From Azolla caroliniana (taxonomy: Eukaryota; Plantae; Polypodiophyta), in assembly GCA_043228905.1 (NCBI GenBank), contig JBHGNT010000008.1, positions 17,670,001-17,734,000 on the forward strand: a DNA stretch of 64,000 nucleotides, written 5' to 3'. The notes below the pieces were generated by a model, which saw only the letters and a program-made list of their open reading frames with translations, did not search any database and was not told the DNA's origin. A program made the position numbers and the translations under genes. Each line of letters starts with the position of its first letter. Position 1 is the stretch's first letter. Of this stretch, positions 1 to 64,000 are shown one piece after another.

Positions 1-174
1 CCGTTGCAGGTCCAAAACAGCCCGAAGCACGTTGTTGGTGATGGCTTCAGGACTAATACGTTTAGCCACAGCTTGGGCATCTGGGTGCGTGGGGGCATCG
101 ATGACCTGCATGTAACCGCCCATTCCTCGTTCCTGGAGCCAATCGCGGGTTTCTGTTGAAGCGGTAAGAGGCAT
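1..174 (-). CDS. Additional ORF 3' of the integrase, truncated by the window edge
   Basis: ATG at 174 and an open frame to position 1: MPLTASTETRDWLQERGMGGYMQVIDAPTHPDAQAVAKRISPEAITNNVLRAVLDLQR. Confidence 0.5.
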   Translation of the reverse strand, partial: MPLTASTETRDWLQERGMGGYMQVIDAPTHPDAQAVAKRISPEAITNNVLRAVLDLQR

Positions 175-797
175 GGTAGAGATGGAGACGGGGTTCGACT
201 GTGTGGAAGCATGAAGAAGAGTGATGAGGCGAGGGCGTGACACAGGAGGAACAGCAGGAAGGGGAAGTCCAGCAGAGGGGTTATGAGAGCAAAAGAGGGC
301 TTGAGAGCAAGAGCGTTTTGCGCGATGTGAGCGAGACGGGGTTTCTGAGCTTGAGATCGATGGAGATGGGGGTGATAATGAACTTCTGTGTCTGTGCTGC
401 GTTTTGGAAATGGTTTTAGTAACTTACTCCTAGGGTTTTGTGCCTGAAGCGAATCCTGAAGATTCTGAGTCGTGGGTGCCATAATAAGTGACTAGCACCA
501 CGTGTCTTGAAGGTGAGTGGGTTGCTTTTAGTGCTTTGCATGTGCTTAAATAGGTACTAAATGAGTGGTGGCGAGGGTTGCTCCTAAAATTGTGGGTGCC
601 TAGGTGGGTGGTGTAGGTGTAGCTAATCGGTGGCTAAACTCTGGTTAATCCTACCTACTACTACTTTTATTAATTTCAAGAAGGTGGGTGAGTCCTTATT
701 TAGGGGGACACATGGCCTCCTCCGTGGTGGTCTCCCGAAACTCGTTTGTGCCGTGTGGCTCGGTAAACGGGTTGGGTGGTGTAGTCCGTCGATATGG

Positions 798-1775
798 TCA
801 AAGTCGGAAACCATTGGCCCAACTTTTGACAGTGTCGCCGGCGAGTGTGCCGAGCTGGAACGTCCCGTTGAACTCGTCGATAATCCAGAATGGACCAATC
901 CACCGAAATCTTAATTTTCCCAGCATTGACCCGAGTCGTGTTTGAAAAAGAAGAACTGGTTTGCCGATGGTGAGCTCCTTCTCCAGCCCGTGTCGATGTC
1001 GATCCACGAAAGCCTTGCGTTGCCGTTGGCATTGTTCGAGCTGGGCCATACTCTCTATCCTATCTTCACCGAGTTCGAGGAGTTGTTCTAGCCGGTATTG
1101 CTTGGATTGGGCCTCGGGGAGCCGTGCTTTGACTTGAACTCGGAGGCTCGGGACTTGGAACTCGACGGGCATTACGACTTCTAACCCGAACGCCATTCGA
1201 AAGGGGGTTGATGGGATGCTTGTTTTGAAAGTCGTACGATACGCCCACAGCGCGCTCTGGAGTTTGTCATCCCAATCGGTCCTGTTTTCATTGACGATCT
1301 TCTTGAGTATGGTTTGGAGGATTTTATTGGTCGATTCCACCAAGCCGTTCGCCTGCGGGTAGTATGGTGTGCTTTTCTTGTGCACCACCGCGTAGTGGTG
1401 TGTAAGCTCACGTATTATATGGTTGATGAAGTGCCCACCTTGATCACTAACGAGCTCGATTGGGCATCCGTAACGGCACCAGAGGTGCTCGTACACGAAT
1501 TTAGCCGTGAATGCCGCCATGTTATCTCGGAGTGCCTTAGCCTCGACCCATTTGGTGCAGTAATCCGTGGCAACGATAATATACCTATTCCCTGTTCGGG
1601 CCACGGGTGGTTTGAAAGGGCCTACAAAATCCAAACCCCATTTTTGAAATGGGTTCAACGGAAGAATCGGCTGGTGTGGCATCCGTGACTGTTCCATTGG
1701 TTGCCCCAGTCGTTGGCACAAATCGCACTGCCGGCAAAACTCGTGAGCGTCTTTCTTTGTTGTCGGCCACCACAA
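798..1775 (-). CDS. Gypsy integrase (separated from pol by a frameshift)
   Basis: CDLCQR, KWGLDFVGPF, SDQGGHF, YYPQANGLVE, RWIGPF. Confidence 0.9.
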   Translation of the reverse strand: MWWPTTKKDAHEFCRQCDLCQRLGQPMEQSRMPHQPILPLNPFQKWGLDFVGPFKPPVARTGNRYIIVATDYCTKWVEAKALRDNMAAFTAKFVYEHLWCRYGCPIELVSDQGGHFINHIIRELTHHYAVVHKKSTPYYPQANGLVESTNKILQTILKKIVNENRTDWDDKLQSALWAYRTTFKTSIPSTPFRMAFGLEVVMPVEFQVPSLRVQVKARLPEAQSKQYRLEQLLELGEDRIESMAQLEQCQRQRKAFVDRHRHGLEKELTIGKPVLLFQTRLGSMLGKLRFRWIGPFWIIDEFNGTFQLGTLAGDTVKSWANGFRL

Positions 1776-1883
1776 TCCACTTTGCCAAACTTTCCTTGCC
1801 GTGGAATCCCCGGCGTAGTGCCCCCTAGCTACTCCCTGGTGGGCTTCCTGAAGAACGGCGTTCTTCTCAAATTGTCGAATCGC

Positions 1884-4706
1884 TCAGCGCCATATGCCGT
1901 CCGAGCCTTTGTGATAGAGAATGTCTGAGACGAGGCAAAAATTCCGGCTACGCACTGCTAGGCGTTTTCTCGTGTCAAGGGTCATGTGCTCGGGAGGTAC
2001 ACCGGTAGTGAGAAAATGGGTCATCTCCGTGATCCCTTCATCTCCGTTATCGTCTGGTATCGTGGTCAGGTTAAATAGGCTGGTGTCCGGTAGCTCGTCG
2101 TACATTGTTTTCGCCGGTTCTCCTGACTCAAGACGGCTCAAGTAGTCGGTGACGGCATGTTGTACCCCGGGTCGATGCTGAATCTGGAAATCAAACTCTT
2201 GTAGTAGGAGCATCCACCGAGCCAACCGTCTGGTGAGGGCTTGTTTATTGACCAAATAAAGAAGGGCCGAGTGATCCACGTGAAACGTAAATTCTCGGCC
2301 CAAGAGGTAATGCCGAAATTTATTGATGCTATAAATCATACCGAGGGCCTCCCGCTCGGTGGTGGAGTAATTCTTTTCCGCGGTTGAGAGCCGTCGGTTG
2401 GCGTAGTACATGGGCCTATACCAATTCGGGGGTGTGCATTGCATCAGGGCACTTCTGATGGCGATGTCCGAAGCATCTACGAAGACATGAAACGGTTCGG
2501 ACCAAACCGGGGACTGGACCACCGGGGCATGTGACAACATTCGTTTCAGGGTCTGATAGGCCGTGTCCTCGATTGACGTCCATTGGAAAGGAAGGTGATG
2601 GACTACCTCGTGTAAAGGTGTCGCGAAATCGGCCAGGTGTCGTATCATTCGGCTATGCCACCGGATCTGTCCCAAAAAACGGCTTAGTGCCTTAGCGTTC
2701 GAGGGTGTGGTGGCATTCAGGATTGCCTTTACTTTATCCGGGTCCATAACGATGCCTTCTTGACTGACAATGTGGCCGAGAAGGTTGCCGCTGGTGACTA
2801 AGAACGCGCATTTCGCCGGGTTTAAACTCAATCGAGCTTGGCGACATCGGTCCAGGCAGAGTCGTAACTGGGTCATGTGTTCCCGTCGATGGCCATACAC
2901 GGCGAAATCGTCGAGAAAGACTTGCATGAACACCGGGATGTAGTCATGAAAGATTTTGGTGATGATGCGCTGGAACGTAGCCGGCGTCGTTTTTAGACCG
3001 AACATCATAACTTCTGCTACAAAAACACCCCATTCCGTGACGAAAGCGGTTTTCTCCTGATCCTTCGGGTGCATTCTTATCTGGTTATAGCCGTTGAACC
3101 CGTCGAGGAAATTGTAGCATTCGTGGCCGGCTACCGTGTCGAGGACGCTATCTGTGAATGGGAGAGGGAAACCGTCGGTGACTGTTGCCGCGTTAAGCTT
3201 CCGATAGTCGACGTAGACGCGGATTTTTCCATTCTTCTTTGGGACCACTACGATCGGGCTCAACCATGTGGCCCGTTTAACAGGGCGAATGAAGCCCACT
3301 CGGAGTAGTTTGTCAATTTCCTCTTTGACTTTAGCGGCGTAGTTGGGGTTCATCCTGTAGCGCCTCTGCTGAACCGGCCGAGTGTCGGGTAAGATGTGAA
3401 TTTGATGTTGGTAGTATTGAGGATCCAGCCCCTTCATATCGGTGTAAGACCAAGCGAAAACATCCTGGTAGTCGGTGAGTAATTCTACGAGGCATGCCCG
3501 TTCTCCGGTTGGTAGATTATTGGCAATTTGTAACGTACGGGGATTCTCGTCTGAACCGAGGTTTATTGTTTCTAGGGTTGATGCTTTCACCCGTTGTAAA
3601 ATGGCAAGTTCATGTTCGAAAGCCTCCCGAGCATGACGTATCTCGGCAACTGTGGTTGCATCTGGTTCCTCCTGGGGTGGTGACTCCTTCGTGACTTCCT
3701 CGTCTTTAGATGGCTCGATGGTTGGTAAGGCATTGATTTCGAAGAGAGGGATGATCGTGGGATGATCATCTAGGAAGTCATCGACCTCCTCATCGGCCAA
3801 CCCTTCAAGCATATGGACCCCTTCCGCGTATAACGGCGAAGTGTTGAGGGCGACGGGGACTCGTTCTTCAGTGATGATGCGGACTTTTGTCTTGCCTCTT
3901 CGAAACGAGATCATGTTCCGTTGCCAATGTTGCTTGATATTCGTTGTACGCAACCATGGTCGACCTAGTAACAGTGGGTAGGTGCCTTGTGTCTCCAGTC
4001 TCAGCACGATGGCCGAGATCGTGAACATGTGGCCTCCGAGTGTGAAGTCGAGATGGCGGATTAAACCAATGGGGCGAACAGAGCGTGTGTCGGCCATCCG
4101 AAACCAAAAGGGGCATGGTTCCCATTGATTCAGGCCGAGGTTGAGACATGTTAACTCGCTAATAACGTTTACGCCGAATCCGCCATCGATGATGCATCCG
4201 TGCAGGTCTTGTCCCTTAATGATGATTCGCACGGCTGGGTTCTGAGAATCCATGAGTGGTGGACCGGTTCCTGCTTCGGTGAGGTGTATCGATGGCGTCA
4301 TGGGCTTAGTATTGGCCTGGAGTGCTGCCAGGGTATCCCAAAATCTCGGCATGAGTGGTAGCAGTTTATGTAGGGGCAGCGAGATGCGGGAGTTGGTAAG
4401 AACATCCCATAGTTGGTCGTCCTCCGACGACGTGGATGGTGCCGAGGTTTGTGGTACTTCACTGGGCCCGTCTCTCATGTCAGTTTGCATGCGTACCACA
4501 TTATTTTTATTGGCCGTGTCGATCCATTCTTTTGCTGCCTGACGTACTTCATCCTGGATTTGCCATTGAGTAGTCTGCGCTTTACTCCGGGTAGTGACCG
4601 TTTGAACATCGGCCATGATACTGTTCACCGCAGGTGCCTTGCCACGGTTGGTTGTCGGACATTGCGTGGCGTAGTGGCCTGGTTGATTACATTTAAAACA
4701 TGTCAC
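1884..4706 (-). CDS. Gypsy Pol: zinc knuckle, aspartic protease, RT, RNase H
   Basis: CFKCNQPGHYATQC; IIDGG; PIVVVPKKNGK..VDYRKLN; VFLDDF; VDAS...NYSTTEREAL. Confidence 0.92.
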   Translation of the reverse strand: MTCFKCNQPGHYATQCPTTNRGKAPAVNSIMADVQTVTTRSKAQTTQWQIQDEVRQAAKEWIDTANKNNVVRMQTDMRDGPSEVPQTSAPSTSSEDDQLWDVLTNSRISLPLHKLLPLMPRFWDTLAALQANTKPMTPSIHLTEAGTGPPLMDSQNPAVRIIIKGQDLHGCIIDGGFGVNVISELTCLNLGLNQWEPCPFWFRMADTRSVRPIGLIRHLDFTLGGHMFTISAIVLRLETQGTYPLLLGRPWLRTTNIKQHWQRNMISFRRGKTKVRIITEERVPVALNTSPLYAEGVHMLEGLADEEVDDFLDDHPTIIPLFEINALPTIEPSKDEEVTKESPPQEEPDATTVAEIRHAREAFEHELAILQRVKASTLETINLGSDENPRTLQIANNLPTGERACLVELLTDYQDVFAWSYTDMKGLDPQYYQHQIHILPDTRPVQQRRYRMNPNYAAKVKEEIDKLLRVGFIRPVKRATWLSPIVVVPKKNGKIRVYVDYRKLNAATVTDGFPLPFTDSVLDTVAGHECYNFLDGFNGYNQIRMHPKDQEKTAFVTEWGVFVAEVMMFGLKTTPATFQRIITKIFHDYIPVFMQVFLDDFAVYGHRREHMTQLRLCLDRCRQARLSLNPAKCAFLVTSGNLLGHIVSQEGIVMDPDKVKAILNATTPSNAKALSRFLGQIRWHSRMIRHLADFATPLHEVVHHLPFQWTSIEDTAYQTLKRMLSHAPVVQSPVWSEPFHVFVDASDIAIRSALMQCTPPNWYRPMYYANRRLSTAEKNYSTTEREALGMIYSINKFRHYLLGREFTFHVDHSALLYLVNKQALTRRLARWMLLLQEFDFQIQHRPGVQHAVTDYLSRLESGEPAKTMYDELPDTSLFNLTTIPDDNGDEGITEMTHFLTTGVPPEHMTLDTRKRLAVRSRNFCLVSDILYHKGSDGIWR

Positions 4707-5156
4707 GTTGGCCGAGCTACTGGTGTCCGCTCAGTCTGTGTGTGGAAGCTGTTGTTGTTGATTCTCGGTCTCGTTTGGTGGTGGGTTGTTCCGAGGTGCG
4801 TTGGAGTTGTGCTGGTCATTTTGAGGAGCGTCCTGTCGGCGGTTGTCATTAGGTCTTCTATTGTTGCGCGTATTGCGATTGTCGTTTCGCCGATCAATGC
4901 GTGAGTTCTGTCTGTCATACCGGTCATCGTGATCGTCATCATATCGAGCATAATCGTCGTGCCGGTCATCGCGACAATGATCATGGCAGTCATCACGTCA
5001 GCAGTCGTCGTCTCGGCGCCGTCGATCCGGGGATCGCAGTCGGTCGTTATCCTGGTCTCGGTAGATATATCGCTCGTCCTACCGAGAGTATGTATTTCAG
5101 GGCTCGATCTGGCAGACCGGTGCTGCTGTTGTGCGGTTCAACATATTATATTCGCA

Positions 5157-5819
5157 CTACTCGACCGTGTAAGCTCGAGACTGACAGATCGGACACTGTG
5201 GTCGGTGGGGACATTCGAGGGCCAGGTGCCCTAATCCTGAACATGCCGTGCATTGGAGGGCTTGGCGAAAGCGATTGTCCTCTTGGGGAAGAGCGTTTTG
5301 CAAGGATCTCATCGAGAAGGCCGCGTCGTGCTGGTTCCGATCGAGGGCGAGAACGCGCGCTATGACTTGTTCGATAGTATGGTTGGCGAAATTTGTAAGT
5401 GCGAGAGTCGTTCGTAGAGGCTCTCGTAAACTGGATAGGAAAGTGTCCGGTATATGTTGTGCCGAAAGTCTGTAGAGATCCTGGAACCGGATCGTGAACT
5501 GCGCGACCATTTCGTGCGGTTCCTGGCATATAGAGAAGAATTGTCGTAGCAGTTCTCGTTTAGGCACCTCGCGATGAAAAAGTTCAAGGAACTTTGTGCG
5601 CACGATTTGGAAAGTGGTGGCCTCTTCTATTTTGAGGCGAGAGTACCAGCGTGCGGCCGGTCCATCGAGGGAGAGTGTGAACTCGGCAATCTTTGAGGCA
5701 TCGATTTCAGCCGGCGTGAGGTGGTGCGTGGAGTGGTTAGCCTGCCACGTGGATATGAAGGCACGGATGTGTGACTCCGCGTCTGGTCCGTCGTTGTATC
5801 GTGGGTATGGGTACGACAT
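5157..5819 (-). CDS. Gypsy Gag (retrotrans_gag + CCHC knuckle), prematurely stopped
   Basis: LSLDGPAARWY...FLELF and CTACSGLGHLALEC motifs. Confidence 0.8.
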   Translation of the reverse strand: MSYPYPRYNDGPDAESHIRAFISTWQANHSTHHLTPAEIDASKIAEFTLSLDGPAARWYSRLKIEEATTFQIVRTKFLELFHREVPKRELLRQFFSICQEPHEMVAQFTIRFQDLYRLSAQHIPDTFLSSLREPLRTTLALTNFANHTIEQVIARVLALDRNQHDAAFSMRSLQNALPQEDNRFRQALQCTACSGLGHLALECPHRPQCPICQSRAYTVE

Positions 5820-6580
5820 GATGTCGTACTATGGGTCTTCTGATAGCACCGGAAAAGGGTTTAGTTCCGGTTGATTGACCTCCGGAGGGCTCAATGGGGG
5901 TTTTGGTGGTGAATCAACTCGTGATCGAGTGTCCGGTGGCGAGGATTGCACTGGACAAGCCTCTGATTGATCGGGAAAGGATTGGTCAGTGACCGCCGAG
6001 TCGGAAGTTCCTTCGACTAGCTCAGGGCGTCGGGCGGGTGGCCGAGACCTCGTGGTGCGAGAGGGCGCCGTAACGGCGGCTGGTGGTTACCTTCAACGAA
6101 GTTCGTTGTGCACTCACAGCTGTAACCGAGCGTGCCAAATTGTGTTACCCGTTCCTTTGGGTGAACACCTTCGATAGATTTGCGGCTATCGGTATTCAAG
6201 GGCATGGTACGTGAAGGCTCGTAATAGAGGCGTCGAGAGAGAGACAGGGCTCAGAGAGAAAACACTAGCGAGGTCTTGATAGGCGTGGGCGGCGTTGAAC
6301 TCATAGGTATGGATCAAAACACAGACTCATGGAGCAAAATGGGCACAAATCAGATATATTATTATGACAGAAAAGATTATAGAACACGGCCTATGGCCGG
6401 TGACCTTACAAGTTTATCTAGTTACGATGGACTAAGCTAGTGCTTCCGCCTATATTTTTCTTCTCTCCCTCTCTGAGGTACTAGTCCTCGTTTAAATAAC
6501 TTTTCCCCTAATACACAGTCGAGCTGTCGGTGGCCTGTGATACTCGGACTCGGCGTTTGCTAATTCCCCCGGGTGCCACA

Positions 6581-8398
6581 AGTCGATGTCCGACTCGGAA
6601 TTTTGTCCCTTCGCGAACATTGCGGTGCCGCCGTCAGTGGAGTTGAGGATGAACATCCTCCCATCTCTGCGCCCTTGCGCAATCACACAGCCTTCTTCCT
6701 CAATGAAGCACTCGAGGTGTGTAAACCGAACCTCCATCCCTTGGTCGACGATCTGTCCGACCGAGACCAAGTTTTTCGTTATTGTCGGAACGTGCAACAC
6801 GTTCATGAGTTTCCCTTTCTGCCCGACATGGCTAAGGGGAACTTCTCCGACATTCACGATCGAATGCAGAGTGTTGTCTCCTGTTGCGACTACTCCAAGT
6901 TGTATCGGTTTTTCAAGGTACGAGAACCACTCCTTATGCCTCGTCATGTGGTTTGACGCGCCAAAGTCTATGTACCACACCTCGTCCGATCTCGAGGTGC
7001 TCTGTTTCATTGAGTTTGCTTCGTGTCTCGACACGAAGGCAGACCCTTCTCCGGCTCTCCCGAAGTCTTCGGCGTAGTGCGATCGCTGCCGATTTCCCTT
7101 GTCGGTATGTCTGGAGCCGTTTCCAGAACCGGTTCTCTCCGACTCGGCGCGCTTCTTCCAGCACTCACTTTCCCTGTGGCCTTTCTTGCCACAGTACCAG
7201 CACTCCGCGATGGCCTTCCCTTGCCGGTTCTCATCGCTTCGACTCCCCTTGTTTCCGGAGGGTCCGGAGTTGTTGTCAGCATCACTTCGGTGCCTTCTTC
7301 CTTGATCTCGTCGACCGCTTCCATTGCGTACCGACTCGCCTCGTCCGCCACGACCACGGGGCCTTTCTCCCTCCGTGTACAACATCTTGCTGTCGGTGTG
7401 TGTGCTCGTCGATGCACCCGCGTGGTTCTCCTCTACCAGGAGCATCGACTGTAAGTCGAAAAAGGACGGTGTATTCTCCCGGGTACACACAGCCGTTCGG
7501 AACGCTCCGAACTTCGACGCCAAACCTCCGAGACAGATCTGGACCATCTCGCTCTCCTCGATGTTCACCCCTATGGAGGCGAGGGAGTCACAAATATCCT
7601 TGATCTTCGAGGTATAGTCCGCCACCGACAAGTCGCGTTGTCGTAGGTTGTTCAACTCCTGTCGGAGCTGAAGCTTCCTGGCTGTGGTGCTCGCGGCGAA
7701 TATCTTCTTCAGATTTTCCCACGCACCCTTCGACGTCTTTGCATCCCGAACATAGCTCAATAGCTGTTTGCCCACACACGACGCGAAGCAGTATAATACC
7801 CTGCTCGCCGATTGCTCCCACGACGGAAAGTCTCTGTGTGTCGATTCGGGTGCCACGTCATTAGCTCCTTCGACATAACTCCAGTAGCCGTGCCCGAGCA
7901 GGTACTGGTGCATCTTGTAGGACCAAGACGCGTAGTTGGTTCTGTCGAGCTTCTCTGTTGGAAGCGAGCTCGCCATGCCTCTATCCATCATTCTTCTTGT
8001 TCTTCTTCGTCAAGCTGTGTCGACTGCAGAGAGGTTCTCAACCCTCGCGCTCTGATACCATGTAAAAAGTAGCGTGCGGAAGCAAGTATAAAGACAGAAC
8101 AGAAGGGAGAACACTCAGGTTTAATGGAGAGCTTGAGCTTACACAGTATACGCGGGAGAGACCGAGAGAGTTAGAGAGAAGACACCAAAAGGATCGTGTA
8201 TTATGAAAGACAAAAAAACACAATACATATATGTGTTCAATGAACACTTTATACAAGCCCTAGAAGGACTGACTGGAGGACTAACAGTACTTCAATGCTC
8301 ATTAAGAGCTCCTACACTAACTCCCAAATATATTCCTCACGGAATATCTTTCCTAACGGCCTAACCGATCCGGCCGATGTTAAGCTTATCTCTCAACA
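6581..8398 (-). mobile_element. 5' part of a Ty1/copia element, interrupted by the gypsy element at 6580
   Basis: LTR 8061-8398 (TGTTGAGAG...TTTTTACA). PBS TGGTATCAGAGC (tRNA-iMet) at 8049-8060. Gag/PR ORF from 7991 (EKLDRTNYASW, CWYCGKKGHRESEC, WYIDFGASNHM). Confidence 0.92.
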
Positions 8399-8665
8399 GA
8401 TCAAAACACAAACTCATGGAGCAAAATGGGCACAAATAAGATATATTACTATGACAGAAAAGATTACAGAACACAGCCTATGGCCGGTGACCTTACAAGT
8501 TTATCTAGTTATGATGGACTAAGCTAGTGCTTCCGCCTATATTTTTCTTCTCTCCCTCTCTGAGGTACTGGTCCTCGTTTAAATAACTTTTCCCCTAATA
8601 CACAACCGAGCCGTCGGTGGCCTGTGATACTCGGACTCAGCGTTTGCTAATTCCCTCATTTTACA
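8399..8665 (-). repeat. Second, partial copy of the gypsy LTR (matches 6312-6569), host of the copia insertion
   Basis: About 260-bp direct repeat with scattered substitutions. Confidence 0.85.
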
Positions 8666-8769
8666 TTTCTGTCCTCTGGACAACAAGTAGATTCCACCAA
8701 CCGCATTTTATGTGGTAGTCCCTTGAGGACTTGTATATAAAACCCCCAAATCCCAAGTATGATTTGCAT

Positions 8770-8937
8770 GCAAGTATAATCTACATATGGAATTATGGCA
8801 TAAAAGGCTTGGCCACATGAGCAATAAAGGCCTTGATAAACATGTAATTTGGAGACTTTTGATGTTAAAGGCTCAAAACTTGATTTTTTGTAATGAATGC
8901 CAATATGATAAGGAAATAACGAATTCTTACTACTTGG
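8770..8937 (+). mobile_element. Copia GAG-pre-integrase fragment
   Basis: ELWHKRLGHMSNKGL...FCNECQY. Confidence 0.7.
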
Positions 8938-11244
8938 CCTCAAAATTGTTGAATGAAGTACATGGACAACATCTATATTTCGTTCATTCTTATTGGGCAG
9001 TACCAGTAAGATCAATCTAAATACAGTTTTCTTATCTTAAATTCACTTATTGCATGCATGTGTAATGTTCACTATAAATTTTATATATTTCAGTCTCCAG
9101 CTAATAGAGAATGGCAACTTGCAACATGCTACCATGGTGATGAGTTCATTGCTGCAGTAAAAAAAGGGAAACGTGCATGCTATTCAGTTCCATCTAGAGA
9201 AAAGTGGAGGTAATTGATCAAACACCATGTTGTGAGAAGATTGGAGTATCTTGCATCTACAGAGAGACGAAATGATGGACATCAGTGTTATGTATTAAAA
9301 TACAGTAGATGTTGATATGATAGCAAGCAAAATGGATGACTAAGTTCGGTAGTCTATAGAAACCAATGTGAATATTCTTTGCACTTGCCAAATGTGCAAC
9401 TTGGCATGTGTACATGACGGGAATAGTGTACTATCTTTTCTTTCCAAAAAGAAAGAGATCCATGATAAGGAGGCGAGAATTGTGTATAGAATGCTCAATG
9501 ACGGAACTAACTCATGGGGATACCTAATGACATACAGGATTGCTCATTAATAATTATGGTAGCTAATATGTATGGCAGGCTAATATTAGCCATGGGAACC
9601 CATGATATTTGAACCCATAACCTTTTGCATTGAACAAAAGAAACCATAATCTTTGTTCTGGTAGGGTTTAGGGTTGAGTTACCTGTGGACTTGAGAGATA
9701 TTATTTTCAAGCATCTCCCCTTGACTAAACAATTTCTTCAATGGAGGTAATTTGGGAGATTTTTCAGAATCTGCCATATGTATAAGTCATGTTCTCTCAT
9801 ACGTAATTTTGTAAAAATAGACCAAATATAGTAATTCCTTTCCTCTTCAAAGTATTTGGTGATCAAAATAAGTATTATGACAAATGTATGATCTAGGAAC
9901 TCGTTGAGTATGATATTGGGTTGAGGCATCATATATGGTATTTTCTTGATATTTCATCAATATAATATACCTCGGCATGTTTTTCTATGATTAATTACGC
10001 AACTTAATGAAACATTTAGACAATCAAAATGTTTTTTCATATGTCTTGTTGGAAAGATGCCTATATATATGTACGTGTGTATGTATGCATATAATTAAAA
10101 AAGTTTATTGTGTAGATATTGGTGGGATCTAGTTCTAATAGCCTCCTTTGATCTCTTTATGGAATTGGGAACCAGATTTGGATATGAATTGTTTCTAAGA
10201 GTAAAGGCTGTGAAATGTTGATATGTCACATAGAGCATTATGTTGGATGTATAAGTCCCCATTTGATAGGAGAGATTTGACACAGAACTTGTAGATGTGG
10301 TATGGTGTGTCAAGCTACGATAATATAGGTAATTGCCTCATGGTTGTGGCCTTGCTCATATCAAGCTGCTCGTAACTAAACAACATTGCTGAAATCAGGA
10401 TATTGATATAAGAAGATATGTTGTGAACCTTAGCCCTTGCGCAAATTCGATGTGGTATCATTACGAAGGATCTCGTTATGAAAAACATCATTTTCCTTCT
10501 ACTAAGACATGTTTAAGTTGGCTAAATGAAGAGTGCAAGCAAGGACAATAACACTTTAAATGTGGAAGAAGGAATATGCTAGCCATTTTAGGGACTTCCC
10601 TGACTCTGTTTAGGAAGTGTATACAATGACAATGATCCTTGTGGATGTGTACAAGCCAAGCTTTGTGGGAGAGTATATTTAAGATTTTTTGTCGATAGTG
10701 GATATGGTGTTTTGAGTTGGAGGATATTTTAAACTTGACACTTAATGGATCAACCGTATATGAATGTTTATGGCTCTAAATGGTTTTGCAAAACTAAAGA
10801 CAAGATTGTTGTGTTCATGAAACAAGTGGAATTTGAGGATGGGGAACAATGATATCACGGCCATATCTCTTATAATAAATTAAATGAAGATATATATAAT
10901 AATTGAGAATGTTTCGTCTTGCTTGTTATGATATATAGCTTATTGTTACTGGATTTTCCTGTACTTCATTGAAAACGCTCCCTTTAATGATTTGTATCAA
11001 TTAAGTGGAAGAGGACTCAATTCATTCATTTGGAAGCATTCCATTTTCTCAATATTTATGGTTTTTTCTATTTCTTTTTACATTCTCAATATTTATTCAA
11101 TTTTCACTTGTGTGAAAATGTAGGAGAATCACGACATATTTCTTCTAGGTAATTGCATGTGTTTATGTGAGATCGAATGAAAAAGGAGATCTTGCTGTCA
11201 CTAAAGGTGGTCAATATGATATGCAAAACAGTGGCAAACAGGAG
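8938..11244 (+). pseudogene. Decayed inverted copy of HisHF exons 6 (partial), 7, 9 (partial) and 10
   Basis: 8938-9005 reads [22 protein letters not shown]. 9094-9209 is exon 7 with a +1 A frameshift and HPE>HLE. Exon 8 is deleted. 11149-11244 reads [24 protein letters not shown] (CLD>CVY). Introns are retained, so this is a DNA-level duplication. Confidence 0.9.
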
Positions 11245-12280
11245 GTACAATTTCTTTAGCTACTGTAAACAGCCCTGCATTACTGTTATCAGATTCTAAT
11301 GTTTTCCTTTACATGTGGATGTTCTAAAGTTTCAATGTAGCCCAAGTAAGTTTGTTTGTATTTCATGGGCAGACAGGTTTGTATCATAAGCCAAACAGTA
11401 GTAATATGTGAGATCAATAGCTTTTAGATGACGTGAAGGTTGAGAATATGGTGTTAATCTGTTTTCTTTGGTAACTTCTTGTTTTCAAGTGGAAATTGTA
11501 ACCAGGAGGTTCTTTACATTAATGTGCTTTACCCTACCAACACGAAGTTTTTGTGAATGGACGAGAAATTCAGGAACCACCAACAGTATAAGTAGGAAAG
11601 CTTGTGTGCCTAGGATATAATCTGGGGAAGATGGGTTTTGCCCCAATAGTGGTTAGAGGGGTTACTTCAATTAATGACAGTAGCCATGTCATTCGAGGTT
11701 TGGTTTTATAGCTCACTTAGGCCTCTATCTTTCTTTCTTTTCTTCCTTCCCATAGATAACGTGTACGCATCATCAAGGTGAATTATTCATAAACAATGTG
11801 CATCACAAAGCTTAATTCATTCGTCCTGGTATGTGGATATGAAAAATATTCCTGCATTCATCTTTGTTTTGCTCCACACTCTTCCAGGAATGTTTCTCAC
11901 AGGTGAGTATTACCAGTAAGTTCAAAAAGCACATGAACATTTCATGACAATTATGGTAATCCACATTTAATGTAACAGTTAATATCGCTGGACATACAAC
12001 CACTCAAAAACACTCTAATCTTTAAGAGTCAGAAAGCCATCTACTCTGCAGTACAAACCTCGTCATGTCCTATATAATAATTCTGAATGAGTTTAATAAC
12101 ATCTACTACAAAACTGTAGCATACTCTTTAGTGCAGCGCCGCACCTCTATGCCTTCTTCTTGCATATGCTCTTTCACATCTCCTATTTGAACCTAAAAAA
12201 AATACAAGTCATTTTAGAAGGTAGAATGGGAATTTTCACGTATCATGTGTAAACAGGTACATACCAACAAACAATTCTTA
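8938..12280 (+). repeat. Long inverted repeat, arm A (partner 27782-33488)
   Basis: Colinear reverse-complement match. The ORF track shows identical peptides at 9368-9550/32877-33059 and 10095-10313/32106-32324, and near-identical peptides at 11812-12003/28044-28268. Confidence 0.95.
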
Positions 12281-15200
12281 AAGAAGGCAACATAAGGAGT
12301 TTTTATCATGAAGAGAAAAATTGTGCAGAAAAATGGAGAAGAAACCCTAGCCCTAAGAGTCCTTTATTTAATTATGATGGGTTTTGGTACAATTGAAAGA
12401 ATGACAAAACACATTTATTCTCAAGAATATACATATATATCACAACAGAAGAGACAACAAAGATCGCTTATGGTACACAAGGAGGCCAAGATCTGCCTGA
12501 TTGATACAACTTTAATCATTCTTAATAGTCTACCTCAAGATGGGCGAAATATATCCACTAAACCAATCTTGTCACACAATCTAGAAAGACTTACTGGCCC
12601 AAGTCCCGTTGCAAGATATTCGACTACGTGATCTTCAGAAGAAAGATTACTCAATTTTAATATTCCTGTATCAAGTTTCTCCTTGATAAAGAATCTGTCA
12701 ATTTCGATGTGCTTGGTCCTATCATGCCGTACCAGATTGTTGGCAATGCTGATTGCTGACTTATTGTCACACAACAGCTTCATCTGACTGTCTTGATTCA
12801 TTGTTAGTTCTATTAGGAGAGTTCTCAGCCAGAACATCTCCGCAATTTCTACAGCAATAACTCTATACTCTGCTTCTGCAGTGGGCCTTGCTACTACCAA
12901 CTGTTTCCTACTATTCCAAGAGACCAGATTGCCCCCAACAAACATTCAGTATCCTGATGTGGATTTCCTAACATCAGCACAACTAGCCCAATCAGAATTG
13001 CAATAGCCCTCAATTTTATAATGACCTTATTTATTAAAGATCAATCCCTTCCCCAATGCACCTTTGAGATATCTCAGAATCTAGTATACTGCATCCATAT
13101 TATGTTTCCTTGTATCCTACATGTAGCGACTTACCACACTAACTGCAAATGAAATATCTGGACAAGTGTGAGTCACAAATAAATCAGCTGACCTACCAAT
13201 CTCTGATACCTTTCACGATCAACTTTCTCTCCTGCAAGTACAGTTAACTTGACCTTTGGGTCAATTAGAGAAGCTACAGGCCTCCAACCCAACATTTCCC
13301 ATTTCTGTGAGAAGATCTCATACATATTTTCGCTGAGATAGAACAAATCCTGCCCCACGAGCTACCTCAATTCCAAGAAAGTATCGTAGCAAACCAACAT
13401 TCACCTCAAGCTCTTCACCCAGTTCCACCTTCAGTTGAGTATTATCTCCTTCATCGTTACCCGTGGTAATTATATTATCAAAATACACAAGTAATGTAGT
13501 ATGCTCCTTGTGTTGGTGGAAACACAAGGAGCAAACCAACATTCACCTCAAACTCTTCACCCAGTTCCACCTTCAGTTGAGTATTATCTCCATCGTTACC
13601 TGTGGTAATTATATTATCAAAATACACAAGTAATGTAGTATGCTAGTTGTGTTGGTGGAAACACACAATATGGCCCGCATTGATCTGCCGGTATCCCATA
13701 CCCACCATAGCCCTTCTTATCCTGTTGAACGAGACTCGAAGAGATTGCTTGAGTCCATAAAGAGATTTCCTAAGTCTGCAAACCTTGCCTACTGTTTGAA
13801 TTTTTCCAAACCCTGGGGGGATATCCATGTACACTTCATCAAATCTCCATGAAGGAATGCATTTTTACATCTAAATTAATATAAATTTCAATCCTTATTC
13901 ATTGCTATGAAAATAATCATTCTAACATTGCTCTTCCCACAGGTGCAAAAGTCTAATAACGATCTATTTTGACCTTTGAGGACTTTTATTGTAAACACCC
14001 ATTTGCACCAAACTGCCTTCTTTCTTGGTGGTAGTGACACGACAATCTCTCATGTTTTGTTCTTCTCAAGAGCTCCAAGCTCTTCTTGCATAGTTGCTTT
14101 TGACTTTGGATCTTCTTTAGCAACCTGTCAACACTTATAATGATGCAATGAATGCTCTATGTGTAGCTGATATGTTAGAACAATAGATAAACTGAGCAAC
14201 AACTCACATGGAGAATTCCACTTCAATACTCTACAGGGCATTCTATTGATCAATGAGGCAACTTGTCCCCACAACTGTTTTTTGACATTCATAGAAATCA
14301 TCATGCTTCTTGCTACCTCTAGAAAATGTTTGCTCTTCTGTCTCTGCTACTCTATTTTATACTGATATATATGGGCATGTAGTTTGATGTTGTATTCCTT
14401 GATCTGACAAGCATTCCCTAAACATCATGGTAGTATACTATGTTCCATTATCGAACCTCAACACCTACTGCTCTATGAAAATCTTTAAAGCAAGCAAATA
14501 CTTCATTCTTATTTTTCATCAAATATAACCAAGTAACATGACAAAAGTAGTGAGTGAAAGAGATAAAATATCTATATCCATGAATAGAACTTGTGGAACA
14601 CGTCCCCTATCATCAAAGTGTATTATATAAGAAGTAGGAGAACTTTTGAACTAACATAGTAGTTTGGTCTGGCAAACCAGCTTCATATGGCCACCTACAC
14701 ATCTTTGGGTGTGACACTTTTGTGCGTCTAAGGCATGAGTTGAGAAGCAAGTAAGATGCAATGTCCATGAGGGGAATAGTTATGGGCTATAGAGATTAAG
14801 GCAAAATGGGCTACAAGATTTGGTTAATATGTCCCTGAGATGTTGTATTTAATGAAGCAAGTCTGCTCAAAAATCATTGTGCCTCTTTAAGTCTGACTGT
14901 AGAAGAGTCAAATTTTAACCCTAATATGAACCCTCAGGGTGCACCATGATTGGTTGGAAATCATAATGAGCCAAATGATCTTGAGCAGGAAAATGACGCT
15001 CCTAATGGGCATATGCAGCTTACGTATTCATGCTGAAAACAGGGCTGGAAATGATTTACAGCAGCCCATTAACTGTGAAGATGGCAATGTCCCTTCTGAT
15101 GTAGATCAATTGCTGAATAATGTGGATCTACACATCCTAGGAGGCAAGTGAGTAGATATGACCCCTCTATACATTACATCATGATATCAGATGAGGGTGA

Positions 15201-18200
15201 GTGTCTTACTTATAAAGAGGCAAAACTATGTGAGCACAAGAAGTGGGAGTTAACCATGCAGGAAGAGAAACGCCGGGCATGAAAATGATACTTGGGGTTT
15301 GATTGAGTTGACCAAAGGTACGAAAGTCATTCCAAAAAAGTGGGTATACAAAATCAAAACTGCTGATGGCAAACCGAAGTATAAGGCAAGGCTGGTTTCC
15401 AAGGGATATGCCAAAAAAGAGGGTATTGATTTCCAAGAAGTTTACTCTCCCATGATTAAGACGACCACACAGCCGCCTTGGATTTGGAAGTATTCCAAAT
15501 GGATGTTAAAATAGCCTTTTTGCATGGTGATTTAGACAAAGAGTTGTACATGAAACAGCTAAATGGATATGCCATTCCTGGAAAAGAGCATCTGGTATGC
15601 AGGCTGAAATGGAGCTTATATGGGCTAACATAGGCACCCATGCAATGGTATATGAAGTTTGATGCATTTATCCTCAAACATGGGTTCAAAAGAGGACTTA
15701 GGGTTTAGGGATGAACACCAAAAAGGATGAAGATGGCAGCCCAAGTATTCTAGTACTGTATGAAGATGATATACTGCTGGCAGCCAAAAGGATATGCCAT
15801 TCCTGGAAAAGAGCATTTGGCATGCAGGCAGAAAAGGAGCTTATATGGGCTAAAATAGGCCCCCATGCAATGGTATATGAAGTTCAATGCATTTATACTC
15901 AAACATGGGTTCAAAAAAGGGCTTAGGGTTTAGGGATGAACACCAAAAAGGATGAAGATGGCAGCCCAATTATTCTAGTACTGTATGAGATGATATGCTG
16001 CTGGCAGTGAAGAAAAAGAGCACTCTGAATGCTCTAAAACAGCAGCGGAACTCTGTATTCTCAACGAAACACCTTGGATACACTGAGCATATGCTTGATA
16101 TGCGAATAAAAAGGGATAGGCAGCAGTGTACTTTGCATTTATCCCAGGAAATTGTTGGGGAAGCACATAACAATAAAACAATTCCACACGGAAGTCAACA
16201 AATTGTTTCCTCACTTGTCTTGTAAAATATAAGATTGTAATCAAACCAAACTAATCTGTGCAGCACTTCAGCAAGAAATTCCACACCCCAACACTAACAA
16301 ACCAATGATCACGGAGACGTGAGATTTACATGGAAAACCCTGATGTGGGGAAAAACCATGGAACCGTTCACAACGGCACCAAAACTCCACTAATCATCAA
16401 TAATCCAGTGGGCACAACAAGTTTTCATCTCTAGTTCAAAACTAGAGACTTTACAATCTTCAAGGTAAGTCCAATAATATATGGAGATAGAGAGATCGAA
16501 ACAATAATCCAACCGTTGGATTTGAAGAAGAGAGTGTCAAAAACAACTCACTAAATTCTGGTGAAGATCGGAGGTCGCTTGGTCATCGATCAGGGCTGGA
16601 ATAGTAGCTGGTTACTCTATCTTCTTTCTCTCTATATACTTTCTTGCTGCGTATTCTTTTTAGTATATTTCTAATAAACAGAAATAGTAATAATAAGGGT
16701 TATGTTTCTAAAAAAACCCTTATTACCCCTGCTAAGAACTTATAAGTGGAAACCTTGTAAAGGCCCTTTTCATACTAATTTGGACTCATTACAACATACA
16801 CATCCACATACTACTGTGGGTAAACAAAACATAGATCCAATTAATTATTTAGACCTCTTCATCCATGTAGGAGGGAACAACCCAACAGAAATGTACATTG
16901 AAAAAGTGTTGGACAGATTTAATGTGGCTGATGTGAGTGCCACTGTTATCCACTAGGGTTTTGCACCCATTAGTGACTGTGTAGACAATGTATTACAGAG
17001 CAATGAACACAGAACACAGATTATGGCAAACTATTCCAATCATGGAGAGATCAGAAAAACATGGTCTCTGTTATCATCACAACAGATGGTTCTGTTCGAA
17101 AGGGTGAACAGTCAAACCCATTTCAAAGGCGGTTATGAGAATATACTAATAATATATGAAAATACTATCTTTAACACTACCTTATGCAGCTCATGGGATA
17201 CATGAATATGTCCATATATGAGGACCTGATGATGAATCAATATAGATAGATATGTCCATATATGAGAGCCTGATGATGAATCCATCCTCCAACGTGAGTA
17301 AAAGTGTCTCTCATAGTGGGCAATGTTCTTATCAAGAGATTTCGGGCTGAGTGGAGTTATTTTGTTTTGCAACTTGATAATATCAAGTCGGCTCACTCTT
17401 TTATTTTCCATTTTGCTCATGTTTGGATGAGAACAATCCAACCTATATTAGAACGGATGTAATGCGAAGCAATCGTTCATGTCATTCAATATTCTACAAC
17501 TAGACTTACATCTTTAGACCCTTTGTAACAACCTGGTAGTCTGTGGATCTTTATAATCAATTGCTAACTTTGGAATAAAAAGATCTCAAAACAAGCCATT
17601 ATAAAAAAACATTTGTTCATTATACCTCTTGTCTATGAAATATGCCTGCTGCAAGTGCAGCTGAAGCACCTGTGCTAAGAAATACTTCAGAAAAATGCTT
17701 CTGCGAACCAGCACCACTGCTAGCAATCACAGGTATCCCCACAGCATTCGAGATAAGGTCAACAAGCTCCAGATCAAACCCGCGTCCTTGTCCTTCATGG
17801 AAACAGGAGTTAATAAACAAGTAACTTAGAATATTTAATATGCACAAGGCTTGTTTATAAGGGTGGCCAATTAGGTAATAGTTCACTCCATGCAGACTTT
17901 ATGTTTCCTGTTTTGGGCAGCTACAAACTTCATCCTTACTCAGGTTCTCACAATAATACATGTATATGTAGATGAAAGTAGTCAATATGATTAAAGATGA
18001 TGGCGGATTAGGAGTGAGCTTGAAAATTCACTTCCTTAAAACATTGACTGTGGATTTTCAAATTTAGGATTCCTCAATTAGTGTTAATGATTTCAGCAAG
18101 AGAAATATTACATGTATTATATGTCGATAACAGAGATTCATTACCATCACAATCAATACAATTTAGAAGTATTTCACCAGCACCAAGCTCCTCTACTGCT

Positions 18201-21200
18201 TGAGCAAGTTCATATGCTCCAATTGACCGACCTTCACGCCCTCCATTCACCTGCAGAAATATACCACACGGATATGATTGAGAGAGACGTCTTAAATGAG
18301 CAAATGTGCATGCAATTAAAATATATATGAAAAACATATACCGTGCATTGATACCACACGTACTCCTCTCCATTTGGACCTAAATAAACATTAGAATGAT
18401 TATTCTTGACAACATTAAGCAAACAGGAATAGAACAATGACATACCTGGGTCACGCACTTTAATAGTTTTGAAAGGAATTTCTTCAGGGGAAGGCACATA
18501 TACACGTCGGGGGTCAATGCTAACCACTACAGCCTAGCAAGAAAACTTAAATATTTTCAAGATAACGTCATACGAAATTTACATTATTTAGAACGTTGAA
18601 TAGATACTAGCCTGATTTCCATATACGTATGATATTTGCTCTAAGCTGCTCCTCCCTGACTTCAACTGAGAAAAACAGAATTAATTAGTACGATATAACA
18701 GTTTCCACTTAGATGAAAACCACCCAATCGTACACATAAAGATTCTTCCTTACCCATACACATACACATGTTTAACTTTGTTCTATTCCAGGTATAAAAA
18801 TTGAGATTCAATGAATGATTCTATTGAGAATGATTAAAGTTATAGCCAAACGGCTAGCCAGCCCCAAAAGCTAGTTTGCCTAACGGATAGATCTTGGCCT
18901 TCTCCTCATGTAACATAAGCGATCCCTGTGTTTTCTCTCTCCTGTTGTGACATATATGTATATTCTTGAGAATAAATGTGTTTTCTCATTTTTACAATTT
19001 GGTATCAAAGCCTAGATCTGCACCTCTGCCAAACCCTCGCCCCACCCCTCTCCTAGTGCAACAGCAGTCAGAACAGCACCGTCCTAGCATCCAGAGAAGA
19101 TGGCAGTGTTATGTGATTGAGAGATGACTTGAGAAAAGAAGTCAAAAGAGAAGAGAAGAGATATTCTAGGTTGAGAAGATGGATAAGGTTTTGTCAAAAT
19201 TAAACGAGGATGAGGTGAAAACATTGGTGAAATACATGAAGCAGGCTGACATTGTAACATCTAGAGGTGTGACAAGAACACAACCACCACCTAGACTTGA
19301 ACTCCTCCCAAGTGACTTCAAACTCGATCAAGGACAAGCCTTGATGGCTATCTAACGGGAAAAGAGAAAGAACCTCCTGTTAAAACAAGTAGTTAGTGGA
19401 AAGCATGGAGAGCTACCCACATGTCTTTGTATAGTTGGCTTCTCAACTCCATGGTTCCATTAGTTGCCACCACTATTGGTGGAATTCAAAATGTGAAGGA
19501 GATTTGGGAAAAATTACAAAAGAGCTATGCTGGGAGGGGAAATGAAGGCAGCACGAGGATTAGGGTTTAGGTCAAAAATAGAGAGGGAGAGAGTCTGAGT
19601 GAGAGACAAAGGGAGAGAGCGAGATGCACGTTGTCTTGGGTACAAAGAGTGTACCTCTTTTTTGGTTTTTAGATATTATGTATATACAAGTCAAAAGTGT
19701 GCTACGAGTGCATTCACACTCGTGCACTAATAAAAGGCACGATGGCCCTTTATTCCCAACAACCTCCCATCTAAAGACAATGTGCTGTGAGAAGAAAAAA
19801 AAAAGTCAGCTAAGTCCAAGTATGTACAAAGCTGAACTACATACATCTATACAACTCCCATCATCTGTCAGCAATGAGCAAATCGCTCAGCTGGAAGACC
19901 CTTCGTGAGAGGATCTGCAGGATTATTATTTGTATGTACTTTGACAAGCTCAATGTTCTTGCTGTCAAGTACATCTCTGATGAAGTGATACTTCACCTCT
20001 ATGTGCTTCGTCTTTGCATGAAAGATAGGATTCCGAGCTAGCATGATAGCACTCTGGCTGTCACAATGAAGAATAGGTAACTTTGTAATGCCAAGATCTC
20101 TCACTAGATATGAAAGCCATAAAGCCTCTTTGCATGCCTCAGTGGCAGCAACATACTCTGCCTCTGTAGTAGACAATGCAACACACTTTTGTAGGCTGGA
20201 GATCCAAGAGACCGCTCCTCCTATGCAAGTAAACACATACCCAGAAGTAGACTTTCTGCAGTCGGCGTGACCAGCATAGTCTGCATCCGTAAAACCAATG
20301 ACAGATGCCTTTTGCTTTCCAAAGCAAATACACAAGTCCTTTGTGCCTTTGAGGTATCTCATAATACCTTTCATCGCTTCCCAATGCTTTTTGCCGGGAT
20401 TTGCCATGTACCTACTAACCACTCCCACTGCAAAGGCAATATCAGGGCGTGTAGCAACCATCGCATATATCAAACTGCCAACGGTTGAAGCATATGGAAC
20501 CTTAGCCATTTCAGCCTTCTCATAATCAGATGTAGGGGTGTCTTCTACACTGAGTTTCAAATATGGAGGCAATGGGACCCCAATTGTTTTCGCCCCCTCC
20601 ATATTGAAACGCTGCAAAACCTTAGAGATTTACTCCTGCTGAGATAGAAACAGTACCCCTTTCGATCGGTTTCAGAGTATTCGCATGCCCAGGATGTGAT
20701 TTGCATCACCAAGATCCTTCATATCAAAGCTGCCATGAAGGCTTTGCTTCAATGAATCCAAGGCATGAATATCCTTGCCAGCAATCAACATATCATCAAC
20801 ATACAAAACCAAGATAATCAGGTTGCCATCTCCTGCCTTCTTGGTGTACAAGCAGTGGTCCACTTGACTTATACGAAAACCTTGAGACTGCATAAAAGCA
20901 TCAAATTTATGATACCATTCTCTTGGTGCTTGTTTCAACACATACAAACTCCTTTTGAGCTTACAAACCATCTTCTCTTTGCCTTTAGCCACAAAACCTT
21001 CAGGCTGCTGCATATATATGTCTTCATGCAGATCACCATGTAAAAAGGCAGTCTTCACATCCATCTGTATGAGCTCCATATCTTCGGATGCAACTAAGCC
21101 CAAAATGATTCTTAATGTAGTCATCTTGACTACATGCGAGAAGATCTCATCAAAATCAACTCCATATTCCTGCTTGTATCCTTTTGCAACCAATCTTGCT

Positions 21201-24200
21201 TTGTACTTTGGCAAGGAATCAGAAATGACCTTCATTTTATAAACCCATTTGCATGGAAGTGTTTTCTGCCCTTTAGGAACCTGCACCAAATCCCAAGTGT
21301 CATTTTTCTCAAGAGATTCCATCTCTGACAACATGGCTTTATACCATTTCTTGGTGTCCTGTCTGTCCATTGCTTCCTTGAAGCAAGACGGTTCGCCACA
21401 ATCAGTCACCATGACATAATCGTCCACACTGTTTGCATCAGGAACAAATCTGTCAGGCTGTCTAGTATCTCTAGACGATCTCCTAACCCAATGCTCATTG
21501 TTTGGTAGCTGTTGAGCCTGCAAATCATCATTTTCAATTTGCAGTCCAGGCATTTCAGCCTGCAAATCAGCATTCACAGCTTGCTGTTCTAGCTGTTCCT
21601 GCACATTTGGTGGCTGATCATTATTGGCAAAGGCTGGCTGATCATTTCCAACCTCATTTTCTGCATTTGCAGGTAAGTTTACAGCAGGTGTTTGCCGCTG
21701 TACAGCGGGCACATTTTTCTGTCTAAAAGGTATTTCTTCTCGGAATACAACCCTCCGTACTTCCTCGGTCTTTTCGGGTTGTTTATGCATGCAATTTTCC
21801 CGGAAGATGACATCATTGCTGCGTACTATTTTTCTTTTCTCGGGATCCCACAATCTATACCCCATTTCACCCTCGTCACTATATCCTAGGAAAATACATT
21901 TGCAGGACTTTGGCTCAAGTTTGTTGCGTTCTTCTTTACGAATGTGCACAAAAGCCTCACAGCCAAACACTCTCAAGTGAGCATATGAAGGTGGCTTGCC
22001 CGACCACGCTTCTTGGGGTATTCCCCCTCCCAAAGACCTGTCAGGTGACCGATTAATCAAGTGAACAACTGTCATAACAGCCTCTGCCCAAAAACCATGG
22101 GGTAACGCAGCATGAGACAACATAGTACGGACCTTATCTTGAATGGTCCGATTCATACGCTCTGCAACTCCATTATTCCGAGGCACCTATAATAACCGAG
22201 GCATTGTTCTGATCAGTGACATTTATCCAACGTCTTTGGGAGCTACCTAAACAAAGGTACCACTTATGTCATCAAGACAACTGGCTGAAAATGGAGACAC
22301 TCATTGTTGGTATGGTGAAACACAGCTATGGTTCGAGTCACATGGCATGAGTATAAATGCACTACCGCCGTTCCAATATAGCTTGGACTGTCCCCGCCTA
22401 AATATGACCAAAGTGGAAAAGAATATAGTGATCCGGACTGATATTATTAACTTGGAAAACAAGATAACTTGGATCAGCCCCAAAATACCACTAGGTACAA
22501 AGATGGCCCACTATAAAACGCACTTCTTACATACATCCGAGGATGGATTCGTCATCAGGCCACCTTATATGGACAAACATCTATCCTATGCGCTGCTTAG
22601 TGTGATAGGGCAGCTAAGAACTCAGCTACAGATTGAGGTAGGCAGATATACACGACTACCTCTAGAAGAGAGAATTTGCCAATTGTGTCATCAAGGAGTG
22701 GAATCTGAGGAACACTATGTTTGTCATTGTAGTGTCTTTTATGAAATCAGAGGGAGATACCGTTGCCTCTTTAACAAGGCTTTGGCCCACTACGAAAGGT
22801 AATGGAATATGAGGACCAACGATGCCTAAGACTTTTCTTGCTAGAGCTCAAGAGACATCGGGAAAAGTTGTTGTAGAATACAGCCACACAAGCTCATCCA
22901 CAAAGAACAATCACAACTTTCTTTAGCCCCATCACTCCTACTAATCCTACAAGTCCATCACGGGATACACAAATGGGCTCCAGACCAGGACATAACAAAG
23001 GGGTTACAATTGATCGGGCAATAGCAATTTGCCGTGCACGTAGGCCCCGCCTCCATGGACCACGACCTCGACACCCTTGTCATCTACATATAAAAGCCAT
23101 TATCTCCCACCATCGTAGGTGCTTCCCTTGCTTTGGAGACATTTCCATTTTGGATCAATCTATACTAGAGATCTTTCGAAGACAAAAGCTACAATATACC
23201 TAACTTGAGAATCTCACATGTGCCAAAAACCAGATTCCCTTGTTTTCTTCTCTTTTCATCTTATTTACTTTTATATTTACTGTGTAGTATTTATTTTATT
23301 TTGATTTGTTCTCAAAGACGATACAACACTCAAGATGTAATCTCTTATTTGGTCTTATAGGCCATTTTGGCCTCTTAAAAGACGTTAATATATCTTTCTT
23401 TCTTCTTTCTTTCTCCCGTTCTGACATATATGTATATCCTTGAGAATAAATGTGTTTTCTCATTTTTTGAATTGATTCTACCTATGAAAATTTATCCAAA
23501 ATCGATCATATCCTTTTCAAGGAATTTCTAATGAACTAAAGATGTTGTATTAAAGGTGGTTTGTATCTCAATTTTCCACTAAGCTTATTTTGAGTTTTAT
23601 TTCTATCTTTTAGCATTCTACATTCTTGCATTATCCAAGTACATTTTATCTGCTGTTTCGGGCTCTTAATTTTTTTAAGTCATGGAAACTCTATTCTTGT
23701 GTGCTCATGAGATTTATTTTTCTTGTACTAACAACTTTTTGATGTTCTGGAAAAGAAAAGCACTCAGTCTTTGCTTTTGTGCTAGGCTCATTTGCATGGC
23801 CTATTCCCTTCTCCAAGAGTTTTCTACCTCATAAGACTTGAACTAGCTTTCCGTTGACTCACTAGCAAACTATGCCTTGTCCATGTCCAATTCGTCGAAA
23901 ACTCAGTAGCTATTGATGGGTTTGTCCAACTCTACCTCATTCAGACTAATATCACCCCAATAAAAAACAAACCAAGTTACTTATATATGTGATGTATCAC
24001 AGCAAATAATTTTCTACTGAACCTATGTACATAGCTTTGCGTGATTTAACCAAATGTAGTCTGATATAGAAAATCAATCTTTGTAAATTAATTTATCTCA
24101 GAAAGGATGAAAGAGGATCCTACAGGCAGGTCTTGTAAATATGAAAATGAATGCATTTTGCGGAAACTAAATTCTAATCTTTTGTAAGGCAAGGCATCTA

Positions 24201-27200
24201 ATGACCAAGATAAAACATAGATTCGTAGCTTTGAATTTGCTACCAGTTTCCAAAGGGTTTCACTAAAGACTGTTTAGGGCAGTGAATCAAGAAGAGCAAA
24301 AAAATGCAGCCTTTGTCTCAGAAACTGCATTTACCAAAAGTCCTTACTGGCATATTGATAGAACTAGGTGCCATTTAAGAAATTTGTGAATTCATACCCC
24401 AGTCTTTAGGTACTCTTCTGCAGCATAAACAGCATCACTTCCAATAGATATCTTGTCTGCACCAGATCTGAAGTATTCAGCCGCAACTTCAAGACTCGAG
24501 TATATCCTATGAGTCATGAAAAGTGCAAATTAAACATAAAAATAGTACTAAACATAGGAGATTTAATGTACATGCACCAAATTGAAAAATGTGGACGACA
24601 TTGATCAAACTATTGAAATTGCAGTGAAGAGACAACCATATAGTTGGGTTAGCATCCTCTGTTTATGAGTGAGCCATCCTTGTAATAGTTGGTGCTCTAT
24701 GCAGAAGAAGGCATGTTTTCAAAATATCTTAATAAGTGAAAACTGAAAGTGCTGCTCTTAGTCAAATGACTTTTCTTACACACAAAGTCTAAGGTGCCAT
24801 AATCATTCTCAATGCAAAAATAGCATTATAAAGGGAAAATATCAATATGAACCATCCTAGTAGAGATTATGCTTTTCTAAAATTATTACCTCATGTCCTC
24901 AGAAAATATACTCTGTATAGCTACATACAATCAATACAAACCTTCCATTCCTTTAATACAATTCTATAGCACTAACCGTGCTAGCATTTTAGGTGTCCCC
25001 AAACCTTTTCCCATAGCATTTCATTACAGTTATATAACCCTCTTTTCTTTGATCCAGATTCATAGTTCTTTGGTGGCACACACTATTTTCATTTAACCAT
25101 GGACTGGTATCCAAATTGCAGATCAGTCACACAAATGCTTTACTTGTCCATGCAAACTCAGATTATGCATTGTAGAATTTCCCTAGACATGCACAACTGA
25201 TTCAATGGAAGGTTTGTAGATTGGTTTTATCCTACTAGTACTAGTATTCACTTGCATGCCAGAGGAGAATTATGCATCAGAACCAACATCATCAATACTG
25301 AAGTACAGTAACCATTTTCATTCACAAGTCTGTATTACTGACTTAGACACACATGCCTGAAATTCTGCATAGCTCCATGAAAAAATAACATTATAAACGG
25401 AAAATATCAGTATTACCCCTACTGTTAGAGACTTTTGGATATCTAAAAGTACAATAATGTCCTTCACAAACATGTGCTTGAACTTGCGAATACACACCTT
25501 CCATCCTTGTCTTTAAAGTCGCGAATACCTCCTCCTACAGTTAATGGAACAAAAACTTTTTCTGATGTACGTTGAAGCACCTACAAAAGGTTGAAATAAC
25601 TAACATCAGTTGAAAGATAGACAAGATGTTAATTCATTGAACATTTTAGTGCATAGCACTCACCTCAAGCATCGGCATATCTGCTAAAGGAAAATCTCGG
25701 AAACCTGTAATATTCAAAAATGCCACCTGCCATGAGAATAACCTCCAGTAAGTTTTACATAGATATGCATGTGTGTCAGAATGTAATAAACTCTCACCAA
25801 CAAATCAAGTTGATTTTCACATGATAGTAGTAGGCATAATATATAGATTATTTTACATAAAAAAAGAGCAAGATTTTATTTATACAGATAAGAGGTGAGT
25901 GCATATTGATGTTAGCTATATGTGTATATATGTGTGCAGATAAAGTGTGATTATTTGATGATTATATATTGGCAAGTATTGTTTTTTTACTTAGACAAGC
26001 ACAACATATTTCAAGTGAAGCTGGACAAAGTGACAACGGCAGAATTTACATCTCCATTCATAAACCTTGAAGATTTATCTTGCAAGTGGTACTGAAATGA
26101 AGATTCTCTACATGCCCAAATGGTCTATCTATCATTTATGGCGGCTATTAGCCATAAAAAATTGCAAAATAACTCATTTAATCAAATAAATATATTGAAG
26201 CACATGAATATGGATGTTCTCCCACCAATTGAGTATAGCCTTGATTGTATATATACTGATGATAAGCAATAAGATAAACAAAATAAAGAAAACAATGGAT
26301 TAAGGGCACTTAACCACACTAACCACCCCAAAGCAGAGGACAAGGGAAGATAAAAAAGTTTATTAGCGTCCCATACCGCCAAAATGGCCTTATGGTATAG
26401 AAGTCAACCGATTGAAAATCAAAATACAAGATTTTTATTCAGAGATAGAGTTCCAATCACATCTACAAGATGCCATGTCAAAGGAGGTGGCAGATACTCT
26501 TTACTTAGCAGAACATTATAGACTTCAAGACCTCCATGTGTTCCCACATGTTGCAGATCTTCATGGGTTTGTCTCAAGTTCTAGGATAACTAGTTTCACA
26601 CTAATTCTACTCTAAAAATTAACCTTCAGAATAGATTCATAAGGCAATGACCATAAAAACTACCCAACTTTGGATTTAACAGACATCGTAGAGAAATAAA
26701 CAGATAAGAAGCTAAGCACAAAACAAACTTGCAGCAATCCAAAAGTGCCACCATGTCTACCCCCTTGCCCTCACAACATTAAGGTTTTATAGGCACAGTC
26801 AAGGACATCTTTAAATGTCCTTATGACACTGTTGGTCATAAATAGAAGTTTAATACAGTATGTAAGGACACATGTTTCAGAATCTTGATTTGTATGAATT
26901 TATATAGGCAAGAACACCAATTCAAGCTGTAATATGATAATACGCATAATACATCAAGAGATATTCTATAATTGTGACATTGAGAAGTTGCTTTTTGTAT
27001 GAGGAACGTGACAATATCAAGAACAATGAAAAGGTCTTGGTGACATGATCCTGGAGTACTATTGATTCCTCAATGTGGAGTTGTGGTTTGGAGTTATAGA
27101 CTCTGGACATTTAGAATTTCTAAGTACCTTGGAAATTTTAGTAATTCAGTCTGTTCTTCTCAAATTTTAGTATTGTCCTTTATAGTGAGTTTTGAACCTG

Positions 27201-30200
27201 ACCTAAAAACACACAAGATGAAGCATCCAGAGCAAATCTGAAGCCTAGCATCCATTACACAAGGAACCAGCAAGTAGTTTACGTTTAAGCTTCTTTCGCT
27301 CACTATGTAAAAGAGAATAATTTCTCTTCATGAATACACCCATTCACCCCATGGTAAGTGCAATAAAAACTAATGCATCAGGAAAGTGGAATGATCTCAA
27401 AACATGACGAATCAAAGCAATTTGGTTCTAGAACTTGAGTAAGGTCATAGATATAACACATTATTAACGCTTAAAAAATGATTGTTCAAGACGTATATTC
27501 TATGTTCAACTATTAAGGAAATAGGTGGCACCTCATCTGCACCTTCATCATAATATCGGCTAGCCAGTTCCACTGGCTTACCAAGATTCCGAACCTGCAC
27601 CATAAAGCATTAATCAAAAAACCTTCATGAGCAGCATCAAGCTGGAGAAGATTCTGTAACTACAAAACTAAGTGTCTTCAACTGAATACCAATATTCACT
27701 CATGTGAAGCAAATACCTCAACTTGCTTTAGAGCTAAGAAAGTAATCATGTTCAATAAATAAGAAAATCATCGAAGTATCCTAATAATTGTTTGTTGGTA
27801 TGTATTGGTTTACACATGGTACGTGAAAATTTCCATTCTACCTTCTAAAATGACTTGTATTTCTTTTAGGTTCTAATAGGAGATGTGAGAGAGCATATGC
27901 AAGAAGAAGGCATAGAGGTGCTGCACTAAAGAGTATGCTACAGTGTTGCAGTACATGCTATTGAACTCATTCAGAATTATTATATTGGACATGATGAGGT
28001 TTTTACTGCAGAGTAGGTGGCTTTCTGACTCTTAAAGATTAGAGTGTTTTTGAGGGTTGTATGTCCAGCTATAATAACTATTACATTGAATATGGATTAC
28101 CACAATTGTCATGAAATGTTCATGTGCTTTTTGAACTTACTGGTAATACTCACCTGTGAGAAACATTCCTGGAAGAGTGTGGAGCAAAACAAAGACGAAT
28201 GCAGGAATATTTTTCATATCCACATACAAAGACAAATAATTAAGCTTTGTGATGCACATTCTTTATGAATAATTAACTTTGATGATGAGTACACGTTATC
28301 AATGGGAAGGAAGAAAAGAAAGAAAGATAGAGGCCAAAGTGAGCTATAACACCAAACCTCAATCACATGACTACCATCATTAATTGAAGTAACCCCTCAA
28401 TCACTATTGGCGCAAAACCCATCTTCCCCAGATTATATCCTAGGCACACATGCGTTGCTACTTATAATGTGGGTGATTCCCAAATTTCTGTTACATTCAC
28501 AAAAACTTGTTACTAGTGTATAACACCACCACAAAAACTTAGTGTCAGTAGCGTAAAACACATTAATGTAAAGATCCTCCTGGTTACATTTTCCCCTGGA
28601 AAATAACTACGAATTACCAAAGAAAACAGATTAACACCATATTCTCAACCTTCATGTCATCTAAAAGCTATTGATCTCATATATTACTACTGTTTAGCAT
28701 ATGATACAAACCAGTCTCCTTATGACATATGAACAAACTTACATAGGCTACATTGAAACTTTAGAACATCCACATGCAAAGGAAAACATTAGAATTTGAG
28801 AACAGTAATGCAGTGTTGTTTAGAGTAGCTAAAGAAAGTGTACCTCCCGTTTGCCACTTTTGTCTCGCACATCATATTGATCACCTTTAGTGACAACAAG
28901 ATCTCCTTTTTCATTCGATCTCACATCAAGACATGCAATTACCTAGAAGGAATATGTCCTCATTCTCATACGTTTTCAAGCAAATGCAAAATGAATAAAT
29001 ATTCAGAATCTAAAAAGAAAATAGAAAAAATCATCAAGCATACCCTTTTCGCAAGCCTAGACATGCTTCCAAATGAATGAATCGACTCCACTTCCACCTA
29101 ATTCATACAAATCATTAAAGGGGGCATTTTCAACGAAGTCCAGGAAAATCCAGTAACAATAAGCTGAATATCATAAGAAGCAAGACGAAACATTCTCGAT
29201 TATTACATCTATCTTCAGTTAAATTCTTATTACAAGAGACATGACCATGATATCATTGTTCACCATCCTTGCATATATAGCTGTAACAAAAGGGAGTGGG
29301 AGTAATAAAAATATTTCTGAACTAGATGATATGAGAACTAAATTTATCTTCAGTTCAATTCCTCTTCCAATGCACGCGGCCTTGTCTTCACTACGGAGTA
29401 GAAACATGGGGACAGAGTCCTGACAAGGAAAATAAATAGAAAGACTCAGAGAGGCTGTTAGTCTCAATGATAGCCGATATGGAGCAGAGCATGGGTGCCC
29501 CATAATATAATCTGGGCAGGTATGGGCCAATCATCATTGAGACATTATTCCAATGAGTGCAACAGCTTTTTGGAGCTCCCTAAACGAAGGTACGAAAATT
29601 TGGGTCTATGTCAACAACTTGCTGAACATGGAGATATTCACTGCTGGTATGCTGAAACACAGCAATGGCATAAGCATAAAATGCATTACCCCCATTCCAA
29701 TATAGTGCAAAATGATAAATTGCGATGACAATTTTGGCAAAACCATTCGCAATGCTGTTAACTAGTTATTTTCAACTTTGAGGGTTGCGGTGTATCTAAG
29801 AACCTTCTTCTTAAGCCGGATAGGCATTTTATTCCACGAACATTTAAATGTTGTCCCGGTGCCTAGATGTACAGCAGAATTGTATAAAAGCTTAAAATAT
29901 TTGCTTTTCATAAGTTTGCATTGAATACATATTTTACATACCTCCTCTATAGCTGATTGATCCCCTTCCAAAAACCGCTGAAGTATACCCATTCCCACGA
30001 CTGCATGAAATCATTAAAAATGTAAAAATAGTACAATTTCTCTACAATACATGTACCAAATAACCTACCCTTTCAGTTTATGGATGTCGAAAATGCTTGT
30101 GTGCCATGCAACTATAATTGGAATAGTCACTCTTACCTGCACATTTGTTGGGTGGCAAAAACATTCACACAAGCCTCTAGAGTTTCATGGAACTTGGAAA

Positions 30201-33200
30201 GCCATCTTGTTTGTTATCATATCAACGTTTACAATATTAGGCACCATTCTTGTTTCACCTCTTTTAATCTGTCCAATTCCTATTTGTTATTCCATCTTTT
30301 CGTGGTCAAATCGTTCGCCCAACCTTTCCAGAAAATGTTATATGAGAAAGTACCTCCCCCTTTCTCCAAATGGAACTAAGCAACGACATTTTCTTTTTTT
30401 ACCACAGCAACGAACTCACAACCAGAGTTACAAGTTGCCAATACATGATCATTGGTGACTGACAAGTTCAATGTAGTAAAGAATATTACACATACATGCA
30501 GTTGTGAATCTAAGATAGGGAAACTAAAATGAACCAGGTTTATTTCAATGTGTCTTTCTAGCAATTTCACCATGAGTTCAACATGGCCCACTAAGACAAT
30601 TATGTATGAAGAAACTTCGAGCACCTCTTATCTTGAGGTTGACCATTTTGTCAATAGGCAATAATTATTAGGCTACCTTCAACACACAAAAAAGGGCTCT
30701 CTGCTTCCTAAGAAATTAAGTTGAAATAATCAGGCATTGGGGGATTTTGTTTAGACAGCTAAGTTTCCTTCAGAGCTATTTCATTTTTTTATGCAAATGC
30801 CAGAATTTTATCATGGAATACAGTCAAAACCATAATTTACCAACTGCCTTGACAAAAAGTTAGGTTTCTTCAGAAAAATAGGGTTTTCAACATCTAAGAG
30901 CATCAGAATTTTGGAATGACATGTTATCCACTTCCATTGAGGAGTATAATACAGTTTTTAGTCCACAAAAATATTCGTCGACCCATGGCTTAAACTAAAA
31001 TTGGGGGTTACTCTCCTAGCCTTAGGATCCAATCAACATGCAACGAGGCATACTCAGTCTAAGATACGAATATCTCCCTATCCCTCTAGTATGTCTCTAG
31101 CCTTAAATAAAAGTGCAATAGTCCCAGGTATTTCATCTTGAAGTCAAACTATGACCGTGAAATGGTTCATCCCTGATTGTCTTTTATGGTGCTTGTGAGA
31201 ACCAAATCATCCACATACAATTGAAGGATTGATATCACTTACCTTTTATTTGGACCTAGACTGCAACATCTCCTTAACATTTAAATCTGGACATTGTGAG
31301 GAATTCGTTAATATTGCCTTAGCAAGCTATTGGTGCCTCCTTTAGCCTATGTAGCGATTTTTGCAGCCTCTGGTCAATGTTTTTTGAACCAAGTAGCCCA
31401 AAACTAATGGTCGTTCCATATAAATACCTCCTCCTTGAGATAGCCATTTACAAATGTAGATTTAATCTCGACACAGTTCGTTGCCTCGTTCCAAGCCTTG
31501 CAATCAAGGCAAAAGATTCCTCAAATTCCACTTGTTTCATGAACACATCAATCTTGTCTTTAGTTTTTCAAAACCATTTTGAGCCATAAACTTTCATATA
31601 TGGTCGATCCACTAAGTGTCAAGTTTAAAATACCCTCCAACTCAAAACACCATATCCACTATCAACAAAAAATCTTAAATTTACTCTCCCACAAAGCTCG
31701 GCTCCTACACATCCACAAGGATCATTGCCATAAGTGCTAAGTTGACAACTGGTCTCTTTCATGTTGTGCATGATTTCCTAGAATTCCTAAACAGATGTAT
31801 ATGCTTCCTAAACAGAGTGGGGGAAGTACCTAAAATGGCTAGCATATTCCTTCTTCCACATTTAAAGTGTTATTGTCCTTGCTTGCACTCTTCACTTAGC
31901 CAACTAAACACGTCTTAGTAGAAGGAAAATGATGCTTTTCATAACGAGATCCTTCGTAATGATACCACATCGAATTTGCGCAAGAGCTAAGGTTCACAAC
32001 ATATCTTCTTATATCAATATCCTGATTTCAATAATGTTGTTTAGTTACGAGCAGCTTGATATGAGCAAGGCCACAACATGAGGCAATTACCTATATTATC
32101 GTAGCTTGACACACCATACCACATCTACAAGTTCTGTGTCAAATCTCTCCTATCAAATGGGGACTTATACATCCAACATAATGCTCTATGTGACATATCA
32201 ACATTTCACAGCCTTTACTCTTAGAAACAATTCATATCCAAATCTGGTTCCCAATTCCATAAAGAGATCAAAGGAGGCTATTAGAACTAGATCCCACCAA
32301 TATCTACACAATAAACTTTTTTAATTATATGCATACATACACACGTACATATATATAGGCATCTTTCCTACAAGACGTATGAAAAAACATTTTGATTGTC
32401 TAAATGTTTCATTAAGTTGCGTAATTAATCATAGAAAAACATGCCGAGGTATATTATATTGATGAAATATCAAGAAAATACCATATATGATGCCTCAACC
32501 CAATATCATACTCAACAAGTTCTCAGATCATACATTTGTCATATTACTTATTTTTTATCACCAAATACTTTGAAGAGGAAAGGAATTACTATATCTGGTC
32601 TATTTTTACGAAATTACTTATGACAGAACATGACCTATACATATGGCAGATTCTGAAAAATCTCCCACATTTCCTCCACTGAAGAAATTGTTTAGTCAAG
32701 GGGAGATACTTGAAAATAATATCTCTCAAGTCCACAGGTAACTCAACCCTAAACCCTACCAGAACAAAGATAATTTCTTTCTAACTTTCTTCTGTTCACT
32801 GCAAAAGGTTATGAGTTCCAATAGCATGGGTTCCCATGGCTAATATTAGCCTCATACACATTAGATACCATAATTATTAATGAGCAATCCTGTATGTCAT
32901 TAGGTATCCCCATGAGTTAGTTCCGTCATTGAGCATTCTATACACAATTCTCGCCTCCTTATCATGGATCTCTTTCTTTTTGGAAAGAAAAGATAGTACA
33001 CTATTCCCGTCATGTACACATGCCAAGTTGCACATTTGGCAAGTGCAAAGAATATTCACATTGGTTTCTATAGACTACCGAACTTAGGCATCCATTTTGC
33101 TTGCTATCATATCAACATCTACTGTATTTTAATACATAACACTGATGTCCATCATTTCGTCTCTCTGTAGATGCAAGATACTCCAATCTTCTCACAACAT

Positions 33201-34735
33201 GGTGTTTGAGCAATTACCTCCACTTTTCTCTGGATGGAACTGAACAGCATGCACGTTTCCCTTTTTTACTGCGGCAATGAACTCATCACCATGGTAGCAT
33301 GTTGCAAGTTGCCATTCTCTATTAGCTGGAGACTGAAATATATAAAATTTATAGTGAACATTACACATGCATGCAATAAGTGAATTTAATATAAGAAAAC
33401 TGTATTTAGACTGATCTTACTGGTATTGCCCGATAAGAATGAACGAAATATAGATGCTGTCCATGTACTTCATTCAACAGTTTTGAGGGTCTCTTTATAT
33501 TCAACCGGTTCCAACCAATGTGAGGAACTTTAACCATTTCAGATGACTCGAACTTCCTAACAACTCCAGATATGAGGCCAAGCCCTTCAACTGCAAAAGC
33601 TTTAATTTTCAGTATCAGAAAATATATACACATTTGGACTAGTAACCATAACAGCATAGAGGTAACATATTCTTTACCATTGCCTTTCTCTTCACTGCTT
33701 TCGAAAAGAAGTTGCAAACCAAGGCATATACCCAGAAAATGCTTATCTTGCAGAATATAATCACGCAAAGCATCTGCCAACCTACCAGGCAGACTCTTCT
33801 ACTTTACCACAAGATAAAAGCAGTTATTCCTGTCAATATATGATACATCTTCATAACGAAGCCTACCCTTGTTTTCGGATGGAGTCCATAGCAGTCCCAA
33901 ATGCTCCTACGCCAGGAAATATTAAGTGCTTCGCATTTTCTATGTCCCTGGCACATTTCACCTGGTCAAATATTCACATGTGAGTACAACAAAAAAGACT
34001 CAATAATGATGAAACTGTTCATGAGCATACAGAATCAGTACGAGAGCGAAAGATCATAGGCAATCTACATCAAACATGAGTATTTTTACATAAGTAAATA
34101 TATTGGGCAATTTACTATTTCATTAGGTCTTCAATCAGCTATCCCATGCTGAATTACTCATGAAAACGATTAAAATCTACTGAAATGCAAGTGGAAAACA
34201 TATGTAACCTCCTTTATTTGATAGCCAAGGTGATGAATAGCATTCCGAATGCTGCGAACATTTCCAGCTCCATAATCCAACAAAGATACCACTGAATATG
34301 AAGAAAAGATCACAAAGAGAAGCTCAATCAATCAAAGAAATCAACAAGAACTTACGTATATCGGGCTGAGTAGGTATTCTAAAAATAACATCAAGAACTG
34401 ATCAAATAGGACCAGGGAGAAAGATAAATAAGAAATAGAAAGACGATCAAAGAAAATCTAGACGTACCGAAGTAGTGAAGGAAGGAAGGAGGAAAAAGGA
34501 AGCATCACCTTTCGTTTCTTGTGAAGAAACGATGCTTCCATGCTGAAGATGAGAGCATCTTGGCACCAAGAACCTTCTACTACTTCTACATTCGCTGCTT
34601 CCTCTGGAATTCAGAAGCAGCGGAGCATTAAATGATTTATCAGAGATTAGTCCAAACACCTGCGAATTCAAAAGATTGTGAGTTTCAAAAGGAGAAGAAG
34701 GAGCAGGATTCAGCGTAGAGAATTAGCTGTACCAT
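12106..34735 (-). CDS. HISN4: Imidazole glycerol phosphate synthase HisHF (glutaminase + cyclase), plastid-targeted, 20 coding exons, about 596 aa
   Basis: Exons in transcript order: 34733-34735 (ATG only), 34509-34659, 34209-34291, 33867-33961, 33678-33781, 33421-33590, 33218-33332, 29942-30000, 29044-29097, 28844-28942, 27532-27594, 25664-25726, 25498-25580, 24398-24506, 18612-18665, 18446-18533, 18342-18379, 18145-18250, 17626-17792, 12106-12192. Total 1791 nt with consistent phases. Introns are GT-AG except one GC-AG. Motifs: [28 protein letters not shown] (catalytic Cys), [82 protein letters not shown]. The Ser/Arg-rich N-terminus resembles a transit peptide. Confidence 0.95.
12394..14690 (-). 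mobile_element. Degenerate Ty1/copia (IN-RT-RNaseH + short 3' LTR at about 12394-12526) in HisHF intron 19
   Basis: [11 protein letters not shown]...[17 protein letters not shown]; [19 protein letters not shown]; about 140-bp tandem duplication 13388-13665; LTR homologous to 18823-18997. Confidence 0.88.
14700..16950 (+). mobile_element. Degenerate Ty1/copia IN/RT fragment in intron 19
   Basis: [25 protein letters not shown]; FLHGDL; about 225-bp tandem duplication 15565-16007. Confidence 0.85.
16153..16887. mobile_element. Solo LTR
   Basis: TGTTGGG...CCCAACA termini with 5-bp TSD GAAAT on both sides; splits the host RT motif [14 protein letters not shown]. Confidence 0.88.
18823..19560 (+). 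mobile_element. Copia 5' LTR (about 175 bp) + PBS + gag remnant in intron 14; a partial LTR copy recurs at about 23412-23470
   Basis: PBS TGGTATCAAAGC at about 19000; LTR text shared with 12394-12526 and 23412-23470. Confidence 0.75.
19570..22186 (-). mobile_element. Ty1/copia 3' half (IN C-term, RT, RNase H, PPT, LTR) in intron 14
   Basis: ORFs 20672-22186 ([27 protein letters not shown]) and 19868-20617 ([24 protein letters not shown]); PPT AGATGGGAGG followed by TGTTGGGAAT at about 19762. Confidence 0.92.
22187..23413 (+). mobile_element. 5'-truncated non-LTR retrotransposon, L2/CR1/RTEX-like C-terminus, (TCTT)n-like tail
   Basis: [38 protein letters not shown] motif; related fragment at about 29280-29700. 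Confidence 0.7.
27870..27929 (+). pseudogene. Antisense copy of the HisHF terminal exon inside intron 10 ([19 protein letters not shown])
   Basis: ttcttttag|GTTCTAATAGGAGAT...CACTAA matches exon 20 (12106-12192, minus) in reverse complement, together with about 85 bp of the last intron and the downstream 3' region. Confidence 0.9.
29280..29700 (+). mobile_element. LINE fragment of the same family as 22187-23413, in intron 8
   Basis: YGVETWG-like motif; [19 protein letters not shown] matches [19 protein letters not shown]. Confidence 0.7.
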
Positions 34736-34789
34736 TGCAGAGCAGGCAGAAAAACATTGTCGCAATCTAACCCTAGACCTTTCTAAAGA

Positions 34790-34925
34790 ATTCTGAAACG
34801 GTTTGTTGGTTTGGCAAAACTCGAGCTGAACCGACGATTTTGTTTGAAAATTCGAGCTGAACCCACCACTTTGGTTTGGACGAGCCAAAACCGGCTAAAC
34901 TGAAACTGAACCGTTGTCGGTTCCT
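34790..34925. repeat. AAACCG/GGTTT-rich MITE-like remnant immediately upstream of the HisHF ATG
   Basis: Repeated tcgagctgaacc and aaaccg motifs; the end aactgaaccgttgtcggtt resembles the hAT MITE TIR at 52110-52132. Confidence 0.45.
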
Positions 34926-35874
34926 AATTGGAAAGACACACTATACTAACTTTAAATATGGTTAATTAGAGCACCTTTGTGCCAATGATTTCATCTCAAG
35001 TAACACTACTAGCATAACTTATTTCCAAGATCAATTCATTCCCGTCAGGATCAGTATAATTTCCATTAGAAAAGTTGCGTCTATAACATTTCCATTTCCA
35101 AAAATGTATATATATGCATTTCGACTCAAGTGCAAGTTACGTGTTGAATCTCTACTATCGAATGGGAACTTGTACAATTAACATGATCCTCCATGTGACA
35201 TATTGAACTCTAACCCATTAACAATCAATGGTGTGATTGACCGTGAACGTTCATTAAGAAGATGGATCGTATTAGGATTACATAGCATGTGACCATTTCA
35301 ATAGATTTTCAAATTAATGATCACCCAAATCGTGTAAATGATTTTATCTTAAGTAACACTACCATCATAATCTATTGTGAAGAGTGATTCATTGTAAATG
35401 CAATAAAATTGAACATTCCATTGCAAAAGCTCCGTGAATAAATATGAGGCCACAACATGATGCAATTACCTATATTATTGTATCTTGACAAAACATACCA
35501 CATCTACAATTTCTTTGTCAAATCTCTCTTAACGAATGGGGACATTTTCATCCAACACAATGCTCTATGTGGTATACATAACAACATTTCACACACTTTA
35601 CTCTTAGAAACTATTCATCTCCAAATTTGGTATCCAATATGTAGTTTATCTAACTGAATTACATATTGCCGTGAAGAATTCTATCATAAAGCATCAAGAA
35701 AGAGAAAACCAACAAAACAATTTGATCACAAATTCCAATTCTACTTTCATAGCTAAAATATGCATAGCTTATTTAATTGTTTGAGTATCATGGAAAGACG
35801 ATGATTAACACCTAAATACTATATTGTACTCAACAAGTTCTTATCTCATACATTTATCACAACACTTGTTTCCT

Positions 35875-38000
35875 CTAACCTTATGACATTATGTTATATG
35901 TGATTCATGAAGCCCATGGAAAAACTTATGTGACAATTAGCATATCCACTTATTGTTTTAGATGATGTAGTCTAGCACATTGATAATTTTTTGCCATTAG
36001 ATCATGCATCACAAAATTTAATATCTCTTGATATCCCTTCAACTCTACATCTATTGGCCAATAAGTTAACAATGAGTTAAATCTATCAATCAAATTAACT
36101 AGGAGACTTAATTTCTATTTCCTTCTAAAGGCATGATGAATTCCATAATATCTAATTATTTGTCAACATTCGCAAGAAACACTTCCCATGCCTCATACCC
36201 ATCAAATTCAACACGATAGGCAAATACATCAATCGACAAATATAGGCATGGAAGACCTCATGATCAAAAAATGATAAGTTAAACATCAATGGTGATTTTC
36301 CTAATAATTCGTGAAAAGCTCTAGTGGAGTGGTGCATGAATTCAAAAATTAATGGGAAATAAGAAACAAGACTATCCAAAATCTCTAGAAAAACCCTTCA
36401 ATATGCATTACATAAATTCGATCCAACCTATTTGAAGTATCCTTATATTGAGCCGATTGAAAGGTATAACCAAGTTCATCTCCCTTAATCCATTTCCATA
36501 CATTCCTTAACACTTCAGTATCACCCACTCTTGAGCCTTTGGTTCATCCACAATAAAGTGGATAGATGTTGATTGATCTGCCTCACAACAAACGTTAAAA
36601 TCTCCTATCAATAAACTTAGTTGACCATTATCAAGCATTGAGATAAGAGATCTCCATAACAATTCCATTCTTGTGAAACATTTGATGCATACACACCAAT
36701 TAACTAAAGTCCTTGCTCTTCACAACACATCTCAATCATTATAAATCTTCCAAATTCATTTGAAACAATTATTTTTGGGTGACATTTGTCTCCAATAACT
36801 ATGACAAAGCTAGAATAATCCCCATGAACATTGCCAACATAACATAGTGTATAACCCTTAGAATGACTAATTAATCTAGCATTATAATGATATTTATGCT
36901 TTATTGCACATAAAACATCTCATTGCTGACTTAACACAATCCTCCAAACCTCATGCATTCTAGATCTAGAACACAATCCCCTCATATTCCATGTTGTGAT
37001 CGTCATACTTTATTTTTTCCTTTAATCCGAGAAATCTCCTTCTACTTCATTGTTAATGTTTCAGCCATATCTTGAAATAAATCCCCTAAAATTGCATAGG
37101 AATTGTTGTGGGAATGGAAAACTCCAAACCCGGATGACTCCTCATGTGGATGATGCATCAATTTCTGTTTAATCCAATGAGTATATTGATTACATGTACT
37201 ATCAAAAGACAATTTCTTCATATAGTCCTCCTAACAATTATTACCTTTATTTTTTTGCATGATTTTTTTTGTTGAATTGGTGTTACCTTTTATGTGGATA
37301 CATTATGCCCAACACTCTTACTAAGTTTCTTCATATTTCCAGAAACTATTGACCATTGCCCTATAACCTCTAAAGTCTTTCTTTCCTTGTCATTCATAAA
37401 ATGTTGTTCCTTTATTTGCTCTAAAATTGTTAAAGTTTGAACCGAATCATTGTTTGTAGGCTCTTAATGTACAATTTCCATTGCATTATTTATTTTCTGA
37501 GGACACTTGGCCTAAAAATGCCCTAACACACCACAATGGAAACAACGTGTTGCAAATGTACCCCATTTAAGCTGAAAATGCATATGAGGCATACTAGAGC
37601 ATGCAATTTGCAAACAACTTGGCCTCTTAATAGTTGCATTTTAAAGAATACACATCCGATATTGATTTTGTGCATTAGTACTAGGAGGTACCAAGATCTT
37701 TCCTAACTTTTCCATTGTTGTTCGTAATATTGACCATACCTAACACTCTTGCTTCAATATATATTTTTATTCCACTAATGGCCTCCAAGGAACACAACTT
37801 TTTTCATAAAAATCTGACAATCTATTGACTAATTTCTCTTTATGCTCCTATGATATCGAAACAACCTTATACAACCCACGAGGACCGACATAAACATCTT
37901 GAACACAATCAACATGTAAAATCCCATATAACCATTGTTTGAGCCTCCAAAAGAAATATTAGAGATATGATCTAATATAAGCATGAGATAAGGATGTTAG
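35875..38000 (-). mobile_element. Decayed L1/Tx1-like LINE, 5' region (ORF1 zinc knuckle + endonuclease)
   Basis: CFHCGVLGH..KCP at about 37500-37546; 35875-36455 homologous to 50885-51495. Confidence 0.7.
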
Positions 38001-38399
38001 ATAGACAAATAAGAAAGGAGAGAGAGAAAGAAGTGTGTCAATCCACCCGACCACCCCCAACATATCATTACAATCATCTACAATACCGTTGTGTTTTCTT
38101 ATCCCCTCTTGGACTTGCTACTAACTCAACCATGCATGCATCCTTTAAGGATTTTGGAGAATTTAGAGACATATACATATTCTTAATAACACTAGCATCT
38201 ATATGACAAAAAAATATGTGAGACCTGACTTACAAGTGATTTTGTTGGAGAAGGAAACAAAGCAAGCGACAATGGGCTACATACAACCGAATGAAGATTT
38301 TGCTTGTAATGTTCTACAAAAACCACCAAATGAGATAAACAATTATTATTTAGAAATCTCTTTGTGCAAGATTCGAAAGGAGCCAAAGAACAAAGGAAT

Positions 38400-38691
38400 C
38401 ACATATCAAATATTGGCCTCAAATAGGATTTGAGACAATGCTTTACCATTAGTATAAATATTGTAACGCATAAAATATTATTTCATTTGTTATTTCACAA
38501 AATAATTTAGAAAATTCACAAATATTCTAGAATACTCTAAAACTTTCCAGAAACTCCAGGAATACTCCCGAAGACCCTATAAATAGAGATATATTTTACT
38601 ATTCATAACCAATTTGGGTCAACATTAATGTCAAGCCTCTAAGTTGTTCTTATCTTTGTACTCTTTTCTTGTAATATATTTCCCTTTTATC

Positions 38692-38741
<50 letters not shown>
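38400..38741 (+). mobile_element. Old LTR remnant related to the 48019-48449 LTR, ending in (CT)n
   Basis: Colinear similarity (ttgtaa..aaaatattattt, ttctagaa, ctataaa, aagcctc, CT tract). Confidence 0.55.
38695..38741. repeat. (CT)n microsatellite; others at 42832-42872 (AG), 44123-44154 and 51496-51531
   Basis: Visible dinucleotide runs. Confidence 0.95.
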
Positions 38742-38744
<3 letters not shown>

Positions 38745-39139
38745 AATAATGGCTTTCATTACGAAAGAAAAAACACCACCATGACTAACTTACTACAAAG
38801 TATAGAACCCTTCTATCTAGGGATCTAAAGAATACTACGACACCAAACTCAATGTCACCCTACACACCAATTCAAATGGCGAATATGATGATATGTGACC
38901 TTGCAGAGTTCTCTCTCTTCTTGGTTGAGATTTCGTGACTTCTCTAGCACTGTCAATTGCCACAAAAGAAGTCCTTTTAACTTTAGAACATATTTTCTCA
39001 CCCCAACTTGCTGTCATGATTTAGCACGGTATGGCTTCAAAAGGATTTGAACCCATGACCTTGTGGCACATGGGTGAAAGCCTTACCATTAAGCTATACA
39101 TTATAACAAAAAATATATAGCTATACATTATAATACCAT

Positions 39140-42100
39140 TAAGCCGAGACAGCCGAAGGTTAATGGGGAGCGGGGTCGAAGCAGACTTGGCCGAGTGCAT
39201 GTTGAAGCGTTCCAAGACACATCCAATGTAGTCAGTTTGAGACAAGAAAAGTTGTCGTGTATCGCGATGCCGACTAATCTTCATACCAAGTATGTGTCTT
39301 GCTGGACCGAGGCCCTTCATGGCAAACTTCAACCGCAGTTTCCGAATGAGTTCGGCGAGATCTCCGGCATGGCGGCCGGAGAGTAGCATGTCGTCCATGT
39401 AAATGATGAGGAAGACGGGAGACCTGGCTTGAGCTGTTTTGGTGAAGAGACAGTGGTCCTCATCGCTCTTGGAGAAGCCTACCAACTGGATGAAGTCGTC
39501 GAACTTCTTGTACCACTGTCGGGGTGCCTGTTTCAGGCCAGATAAACTCTTCCCGAGTCGGTAGACTAGATGTTCTTGGCCGGATGCCACAAAGCCTTTC
39601 GGTTGCTCCATATAGATTTCCTCCTGTAGGTCACCATGGAGGAATGCCGTTTTTACATCTAGCTAAATCAACTCCAAGTTGTCGGCGGCCACGACGCCGA
39701 GCATGAAACAAAGGGTTGTCATTTTCACCACTGGTGAAAAGATTTCATCGAAGTCGACGCGATGTTCTTGTCGAAATCCCTTCGCAACTAATCTAGCCTT
39801 GTACTTTGGGTTGGTCGAGTCAGACGTCTCTTTTAGTCAATAGACCCACTTGCACGGAAGAGCATGTCGATTCTTCGGTAGTTCGACCAAATCCCAAGTC
39901 TTGTTTGCGCGAATGGAATGCATTTCCGACTCCATCACCAGATGCCAGGTGGTTGAGTCGGTAGATGCGGATGCTTCTTCGTAAGACGTCGGTTCACCGA
40001 CATCGGTAAAGAAAATTCTGGGAGAGTACCTTTCCGGAGGTTGCGACAGTCTCTCAGATCTTCGAGGTATGATTGGACTAGTCACATCGGGTATAGATGT
40101 CGGATGGTTGGAAGCCGAGTCACTCGGCTATGCTGAATCGGTGGATTCAGTGCGGGAGGTGTCGGTTACCCGTGAAACCGATCTCGTGTTGTGGGATGGG
40201 TCTTCATGAAGGGTTGGCACTTCAGAGAATATTACCCTTCGGACTTCAATAGGCCTTTCGGCCGTTTTATGCATAGTCGACTCGTTGAACACGACATCTA
40301 AACTTCGGACGATTTGTCTGTGCTCGGGGTCCCAGAGTCGGTATCAGATCTCGTCGTTGGGTCCATATCCAAGGAAAATGCATTTCCTTGATCTTGGTTC
40401 GAGTTTTCGGTGGTCGTCTTTCAGTATGAGGGCATACGTCTCACAGCCGAAGATCTTGAGCTTGTCATAATTCGGCTTACTGCCGGTTCATGTTTCCTGA
40501 GGTATTTTAAGTCCTAGAGGTTTACTTGGCGACATATTGATTATGTGTACTGCCGTAAGTAGAGCCTCAACCCAGAAGCCATCCGACAGTCCAGAGTGTT
40601 GGAGCATGGATACTACGCGTTCTTGAATCGTCCGATTCATGCGTTCTGCAATTCCGTTCTGCTCTGGACTATAAGGTGCTGTATATTCACGTCGAATGCC
40701 GCGTACTTGGCGACATATTGATTATGTGTACTGCCGTAAGTAGAGCCTTAGCCCAGAAGCCATCCGACAGTCTAGAGTGTTGGAGCATGGATACTACGCG
40801 TTCTTGAATCGTCCGATTCATGCGTTCTGCTCCGGACCGTAAGGTGTCGTATATTCACGTCGAATGCCGCGTTCCCGGCAAAATTTGACGAATTCTTCAG
40901 ACTTGAATTCTCCTCTGTTGGTGGTTCGGAGACATTTCAGTTTCCGACCGGTCTGATTTTCGACCATTGCAAGCCATTCGGAGAAGCTCGAGAACACCCA
41001 ATCTTTGGTTCTAATGGGGTAAGCCCACACCTTCCGAGTCGAGTCCTCAATAAAACTGACGAAGTACGAAGCACCGCCGAGAGACTGATGTGGCATCAGG
41101 CCACAGACGTCCGAATGGACCAAATTGAGGGGACTTGATTCTCTTGGTGCTGATGTCGGGTGTGATGCGGCTACCTGTTTGCCGTACTGGCAATGCTCGC
41201 AGAATTGGTGATCTGAGAAGGAGAGTTTGGGGATGTAACCGGCTCTGGATAGGTGCGTTATGCCGGCCTTGCTGAGGTGTCCAAGTTGTATGTGCCATAA
41301 CGATGACACGGGGATGTCAACCAAAAATAGGTCACCCTCTTTGAGTGTGACATATAAAGGGTACAAGGAATGTACCTTTGGTCCGACTGAGATCAAGGGT
41401 CTTGGAAGCTTAGGAACGTGTCAGACGTTGTGTAGTACGAGTGTAGAGCCACCCGGAAGGTTGAGCTCTACGGCGCTGATTCTGATTATGGCACAGTGCT
41501 ACGAGTTTCTGACTCGAACTGAGTCGGAGTGCTGGTCCGAGTATTGCCGAAACTGAGATCGGTGAGGTGTCACATGATACGATGCGCCCGAGTCCAGGAG
41601 CCATGGGCTCGATTCCTCAGTCGTAAGCAAAACTTCTGATTCGACTGGGTTCTCTATGGACAATATGTTCGGGTCGGTCGTCAAAATTTCAGATGAAGAG
41701 CCGACGTAGTTGACCTCCTCATGTCGGCTACTATTCTGATCCACTCTCTGAGCTTTGTTGGTTTTTGCTTTGAGTGCCCGACAGTTGGCTTTGATGTTTC
41801 CCGGTTTCTTGCAGTAGTTGCAGATTCGGTTGTCCCGGAACTTGCTCCAGCTTCGTTGATTGTTCGGCGGTCGGGAAGAACTTCTTCCCCGGTTGTTCGA
41901 TCGGTCGGTCGAACCTTGTACTATGTAAGCTTCATCTACCGAGTCTTTGGCGAAAGACTTTCTTCGAGCTGCTTCAGTCAGGATTGCGCTCGTGACTTTG
42001 GAGTATTTAATGACAACTGTTGAAGCATTGCACACGGTTGTAACGAAAGTTTCCCATGAAGAGGGGAGACTACTCATGAGTATCATTGCTCTGAGTTCAT

Positions 42101-42828
42101 CCTCGATTGCCGTCCCCTGAGACAAGATTTGGGAGCTTATGCTTTCGTACTCGTTGAGGTGTTCCTGAACCGAATCAGATTCTTTCATCCGCAAGTTGTA
42201 GAGGCGTCAGATCAGATACGTCTTCGTTGCGGCGACATTCTTTTCATAAGTTTCCAACAACGTTTTCCAAAGTTCAAAAGCTATCATGCATGATTGCACT
42301 GTGAAGTACATTGACTCCGACAAGTGCATCCGAATCGATTGTTTGGGCTGATTCTGATTCAGATGACTTCATCGATGAGAGGGACGGATCCAACTGATCC
42401 TCCCGAATGTCGATAAGTTGAATGAAGCACACATTTAGTTGTTGCTAGGAGACCAATCTGCAGCGGGTGGTTACAACAAGAGGGTGAATAATGTCCGGTG
42501 ACCTATTTAGATGTTGTTTAACCAAATGAAGCGCGATTGGGCCGGGTGTTGCACAAGGAGCTCACCTCAAGTGGTTACAATCATAGGAACAGAGTACATC
42601 CGACTAGCTTACTCCAATTAGTGATTTAACACAGTGAGATGCAGACTTCTTGTTTATCTTCTCTCTTCTCTGTTCTTCAAGAAAAACAGAAATAGAATGT
42701 TGGGTGGTGTACTATGACAGCCAGTAGCGGGTTGAAGAACCTCCAACGCTTGGGGAACAAGGTCATCAGTGCGGAAGAACAAGCAACATTTGTGATGGTG
42801 AAGAACCTGCGTATGTGAATAAAACAAT

Positions 42829-42876
<48 letters not shown>

Positions 42877-43078
42877 GCACAAAGAAACGTTATATTTCTC
42901 AATAGCAACAGTTACAACAATGACAAAAAACAACCCCCCAAAACTAAAGGTTACAAAGTCACTTTATATAGTGACTATCCTAGGGCAACTGCCCTTTATG
43001 CTATTTATAGAAATAACCTAAACTTGGGCTGTCCAAAGGGACAGTGTGAATACGGCCATTATACACTCGTATTCAACA
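39140..43078 (-). mobile_element. Ty1/copia (LTR, gag, PR, IN, RT; 3'-truncated) inserted in the chromovirus 5' LTR
   Basis: LTR begins TGTTGAATAC at 43078; CNYCKKPG, WLLDSGASYH, LVHSDVCG, YMDDMLL; about 180-bp tandem duplication 40528-40880. Confidence 0.9.
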
Positions 43079-44030
43079 AGTACTAATCTTCATCTCTTAT
43101 TACTATTTCCCTCTTTGTTTCAGTACTATTCCTGATACTTTGAACCGATTTTATTTCCTTCTTCTTACTCCTCCCTCCCTTCATACTAATTCTCATATCC
43201 CTCCTTTCTCTAATACTATGGCCACTGTTAGCGCTCAAGAATATCAATCCGTTTTCTCAGAGTTGCAATGCTTGAAAGAGAACTTTCTCACATTGGAACA
43301 AGAAAATCAACGGTTGTTGGGGGATCTTCAACAAATATCCTTAGAAAAACAACATACACAACAACATGGGGAACTAGTGTTACGCGTGCAACAACTTGAA
43401 GCAACCATTGTAGCGTTGCAACAACAAGGGCCAAGTACGCAAGGGATTCATAAAGAACCCAAGATCGACCTTCATGAAATTCGATGGAACGCGATCACAA
43501 TTTAGAGGATTCCTTAATTAGGTATGATTAGTCATTCAAATGCATCCTTCCTGATATCCCACCGATGCATCACGAGTGGGTCTAGTAGGCACGTTGTTAA
43601 GTGGCTCAGCTTTGGCATGGTTCGAATGGAATCTCTATTACTAAACAATTTTGAAGAGTTTATAAGCGAATTTAAAGCTTGTTTTGGAGATATTGATAGC
43701 ATAAGGATGCAATCAACAAAATCCGCCAATTACACCAAGGTGATCGTCCAGCCTCTGCATATGCTGCAGATTTCCATCTACTCGCCTCTGATATCCCCTG
43801 GGATGACCAAGCATTAATGGAGCAGTTTCGTTATGGCCTACGTAACGATGTCAAGGATTTACTCTTGACTTTCCCCGAAGAACCAAAGTCATTGACAGAA
43901 GCAATCAGTCGCGCGGTTCGATGTGATAACCGCCTCTTCGAAAGACGTTCGGAACGTCAACTCCAAATGCTGAGGACAAGATCGGAGCCCACCTACCCTT
44001 TAGTTGTAGCAAAGCCATTCCCAAGGGAGT

Positions 44031-44118
44031 TGTCATGATATGACCTGGGATATACACCAGTCTTAAGCCTCCTAGCCATCATTGTATATTCTTTTCACAT
44101 AATATATCGCTGTCATCA

Positions 44119-44156
<38 letters not shown>

Positions 44157-44545
44157 TCTCTCAAGTGTTCTACACCCTCTTTTCCTCTTAGTACTAATAT
44201 TCATCTCTTAGTACTAATTTCCTCTCTATCTCAGTACTATTCCTGACAGTTTGAACCGATTTGGTTCGAAATAATGCCTTGTGCCTCCTTTTATAGTGTT
44301 CTCAGGAGTACTCCTGAAGTTTCTAGAATGTTCCAGAGAAATCTGGAATATACATCAATTTTCTATAGTAAAACTTAAATGAAAATATATAGTCTAATGG
44401 TCAAGAGCTCAACCTATGTAACATAGGGTCATGGGTTCGAGTTTGGCCATGAAAATATATATATATTACAATATATAGTCTAATGGTCAAGAGCTCAACC
44501 TATGGAACATAAGGTCATGGGTTCGAGTTTGGCCATATCGTGACA
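44031..44545. mobile_element. Fold-back chimera of two oppositely oriented Tcn1-family LTR pieces
   Basis: 44031-44248 is a plus-strand LTR with most of U3 deleted. About 44250-44545 is a reverse-complement U3 ending TATCGTGACA. It replaces the host protease region. Confidence 0.8.
44385..44536 (+). ncRNA. Two tandem tRNA-like modules (86-bp period)
   Basis: TAGTCTAATGGTCAAGA...CCTATG-taa-CATAGG...GGGTTCGAGT at 44385-44450 and 44471-44536. Confidence 0.6.
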
Positions 44546-45191
44546 CTCGTCGTAGATTACTGTGGCTTGAATAAGGTCACCATCAGGAATAGGTATGCAC
44601 TCCCCCTTATCTCAAGTCTTTTAGAACGGATCAATGGTGCAAGGTTCTTCACAAAGATCGACTTACGAGGAGCATATAACCTCGTACGGATCCGACCAAG
44701 AGATGAATGGAAGACTGCGTTTCGCACCAAATATGGGCACTTTCAGTATACGGTCATGCCATTTGGTCTCACTAACGCGCCAACAGTCTTCCAACACATG
44801 GCAAATGATATATTCTGAGATCTCTTGGATGTTTGTTTGATCATCTATTTGGATGATCTACTGGTTTATTCGAAGACCCAAGAAGAGCACGATTCTCATG
44901 TACTATTAGTACTAAAACAACTTCGAACTAGAAAAATGTAGTTTCGAGTGCCACCAAGTGGAATTCTAGGCTATGTCATCTCCTCGGAAGGCATCTCTAT
45001 GGATCCAGTTAAGGTTAAAACTGTGGCAGAGTGGTAGAATCCATGTTCATTGCAAGATGTGTAATGATTTTTAGGCTTCACCAATTTCTACCGCAAGTTT
45101 ATATAGGATTACTCTGAAAGCTTATTCTGCCTCTCACACAACTTGCCAAGAAGGGGTAATCATTTGTTTGGTCTAAAGAAGCGGACATGGT

Positions 45192-45632
45192 TGTTACCGT
45201 ATGAGATGTACGGGTAATTGATAAGTGTGATAAGTGAGGGTGAAAGATGTAATGCGTTGATATGTAGGTGTCATGTTATATGATTATGAGTGTGAGTGTG
45301 GTAGATACAAAGAGGTGTTAGTGAGTGACTAGGTGTGAATGCCAAGGGGGCTTGCACCCTTGTGGATCTACCCCTTTGTACCTATTTAACCCCTTATGGG
45401 GAATGAATGAATACAATAACCATTTCTCTCTCCCTCTCTCTCTACCCTCCCCTTAAAGTTGAACCCCCTTGGGAGGGGGTTGGAGCCATTCTAGGCACCA
45501 CCCCCCACCTCGCAATGCTTCTCAATTCTTATCAACCTCTTCATGATCTCTCTCACCATCATACTCTCCATCATCTTCATTATTACACCATGTCTATCAT
45601 TACCATTAACCCTAACCCTAAAACCTATAACA
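45192..45632. mobile_element. Solo LTR in chromovirus pol
   Basis: TGTTA...TAACA termini, TSD ATGGT/ATGGC, host frame EADM|AFVSLKKAF. Confidence 0.8.
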
Positions 45633-45897
45633 ATGGCTTTTGTGAGTCTTAAGAAGGCATTTACATCAACTCGTATTCTAGCTCATGTTGATCCGAAAAA
45701 ACCGTTCATCATTGAGGCTGACACGTCGGATTTCGCCTTGGGTAGCATTCTGTCACAACAAGGCGATGATGAAAAGCTACATCCTGTGGCTTTCCACTCA
45801 CGCAAGTTTGACGCCGCCAAAATCAACTACGAAATTCATGGCAAGGAGCTATTAGCAATAGTGGACTCTTTTACACAATGGAGGCATTTTCTAGAGC

Positions 45898-46074
45898 GAG
45901 TCGATTTTTTCGTGCGTGCTGCATCGGTAAAAAACCCCCTAAGAATATGTCGTCTATTTGCCTGCCAACAAAACGATTACACTTCAGTCATACCTTTCAG
46001 TTCAGTGTTGCTCGAACTATGCTATCCATGATGGGTAGCACATCCTGCTCTTTTGTATCCACATCAATCGACTC
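45898..46074. mobile_element. 177-bp insertion with 9-bp TIR
   Basis: GAGTCGATT...AATCGACTC; interrupts RNase H WRHFLE|PHQVTV. Confidence 0.55.
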
Positions 46075-48034
46075 CTCATCAAGTCACTGTTACATTCAAT
46101 GATCATAAAAATCTTGCCTACTTCCAGAATGCTCGTGTATTAAATCAACGTCAAGCTCAGTGGGCCCAATTCCTCACTCGTTTTGACTTCAAAATTACAT
46201 ATCGCCTTGGGAAGCTGCAAGGAAAGGCAGATGTGTTATCACGACGTTCGTATCTAGCACCACGTTCCGGTGAGGCAACATTCGATAATTAAAAGCAAGT
46301 AATCCTGGGACCGGCACGACTGCAAGCAACGCGGGTTTTTGATACGCCGTTGGATTCCCACATTATCGATACCATACGTAAGGACTTGAAGACAGACGCT
46401 TTTGCTCAAGCCATTCTAACACAAATTGACCCCTCTTGGGCATCTTGTTCACAATCACAATAACTAGGTACAGATTATCGACAATTCGAATGTCATCATG
46501 GATTACTATTCTTTAAGAAACTCTTGTATGTTCCTAATGGTTATTGTCGCCTTCAAGTAGTCCAAAATTGTCATGACACATATACAATTGGGCATTTCGG
46601 TAGTACTAAAACGTTAGATTTAGTACAACGATCATTCTGGTGGACCCAAATGCGATGATTTGTCAAAGACTATGTTCGGACATGTGATACATGTTGTAGA
46701 GCAAAGATGCCAAGACATCATCCATATGGTTTATTGGAACCATTACCAATTCCAAGAAAGCCGTGGCATTCCATTTCTCTAGATTTCATCACAGATCTTC
46801 TAATTTCAAAGGGATTCGATGCCATCTTAACAGTAATAGATTGATATATGAAGGTGGCACATTTTCTACCTTGTACTAAGGAAATCACTAGTGAAGAAAC
46901 CACTGAAACTGTCATGCGAGAGGTATGTCGGCATCATGGCCTCCCCGATAGCATCATCAACGACCGTGGACCCCGATTCGTCTCGAAATTCTGGAAGCAT
47001 CTCTTCAAAATGCTCAAGGTCACTTGTAATCTCTCCTCCAGCTATCACCCACAAACAAACGGACAAGCAAAACGAATGAATCAAATGCTAGAACAATATC
47101 TTCGATGTTTTCTAAGCCATCAACAAGATGGCTAGGCAGATATTCTCCACTTTGCCAAAATTGTGTATAATAACTCTGTCCACTCATCGACTAGGGTTAC
47201 ACAATTTTATGCTTATACGGGCTATCATCCGCGGTGGTGTGTATTCGAAACTCCGGAGTTACCCACAAATCCTTGTGCAGAGGATCATTTGGAGTGGCTA
47301 CGCAAGATACAAGCGAACTTATCTACTCATTTACAACAAGCTCAACAAACACAAAAGGATTATGTGGATCGTCATCGGCTTCCATCCAGATTTAACATTG
47401 GAGATCGGTTATGGATATTATGACGACACATCAAGACTACTCACCCATGCGATAAATTGGACTATCGGCAATTAGGTCTTTTCCGTATTATCGGAAAAAT
47501 TAATGATGTCGCTTTTTGTCTCGATCTACCTCCGCAACTATGGATACATCCAGTTTTTCATAGTTCTCTTCTCGAACCGTATCATGATAACACTATTTCG
47601 AATCGTATTACACCACCTCCACCCTCGATCGAATCAACTAATTCGTTGTTAGTAAGTGAAGTACATACAAGATCTATCAACATCCAAATTAGCAATCTAA
47701 CTTATCGAGTCTCGAAACTAACATCTCATCTAGAACTACATCCCAAAGATTATTCATCCCAAAGAGGTTTATGGAGGGTGAGCTTGAAGCCAGATTGGAG
47801 TACGAAGTAGATGTCATCCTCGATTCCAAGATTGTTCGCAACAAGCTCTATTATTTGGTCGATTGGCTAGGCTACAGTCCAAGTGAGCGTACTTGGGAAC
47901 CAGTCGAGAATGTGATAAATGCTCGAGCTCTTGTTGAGGACTTTCATCGACGATATCCCGACAAACCTGGTCCTCCATCAAAGACGACCTGTAGCACTCA
48001 TCGTCTTAGGGGGGGTAATGTCATGATTTCACTT

Positions 48035-48107
48035 GGTATGGCTTCAAAAGGATTTAAACCCATGACCTTGGGGCACACGGGCAGAAACCTTACCATTAAG
48101 CTATACA
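48035..48107 (-). ncRNA. tRNA-like Pol III module in the chromovirus LTR (second copy 39028-39100)
   Basis: TAGCTTAATGGTAAGG ... GGTCATGGGTTYAAATCCTTTT. Confidence 0.6.
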
Positions 48108-51100
48108 TTGTAATACAAAAAATATTATTTCCATTTATTATTTCACTTAACAAATCCATGTATATTCTAGATTTCTTTGGAACATTCTAGAAATGTCAAG
48201 AGTATTCCTAAAGCCACTATAAAAAGAGGCACATGGCATTATCGAGAACCAAATCAGTTCAACGCCAGTCTTAAGCCTCCTAGCTATCCTTGTTTATTCT
48301 TTTCACATAATATATCCTTTTGTTGTCATCATTCTCTCTCTCTCTCTCTCTCCCCTTTTTCTCGACTATTCTACACCCTCTTTTCCTCTTAGTACTAATC
48401 TTCATCTCTTAGTACTAATTCCCTCTCTGTTTCAGTACTATTCCGGACACTTGCGAATAAAAAATGAAGGCATTTCGCATATTCCAATTGAACCATAGCC
48501 CCCAATACCTCAAGAACTCAAAAATAATTTGAAAATAAGGCATCGGTTCATTGTTCTCCATATGTGCAAAAACCCAATTGAAAGAAGATAGACTTACTCC
48601 TGTTAGAGACATCCACACTAAACTGATACACCTCCAAACCATCATTGCCATCGGGCATGAAATAAATTGATGCCTACTATGTTCCAATTCCACCGAACAA
48701 AAGAAACACAATCCTTTAGTAATGTTTCTTTTTTTAATGCATCCCATAATGGTAAAGCTCCAACCATAATTCTCCAAATAAATACCTTGGCTCGTAGCAT
48801 CAATCGAGAACACCAACCTGCCTTGATCACATAAAACCACCATGTAATAGGCTTATGAAAACCCCATATCTTTATAACCCTTTCTTCCAACCACTTATGT
48901 TTGTCAATCAACTTGTGATAAGCAACATTCGTTGAGATCATAGTCAATCTCTTATTTCCAACAAACCTCTAATCAAGCTCTTGAGATCGCCCATCTTAAT
49001 CAGGAATTGGCTCATGCGAAGATAGTATTTGTTGCAACTTATCCCAAATAAAGTTATAACCTTTTGGAATACAAAATGTTGATCTTATTGTTCGAAAAAC
49101 CATTAATCTTCTTTGTGAAACCAACATAGCATCCTTAACTATTACCAAACCCAATCTACCCATCCAATTAAATTGAAGGTTAAGAATTTGTTTACCTTCC
49201 CATCTCAACAACCTTGATGTTGCCAAAACCTCCATTTGTAATGAATTGGCACATCCCCTTTCTTATGGGGGATGCCATTCCAGAAAATCCAACATACTTT
49301 GCCAAGATGTCAACAAATGATTAACTATCATAGACCTTGTAAATTTGACATCCTTGTTAAAATTAATTACATTCCACCAATTCGCTTCAACCTTCATGTT
49401 TCCAATCTTTATTCCGTTCTTCTCTATAAAATATGCCACCATTTCTGTCCAAGGTTGTACACCTTCAAACATGAATCGAATGAAAGTAAATCGACGAACC
49501 ACCATATGATCATATAGATTCAATATTGATGCCTCACCAAGATGCTTCGGAATACAAACATGATCCCATGCCAACCATGACAAGGCACTTTTCCCTTTTC
49601 TTTTCCATAACAACATTCACATCGAGTGTGACAACATTTCAAGAGCTTTCTTTGACCATGGGATCAAAGGAAGATAATGAGATACCATAGAGACCATAAT
49701 CGATTGGACCACCTTAAGTCGTACATGAAAAGGCCAAAATTGAGACCTTCAATACATAAACTTATCCTCCGACCTCTTGGATACCCACTCAATAAGTTTG
49801 ACATGAGAAACTTCCACCCCAATTGGATATACGGACAAATTTATGTATATTAATTCTTAACCTTGAAGCATTTGAAAACAATTCCCACACATCTCTTGTC
49901 TTACTAATATTTTCCCGATTAGGTGCCAAAAACATAATATGATCATCTGCGAGAGCTTGAACAATACATGGCTTCCTTGATGGCCACCTTAGTCCAAGAA
50001 ATTCTTCCCCCATAGCCATATTGTACAACTTAACAAGAATAGGATGTGTCACAATAGTGAATAGTAAAGGACTTACCGGACATCCTTGTCTAACTGACCT
50101 CCGAATAGAAATCGGTTGTGTTACTCCTCCATTAAACATCACATGTGAAACCGAACCCTCCCCTAATGTGTATATCAACTTAGACATACGATCACCAAAA
50201 CCCATCCGAGACATCAATTGATTTATAAATAACCAATCCACATTATCATAGGCTTTCTCGATATCCAATTGTAGCAACACTAATTCTTGTTTAGACTCCT
50301 TTGCATAGTCAATTGTCATTTGAACATTTAAAATATTATGTAAAATGTCTCTTTTTGCTAAAAACCCATATTGAGCATTATGAATAATAGAAGGTAAAAC
50401 CTTATGCAACCTATTAGCCATCACTTTTGCAAAAATCTTGTACATTCCCCCCATCAATGAAATAGGCCTCCATTGAGAAAAGGAAGATGGAGAAGGCACC
50501 TTTGGCAAAAGCTTTATCAAACCAATATTCCAAGAATGAGGCATTTCCCCTAATGTCCTCACCTTCTGAAATAAAACCGTAAAAGGCCCCTTTAACTTAA
50601 TCACATATTTCTTAAAGAGTTCATGTGTTAATCCATCGCATCTAGGACTCTTATCATTAGCAAGATGTGACATGACATGTTCCACCTCATCCTCTGAAAT
50701 ATTAGCATCTAATGATTGTGCCACATCATGCGATACATGATTTTTCACTCCATTAAAAAAATACATCTCTATCCTTTTTAACATTATCATTGATACACAC
50801 TTGTACATCCAACAATTGTGTATAATATTCTATGCATTTCTTCACAAGTTTTTGAGGATCAGAACACATGATACATTTTTCTCTAACCTTACCACATTAT
50901 GTCATGCATGTGATTCATGAAGGTCATGAAAAAACTTATGTGATTGACTATTAGCAACATCCACTTTTTGTCTTAGACGATGTAGTCTAGCATGTTGATA
51001 ATTTTTTGTCGTTAGATCATGCATCGCAGAAATTAATACCTCTTGATTTCCCATCAACTCTACATCCGTTGGCCAATCAGTTAACAATGAGTTGCATTTA

Positions 51101-51493
51101 TCAAGCAAATAAACTAGGAGACTTAATTTCTTTCTCCTTTTAAAAGCATGGTGAATTCCATAATACATAGTTAACCTTTGAACATTTGCAACAAATACTT
51201 CCCATGCTTCATACCCATAAAATTGAACACGGTAGGTAAATGCATCAATCAATTGACACATATAGGCATGGAAGACCTCATGATCCAAAAATGATGAATT
51301 AAAAATCAACGGTGGTTTTCTTAAAAACTCATGAAAAGCTCTAATTGAGTGGTGAGTGAATTAAAAAATTAATGGGAAATGATATGATATAATTGACCCA
51401 TAAGACACTGAAATATCCAAAATCTCTGGTAAAAATCCTTCGATATGCATTACATACATTTGATCCAACCTACTCCAAGTATCCTTATATTGA

Positions 51494-51534
<41 letters not shown>

Positions 51535-51638
51535 TGAAAACACACAATTATTTTAATAAATGTGTGTGAAAAACACTACTTACAATGAGTGTGACAATGA
51601 ACTATGGTCACCCACTAGCTACACTACATGGGTAGTGG

Positions 51639-52132
51639 TAACAATCGGCAATGGTTCGGTTTGAACCGAATCGAACCGCGAAACCGCGGCTTAATAGCTT
51701 AACAGTTTCAATGGTTCAGTTCAGGTTTAGGTTTTTTTTAACGGTTCGGTTCGGTTTCAATAGTTAGAAACCGCGGTTTAAACGGTTTAACGGTTTATTA
51801 ATTTTTTTAAAATTTTAAAAAGAAATTTTTTAAAAAAATTAAAATTTTAAAAATTGTTTTTAAACAATTTTTTCATTTTTAGACCTTATTCTTACATTTT
51901 AGGAACATCTTAAAAATGTTGAAAAATTAAAATAATGAAATATTATAAATTTTAAAAATTAAAAATTAAAATTTTTGACCTAAGTTGAAAACTGAAACCG
52001 AACCACGAAACCGCGGTTTTTTCGGTTTAATGGTTTAACGGTTTCATGGTTAAGTTTGGTTTGGTTCAGGTTTCAAAAAATTTAAACGATTCGGTTTGGA
52101 CCCGAAACGAACTGAACCGTTGCCGATTGTTA
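51639..52132. mobile_element. hAT-superfamily MITE
   Basis: TIR TAACAATCGGCAAYGGTTC; perfect 8-bp TSD GGTAGTGG; subterminal AAACCG repeats; AT-rich core. Confidence 0.92.
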
Positions 52133-53294
52133 GGTAGTGGAACATGTTGAATTTGCAATTGGCAAGACGAACGCTCCACTAGGGAAAGAATTTTCACTTG
52201 CTCGAATAAAGAAAATTGTCACATTAGTACTCCCTTCAACTTTCGTAGATAAGCTTTAACTACATGCCTACCATCAAATATAAAAGCATTGCGCATATCC
52301 CAATTATGACGCAATCTTCAATATCTCAAATATATGAAAATGATCTCCATCTCTGAGTTTAGGTCAACCTATGTAAATTGTGCAAATACCCATTGTCTAG
52401 GTGTTAAGTAACACCGTGATAAAACTTGCCAATTTTGAGAAAAGTAACTCCAAATCTGACAAGGAATCAGACATTGTATAAATCGATGAGTACTATCTTC
52501 CATTTGAACAATGCAAAAGAAGCAATTACCCGTTGTTAGTCCACGACGCTTTAGAGCTAATCCCATAGGCAATCCTCCAATCAAAACTCTCCAAATGAAA
52601 ACCTTTCCTAGAAGTGGCAATTTAGAATACCAACTACGTTTCAAGATCTACCACCACCCACAATCAAATTTGTGTATTGTCCACTCTTCTTCAGCCTTAG
52701 ATGATACCCATCCAAGAGACTCAATAGAGCAATGATACAAAAGATTAGTAGACACTTATAACAACGACGTCTGACCCCGTAAACACTAATCAATCCACGA
52801 TTGTTCTCTTGTATGTAGAGGTAAAGGACCTTGCATCAATCCAATATTTTGCAGTTGTTGCCACATAAACCCACCCATAATTTGGTGGGTTGCATAATAA
52901 TTGTCGCTTTGTCGTGAAGATTTTCGGCAATAGTGTGAAAATCCCATAAAACGTACGAAATCGAGTATGAATCACATAATACAATAATTGTGAAGATAAC
53001 ATTTTAAATAAATTTAATATTTAAGTACAAAATGATGGAGGTTTTGAATGCACTTTATTACATGAGAAACAGACAACTAAATGTCAAGATATGAGGGTAT
53101 AAAGTTTGCGAAAGGAAAAGAGAAAATTGTGAGATATCCCACATAGGCATGACAAATACGACTCTCATCATATATAAGGTAGAGCAAAAGATATTATCTT
53201 TGTGTCTATGTGTGGAGCATAGAGAGTTCAAGGTAACTTGAACTAAGTGTGGAGGTGGGCTAGCTACTCGTAAAGGGTTTTGGCCAACCAAAAC

Positions 53295-53715
53295 CGGATC
53301 GGCGATGGAGCCGGTGATCCGGCGCCAGTGAGACACTGGCATCCGACGGCAATCCGGTGACGTTATCCGGCGACGGTGAGACGACGACATTCGGCGGCGG
53401 CACCGATATCCGGCGATGGCATCCGGCGGCGGCACCGGTATCCGGCGATGGCATCCGGCGGCGGCACCGGTATCCGATGGCATCCGACGTCGGTGAGACG
53501 ACGACATTCGACGACGGCACCGGTATCCGACGGCAACCGGCGACGGCATCCGACGTTGGTGAGACGACGGCATCCTGCGAGGCACTGGTAACCGACGGCA
53601 TCCGACATCCGGTGTCGGTGATACGACGACATCCGGCGGCGGCACCGGTATCCGACGGCATCCGGCGAGGCACCGGTAACCGACGGCATCCCACGAACAG
53701 ACGTCCGGTGACTAG
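53295..53715. repeat. GC-rich minisatellite in the 5' LTR (shorter version at about 60480-60640)
   Basis: Repeated units ccggcgatggcat / ccggcggcggcaccggtat / ggtgagacgacg. Confidence 0.85.
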
Positions 53716-53750
53716 ATAAATAAATATATAAATATATGTATTTACAAGGA

Positions 53751-53820
53751 GGGCAAGTAAGGATTCAAACCTTGCACCTCCGAGTTAGGAGTCAATTGGC
53801 TTACCATTAAGCCATACCAT
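53751..53820 (-). ncRNA. tRNA-like Pol III module in the gypsy LTR (second copy 60677-60746)
   Basis: TGGCTTAATGGTAAGCCA (A box/D arm) ... AAGG TTTGAAT CCTT (B box/T arm); no acceptor stem. Confidence 0.6.
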
Positions 53821-54289
53821 TTAGTTGAATTTATATTTCTATCATTGTACTTTTACATGTAAATTCTCATACATGAGAGCTAAAAATGAGTGACATGGTT
53901 ATCGTGCACCACATGCAATATATAAGCGCCAAATGGCAAACATGCATTTTATGCATGTCTTGTACCCTCACATGCACCATATGCATGAGAACATCTATAA
54001 AAGAAGGAGGGGGGAGGAGAAAAAACACGTTTTTTTGGGTTATGAAATTAAGAAGAAATTCGTTATCAAATTGATCGTGTAACTTGTTTCTTAAATCCAA
54101 AGATAAAAGTTCAATCAATCTCTCTCAATCGTTAGATCTCAACTTCTCTCTTTCCCAATCTATCTTAAGTACTTTCTCGCTAAAGCTTGCGCCAAAGCTT
54201 GTATCGACTTTGAACCCTTCCGGTCTAGAACCCCGGCGGTTCCGCCTCACGATCCGCGCGTAGTGACGGATCTTCACGACATAATTAAG

Positions 54290-54307
54290 TGGTGAACCCG
54301 ACGTGAA
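54290..54307 (+). promoter_or_regulatory. Primer-binding site complementary to tRNA-Trp
   Basis: TGGTGAACCCGACGTGAA is the reverse complement of the plant cytosolic tRNA-Trp 3' end (TTCACGTCGGGTTCACCA, recalled from memory). Confidence 0.8.
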
Positions 54308-56603
54308 AGAGGCGGTAGGAAGGATCAAGTCGAGATTAATACTTGGAGATGGCGTCCTCAAGCAACCAAGCGGGAGAGCTCGAAAGGATGATGCTAATCG
54401 TCGAGCAAATGATGAGATCTCGGGACAACGACGCGAGCATGGAGAAGGCTGTTGATCGTGTCGTAGAGCCTGAGGACCAATTCGATGGAAGGAACGTTAC
54501 GAAGTTCCTTGATGCATATAGAAGGGAGATGAATCAGAGGGACGTGTCCGAGGCACGTCAAATCGCAAGCTTCAAGAGAGTTGTCGCCAACAACATCCAA
54601 AGACGCGTCATCGAGCTTCAAGAAGGTAAGACTACATGGTCCGAGTTCGAGAAAACGATACTAGCGGAGTTTGTGACTGAAGACTCAACGAGGATGACTC
54701 GACATGCCCTGATGAAGTGGATAGAGAAGAAGAATAAGAAGATGAGCGTCTCGAGGGTGTACGACGAATTCGACCAGATGTTTAGTCGTCTCCCCAATAC
54801 GGACCAAGTGTTGCTTAAAGAGGACAAGACTTTGTACTTCTTGAAGACCGTGGACATAAAGGATAGACCGTTGGGGACTCTTCTCGAAGATGATACTCAA
54901 GTAAATGGGCTCGTAGCGGACTGGATCGCGGTGAAGCGGGCATGCAATAGGCTCGACAAGCGTCGCCAATGGGTTGATGACACCGTCTTGACAGGATCGA
55001 CTACCACGGAGAAAGCAAGACCGCCGAAAGTATCTGAGCCACCAAGACAAAGTAACGTGGAAGAAAAGAAGATTGATGACGACATCATTGAAGAGTTAGC
55101 GAAGAAGTTTGAGAAGGTCACGCTAGCCAACATGAATCGTCGGGGCCCTAAAGGAAAAGAACCCTTTAGATGCGTGTGGTGCGATAGCATGGACCACATG
55201 AGAAGGGATTGTGCGAGCCTTCGAGAGGCGATTCGACAAAATATCGTATACATAGAGGACAACATGATCTGGTCAATGCGAGACTAGAAGACCCCTACGG
55301 GTGAATTTCGGAAGAGGAGGAATGAATAAATCTATGGAGGATGCCGATGCGACTCATGTGGATGCGATGCACTATGCTGCGTCAGCTGGAATAAGAGTCA
55401 GGAAAGACAAGACCGAAGCTGCTAGAGCGGGAGCAAAGTTTTGGACTTCTGTTCTCGAATATGAGAAGAAGGCAAAAGTCACATCGAACGAGGTAGAGCT
55501 TGCGGACCGAAGCGTGCAAAGCATAACCAGGTGGTCGGATCCGGTGGACGACAACACCATACTCGCAGAGGTGATGTGCGACAACCACGAGGTGTTCGTC
55601 GAAGAAAAGAGAAAGAGAATAGAAGAGAATAGAAGAGCAAGGCCCATCAAAAAGACATGAAACAAGGAACGCGAAAAAGAAGGACGATGCGGAGACGAGT
55701 CGACCTTTACAAATGGAGGAACGAGAATCAAGCCGAAAAGGGGAACCGAGCATATGAGTTGAAGAAACGGTTCGGCCCGTGAAGGTTGGTGTCGAAGACC
55801 CCGCTCGGAGGACAAGGACTATACCTACCTATAAGCTAAGGTTGGACATAGAGCAGACGACGGACCTAAAGAAGATTCTCGAAGAACGAGTTCTTGATAG
55901 CCACGTAACTTTGTCCTTGAGGGAATTGCTTGGCATTACGAAGAAGGAGTTCCATGACACGATCGTGGACCTTGTAAAGAGAAAGAGACAACAATCGGAC
56001 GAGGAAGAAGAGAAGCCGCAAAAAGCAAAAACGAATGCCATAACGATGGCAAGAGACGAAGTCGATGAAGATATGGTGGACAGCCACTATACTCGACCTC
56101 ATTGGGCACGAGCGACAACGGAGACGCCGGTGAAGATCGGGGAGAAGAAAGAGACCGTGGTAGCCTTGATTGACCACGGCTTGGAGATCAACCTCATGTC
56201 AACCGACTTCTACAAAAAAGGAAGATGGCCAATCAATACAAACCACGGATGGAAGATTCGCGCGGCAACAAAGTCTACGGAGGACTTGTACGGAGCTTGT
56301 CCCAATATCAAAGTCACGATCGGGGATGTGGAGATGGATCAACACTTCTTCATACAAGAATCGGCGTCGCATCTTGTCATCCTAGGGCAACCTTATATCA
56401 CATCATCTCGGATGGAGACCAAAGTGTTCGATAATGGAGCAGCCTTCGCACGAATAAAGAGTCTTGACAACCAAAGATCGGTCCAATTCCTAACGGTGCG
56501 AGCCAATCATGAAAGGAATCGAGATAGTCTCGGAGGCTTTTAGAGCGGACTAGCATGGGGCACAAATAGTCCGAGCAATCACAAGACCCCACAAGAAAGA
56601 AGA

Positions 56604-58631
56604 GTGCGTGGATTGCAAGGAGAAGCAACATGTGTCACACCTAGTGGCGCATATAAACTAGTACTACCCGACAAGAAGCACAAGCACCGGATACAAGAAT
56701 TCGAGAAGATGCTGAAAGAAGAAAACATAATAGAAGAAGGAGAGTTCGTGACTCATATTATGGAAGAAGCCTCATTTAACGACACCATCGGCGAAATCGA
56801 GGACGTCGTGGACTTGAGCTATCTTCACAACCAACGCGTGATTTTGGTTAACTCCGTCAACATGTATGCTATCATCGATGAATACCGTCGTGGCATCTCG
56901 ATGAAGGAAGCTGACATCAACACGAAATATAAAACGGTGGATAAGAAGATCAAGCCAGTTGCGGCTCTGCTACCGGAAGATAGCTGGCAAAAGATGAAGG
57001 AAGTCGCTAACAATCCAAGCTTAAGAGATTCGAAGAAGATAGGTCATGTCTTCACCAAAGAAATGAAGGGGAAGCTACGAGTTGGAAAGGAGGATTTCCT
57101 TCTCCCTGAAGAGGAGCGAATGTTTCGCGATATGCTTGAGAGACATGGGAAGGCTTTCGCATTCTTCCCACGGGAAATCGGATGCGCCGACCCAAAGGTT
57201 ATAGAGCTGATGGTGATCTTCACGGTGCCTCATGTGCCTTGGAATTTGAAACCGATACCGGTTCCGAGAGCACACCTTCCGAAGCTGATCGAGCTCTTAA
57301 AGGAGAAGGTGAGTATGGGAATTCTAGAACCGTCGAATGTTCCTTATTCCAATAGGTGGTTCACAGTGCCGAAGAAGAATGGATCATTGCGATTCATCCA
57401 AGATCTTCAACCCGTCGACAAGGTGACAATTCGAAATGCCGGAATCGGTCCGAGCGTGGACGAATTTGCTGAAGCATTTGCGGGCCGGTCCATCTACTCC
57501 ATTGGCGATCTCTACTCCGGATATGACCAATTCCAATTGGCGATTGACAGTCGGGATATTACAACCATGAGGACTCCGATCGGGCTTGTTCGGATGTGTA
57601 CCTTACCCCAAGGTGCAACGAACTCGGTGGCTCATATGGTGAATGCCATGAATAAAGTCTTGAAGGATTGCATTCCGGACATCACGATGCCATTCTTGGA
57701 TGATATTCCGATAAAAGGATGTTCGGATGAGGAGAAAGATGAATCGAAAGATAAGGAAGGTTGTAGAAAGTTCGTTGCGGATCATATGAAAAATTGTGAG
57801 AAGGTGCTTCAAAGGCTTGAAGATGCGAATTTGACATTTTCGGGAGAAAAATCCGCATTCGGGCAACCGGAGATCTTGGTGGTAGGTCACTTGTGTGGAG
57901 CATACGGCTGGAAGCCCTCGCCATCCAAAGTGAACGCAATCCAAGACATGAAAGAAGAATGCGAAAACCAAACGGAGGTTCGAAGGTTCCTTGGAGCGTG
58001 CATGTTTTATCATATATGGATTCCTCACTACGCTCATGTCGCCGAACCGTTATATGGACTACTAAAGAAAAGAATGAAGTTCGAATGGCGAGATGAGCAC
58101 ACAAATGCGATGCGAAGATTAAAGAAACTGCTTCTTGAAGCTCCGACACTAAGGAAGGCCAACTATGCCGAAGGAAAACCAATTTACGTGACCGTAGATA
58201 CGAGCCAACCGGAATCGGGTGGGTCATCAATCAAGAAGGTGAAGATAATGCGCGATATGTCGTCCGGTTCGGAGCAAAGGTTCTCAGCGAACGACAACAA
58301 AGATATGCCCAAGTCAAGCGGGAACTTTGGGAGTATTGTGTCGGCAATGAAGACGGACAAAGATTACTTGATCGGGTCAGAAGTGATAATAGAGACAGAT
58401 TGTCTCCCAATTCTCGGAATGGTCTCGGGATGTGCGACCCCAGATCTTGCTATGCTAAGGTGGATCGCCTACATCAAGTCTTTAAACCCAGAGATCCGTC
58501 ACATTGCAGGGAAGAAGAACGCCATGGCTAACATGCTGTCGAGGGCAAGATTTTCAAACAGAAGTAACATGGTTTCGGAAGATGAAGATGTCACCCTCGA
58601 CTTCTTCAAGATGGCTCGATTGTTGGCGTAA
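56604..58631 (+). CDS. Reverse transcriptase-RNase H
   Basis: YSNRWFTVPKKNGSLRFIQDLQP, DLYSGYDQ, LPQGATNS, FLDDIP. Confidence 0.9.
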   Translation: MRGLQGEATCVTPSGAYKLVLPDKKHKHRIQEFEKMLKEENIIEEGEFVTHIMEEASFNDTIGEIEDVVDLSYLHNQRVILVNSVNMYAIIDEYRRGISMKEADINTKYKTVDKKIKPVAALLPEDSWQKMKEVANNPSLRDSKKIGHVFTKEMKGKLRVGKEDFLLPEEERMFRDMLERHGKAFAFFPREIGCADPKVIELMVIFTVPHVPWNLKPIPVPRAHLPKLIELLKEKVSMGILEPSNVPYSNRWFTVPKKNGSLRFIQDLQPVDKVTIRNAGIGPSVDEFAEAFAGRSIYSIGDLYSGYDQFQLAIDSRDITTMRTPIGLVRMCTLPQGATNSVAHMVNAMNKVLKDCIPDITMPFLDDIPIKGCSDEEKDESKDKEGCRKFVADHMKNCEKVLQRLEDANLTFSGEKSAFGQPEILVVGHLCGAYGWKPSPSKVNAIQDMKEECENQTEVRRFLGACMFYHIWIPHYAHVAEPLYGLLKKRMKFEWRDEHTNAMRRLKKLLLEAPTLRKANYAEGKPIYVTVDTSQPESGGSSIKKVKIMRDMSSGSEQRFSANDNKDMPKSSGNFGSIVSAMKTDKDYLIGSEVIIETDCLPILGMVSGCATPDLAMLRWIAYIKSLNPEIRHIAGKKNAMANMLSRARFSNRSNMVSEDEDVTLDFFKMARLLA

Positions 58632-58715
58632 GACCAGGACACGCAAACCCTCCACGCCTTCAACGACAACGAGTACGAAGGAGAGCGGTTACTCATCGGT
58701 AGATTCCTAAGAACA

Positions 58716-60023
58716 TTGACGACATATGCTTCGTTGACAAAGAAGGAGGCCCTACGGATCCGAAAGAAAGCTTACCGATACTTCTTGAAGGGAGGATTCC
58801 TTTGGCGACATCCAAAAAGAAGGACAGGAATACCACGTCGAGTGGTGGTAAAGAAAGAAGAGCAAGAGACGCTGATGACCGAATTCCATGAGAGTGCTTG
58901 GGCAGGTCATAGAGGAACATGGGCGACGTTCGAAAAGTTGAAGGAGAAGTACTGGTGGCCAAGCATGTACAAAGATGTACTCCATTTCGTGTCCACATGC
59001 GAAACTTGCCAAATATATTCAAATATACGTCATCGTGATGAGTTACAACCGACATACCCAGTCACCATACACTTCAAATGGATGGTGGATCTAGTCTTGA
59101 TGCCAATGGGAGTGGGACAAATGAAGTACTTAGCGTTGGCAAGGGAAGACTTGACAAATCAAGTGGAAGGACGAGCCTTGACAAATAAGACGACTTTAGC
59201 CGTTTGCAAATTTCTGCTTGAAGAGGTTGTTTGCCGATATGGATGTGTAGGGAAGATAGTGGCCGACTGAGGGGAGTTGGACGCGCACGAAGTGACGGAG
59301 CTCTTCGAAAGACTAGGCGTGAAGCTCTCCCTCACGACTGCCTACAATCCGGAAGCGAATGGGAAGATCGAGCGAGGGCATGGACCTATCGTTAAAGCCA
59401 TCGTACGGGCATGCAACGGTCGAGTCGGGAATTGGCCACGACTATTACCCTATGCCTTGTGGGCCGATAGAACGACACATAGCTCGGTGACAGGGTATAT
59501 GCCGACGAAGCTTATGTATGGACAAAAGTCGATTATGCCCATCGAAAGGACGATTGCCTCATGGGTAGCGATACCGTGGGAGAACGAGATGAACCGAGAA
59601 GAGTTATTAGCGGCGCGGATAAGGCAACTTGAAAGAAGACCTGAAGATTTAGAAAAAGCGCGAAAGATGATGGAGGCAACCCGAGTAAAGAACAAAGTTC
59701 TGTTCGACAACATGCATCGACTTCGTCCCAAGAAGATTGAAGAAGGGGATTGGGTTTTGGTTTACGACAACACCCTTGACAATCAACACAGTATAACAAG
59801 GAAGTTCGCAAGAAGATGGTTCGGGCCATATGTGGTGACAAGTGCCAACGATAATGCCACATACCACCTTGCGGAACTAGACGGATCAAGGTTGGTCGTA
59901 CCCATTGCGGGAAAAAGAGTAAAGATTTTCAAGAAAAGACAAGACAAGGATCCTGACCTCGATCACCTCGACGATGAACATAATAGGGCGGATGTAAATG
60001 AAGACATGGAGGAATCTAATTGA
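58716..60023 (+). CDS. Integrase (in-frame TGA at 59268-59270)
   Basis: H..AGHRG...CETCQ, WMVDLV, YNPEANGKIERGH, RWFGPY. Confidence 0.88.
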
Positions 60024-62996
60024 TCACCGTAGCCGAAATCTCACTTTCTCTCTTCTTGGCACGTACCGGAGGACGTGCGGTTTGGTGGGGGTGGATGTCG
60101 TGAAGATTTTCGGCAATAGTGTGAAAATCCCATAAAACGTACGAAATCGAGTATGAATCACATAATACAATAATTGTGAAGATAACATTTTAAATAAATT
60201 TAATATCGAAGTACAAAATGATGGAGGTTTTGAATGCACTTTATTACACGAGAAATAGACAACTAAATGTCAAGATATGAGGGTATAAAGTTTGTGAAAG
60301 GAAAAGAGAAAATTGTGAGATATCCCACATAGGCACGACAAATACGGCTCTCATCATATATAAGATAGAGCAAAAGATATTATCTTTGTGTCTATGTGTG
60401 GAGCATAGAGAGTTCAAGGTAACTTGAACTAAGAGTGGAGGTGGGCTATCTACTCGTAAAGGGTTTTGGCTAACCAAAACCGGACCGGCGATGGAGCCGG
60501 TGATCCGGCGCTAGTGAGACACCGGCATCCGACGACAATCTGGCGGCAATCCGGCGACGACATCCGGCGTCAGTGAGACGACGGCATCCGGCGAGGCACC
60601 GGTAACCGACGGCATCCCACGAACCGACGTCCGGTGACTAGATAAATAAATATATAAATATATATATTTACAAGGAGGGCAAGTAAGGATTCAAACCTTG
60701 CACCTCCGAGTTAGGAGTCAATTGGCTTACCATTAAGCCATACCATTTAGTTGAATTTATATTTCTATCATTGTACTTTTACATGTAAATTCTCATACAT
60801 GAGAGCTAAAAATGAGTGACATGGTTATCGTGCACCACATGCAATATATAAGCGCCAAATGGCAAACATGCATTTTATGCATGTCTTGTACCCTCACATG
60901 CACCATATGCATGAGAACATCTATAAAAGAAGGAGGGGGGAGAAGAAAAAACACGTTTTTTTGGGTTATGAAATTAAGAAGAAGAAATTCGTTATCAAAT
61001 TGATCGTGTAACTTGTTTCTTAAATCCAAAGATAAAAGTTCAATCAATCTCTCTCAATCGTTAGATCTCAACTTCTCTCTTTCCCAATCTATCTTAAGTA
61101 CTTTCTCGCTAAAGCTTGCGCCAAAGCTTGTATCGACTTTGAACCCTTCCGGTCTAGAACCCCGACGGTTCCGACTCACGATCCGCGCGTAGTGACGGAT
61201 CTTCACGACAACGCTTCAACAAACTACAAAATTCTTTGAGATGGAACCTCAACTATATCTCCCATCTCTTTGACCCTCAAATGAAACAAACGATTAAACT
61301 CAAAGTGCAATCTCTCCTATCTTGGCCAACATAATAACCAAGAAAACACAAGTCTTTTTGCACAGAATTACAATGCTCTCTACTAGATGATTGTTTCCAT
61401 ACACATAACAAGAGTGATTCTTGCCATGAGATATAACCAAGTGTTGAACACATGAAGAGACTAGAATCCTAAGTGTACATCCATTCAAAAATTGCCACCA
61501 TGAAACCTTAATTGTTGGCCTCCCATGTGTTAAGCCCTTGTTCTCAATGAAATATTGAACAATAGATATCCGTGGTTGTGAGTTTGAATATATTTCTTGC
61601 AATAATGAAAATCTATGAGCCATCATATGGATAGATAAGTCCAATATTCCAGCTCCCCCCTAAGCACTTAGGGGTTGCTAGATGATTCCACGGAACCCAT
61701 GTGATTCCCATCTTATCCCTCTTCTTCCACAACAAATATCGAAGAGGTTGCAAAACATAATGCAAAGCCTTCTTTGTCCATGGCAACAATGACAAGTAAT
61801 ATAATAGCATGGGTTCCATAATACATTGTACAACCTTCAAGCATACATGAAATGGCCAAGATTGTGACTTCCAATACATAAACTTATCCCTTAACTTACT
61901 AGACATCCACTCAATCAATTGACCATTTGTAACATTCATTCCCAATGGATACCCAAAGTGTTGAAAAATAGAGCCTTTCTTCACCATGAATCCTTCCCAT
62001 CCTAAACATTCCAGATCCCTTTTAGTGCATGATATGAGACTAGACTTCCTCCAATTAATATGTAATCCGAAAACCAATGCAAATTGGTTCCATACAAGCA
62101 TCTTCTTCTCAAGATTGTCTCGTGAAGCTTGTAGAAACATGAAAGAATCATCGGCCAAAGCTTGTGCTTAATTTAATAGTTGCCCTCTAGATGGAAGGTG
62201 TTGACCCATGATGTTACCATTTGTTGCAAGCCTTGATAGCATCACTAACAACGGATGAGTAGCAATAGCAAACAACAATGGGCTAAGTGGGCATCCTTGA
62301 TAAATAGATATTGTCAAGGCAATATTTGATGTAACTCCCCCATTAAGCATTACTCCTCTCTCTCTCTCTTAAAATACATTAGTGTATCTCTCTCTATCAA
62401 TTGAAAAATATATAAATGACTTAACCAACATAACCAATTTGAGGCAATTAATTAGGGCTCAAAACAAACCAAACCGAGCTCACATTAGTTAAGAAAACTC
62501 AAGCCCAAACCAAACTAAACTAAACCGCCAAACCTGTTAACAACATTTCAATGGTTTGGTTCAAGCTTGAGATAAACTATTGTCGACTCCAAGCATGGAT
62601 CTTGGAGGGCATGAATTTGCTCAAGCAATGGAGGATATTGGTGCATGTGAAACACTACTAAATTGTATTGATTGTGATAGTAATAGATTACACTTGACAA
62701 CATATTATGCTAGTAATGTTACTTGAGATGAAATCATTAACATAAATTGGATGATCATAATTTTGGAAATCCATATTCAAAGTTATTAGCATCTATTTTA
62801 ACCAATTATTCCTTTGAAACAACCACATGCCCATAGATTGACACATGCATGATATTCGTGATATTTTCCATGCGTGATACGCAATATTCGAGATAAGAAA
62901 AGTCCCCGAGGATATTTTAAAACCATTTGTTTTGCAAAATAAATAAAGAAGGAAAGAATTAAGTCACAAAAGAAAAGAACAATCACTCATTAATGG

Positions 62997-63431
62997 ATTA
63001 TAAAAATATGATTAGTGTGTAGTCTCCTTTTGATTGTCAAATAAAAAAGCGGGGAGTTTATGGACTTTATTTTATTTTATTGATTTATTATTATTTTTAA
63101 AACGAATATTTTTACATCTATTATAGAAATATGATTAGTGTCAAGTCCCCTTTTTAATATGAGATAAAAATATCCACAAAATTTGGGAGAGTAAAAAGTG
63201 GGGAATTGATGAACCTTTATTTTTATTTTTCTATAAAAAATAAAATGAATACTTTTTTAGATCTATTATAAAACTATTATTAGTGTCACGTTCCCTTTTT
63301 ATTGTGAAGTAAAAATATCCCCTTTTTAGTTTTAGGAGGGAGTTTATGAGCTCTTTTTTATTTTATTTTTAAGTAATACTTTTTTATGCATTCGTGGTAG
63401 AGGCCCCACGAATGCGAATATGTCAATCTAT
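62997..63431 (+). repeat. AT-rich tandem repeat (about 3 units of 120-145 bp), possibly Helitron-derived
   Basis: Units begin (tcta)ttata.aa.tat.attagtgt; terminal hairpin ttcgtgg..ccacgaa followed by CTAT. Confidence 0.4.
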
Positions 63432-63439
63432 GCACATGC

Positions 63440-63843
63440 TAGCAATGGGCGCAGTTCGGTTCGATTTCTTGGCCTTGAAACCAAACCATTTATTTATATT
63501 AAAAACCAAACCAAACTGTTTAAATTTTATGAAGCCATTTAAACTGAACCGTTTAGAGCTGAACTGTTTAAATGAAACCGTTTATGAAAAATTTAGAACC
63601 AAACCAAATCGGTTTATCATAAATCAAAACCAAACCAAACCAAACTTATAAACTAATAAACCTATAAACCTTTAAACCAAACCACATAAGCCGAAACCGC
63701 TAAACGATAAGTCACTAAACCGCTAAACCATGAAATTCAAAACCAAACCGAACCGAAACCAAACCGGATCATAATATTTGAAACCAAACCAAATGGCTTA
63801 TTTATCTTTGAACCAATAAGCCGTTAAACCGTGCCTATTGCTA
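63440..63843. mobile_element. hAT-superfamily MITE
   Basis: TIR TAGCAATRGGCRC; 8-bp TSD GCACATGC/GCAAATGC; AAACC(G/A) subterminal repeats. Confidence 0.85.
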
Positions 63844-64000
63844 GCAAATGCCTATGGAAGTGAGCTAGTTCTCAAGCTCATTGCAAATACAATTCATCTA
63901 CTTTAATCATATTAACTACTTATTTCTACATATGTATCTAATAGCTTTTGTTAAATCTAAACTAGACATGTGCTCATAACTTTGAATTTGGACTCCCAAA

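What the first reader, a model, noticed from the sequence alone, without database searches (positions are those of the whole stretch)
27782..28843. Intron 10 contains the antisense of the gene's own last exon, splice acceptor and 3' UTR
Seen: 27782-28843 is the reverse complement of about 11245-12280. That covers the last about 85 nt of intron 19 (including the AG acceptor), exon 20 and the downstream region. Inference: an unspliced pre-mRNA could form several hundred bp of intramolecular dsRNA closing a 15.5-kb loop, and the excised intron would be an antisense RNA to the mature 3' end. Possible consequences are masking of the terminal acceptor or poly(A) site, DCL-derived siRNAs and RdDM, or back-splicing of exons 11-19 into a circRNA, since flanking complementary introns are an established driver of circularisation.
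Basis: partly seen in the sequence, partly recalled or inferred. Interest (0 to 1): 0.72.

Follow-up and report, generated by a model that had tools for sequence, protein, structure and literature searches.

The report
Gene threaded through its inverted duplicate
A plant histidine-synthesis gene carries a backwards copy of its last exon inside intron 10, as one end of a 3.3-kb inverted duplication that is likely an old DNA-repair relic; the unspliced RNA is predicted to pair with itself there, but the public transcripts examined are spliced normally.

Summary
The match is real but larger than reported. 27782-33488 and 8938-12280 form a 3.3-kb inverted repeat (94% identical) around exons 11-19 of an intact 20-exon HisHF gene. 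The intron-10 arm supplies working exons 6-10 and a dead antisense exon 20. The 3' arm supplies the working exon 20 and dead antisense exons 6, 7, 9 and 10. Only about 360 of the 1,062 nt flagged are antisense to the gene's 3' end; the rest is likely native intron 10. That piece is predicted to pair strongly (-540 kcal/mol). However, 4 of 4 transcript runs splice intron 10 out and join exon 19 to exon 20. The arms' differences lack a CG/CHG mutation excess, and two related organisms carry an exon-20 copy missing 201 of the 357 pairable bases. Best reading: a repair or gene-conversion relic with a latent hairpin. siRNA, methylation and back-splicing could not be tested directly. An exon 11-19 circle would be a stop-free 257-codon frame. 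The scan noted similar antisense exon copies in animal genes (VAX2, slit, SMAD2) but not this sequence. Interest 0.27.

The parts
11918..34735 (-). Host gene, 20 coding exons, open 596-codon frame: plant bifunctional imidazole-glycerol-phosphate synthase (HisHF), GATase plus His_biosynth domains; 3' end approximate
   Evidence: exons, open frame; PF00117 on exon 7, E 8.8e-5; PF00977 on exons 19 and 13; splice joints
27782..33488 (.). Arm B of the inverted repeat: working exons 6 (3' part) to 10, their introns, and the antisense exon-20 piece
8938..12280 (.). Arm A: intron-19 tail, working exon 20, 3' UTR, then inverted dead copies of intron 10 (5' part) and exons 10, 9, 7, 6
27782..28144 (+). 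Antisense piece in intron 10: copy of the last 88 nt of intron 19, exon 20 (5 nt shorter than the expressed copy) and the 3' UTR; right edge approximate (28059-28219)
   Evidence: expressed exon 20 is the arm-A type
28145..28843 (-). Likely native 5' part of intron 10 (T/G-rich on the gene's sense strand like the other introns)
   Evidence: inferred from composition
27595..27781 (-). Unduplicated 3' part of intron 10 (187 nt) with the exon-11 acceptor
   Evidence: a contig of run X2 bridges 27782
17626..27594 (-). Exons 11-19 (771 nt, 257 codons, phase 0 at both ends) in the single-copy middle between the arms; the hypothetical circle
12193..12280 (-). Intron-19 tail with pyrimidine tract and AG acceptor: the only part of intron 19 complementary to intron 10
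12106..12192 (-). Working exon 20 (coding part)
11918..12105 (-). 3' UTR as far as transcript contigs of run X15 reach
11149..11244 (+). Dead inverted copy of exon 10 (73% amino-acid identity, one codon lost)
11005..11060 (+). Dead inverted copy of exon 9 (acceptor AG and donor lost)
10835..10840 (.). Deletion scar in arm A: 2252 nt of arm B (29266-31517, with exon 8) are missing, 4-nt microhomology
   Evidence: same joint in runs X2 and X4
8938..9209 (+). Dead inverted copies of exon 6 (3' 68 nt) and exon 7 (1-nt frameshift)

Best explanation
The antisense exon 20 in intron 10 is one end of a 3.3-kb inverted duplication that brackets exons 11-19 of a normally spliced HisHF gene, and it is likely a DNA-repair relic whose predicted RNA duplex rarely forms. 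Layout (shown): L a b' M b a' R, with a = exons 6-10 plus the start of intron 10, b = intron-19 tail, exon 20 and 3' UTR, M = exons 11-19. Both arms carry the same a|b' junction. Origin (inferred): an inversion-type break joined intron 10 to the gene's 3' end once; a broken end then invaded the opposite arm and copied through that junction, so the repeat grew to hold both a and b; later conversion refreshed the outer part. RNA (inferred): intron 10 is usually removed before polymerase reaches its partner 15.5 kb downstream, so the duplex would form only in the minority of molecules that keep intron 10, or between a lingering lariat and the mRNA end. The dead copies decay by deletion and substitution.
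For: One junction in both arms, not a lone insertion. Dead exon copies in arm A and a 5-nt loss in the intron-10 exon 20. Intron 10 skipped (1249 nt) and exon 19 joined to exon 20 in 4 of 4 transcript runs from 4 studies; the expressed exon 20 and UTR match arm A (18 differences and 6 gap letters against arm B, where arm A has 17 and 6). No CG/CHG excess among arm differences in the flagged stretch (13 of 81, against 17 of 45 in the outer arm, p 0.009, and 25 of 44 in LTR pairs, p 4e-6). CHG observed/expected is 0.83-1.07, as in other introns (0.68-1.15), against 0.26 upstream of the gene. Non-coding divergence in the pairable piece (20 of 274) is not lower than in the neighbouring part (58 of 667; p 0.52). 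A copy in organisms C and D lacks 27938-28422, that is 201 of the 357 pairable nt. The locus holds other decayed self-copies: exon 7 at 67%, exon 18 at 72-77%.
Against: The duplex is very stable if both arms coexist (-540 kcal/mol; 59 of 343 21-nt windows perfectly paired). The arrangement has lasted across at least two organisms and probably four. A 92-nt exact run sits over the junction and 3' end (60 of 5000 shuffles). Run X20 has low-depth arm-A-type contigs beyond the main 3' end (5 of 7 listed variants arm-A type) and more depth at 27279-27865 than exon 11 explains (95 vs 68). Contigs drop rare forms and cannot show nascent RNA. The mutation spectrum is an indirect, long-term proxy. That the deleted copy in C and D is the intron-10 one is inferred. 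The order of the origin events is not resolved: no repeat-free relative was seen.
Confidence: 0.66

Rival explanations
1. A working endogenous inverted-repeat silencing source. Transcripts that keep intron 10, or that read past the poly(A) site into the inverted intron-10 copy, fold back. Dicer cuts the 360-1000-bp stem, and the small RNAs trim HisHF mRNA or methylate the arms. A variant: a duplicated HisHF promoter drives antisense RNA through arm A.
For: 257 of 275 nt of exon 20 plus UTR pair in a fold of the intron-10-retaining transcript, loop 1046 nt. Arabidopsis read-through is about 160 nt at the median and 521 nt at the longest (PMC8613925, passages), which would lengthen the stem. A minority read-through class feeds PAI1-PAI4 methylation (PMC3203196, passages). 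Low-depth arm-A-type contigs in X20, and joints linking the 3' UTR region to intron 2 in X6 and X20, hint at rearranged copies near a promoter copy.
Against: No methylation-type mutation bias or CHG depletion in the pairable part. Spliced mRNA in 4 of 4 runs. No promoter or exon 1-5 copy behind arm A in this window. Mismatches in hairpin transgenes reduce self-methylation (PMC9263138, passages).
Confidence: 0.17
2. A circRNA driver. The 88-nt complement in intron 10 pairs with the intron-19 tail, hides the exon-20 acceptor, and favours back-splicing of the exon-19 donor to the exon-11 acceptor, giving a 771-nt circle.
For: 80 Watson-Crick pairs, -113 kcal/mol, covering the pyrimidine tract and AG. 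The element lies 187 nt from the exon-11 acceptor. 30-40 nt suffice in animals, and plant expression constructs use such arms (PMC9860190, passages). The circle is in frame with no stop. The 88-nt part is kept even in the deleted copy of C and D.
Against: The partner lies 5345 nt from the exon-19 donor, and intron 10 must survive transcription of 15.5 kb. Few natural plant circRNAs have such flanks (46 of 6074 in rice, 1 of 5152 in Arabidopsis; PMC9860190, passages). The forward exon 19-20 joint is present in 4 of 4 runs, in X17, X18 and X20 at about the depth of upstream joints.
Confidence: 0.1
3. RNA-templated origin (a rival for origin only). A cDNA of a transcript that still held intron 19 was primed at the poly(A) tail and inserted backwards in intron 10; the larger arm was copied afterwards.
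For: The inferred junction (about 28144) falls next to the transcript end (28137-28139).
Against: No A-run longer than 4 near the junction and no convincing target-site duplication (two 7-mers, not flush with the ends). The junction interval is 160 nt wide. The piece includes intron sequence.
Confidence: 0.06
4. Assembly artefact.
For: Parts of the outer arms are identical over up to 291 nt.
Against: The inner arms differ by 7-10%. Another sample (X2) has two contigs over 28637-29196, with 5 and 51 differences, bridges 27782, and shows the arm-A deletion joint, as does organism B.
Confidence: 0.01

Closest known systems
PAI1-PAI4 inverted repeat of Arabidopsis Ws (PMC3203196, passages read); endoIR-siRNA loci (PMC10827316, passages read)
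   Same: An amino-acid biosynthesis gene with an inverted copy of its own sequence behind its 3' end; a minority of transcripts could fold back.
   Different: PAI1-PAI4 is two whole genes tail to tail with a short centre and proven siRNA and methylation. Here the arms are partial, 15.5 kb apart, each supplies working exons, and the mature mRNA holds no partner for its 3' end unless intron 10 is kept. siRNA and methylation are untested and the mutation footprint is absent.
Partial inverted duplication origin of MIR genes, MEPIDAS (bioRxiv 10.1101/682591; abstract and section 19 read)
   Same: Partial inverted duplication of exons with flanking intron at the gene's own locus.
   Different: [quoted passage not shown] No such transcript or miRNA is shown here, and Rfam has no match in 8500-35500.
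Exonic circRNAs driven by reverse-complementary flanking introns (PMC9860190, passages read)
   Same: Complementary sequence in introns 10 and 19 flanks exons 11-19.
   Different: The complement is gene-derived and covers the downstream acceptor itself. It lies 5.3 kb from the donor. No back-splice has been seen.
Repair-mediated duplications by SDSA (PMC2671141, passages read); FOLT rearranged copies (PMC5257005, passages read)
   Same: A nearby piece of the same chromosome copied into a break, without a poly(A) tail; the 360-nt piece is in the size range.
   Different: Described in vertebrates with donors within 5 kb and lengths up to 619 bp. Here a junction was copied and the whole repeat is 3.3 kb, more like inverted-repeat expansion by one-sided invasion (recalled; search listing only).

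Membership tests
Plant bifunctional HisHF (host gene) | Class-I glutamine amidotransferase domain followed by a His_biosynth barrel in one frame | tested here: met
   3 of 6 single exons scanned matched Pfam: PF00117 on exon 7 (22.7 bits, cut-off 22.8), PF00977 on exon 19 (41.7) and exon 13 (19.9, under cut-off); one open frame. The name HisHF/HISN4 for this fusion is recalled.
Endogenous inverted-repeat siRNA locus (PAI1-PAI4 type) | Long gene-derived inverted repeat | tested here: met
   3327 columns, 193 mismatches
Endogenous inverted-repeat siRNA locus (PAI1-PAI4 type) | A transcript that holds both arms at once | tested here: inconclusive
   True of the unspliced gene by layout; contigs in 4 of 4 runs join across intron 10 and cannot show rare or nascent forms
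Endogenous inverted-repeat siRNA locus (PAI1-PAI4 type) | 21-24-nt siRNAs from the arms | not testable with these tools
   Only contigs of long RNA or DNA were offered
Endogenous inverted-repeat siRNA locus (PAI1-PAI4 type) | Dense non-CG methylation coextensive with the arms | tested here: inconclusive
   Indirect only: no CG/CHG mutation excess or CHG depletion in the flagged stretch, but an excess in the outer arm; no bisulfite data
circRNA driven by complementary flanking introns | Reverse-complementary sequence in both flanking introns | tested here: met
   88 nt, 80 Watson-Crick pairs, -113 kcal/mol
circRNA driven by complementary flanking introns | Back-splice junction in RNA | tested here: inconclusive
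   Only 15 of 122 joints were displayed and contigs drop rare forms
MIR gene by partial inverted duplication (MEPIDAS) | Partial inverted duplication of the target at its own locus | tested here: met
MIR gene by partial inverted duplication (MEPIDAS) | Antisense transcript folding into a stem-loop and yielding a precise miRNA | not testable with these tools
   Contigs give no strand; Rfam 0 matches
Repair-mediated duplication (Pace et al. 2009) | Donor within 5 kb of the acceptor | tested here: not met
   15,501 nt today; about 5 kb if most of introns 14 and 19 are later insertions, which is untested
Repair-mediated duplication (Pace et al. 2009) | No poly(A) tract; microhomology, filler or deletion at the breakpoints | tested here: inconclusive
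   No poly(A); the uninterrupted ancestral site is not available, so microhomology cannot be judged

The most novel reading that the evidence does not exclude
A gene-derived, splicing-gated hairpin. When intron 10 is kept, its antisense piece clamps the intron-19 acceptor, exon 20 and the 3' UTR, and diverts the transcript to Dicer or to back-splicing. The exon 11-19 circle is a stop-free 257-codon frame for most of the HisF barrel, open to rolling translation. A housekeeping gene would tune its own output through a decayed copy of its own end.
Probability: 0.08. Interest if true: 0.7.

Novelty: new variant of a known kind. Interest (0 to 1): 0.27.

Why it matters
If inert, it shows that an expressed plant gene can tolerate a 360-bp self-complement of its own acceptor and 3' end. 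It also carries a 3.3-kb repeat whose recombination would flip exons 11-19 and break the gene. That makes it a natural test of whether co-transcriptional splicing protects long-loop inverted repeats from RNA silencing, with arm-diagnostic variants and relatives that have lost part of the piece as controls. If active, it would be a self-regulating circRNA or siRNA source made from the gene's own last exon; my searches listed no such plant case, but they cover open-access text only.

Tried and rejected
No whole genome is held, so copy number elsewhere and a repeat-free paralogue could not be checked. No RNA holder is on record among the 22 runs listed; 'RNA' for X15, X17, X18 and X20 is the tool's guess, though their contigs join exons at the GT-AG sites. 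I laid 8 of the 22 runs. No back-splice joint among the 15 of 122 joints displayed: no evidence either way. Bin depths over intron 10 equal what exons alone give in X15, X17 and X18, but missing cover in contigs is not evidence of absence. X2's lower depth at 32374-33174 hints that its second copy lacks that part, but depth is no copy number. No comparison of the protein's C-terminus with named relatives was made; that the 5-nt-longer exon 20 is the expressed form rests. Searches for remnants of exons 1-5 or the promoter behind arm A found none in the window. Rfam: 0 matches. Earlier scan notes: none near, none by sequence. Paper searches: 'intragenic inverted repeat' with five other terms, 0 papers; nothing listed on a plant HisHF repeat. 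The paper I recall on HISN4 lethality is not held, so essentiality is recalled only. A simple inversion with staggered breaks was rejected by reasoning: it gives two different junctions, not one junction twice. No supplementary files were read.

Full report
1. Observation. A self-comparison of the window finds the flagged match and shows that it is part of something larger: 10836-12280 vs 29269-27782, 10626-10839 vs 31731-31518 and 8938-10625 vs 33488-31796, all inverted. One global alignment joins them into a single repeat: arm A 8938-12280, arm B 27782-33488, 3327 aligned columns, 193 mismatches. Arm B has 2.25 kb and 64 nt that arm A lacks. This is far beyond chance.

2. The gene. Twenty coding exons on the minus strand (34735 to 12106) give one open frame of 596 codons. 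Three of six single exons scanned match Pfam: GATase on exon 7 and His_biosynth on exons 13 and 19. That is the plant HisH-HisF fusion; the name, and its essentiality in Arabidopsis, are recalled (one search found no paper). No genome is held. Earlier AI notes call the genome likely a fern's; I did not test this.

3. Anatomy. Arm B holds working exons 6 (part) to 10 and, in intron 10, an antisense copy of the last 88 nt of intron 19, exon 20 and the 3' UTR. Arm A holds the working versions of those, followed by inverted, damaged copies: exon 10 (one codon lost, 73% identity), exon 9 (splice sites lost), exon 7 (frameshift) and part of exon 6; exon 8 is deleted with 4 nt of microhomology. Introns of this gene are T/G-rich on the sense strand. 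In intron 10 that bias holds from 28843 to about 28144 and then reverses (0.58 vs 0.42; 1 of 500 shuffles; interval 28059-28219). Arm A shows the same switch at 11912 (3 of 500). Transcript contigs of run X15 end at 28137 and 28139 in arm-B coordinates. So about 360 nt of the flagged 1,062 are antisense to the 3' end, and about 700 nt are likely native intron 10. The layout is L a b' M b a' R, with one junction present in both orientations.

4. Other samples. I laid 4 DNA runs (2 studies) and 4 presumed RNA runs (4 studies), of 22 listed; all are contigs. X2, another sample of the best-matching organism, bridges 27782 and has two contigs over 28637-29196 with 5 and 51 differences. X2 and X4 (organism B) show the arm-A deletion joint 29265>31518. 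X6 and X8 (organisms C, D) have contigs running from exon 20 across the junction to 28440-28452, and a further exon-20 copy with a 485-nt deletion, 27938-28422. That deletion removes 201 of the 357 pairable nt. The mRNA contig of organism C extends 82 nt into exon 20, past the deletion point at 66 nt, so the deleted copy is not the expressed one; that it is the intron-10 copy is inferred. The repeat is therefore real and at least as old as the split of A and B. The outer arms differ by only 2.7%, against 7-10% inside, close to the 2.1% between the window and X2 there. The second copy in X2 and X4 has a 45-nt exon-6 deletion that the window's arm A lacks. Both points suggest recent gene conversion of the outer arm (inferred).

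5. RNA. In 4 of 4 runs, contigs skip the 1249 nt of intron 10 and join exon 19 to exon 20 (15 of 122 joints displayed). The expressed exon 20 and UTR are of the arm-A type: 18 differences and 6 gap letters against arm B in X15, and 12 and 6 in X18, where arm A has 17 and 6, and 11 and 6. The exon 19-20 joint has about the depth of upstream joints in X17, X18 and X20. In X15 it is lower (26.6 vs 60), which flat contig depths cannot interpret. Against the relic reading, X20 has low-depth contigs of arm-A type beyond the main 3' end (depth 14-19 against 430-670) and unexplained depth at 27279-27865. Contigs show neither strand nor rare forms.

6. Could it pair, and does it leave a trace? The predicted duplex to the transcript end has 332 Watson-Crick pairs and -540 kcal/mol, and 59 of 343 21-nt windows are perfect. 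The intron-19 tail alone gives -113 kcal/mol. With intron 10 kept and the rest spliced, 257 of 275 nt of exon 20 and UTR pair across a 1046-nt loop. Unspliced, the loop is 15,501 nt. Long-standing methylation should enrich CG/CHG transitions among the arms' differences. They are 13 of 81 in the flagged stretch, 17 of 45 in the outer arm and 25 of 44 in three LTR comparisons (p 0.009 and 4e-6). CHG sites are not depleted (0.83-1.07, against 0.26 upstream). The pairable piece is not better conserved than its neighbour (20 of 274 vs 58 of 667). One result points the other way: a 92-nt exact run over the junction (60 of 5000 shuffles), though the outer arm shows the same patchiness (24 of 5000), as conversion would give.

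7. Mechanism. Shown: layout, damage, normal splicing, presence in other samples. Inferred: one inversion-type junction between intron 10 and the 3' end, then copying through it by one-sided invasion of the opposite arm. A simple staggered-break inversion gives two different junctions and does not fit. A retro-insertion is disfavoured by the lack of an A-tract or target duplication. Inferred too: intron 10 is normally gone before arm A is made (co-transcriptional splicing in plants is recalled; search listing only), so the hairpin is latent. The locus is prone to such copying: a decayed tandem copy of exon 7 lies in intron 7, and decayed exon-18 pieces lie upstream and at 62.6 kb. Recombination between the arms would invert exons 11-19 and break the gene; this is untested.

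8. Comparison. It works like a PAI1-PAI4-type repeat only for transcripts that keep intron 10 (PMC3203196, passages). Arabidopsis read-through of 160-520 nt (PMC8613925, passages) would lengthen the stem in such molecules. It meets the sequence condition for complement-driven circularisation, but natural plant circles seldom have such flanks (PMC9860190, passages), and the intron-19 partner is 5345 nt from the donor. The circle would be 771 nt with no stop in frame, a result of phase-0 boundaries that needs no selection. It shares the partial inverted duplication of MEPIDAS (10.1101/682591, abstract and section 19) without a shown antisense stem-loop. It resembles repair-mediated duplication (PMC2671141, passages) but fails the 5-kb criterion today. 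I also read passages of PMC9263138, PMC5257005 and PMC10827316. No supplements were read. The scan's notes on VAX2, slit and SMAD2 reached similar readings in animals; they are not independent evidence.

9. Verdict. The architecture, one gene drawing working exons from both arms of its own inverted duplicate, is an unusual variant of a known kind. Function is most likely nil (0.66), with siRNA (0.17) and circRNA (0.10) open and directly testable. Interest 0.27.

Noticed in passing
window 30138-30525 (-): Decayed tandem copy of intron 6, exon 7 and the start of intron 7 inside intron 7, 67-70% identical.
   Followed up: partly
window 62602-62784 (+), 63853-63933, 34944-35062 and 35296-35393 (-): Decayed copies of exon 18 and intron 18 (72-78%), two just upstream of the gene in its own orientation and one inverted 28 kb away.
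   Followed up: partly
window 28154-28168 (-) and its mirror 11888-11902 (+): A 15-nt stretch in intron 10 with a pyrimidine tract, AG and a strong GT donor, in frame between exons 10 and 11, inside the 92-nt exact run. Inclusion was not among the joints displayed.
   Followed up: partly
window 32493-33040: Presumed RNA runs X15 and X18 have contigs over the first part of intron 7: either early termination giving a glutaminase-only transcript, or transcription of the arm-A copy. Strand unknown.
   Followed up: no
window 27998 or 28150 joined to 34468; 33951-34703; 34146-34276: Runs X6 and X20 join the 3' UTR region to intron 2 through nearly the same linker. X20 has a 1163-nt contig that runs over exons 2-4 and folds back on 34116-34484. 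X2 and X4 hold another diverged exon-3 piece. Relatives seem to carry further rearranged copies of the 5' end; a short fold-back there would be a better small-RNA candidate than this finding.
   Followed up: no
window 18611: Intron 15 appears to begin with GC rather than GT; the 78-nt joint is in 4 of 4 transcript runs.
   Followed up: partly
window 12106-12192: The expressed exon 20 is 5 nt longer than the intron-10 copy and reads 9 residues further. X15 holds two versions of exon 20 with its UTR.
   Followed up: partly
window 52910-61210; 6312-8655; 19871-22186; 12450-13500: Retrotransposon-like elements: one with 97%-identical 1.3-kb terminal repeats and long ORFs, one with 257-bp terminal repeats beside arm A, and pol-like stretches in introns 14 and 19 (the labels are recalled from motifs, not scanned).
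   Followed up: no

What the first reader, a model, noticed from the sequence alone, without database searches (positions are those of the whole stretch)
39028..60746. Distinct LTR retrotransposon lineages carry an antisense tRNA-like Pol III module in their LTRs
Seen: six copies of a 65-75-bp module with tRNA A-box/D-arm (TRGYYTAATGGT) and B-box/T-arm (GGTTYRART) spacing. Two are in the chromovirus LTRs (39028-39100, 48035-48107; B box followed directly by TTTT). Two are in tandem in a sister-family U3 (44385-44536). Two are in the LTRs of a very different gypsy lineage (53751-53820, 60677-60746). All are antisense to their element and none has an acceptor stem. Known: Cassandra TRIMs carry 5S-derived Pol III promoters in their LTRs, and TFIIIC-bound boxes can act as chromatin barriers. 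I do not know of a described tRNA-type equivalent shared across coding gypsy lineages. Inference: convergent capture or exchange of a Pol III promoter acting as an anti-silencing insulator, an antisense regulator or a tRNA/tRF mimic.
Basis: partly seen in the sequence, partly recalled or inferred. Interest (0 to 1): 0.75.

Follow-up and report, generated by a model that had tools for sequence, protein, structure and literature searches.

The report
Backward tRNA promoters in fern retrotransposons
Two unrelated groups of protein-coding jumping genes in a plant that is probably a fern each carry a backward-facing, tRNA-derived promoter look-alike as a fixed part of their end repeats, which they likely captured separately and may use to keep their own promoter from being silenced, although no binding or RNA product has been shown.

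Summary
The six modules are real (6 pattern matches, 0 in 100 shuffles) and antisense to their elements, but they are three duplicated units in two lineages: a self-priming Tcn1-type chromovirus (with its sister LTR) and a tRNA-Trp-primed Phygy-type element. The host is probably a fern. The module is a fixed family feature, not a sporadic SINE: 92 of 93 pattern hits from one block of plant metagenome assemblies lie in LTRs, with no sense copy seen, and it survives between Phygy-type families whose U3 regions are otherwise unalignable. Tcn1 and Phygy spacers are unrelated, so this is likely two captures, not exchange. A non-autonomous CACTA element from other assemblies carries a similar module. 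Cloverleaf and terminator are not kept; the boxes are. Against function: B-box C56 is T in 3 of 6 window copies, the within-family box-versus-flank test is not significant, and moss RLG1 seems to lack the module. No RNA or binding data were available. Best reading: an outward-facing Pol III/TFIIIC site back-to-back with the LTR promoter, acting as a boundary (untested). Closest known: Helenus TRIMs (sense, non-coding). This scan noted similar antisense units in fungal and protist Gypsy elements before.

The parts
39012..48449 (+). Element X: decayed Tcn1-type chromovirus (gag, RT/RNase H, integrase, chromodomain); 5-bp TSD CTTGC at 39007-39011 and 48450-48454
   Evidence: self-priming and chromodomain fit Tcn1 in PMC6317226
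39012..39118 (+). U3 start of the X 5' LTR (the LTR is split by a copia fragment)
   Evidence: 92 of 107 identical to 48019-48125
39028..39100 (-). Module X5: A box 39096-39086, B box 39053-39043 (C56 intact), T4 at 39042-39039
39129..39150 (-). Partial A-box repeat at the junction with the inserted copia fragment
43079..43137 (+). U5 end of the X 5' LTR
   Evidence: 55 of 60 identical to 48391-48452
43139..43150 (+). Self-priming PBS of X, complementary to the start of R (about 48250-48263)
44031..44545 (.). Sister-family insert S: R-U5 plus PBS (44031-44261, +) fused to an inverted U3 (44251-44545, -); replaces the gag end, protease and RT start of X
44385..44450 (+). Module S1 (first unit of an 86-bp tandem duplication); A box from 44390, B box 44434-44442; no T4 nearby
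44471..44536 (+). Module S2; A box from 44476, B box 44520-44528; ends about 10 nt from the LTR start
48019..48449 (+). X 3' LTR; PPT just upstream; TATAAA at 48218, 115 bp from the A box
48035..48107 (-). Module X3: A box 48103-48093, B box 48060-48050 (T at position 56 in this copy, C in most relatives), T4 at 48049-48046
52910..61210 (+). Element Y: Phygy-type non-chromovirus (gag, RT, RNase H, integrase, with stops); LTRs 97-99% identical outside a GC-rich repeat; 3' flank ACGC fits the NCGN target, 5' flank is an imperfect match
52910..54281 (+). Y 5' LTR; TATAAA at 53996, 182 bp from the A box
53751..53820 (-). Module Y5: A box 53814-53804, B box 53771-53763 (T at position 56); closest to tRNA-Arg(UCU) among the tRNAs at hand
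54290..54306 (+). PBS for tRNA-Trp
   Evidence: matches the 3' end of the tRNA-Trp(CCA) in L120
60096..61210 (+). Y 3' LTR, preceded by a PPT
60677..60746 (-). Module Y3, identical to Y5
38405..38466 (-). Decayed seventh module with the inter-box segment deleted, in an old Tcn1-related LTR (38443-38713 is 69% identical to the X 3' LTR)

Best explanation
Two lineages of coding Gypsy retrotransposons each carry a tRNA-derived A-box/B-box unit, facing outward in U3, that was likely captured separately from a tRNA gene or SINE head and is predicted to bind the Pol III factor TFIIIC next to the LTR's own promoter, where it would act as a boundary against silencing. Shown: the unit is a fixed, antisense part of U3 in Tcn1-type and Phygy-type families; it lies 115-182 bp upstream of the Pol II TATA box, back to back with it; the boxes persist while cloverleaf, anticodon arm and terminator do not; the two lineages' spacers are unrelated. 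Inferred: capture happened once per lineage and was copied to both LTRs at each round of reverse transcription; selection in the actively transposing copies keeps the boxes. Untested: TFIIIC/TFIIIB loading on the AT-rich stretch between the unit and the TATA box, open chromatin or a barrier there, and any short Pol III RNA (about 60 nt where a T4 follows), which on this reading is a by-product.
For: Fixed, not sporadic: 92 of 93 pattern hits from one block of ten metagenome assemblies are in LTRs (73 Tcn1-type, 10 Y-like, 2 V, 7 Z), none seen in sense orientation. Contigs of four coded organisms cover the X module, each with at least one contig over the whole 162 bp; the Y module is covered like the unique LTR parts in four runs. 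Deep retention: the V family (same Trp PBS, gag 43% identical to Y) aligns with the Y U3 only at the module; the spacer, which the search pattern does not fix, scores z 4.9-7.0 while six flanking windows score -1.3 to 2.1. A-box positions outside the pattern keep the tRNA consensus: T8 in 68 of 69 and G10 in 61 of 70 Tcn1 loci, T8 and G10 each in 9 of 10 Y-like and 7 of 7 Z loci. In the unbiased contig pile-up, box changes fall on degenerate positions plus C56. DNA-level rather than RNA-level: T4 follows in only about 16 of 70 Tcn1 loci, 9 of 10 Y-like, 7 of 7 Z, and in neither S nor Y here; folds differ between lineages; X primes itself, so no primer tRNA needs pairing; a non-autonomous CACTA DNA transposon carries a similar unit facing its end. 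TFIIIB/TFIIIC barriers are described for yeast (PMC9540200, passages).
Against: No transcript, binding or methylation data. Within the X family the invariant box positions are not significantly more conserved than the flanks (1 of 11 versus 17 of 78 polymorphic, Fisher p=0.30; p=0.10 without C56). C56 is T in 3 of 6 window copies, including both LTRs of the young element Y, and in 7 of 19 Phygy-type and Z loci. In 49 S-type loci the B-box CpG decays as often as a spacer CpG (10 versus 8 changes in 98 sites, p=0.81), so inserted copies show no protection. Among close Tcn1 families the spacer (48-68% identity to X) is less conserved than the Pol II promoter region (mostly 72-93%). The first 400 letters of the highly active moss RLG1 transcript, which begin with its LTR, show no such unit (PMC7466625 supplement). 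Two copies with a damaged module exist (window 38405-38466; L049). The barrier review I read names tRNA-gene barriers for yeast and animals, not plants.
Confidence: 0.42

Rival explanations
1. RNA-level function: Pol III makes a short antisense hairpin RNA (or read-through antisense RNA over the 3' end of pol) that regulates the element or acts as a decoy for silencing.
For: Tcn1-type modules fold as a long rod: mean z -3.25 over 70 loci; 669 of 686 cells paired in 49 S-type loci and 186 of 195 in 13 X-type loci, with one clean C-G to T-A switch between subfamilies. X-type and Y-like loci have a T4 right after the hairpin, giving a 55-70 nt unit.
Against: RNAalifold found 0 of 10 and 0 of 6 pairs with double changes. 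The opposite strand folds nearly as well (z -2.89), and the G-U over A-C excess vanishes at pattern-free sites (15 versus 10). The fold differs between lineages and the terminator is missing in S-type and window Y copies.
Confidence: 0.22
2. Neutral relic: a SINE head or tRNA fragment inserted into an ancestral U3 of each lineage and has been carried along without function.
For: Non-significant within-family conservation, unprotected B-box CpG, T56 in both LTRs of a young copy, apparent absence from moss RLG1. Free SINE-like heads with similar boxes exist in other assemblies (L028, L058, L026, L072). Kojima 2024 states that not a few Repbase LTRs hold a tRNA-like part.
Against: The unit outlasts the rest of U3 between Y and V families; same orientation and same side of the TATA box in all families seen; box consensus kept at positions outside the search pattern in four groups with unrelated flanks.
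Confidence: 0.2
3. tRNA-pairing site in the element's own RNA: the sense strand of U3 is complementary to tRNA arms and binds a host tRNA to bridge the RNA ends during reverse transcription, as in the Ty3 bipartite PBS and the tRNA-like stretch of HIV-1 U3-R.
For: Antisense orientation in U3 is what this mechanism needs. Ty3's PBS has a U3 part that pairs with the T and D arms (PMC5371799, passages); the HIV-1 case is known to me from a reference title only. Y shares a 7-nt anticodon-arm stretch with tRNA-Trp.
Against: X-type elements prime themselves. Y is closer to tRNA-Arg (0.69) than to its Trp primer (0.61), and the 7-nt match is not kept in Y-like, V or Z families (the Trp sequence used is a eukaryote-type copy from another organism). 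A DNA transposon carries a similar unit.
Confidence: 0.1
4. A free-standing SINE inserted sporadically into individual LTR copies.
For: SINE-like heads with similar boxes occur in other assemblies.
Against: No own TSD, body or tail in the window copies; present in both LTRs; fixed position 12-34 nt from the LTR start in the 53 of 70 Tcn1 loci with an exact terminus; 92 of 93 hits from the relevant assemblies are in LTRs.
Confidence: 0.03

Closest known systems
Helenus (TRIMp3; Kojima 2024, PMC10886601; read parts 1-4 of 6, figure and table section, supplement passages)
   Same: tRNA-derived sequence inside both LTRs; conservation centred on boxes A and B; mostly not a functional tRNA; proposed origin by SINE insertion into an LTR, several times independently.
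   Different: Helenus is non-coding and 311-1263 bp; the tRNA-like part is sense in the consensus sequences I saw (including Helenus-1_SMo) and is proposed to be the element's promoter. Here the hosts are 8-9 kb coding elements with a TATA-type promoter and the unit is antisense. Kojima argues that autonomous partners are unlikely to share such LTR stretches.
Cassandra and Ajax TRIMs (as described in PMC10886601)
   Same: Pol III promoter from a small-RNA gene carried in LTRs over long times.
   Different: 5S-derived, non-coding, and in Cassandra the promoter transcribes the element itself.
Tcn1 chromoviruses and Phygy non-chromoviruses (Neumann et al. 2019, PMC6317226; passages and one supplement row; Novikova et al. 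2010, PMC2864245, passages)
   Same: X: chromodomain, self-priming PBS, 5-bp TSD. Y: tRNA-Trp PBS, about 8.3 kb, NCGN target, no chromodomain.
   Different: Described there from moss and club-moss; this host is probably a fern. The passages read mention no tRNA-like LTR unit. Placement here rests on these features, not on a tree with reference elements.
U3 tRNA-complementary sites: Ty3 bipartite PBS (PMC5371799, passages) and the HIV-1 U3-R tRNA-Lys3-like stretch (title only)
   Same: Antisense tRNA-like sequence in U3 of a coding LTR element.
   Different: Those sites match the element's primer tRNA; this unit follows the general Pol III box consensus and occurs in a self-priming lineage.
tRNA-gene/TFIIIC chromatin barriers and SINE boundaries (PMC9540200 passages; PMC8136502 abstract)
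   Same: A/B-box DNA at the edge of a domain, proposed mode of action.
   Different: Shown in yeast and mammals (B2 via CTCF); not shown here, and not as a built-in part of a coding LTR element in what I read.

Membership tests
Helenus / TRIMp3 | tRNA-derived sequence in both LTRs | tested here: met
Helenus / TRIMp3 | Short, non-coding element (TRIM, about 0.3-1.3 kb) | tested here: not met
   X and Y are 9.4 and 8.3 kb with gag-pol domains
Helenus / TRIMp3 | Pol III promoter oriented to transcribe the element (sense) | tested here: not met
   antisense in all LTRs seen; sense in Helenus-1_SMo
Helenus / TRIMp3 | Pol III transcription from the LTR | not testable with these tools
   no RNA holder listed
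tRNA gene | Cloverleaf with acceptor stem and anticodon arm | tested here: not met
   ARAGORN 0; Rfam no tRNA hit at the modules; D and T stems mostly incomplete
tRNA-derived SINE | tRNA-type head with A and B boxes | tested here: met
tRNA-derived SINE | Free-standing copies with body, tail and own TSD | tested here: not met
Type-2 Pol III promoter | A box and B box consensus at tRNA spacing | tested here: met
   C56 is T in 3 of 6 window copies
Type-2 Pol III promoter | T4+ terminator soon after the B box | tested here: inconclusive
   present in X-type, Y-like and Z loci; absent in S-type and window Y
Type-2 Pol III promoter | TFIIIC binding and Pol III initiation | not testable with these tools
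   needs ChIP or in vitro transcription
Tcn1 chromovirus (element X) | Chromodomain after integrase | tested here: met
   Pfam Chromo E 2.6e-14
Tcn1 chromovirus (element X) | Self-priming PBS instead of a tRNA PBS | tested here: met
   43139-43150 complementary to R start; definition
Tcn1 chromovirus (element X) | Placement in the Tcn1 clade by RT-RH-INT phylogeny | not tested
   no reference elements at hand; named relatives of the L015 protein are fungal, algal and vertebrate chromoviruses at 40-45%
Phygy (element Y) | tRNA-Trp PBS, 7.7-10 kb, no chromodomain | tested here: met
Phygy (element Y) | 4-bp NCGN target site duplication | tested here: inconclusive
   3' flank ACGC and pooled loose ends starting ACG fit; 5' flank reads TCGCTT
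Phygy (element Y) | Placement in the Phygy clade by phylogeny | not tested
   named relatives are liverwort and fern proteins at mostly 50-70%

The most novel reading that the evidence does not exclude
Coding LTR retrotransposons and DNA transposons of seed-free plants have repeatedly domesticated a Pol III promoter as a built-in, outward-facing TFIIIC boundary that shields their own promoter from heterochromatin: a host-factor-based anti-silencing device that needs no transposon protein.
Probability: 0.3. Interest if true: 0.8.

Novelty: new variant of a known kind. Interest (0 to 1): 0.52.

Why it matters
Pol III promoters in LTRs are described as the driving promoter of tiny non-coding elements (Cassandra, Helenus, Ajax). 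Here they sit backwards in large coding elements of two lineages, where they cannot make the element's RNA, so any selected role must be different. If they recruit TFIIIC, these very abundant LTRs would scatter thousands of Pol III factor sites through a plant genome, give a direct test of whether tRNA-type barriers work in plants, and show an anti-silencing route without a transposon-encoded protein. They may also bear on tRNA gene counts in ferns (a review cites more than 7,500 for Azolla filiculoides), although the two tRNA finders used here do not call these modules and the host species was not determined.

Tried and rejected
No RNA holder was listed; this says nothing about expression. 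The module pattern found 0 matches in viral contigs. A single shared origin or exchange between Tcn1 and Phygy was rejected: spacers unrelated, and the two profile models cross-score only 11-14 bits against 54-73 bits for their own family. A conserved cloverleaf was rejected. Covariation by RNAalifold gave no double changes. A folding-strand test by G-U versus A-C was dropped because the search pattern biases it. My first guess of a moss host was dropped after the host HisHF gene scored best with a fern among named proteins (841 bits versus 810-813 for liverworts and 713-777 for angiosperms; no moss protein was among the 120 listed). The parent tRNA is not settled: only about a dozen tRNAs were at hand. 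The lineage of family Z is not settled (no domain in its two adjacent ORFs). Other LTR elements in the window (three copia-type, one further gypsy) show no module. Literature searches returned no description of antisense tRNA-type A/B modules shared by coding plant Gypsy lineages; subscription journals and Repbase entries are not covered. The supplementary PDF of PMC6786969 was too large to read and may discuss fern tRNA counts; supplement cells of PMC7466625 are cut at 400 letters; the HIV-1 U3-R paper is not held.


Full report
Observation. The six modules are at the given coordinates with the given motifs. One pattern spanning both boxes matches 6 times in the window and never in 100 shuffles. 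ARAGORN finds 0 tRNA genes and Rfam has no tRNA match at E<=5. The six copies are three duplicated units. Profile searches add two partial copies, at about 38405-38466 and 39129-39150.

Anatomy. Element X spans 39012-48449 with the duplication CTTGC on both sides; a copia fragment splits its 5' LTR; it has a chromodomain and a PBS at 43139-43150 that is complementary to the start of R. Self-priming plus chromodomain defines Tcn1 among plant chromoviruses (PMC6317226, passages). Its module lies at the very start of U3, pointing out of the element, 115 bp from the TATAAA at 48218. Insert S (44031-44545) is a sister LTR in two fused halves, with an 86-bp tandem duplication of the module. Element Y spans 52910-61210, has LTRs 97-99% identical outside a GC-rich repeat, and a PBS that matches tRNA-Trp; Trp priming, size and an NCGN target fit Phygy (supplement row). 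Its module is 182 bp upstream of the TATAAA at 53996. Neither placement was tested on a tree.

Family feature or sporadic insertion. No genome was held. Contigs from public DNA runs cover the Y module about as deeply as the unique LTR parts in four runs of three coded organisms (depth is no copy number), and 631, 650, 293 and 286 contigs from four coded organisms lie on the X U3, each run with at least one contig across the whole stretch. Ninety-three come from one block of ten assemblies, and 92 of them are in LTRs: 73 Tcn1-type (all 73 with an LTR-start or U3 motif beside the module), 10 Y-like, 2 of a second Trp-primed family (V) and 7 of a third family (Z); L075 is unassigned. Wherever direction could be read from termini, PBS, PPT or coding strand, the module is antisense. 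Of the other 25 loci, 10 form group W, at least one a non-autonomous CACTA element with the module about 700 bp from its left end and facing it, and several look like free SINE heads. The ten assemblies may be one study, and their host was not determined.

One capture or two. The spacers between the boxes, which the pattern does not fix, are related within Tcn1 (z 1.4-6.6) and among Y, Y-like and V (z 4.2-6.6) but not between these groups (z -1.6 to 0.2); the Phygy-type spacer resembles a tRNA-Arg(UCU) found in L039 (z 3.1-4.6) and the Tcn1 spacer does not. The two profile models cross-score 11-14 bits against 54-73 for their own members. Two separate captures are therefore more likely than exchange. 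Z shares the boxes and the adjacent bases with Phygy but its spacer is only weakly similar (z up to 2.6).

Is it conserved beyond the flanks. For: V aligns with the Y U3 only at the module (spacer z 4.9-7.0, upstream windows -1.3 to 2.1) although the families share the PBS and their gag segments are 43% identical. A-box bases outside the pattern follow the tRNA consensus in four groups with unrelated flanks. In the unbiased pile-up the changes inside the boxes fall on R9, Y11, N12, Y16, R57 and C56. Two of three extra modules found without the pattern have intact boxes. Against: the pile-up contrast is not significant (1 of 11 versus 17 of 78; p=0.30); C56 is T in 3 of 6 window copies, in 8 of 70 Tcn1 and 7 of 19 other LTR loci; the B-box CpG decays like a spacer CpG (10 versus 8 of 98); among close Tcn1 families the spacer is less conserved than the Pol II promoter region; and the visible 400 letters of the moss RLG1 transcript, starting at its LTR, show no module (PMC7466625 supplement). 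So selection is suggested over long times but not shown copy by copy.

Structure. No cloverleaf: in 70 Tcn1 loci the D stem has at most 3 of 4 pairs and the T stem is complete in 7. Tcn1 modules form a rod (mean z -3.25) with 669 of 686 cells paired in S-type and 186 of 195 in X-type loci and one compensatory switch between them; RNAalifold found no double change and the opposite strand folds almost as well. Phygy-type modules form other hairpins with the B box in a loop. A T4 follows closely in X-type, Y-like and Z loci but not in S-type or window Y.

Mechanism. What stays constant is the pair of boxes, the antisense direction and the place upstream of the Pol II TATA box; what varies is fold, anticodon arm and terminator. 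That points to a DNA-level role, and a similar unit in a DNA transposon fits it. I commit to an outward-facing TFIIIC/TFIIIB site that would keep the LTR promoter open or block silencing from the flank (0.42; binding and effect untested; barrier activity is described for yeast, PMC9540200 passages). Rivals: an antisense hairpin RNA (0.22), a neutral relic (0.20), a tRNA-pairing site in the element's RNA as in Ty3 (PMC5371799 passages) or HIV-1 (title only) (0.10; weakened by self-priming in X and by the poor match to tRNA-Trp), and a sporadic SINE (0.03).

Comparison with what is known. Helenus TRIMs carry tRNA-like sequence in their LTRs but are short, non-coding and sense (PMC10886601); the same paper says that not a few Repbase LTRs hold a tRNA-like part, so undescribed cases like this one exist. 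The elements here fail two Helenus criteria. Ten literature searches gave no description of antisense A/B modules fixed in several coding plant Gypsy lineages. Unchecked notes of this scan report similar antisense units in a fungal Gypsy family and in a protist element; they are leads, not support.

Verdict. Real, fixed, likely convergent feature; a new variant of the Pol III-promoter-in-LTR theme; function untested. Interest 0.52; 0.8 if the boundary role holds (probability about 0.3).

Noticed in passing
window 12115-34295 (-): Host HisHF (imidazole glycerol phosphate synthase) gene spread over about 22 kb with TE-filled introns; best named match is the fern Adiantum.
   Followed up: partly
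window 8938-12280 versus 27782-33488: Inverted duplicate (87-96% identical) of HisHF exons and introns lying next to or inside the gene's 3' end.
   Followed up: no
window 44031-44545: R-U5 plus PBS fused to an inverted U3, apparently through the PBS/R-start homology of a self-priming element; replaces part of gag-pol of X.
   Followed up: partly
window 39119-43078: Copia fragment without its own clear LTRs splits the X 5' LTR; the left junction repeats the module's A box.
   Followed up: partly
window 38400-38750: Old Tcn1-related solo LTR with an inter-box deletion and three heat-shock-element-like GAA/TTC motifs.
   Followed up: partly
window 53320-53700: GC-rich tandem repeat in the Y U3 whose length differs by about 260 bp between the two LTRs and varies among copies.
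   Followed up: no
window 6312-8655: Short copia (gag and protease only) with 257-bp LTRs, 96% identical, inserted in another gypsy element.
   Followed up: no
L066 3292-5682; also L022, L079: Non-autonomous CACTA-type element from a different set of assemblies carries a similar A/B module about 700 bp from its left end, facing that end.
   Followed up: partly
L028 363-410; L058 841-888: Free SINE-like heads with boxes much like the LTR modules and a shared body; host unknown.
   Followed up: no
L056, L021, L049, L011: LTR family Z, with a PBS beginning TGGCGCCG, carries the module about 110 bp from the LTR start; lineage not determined.
   Followed up: partly
L040 171-937: Cluster of three organelle-like tRNA genes (Val, Ser, Leu) beside a Phygy-type LTR.
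   Followed up: no
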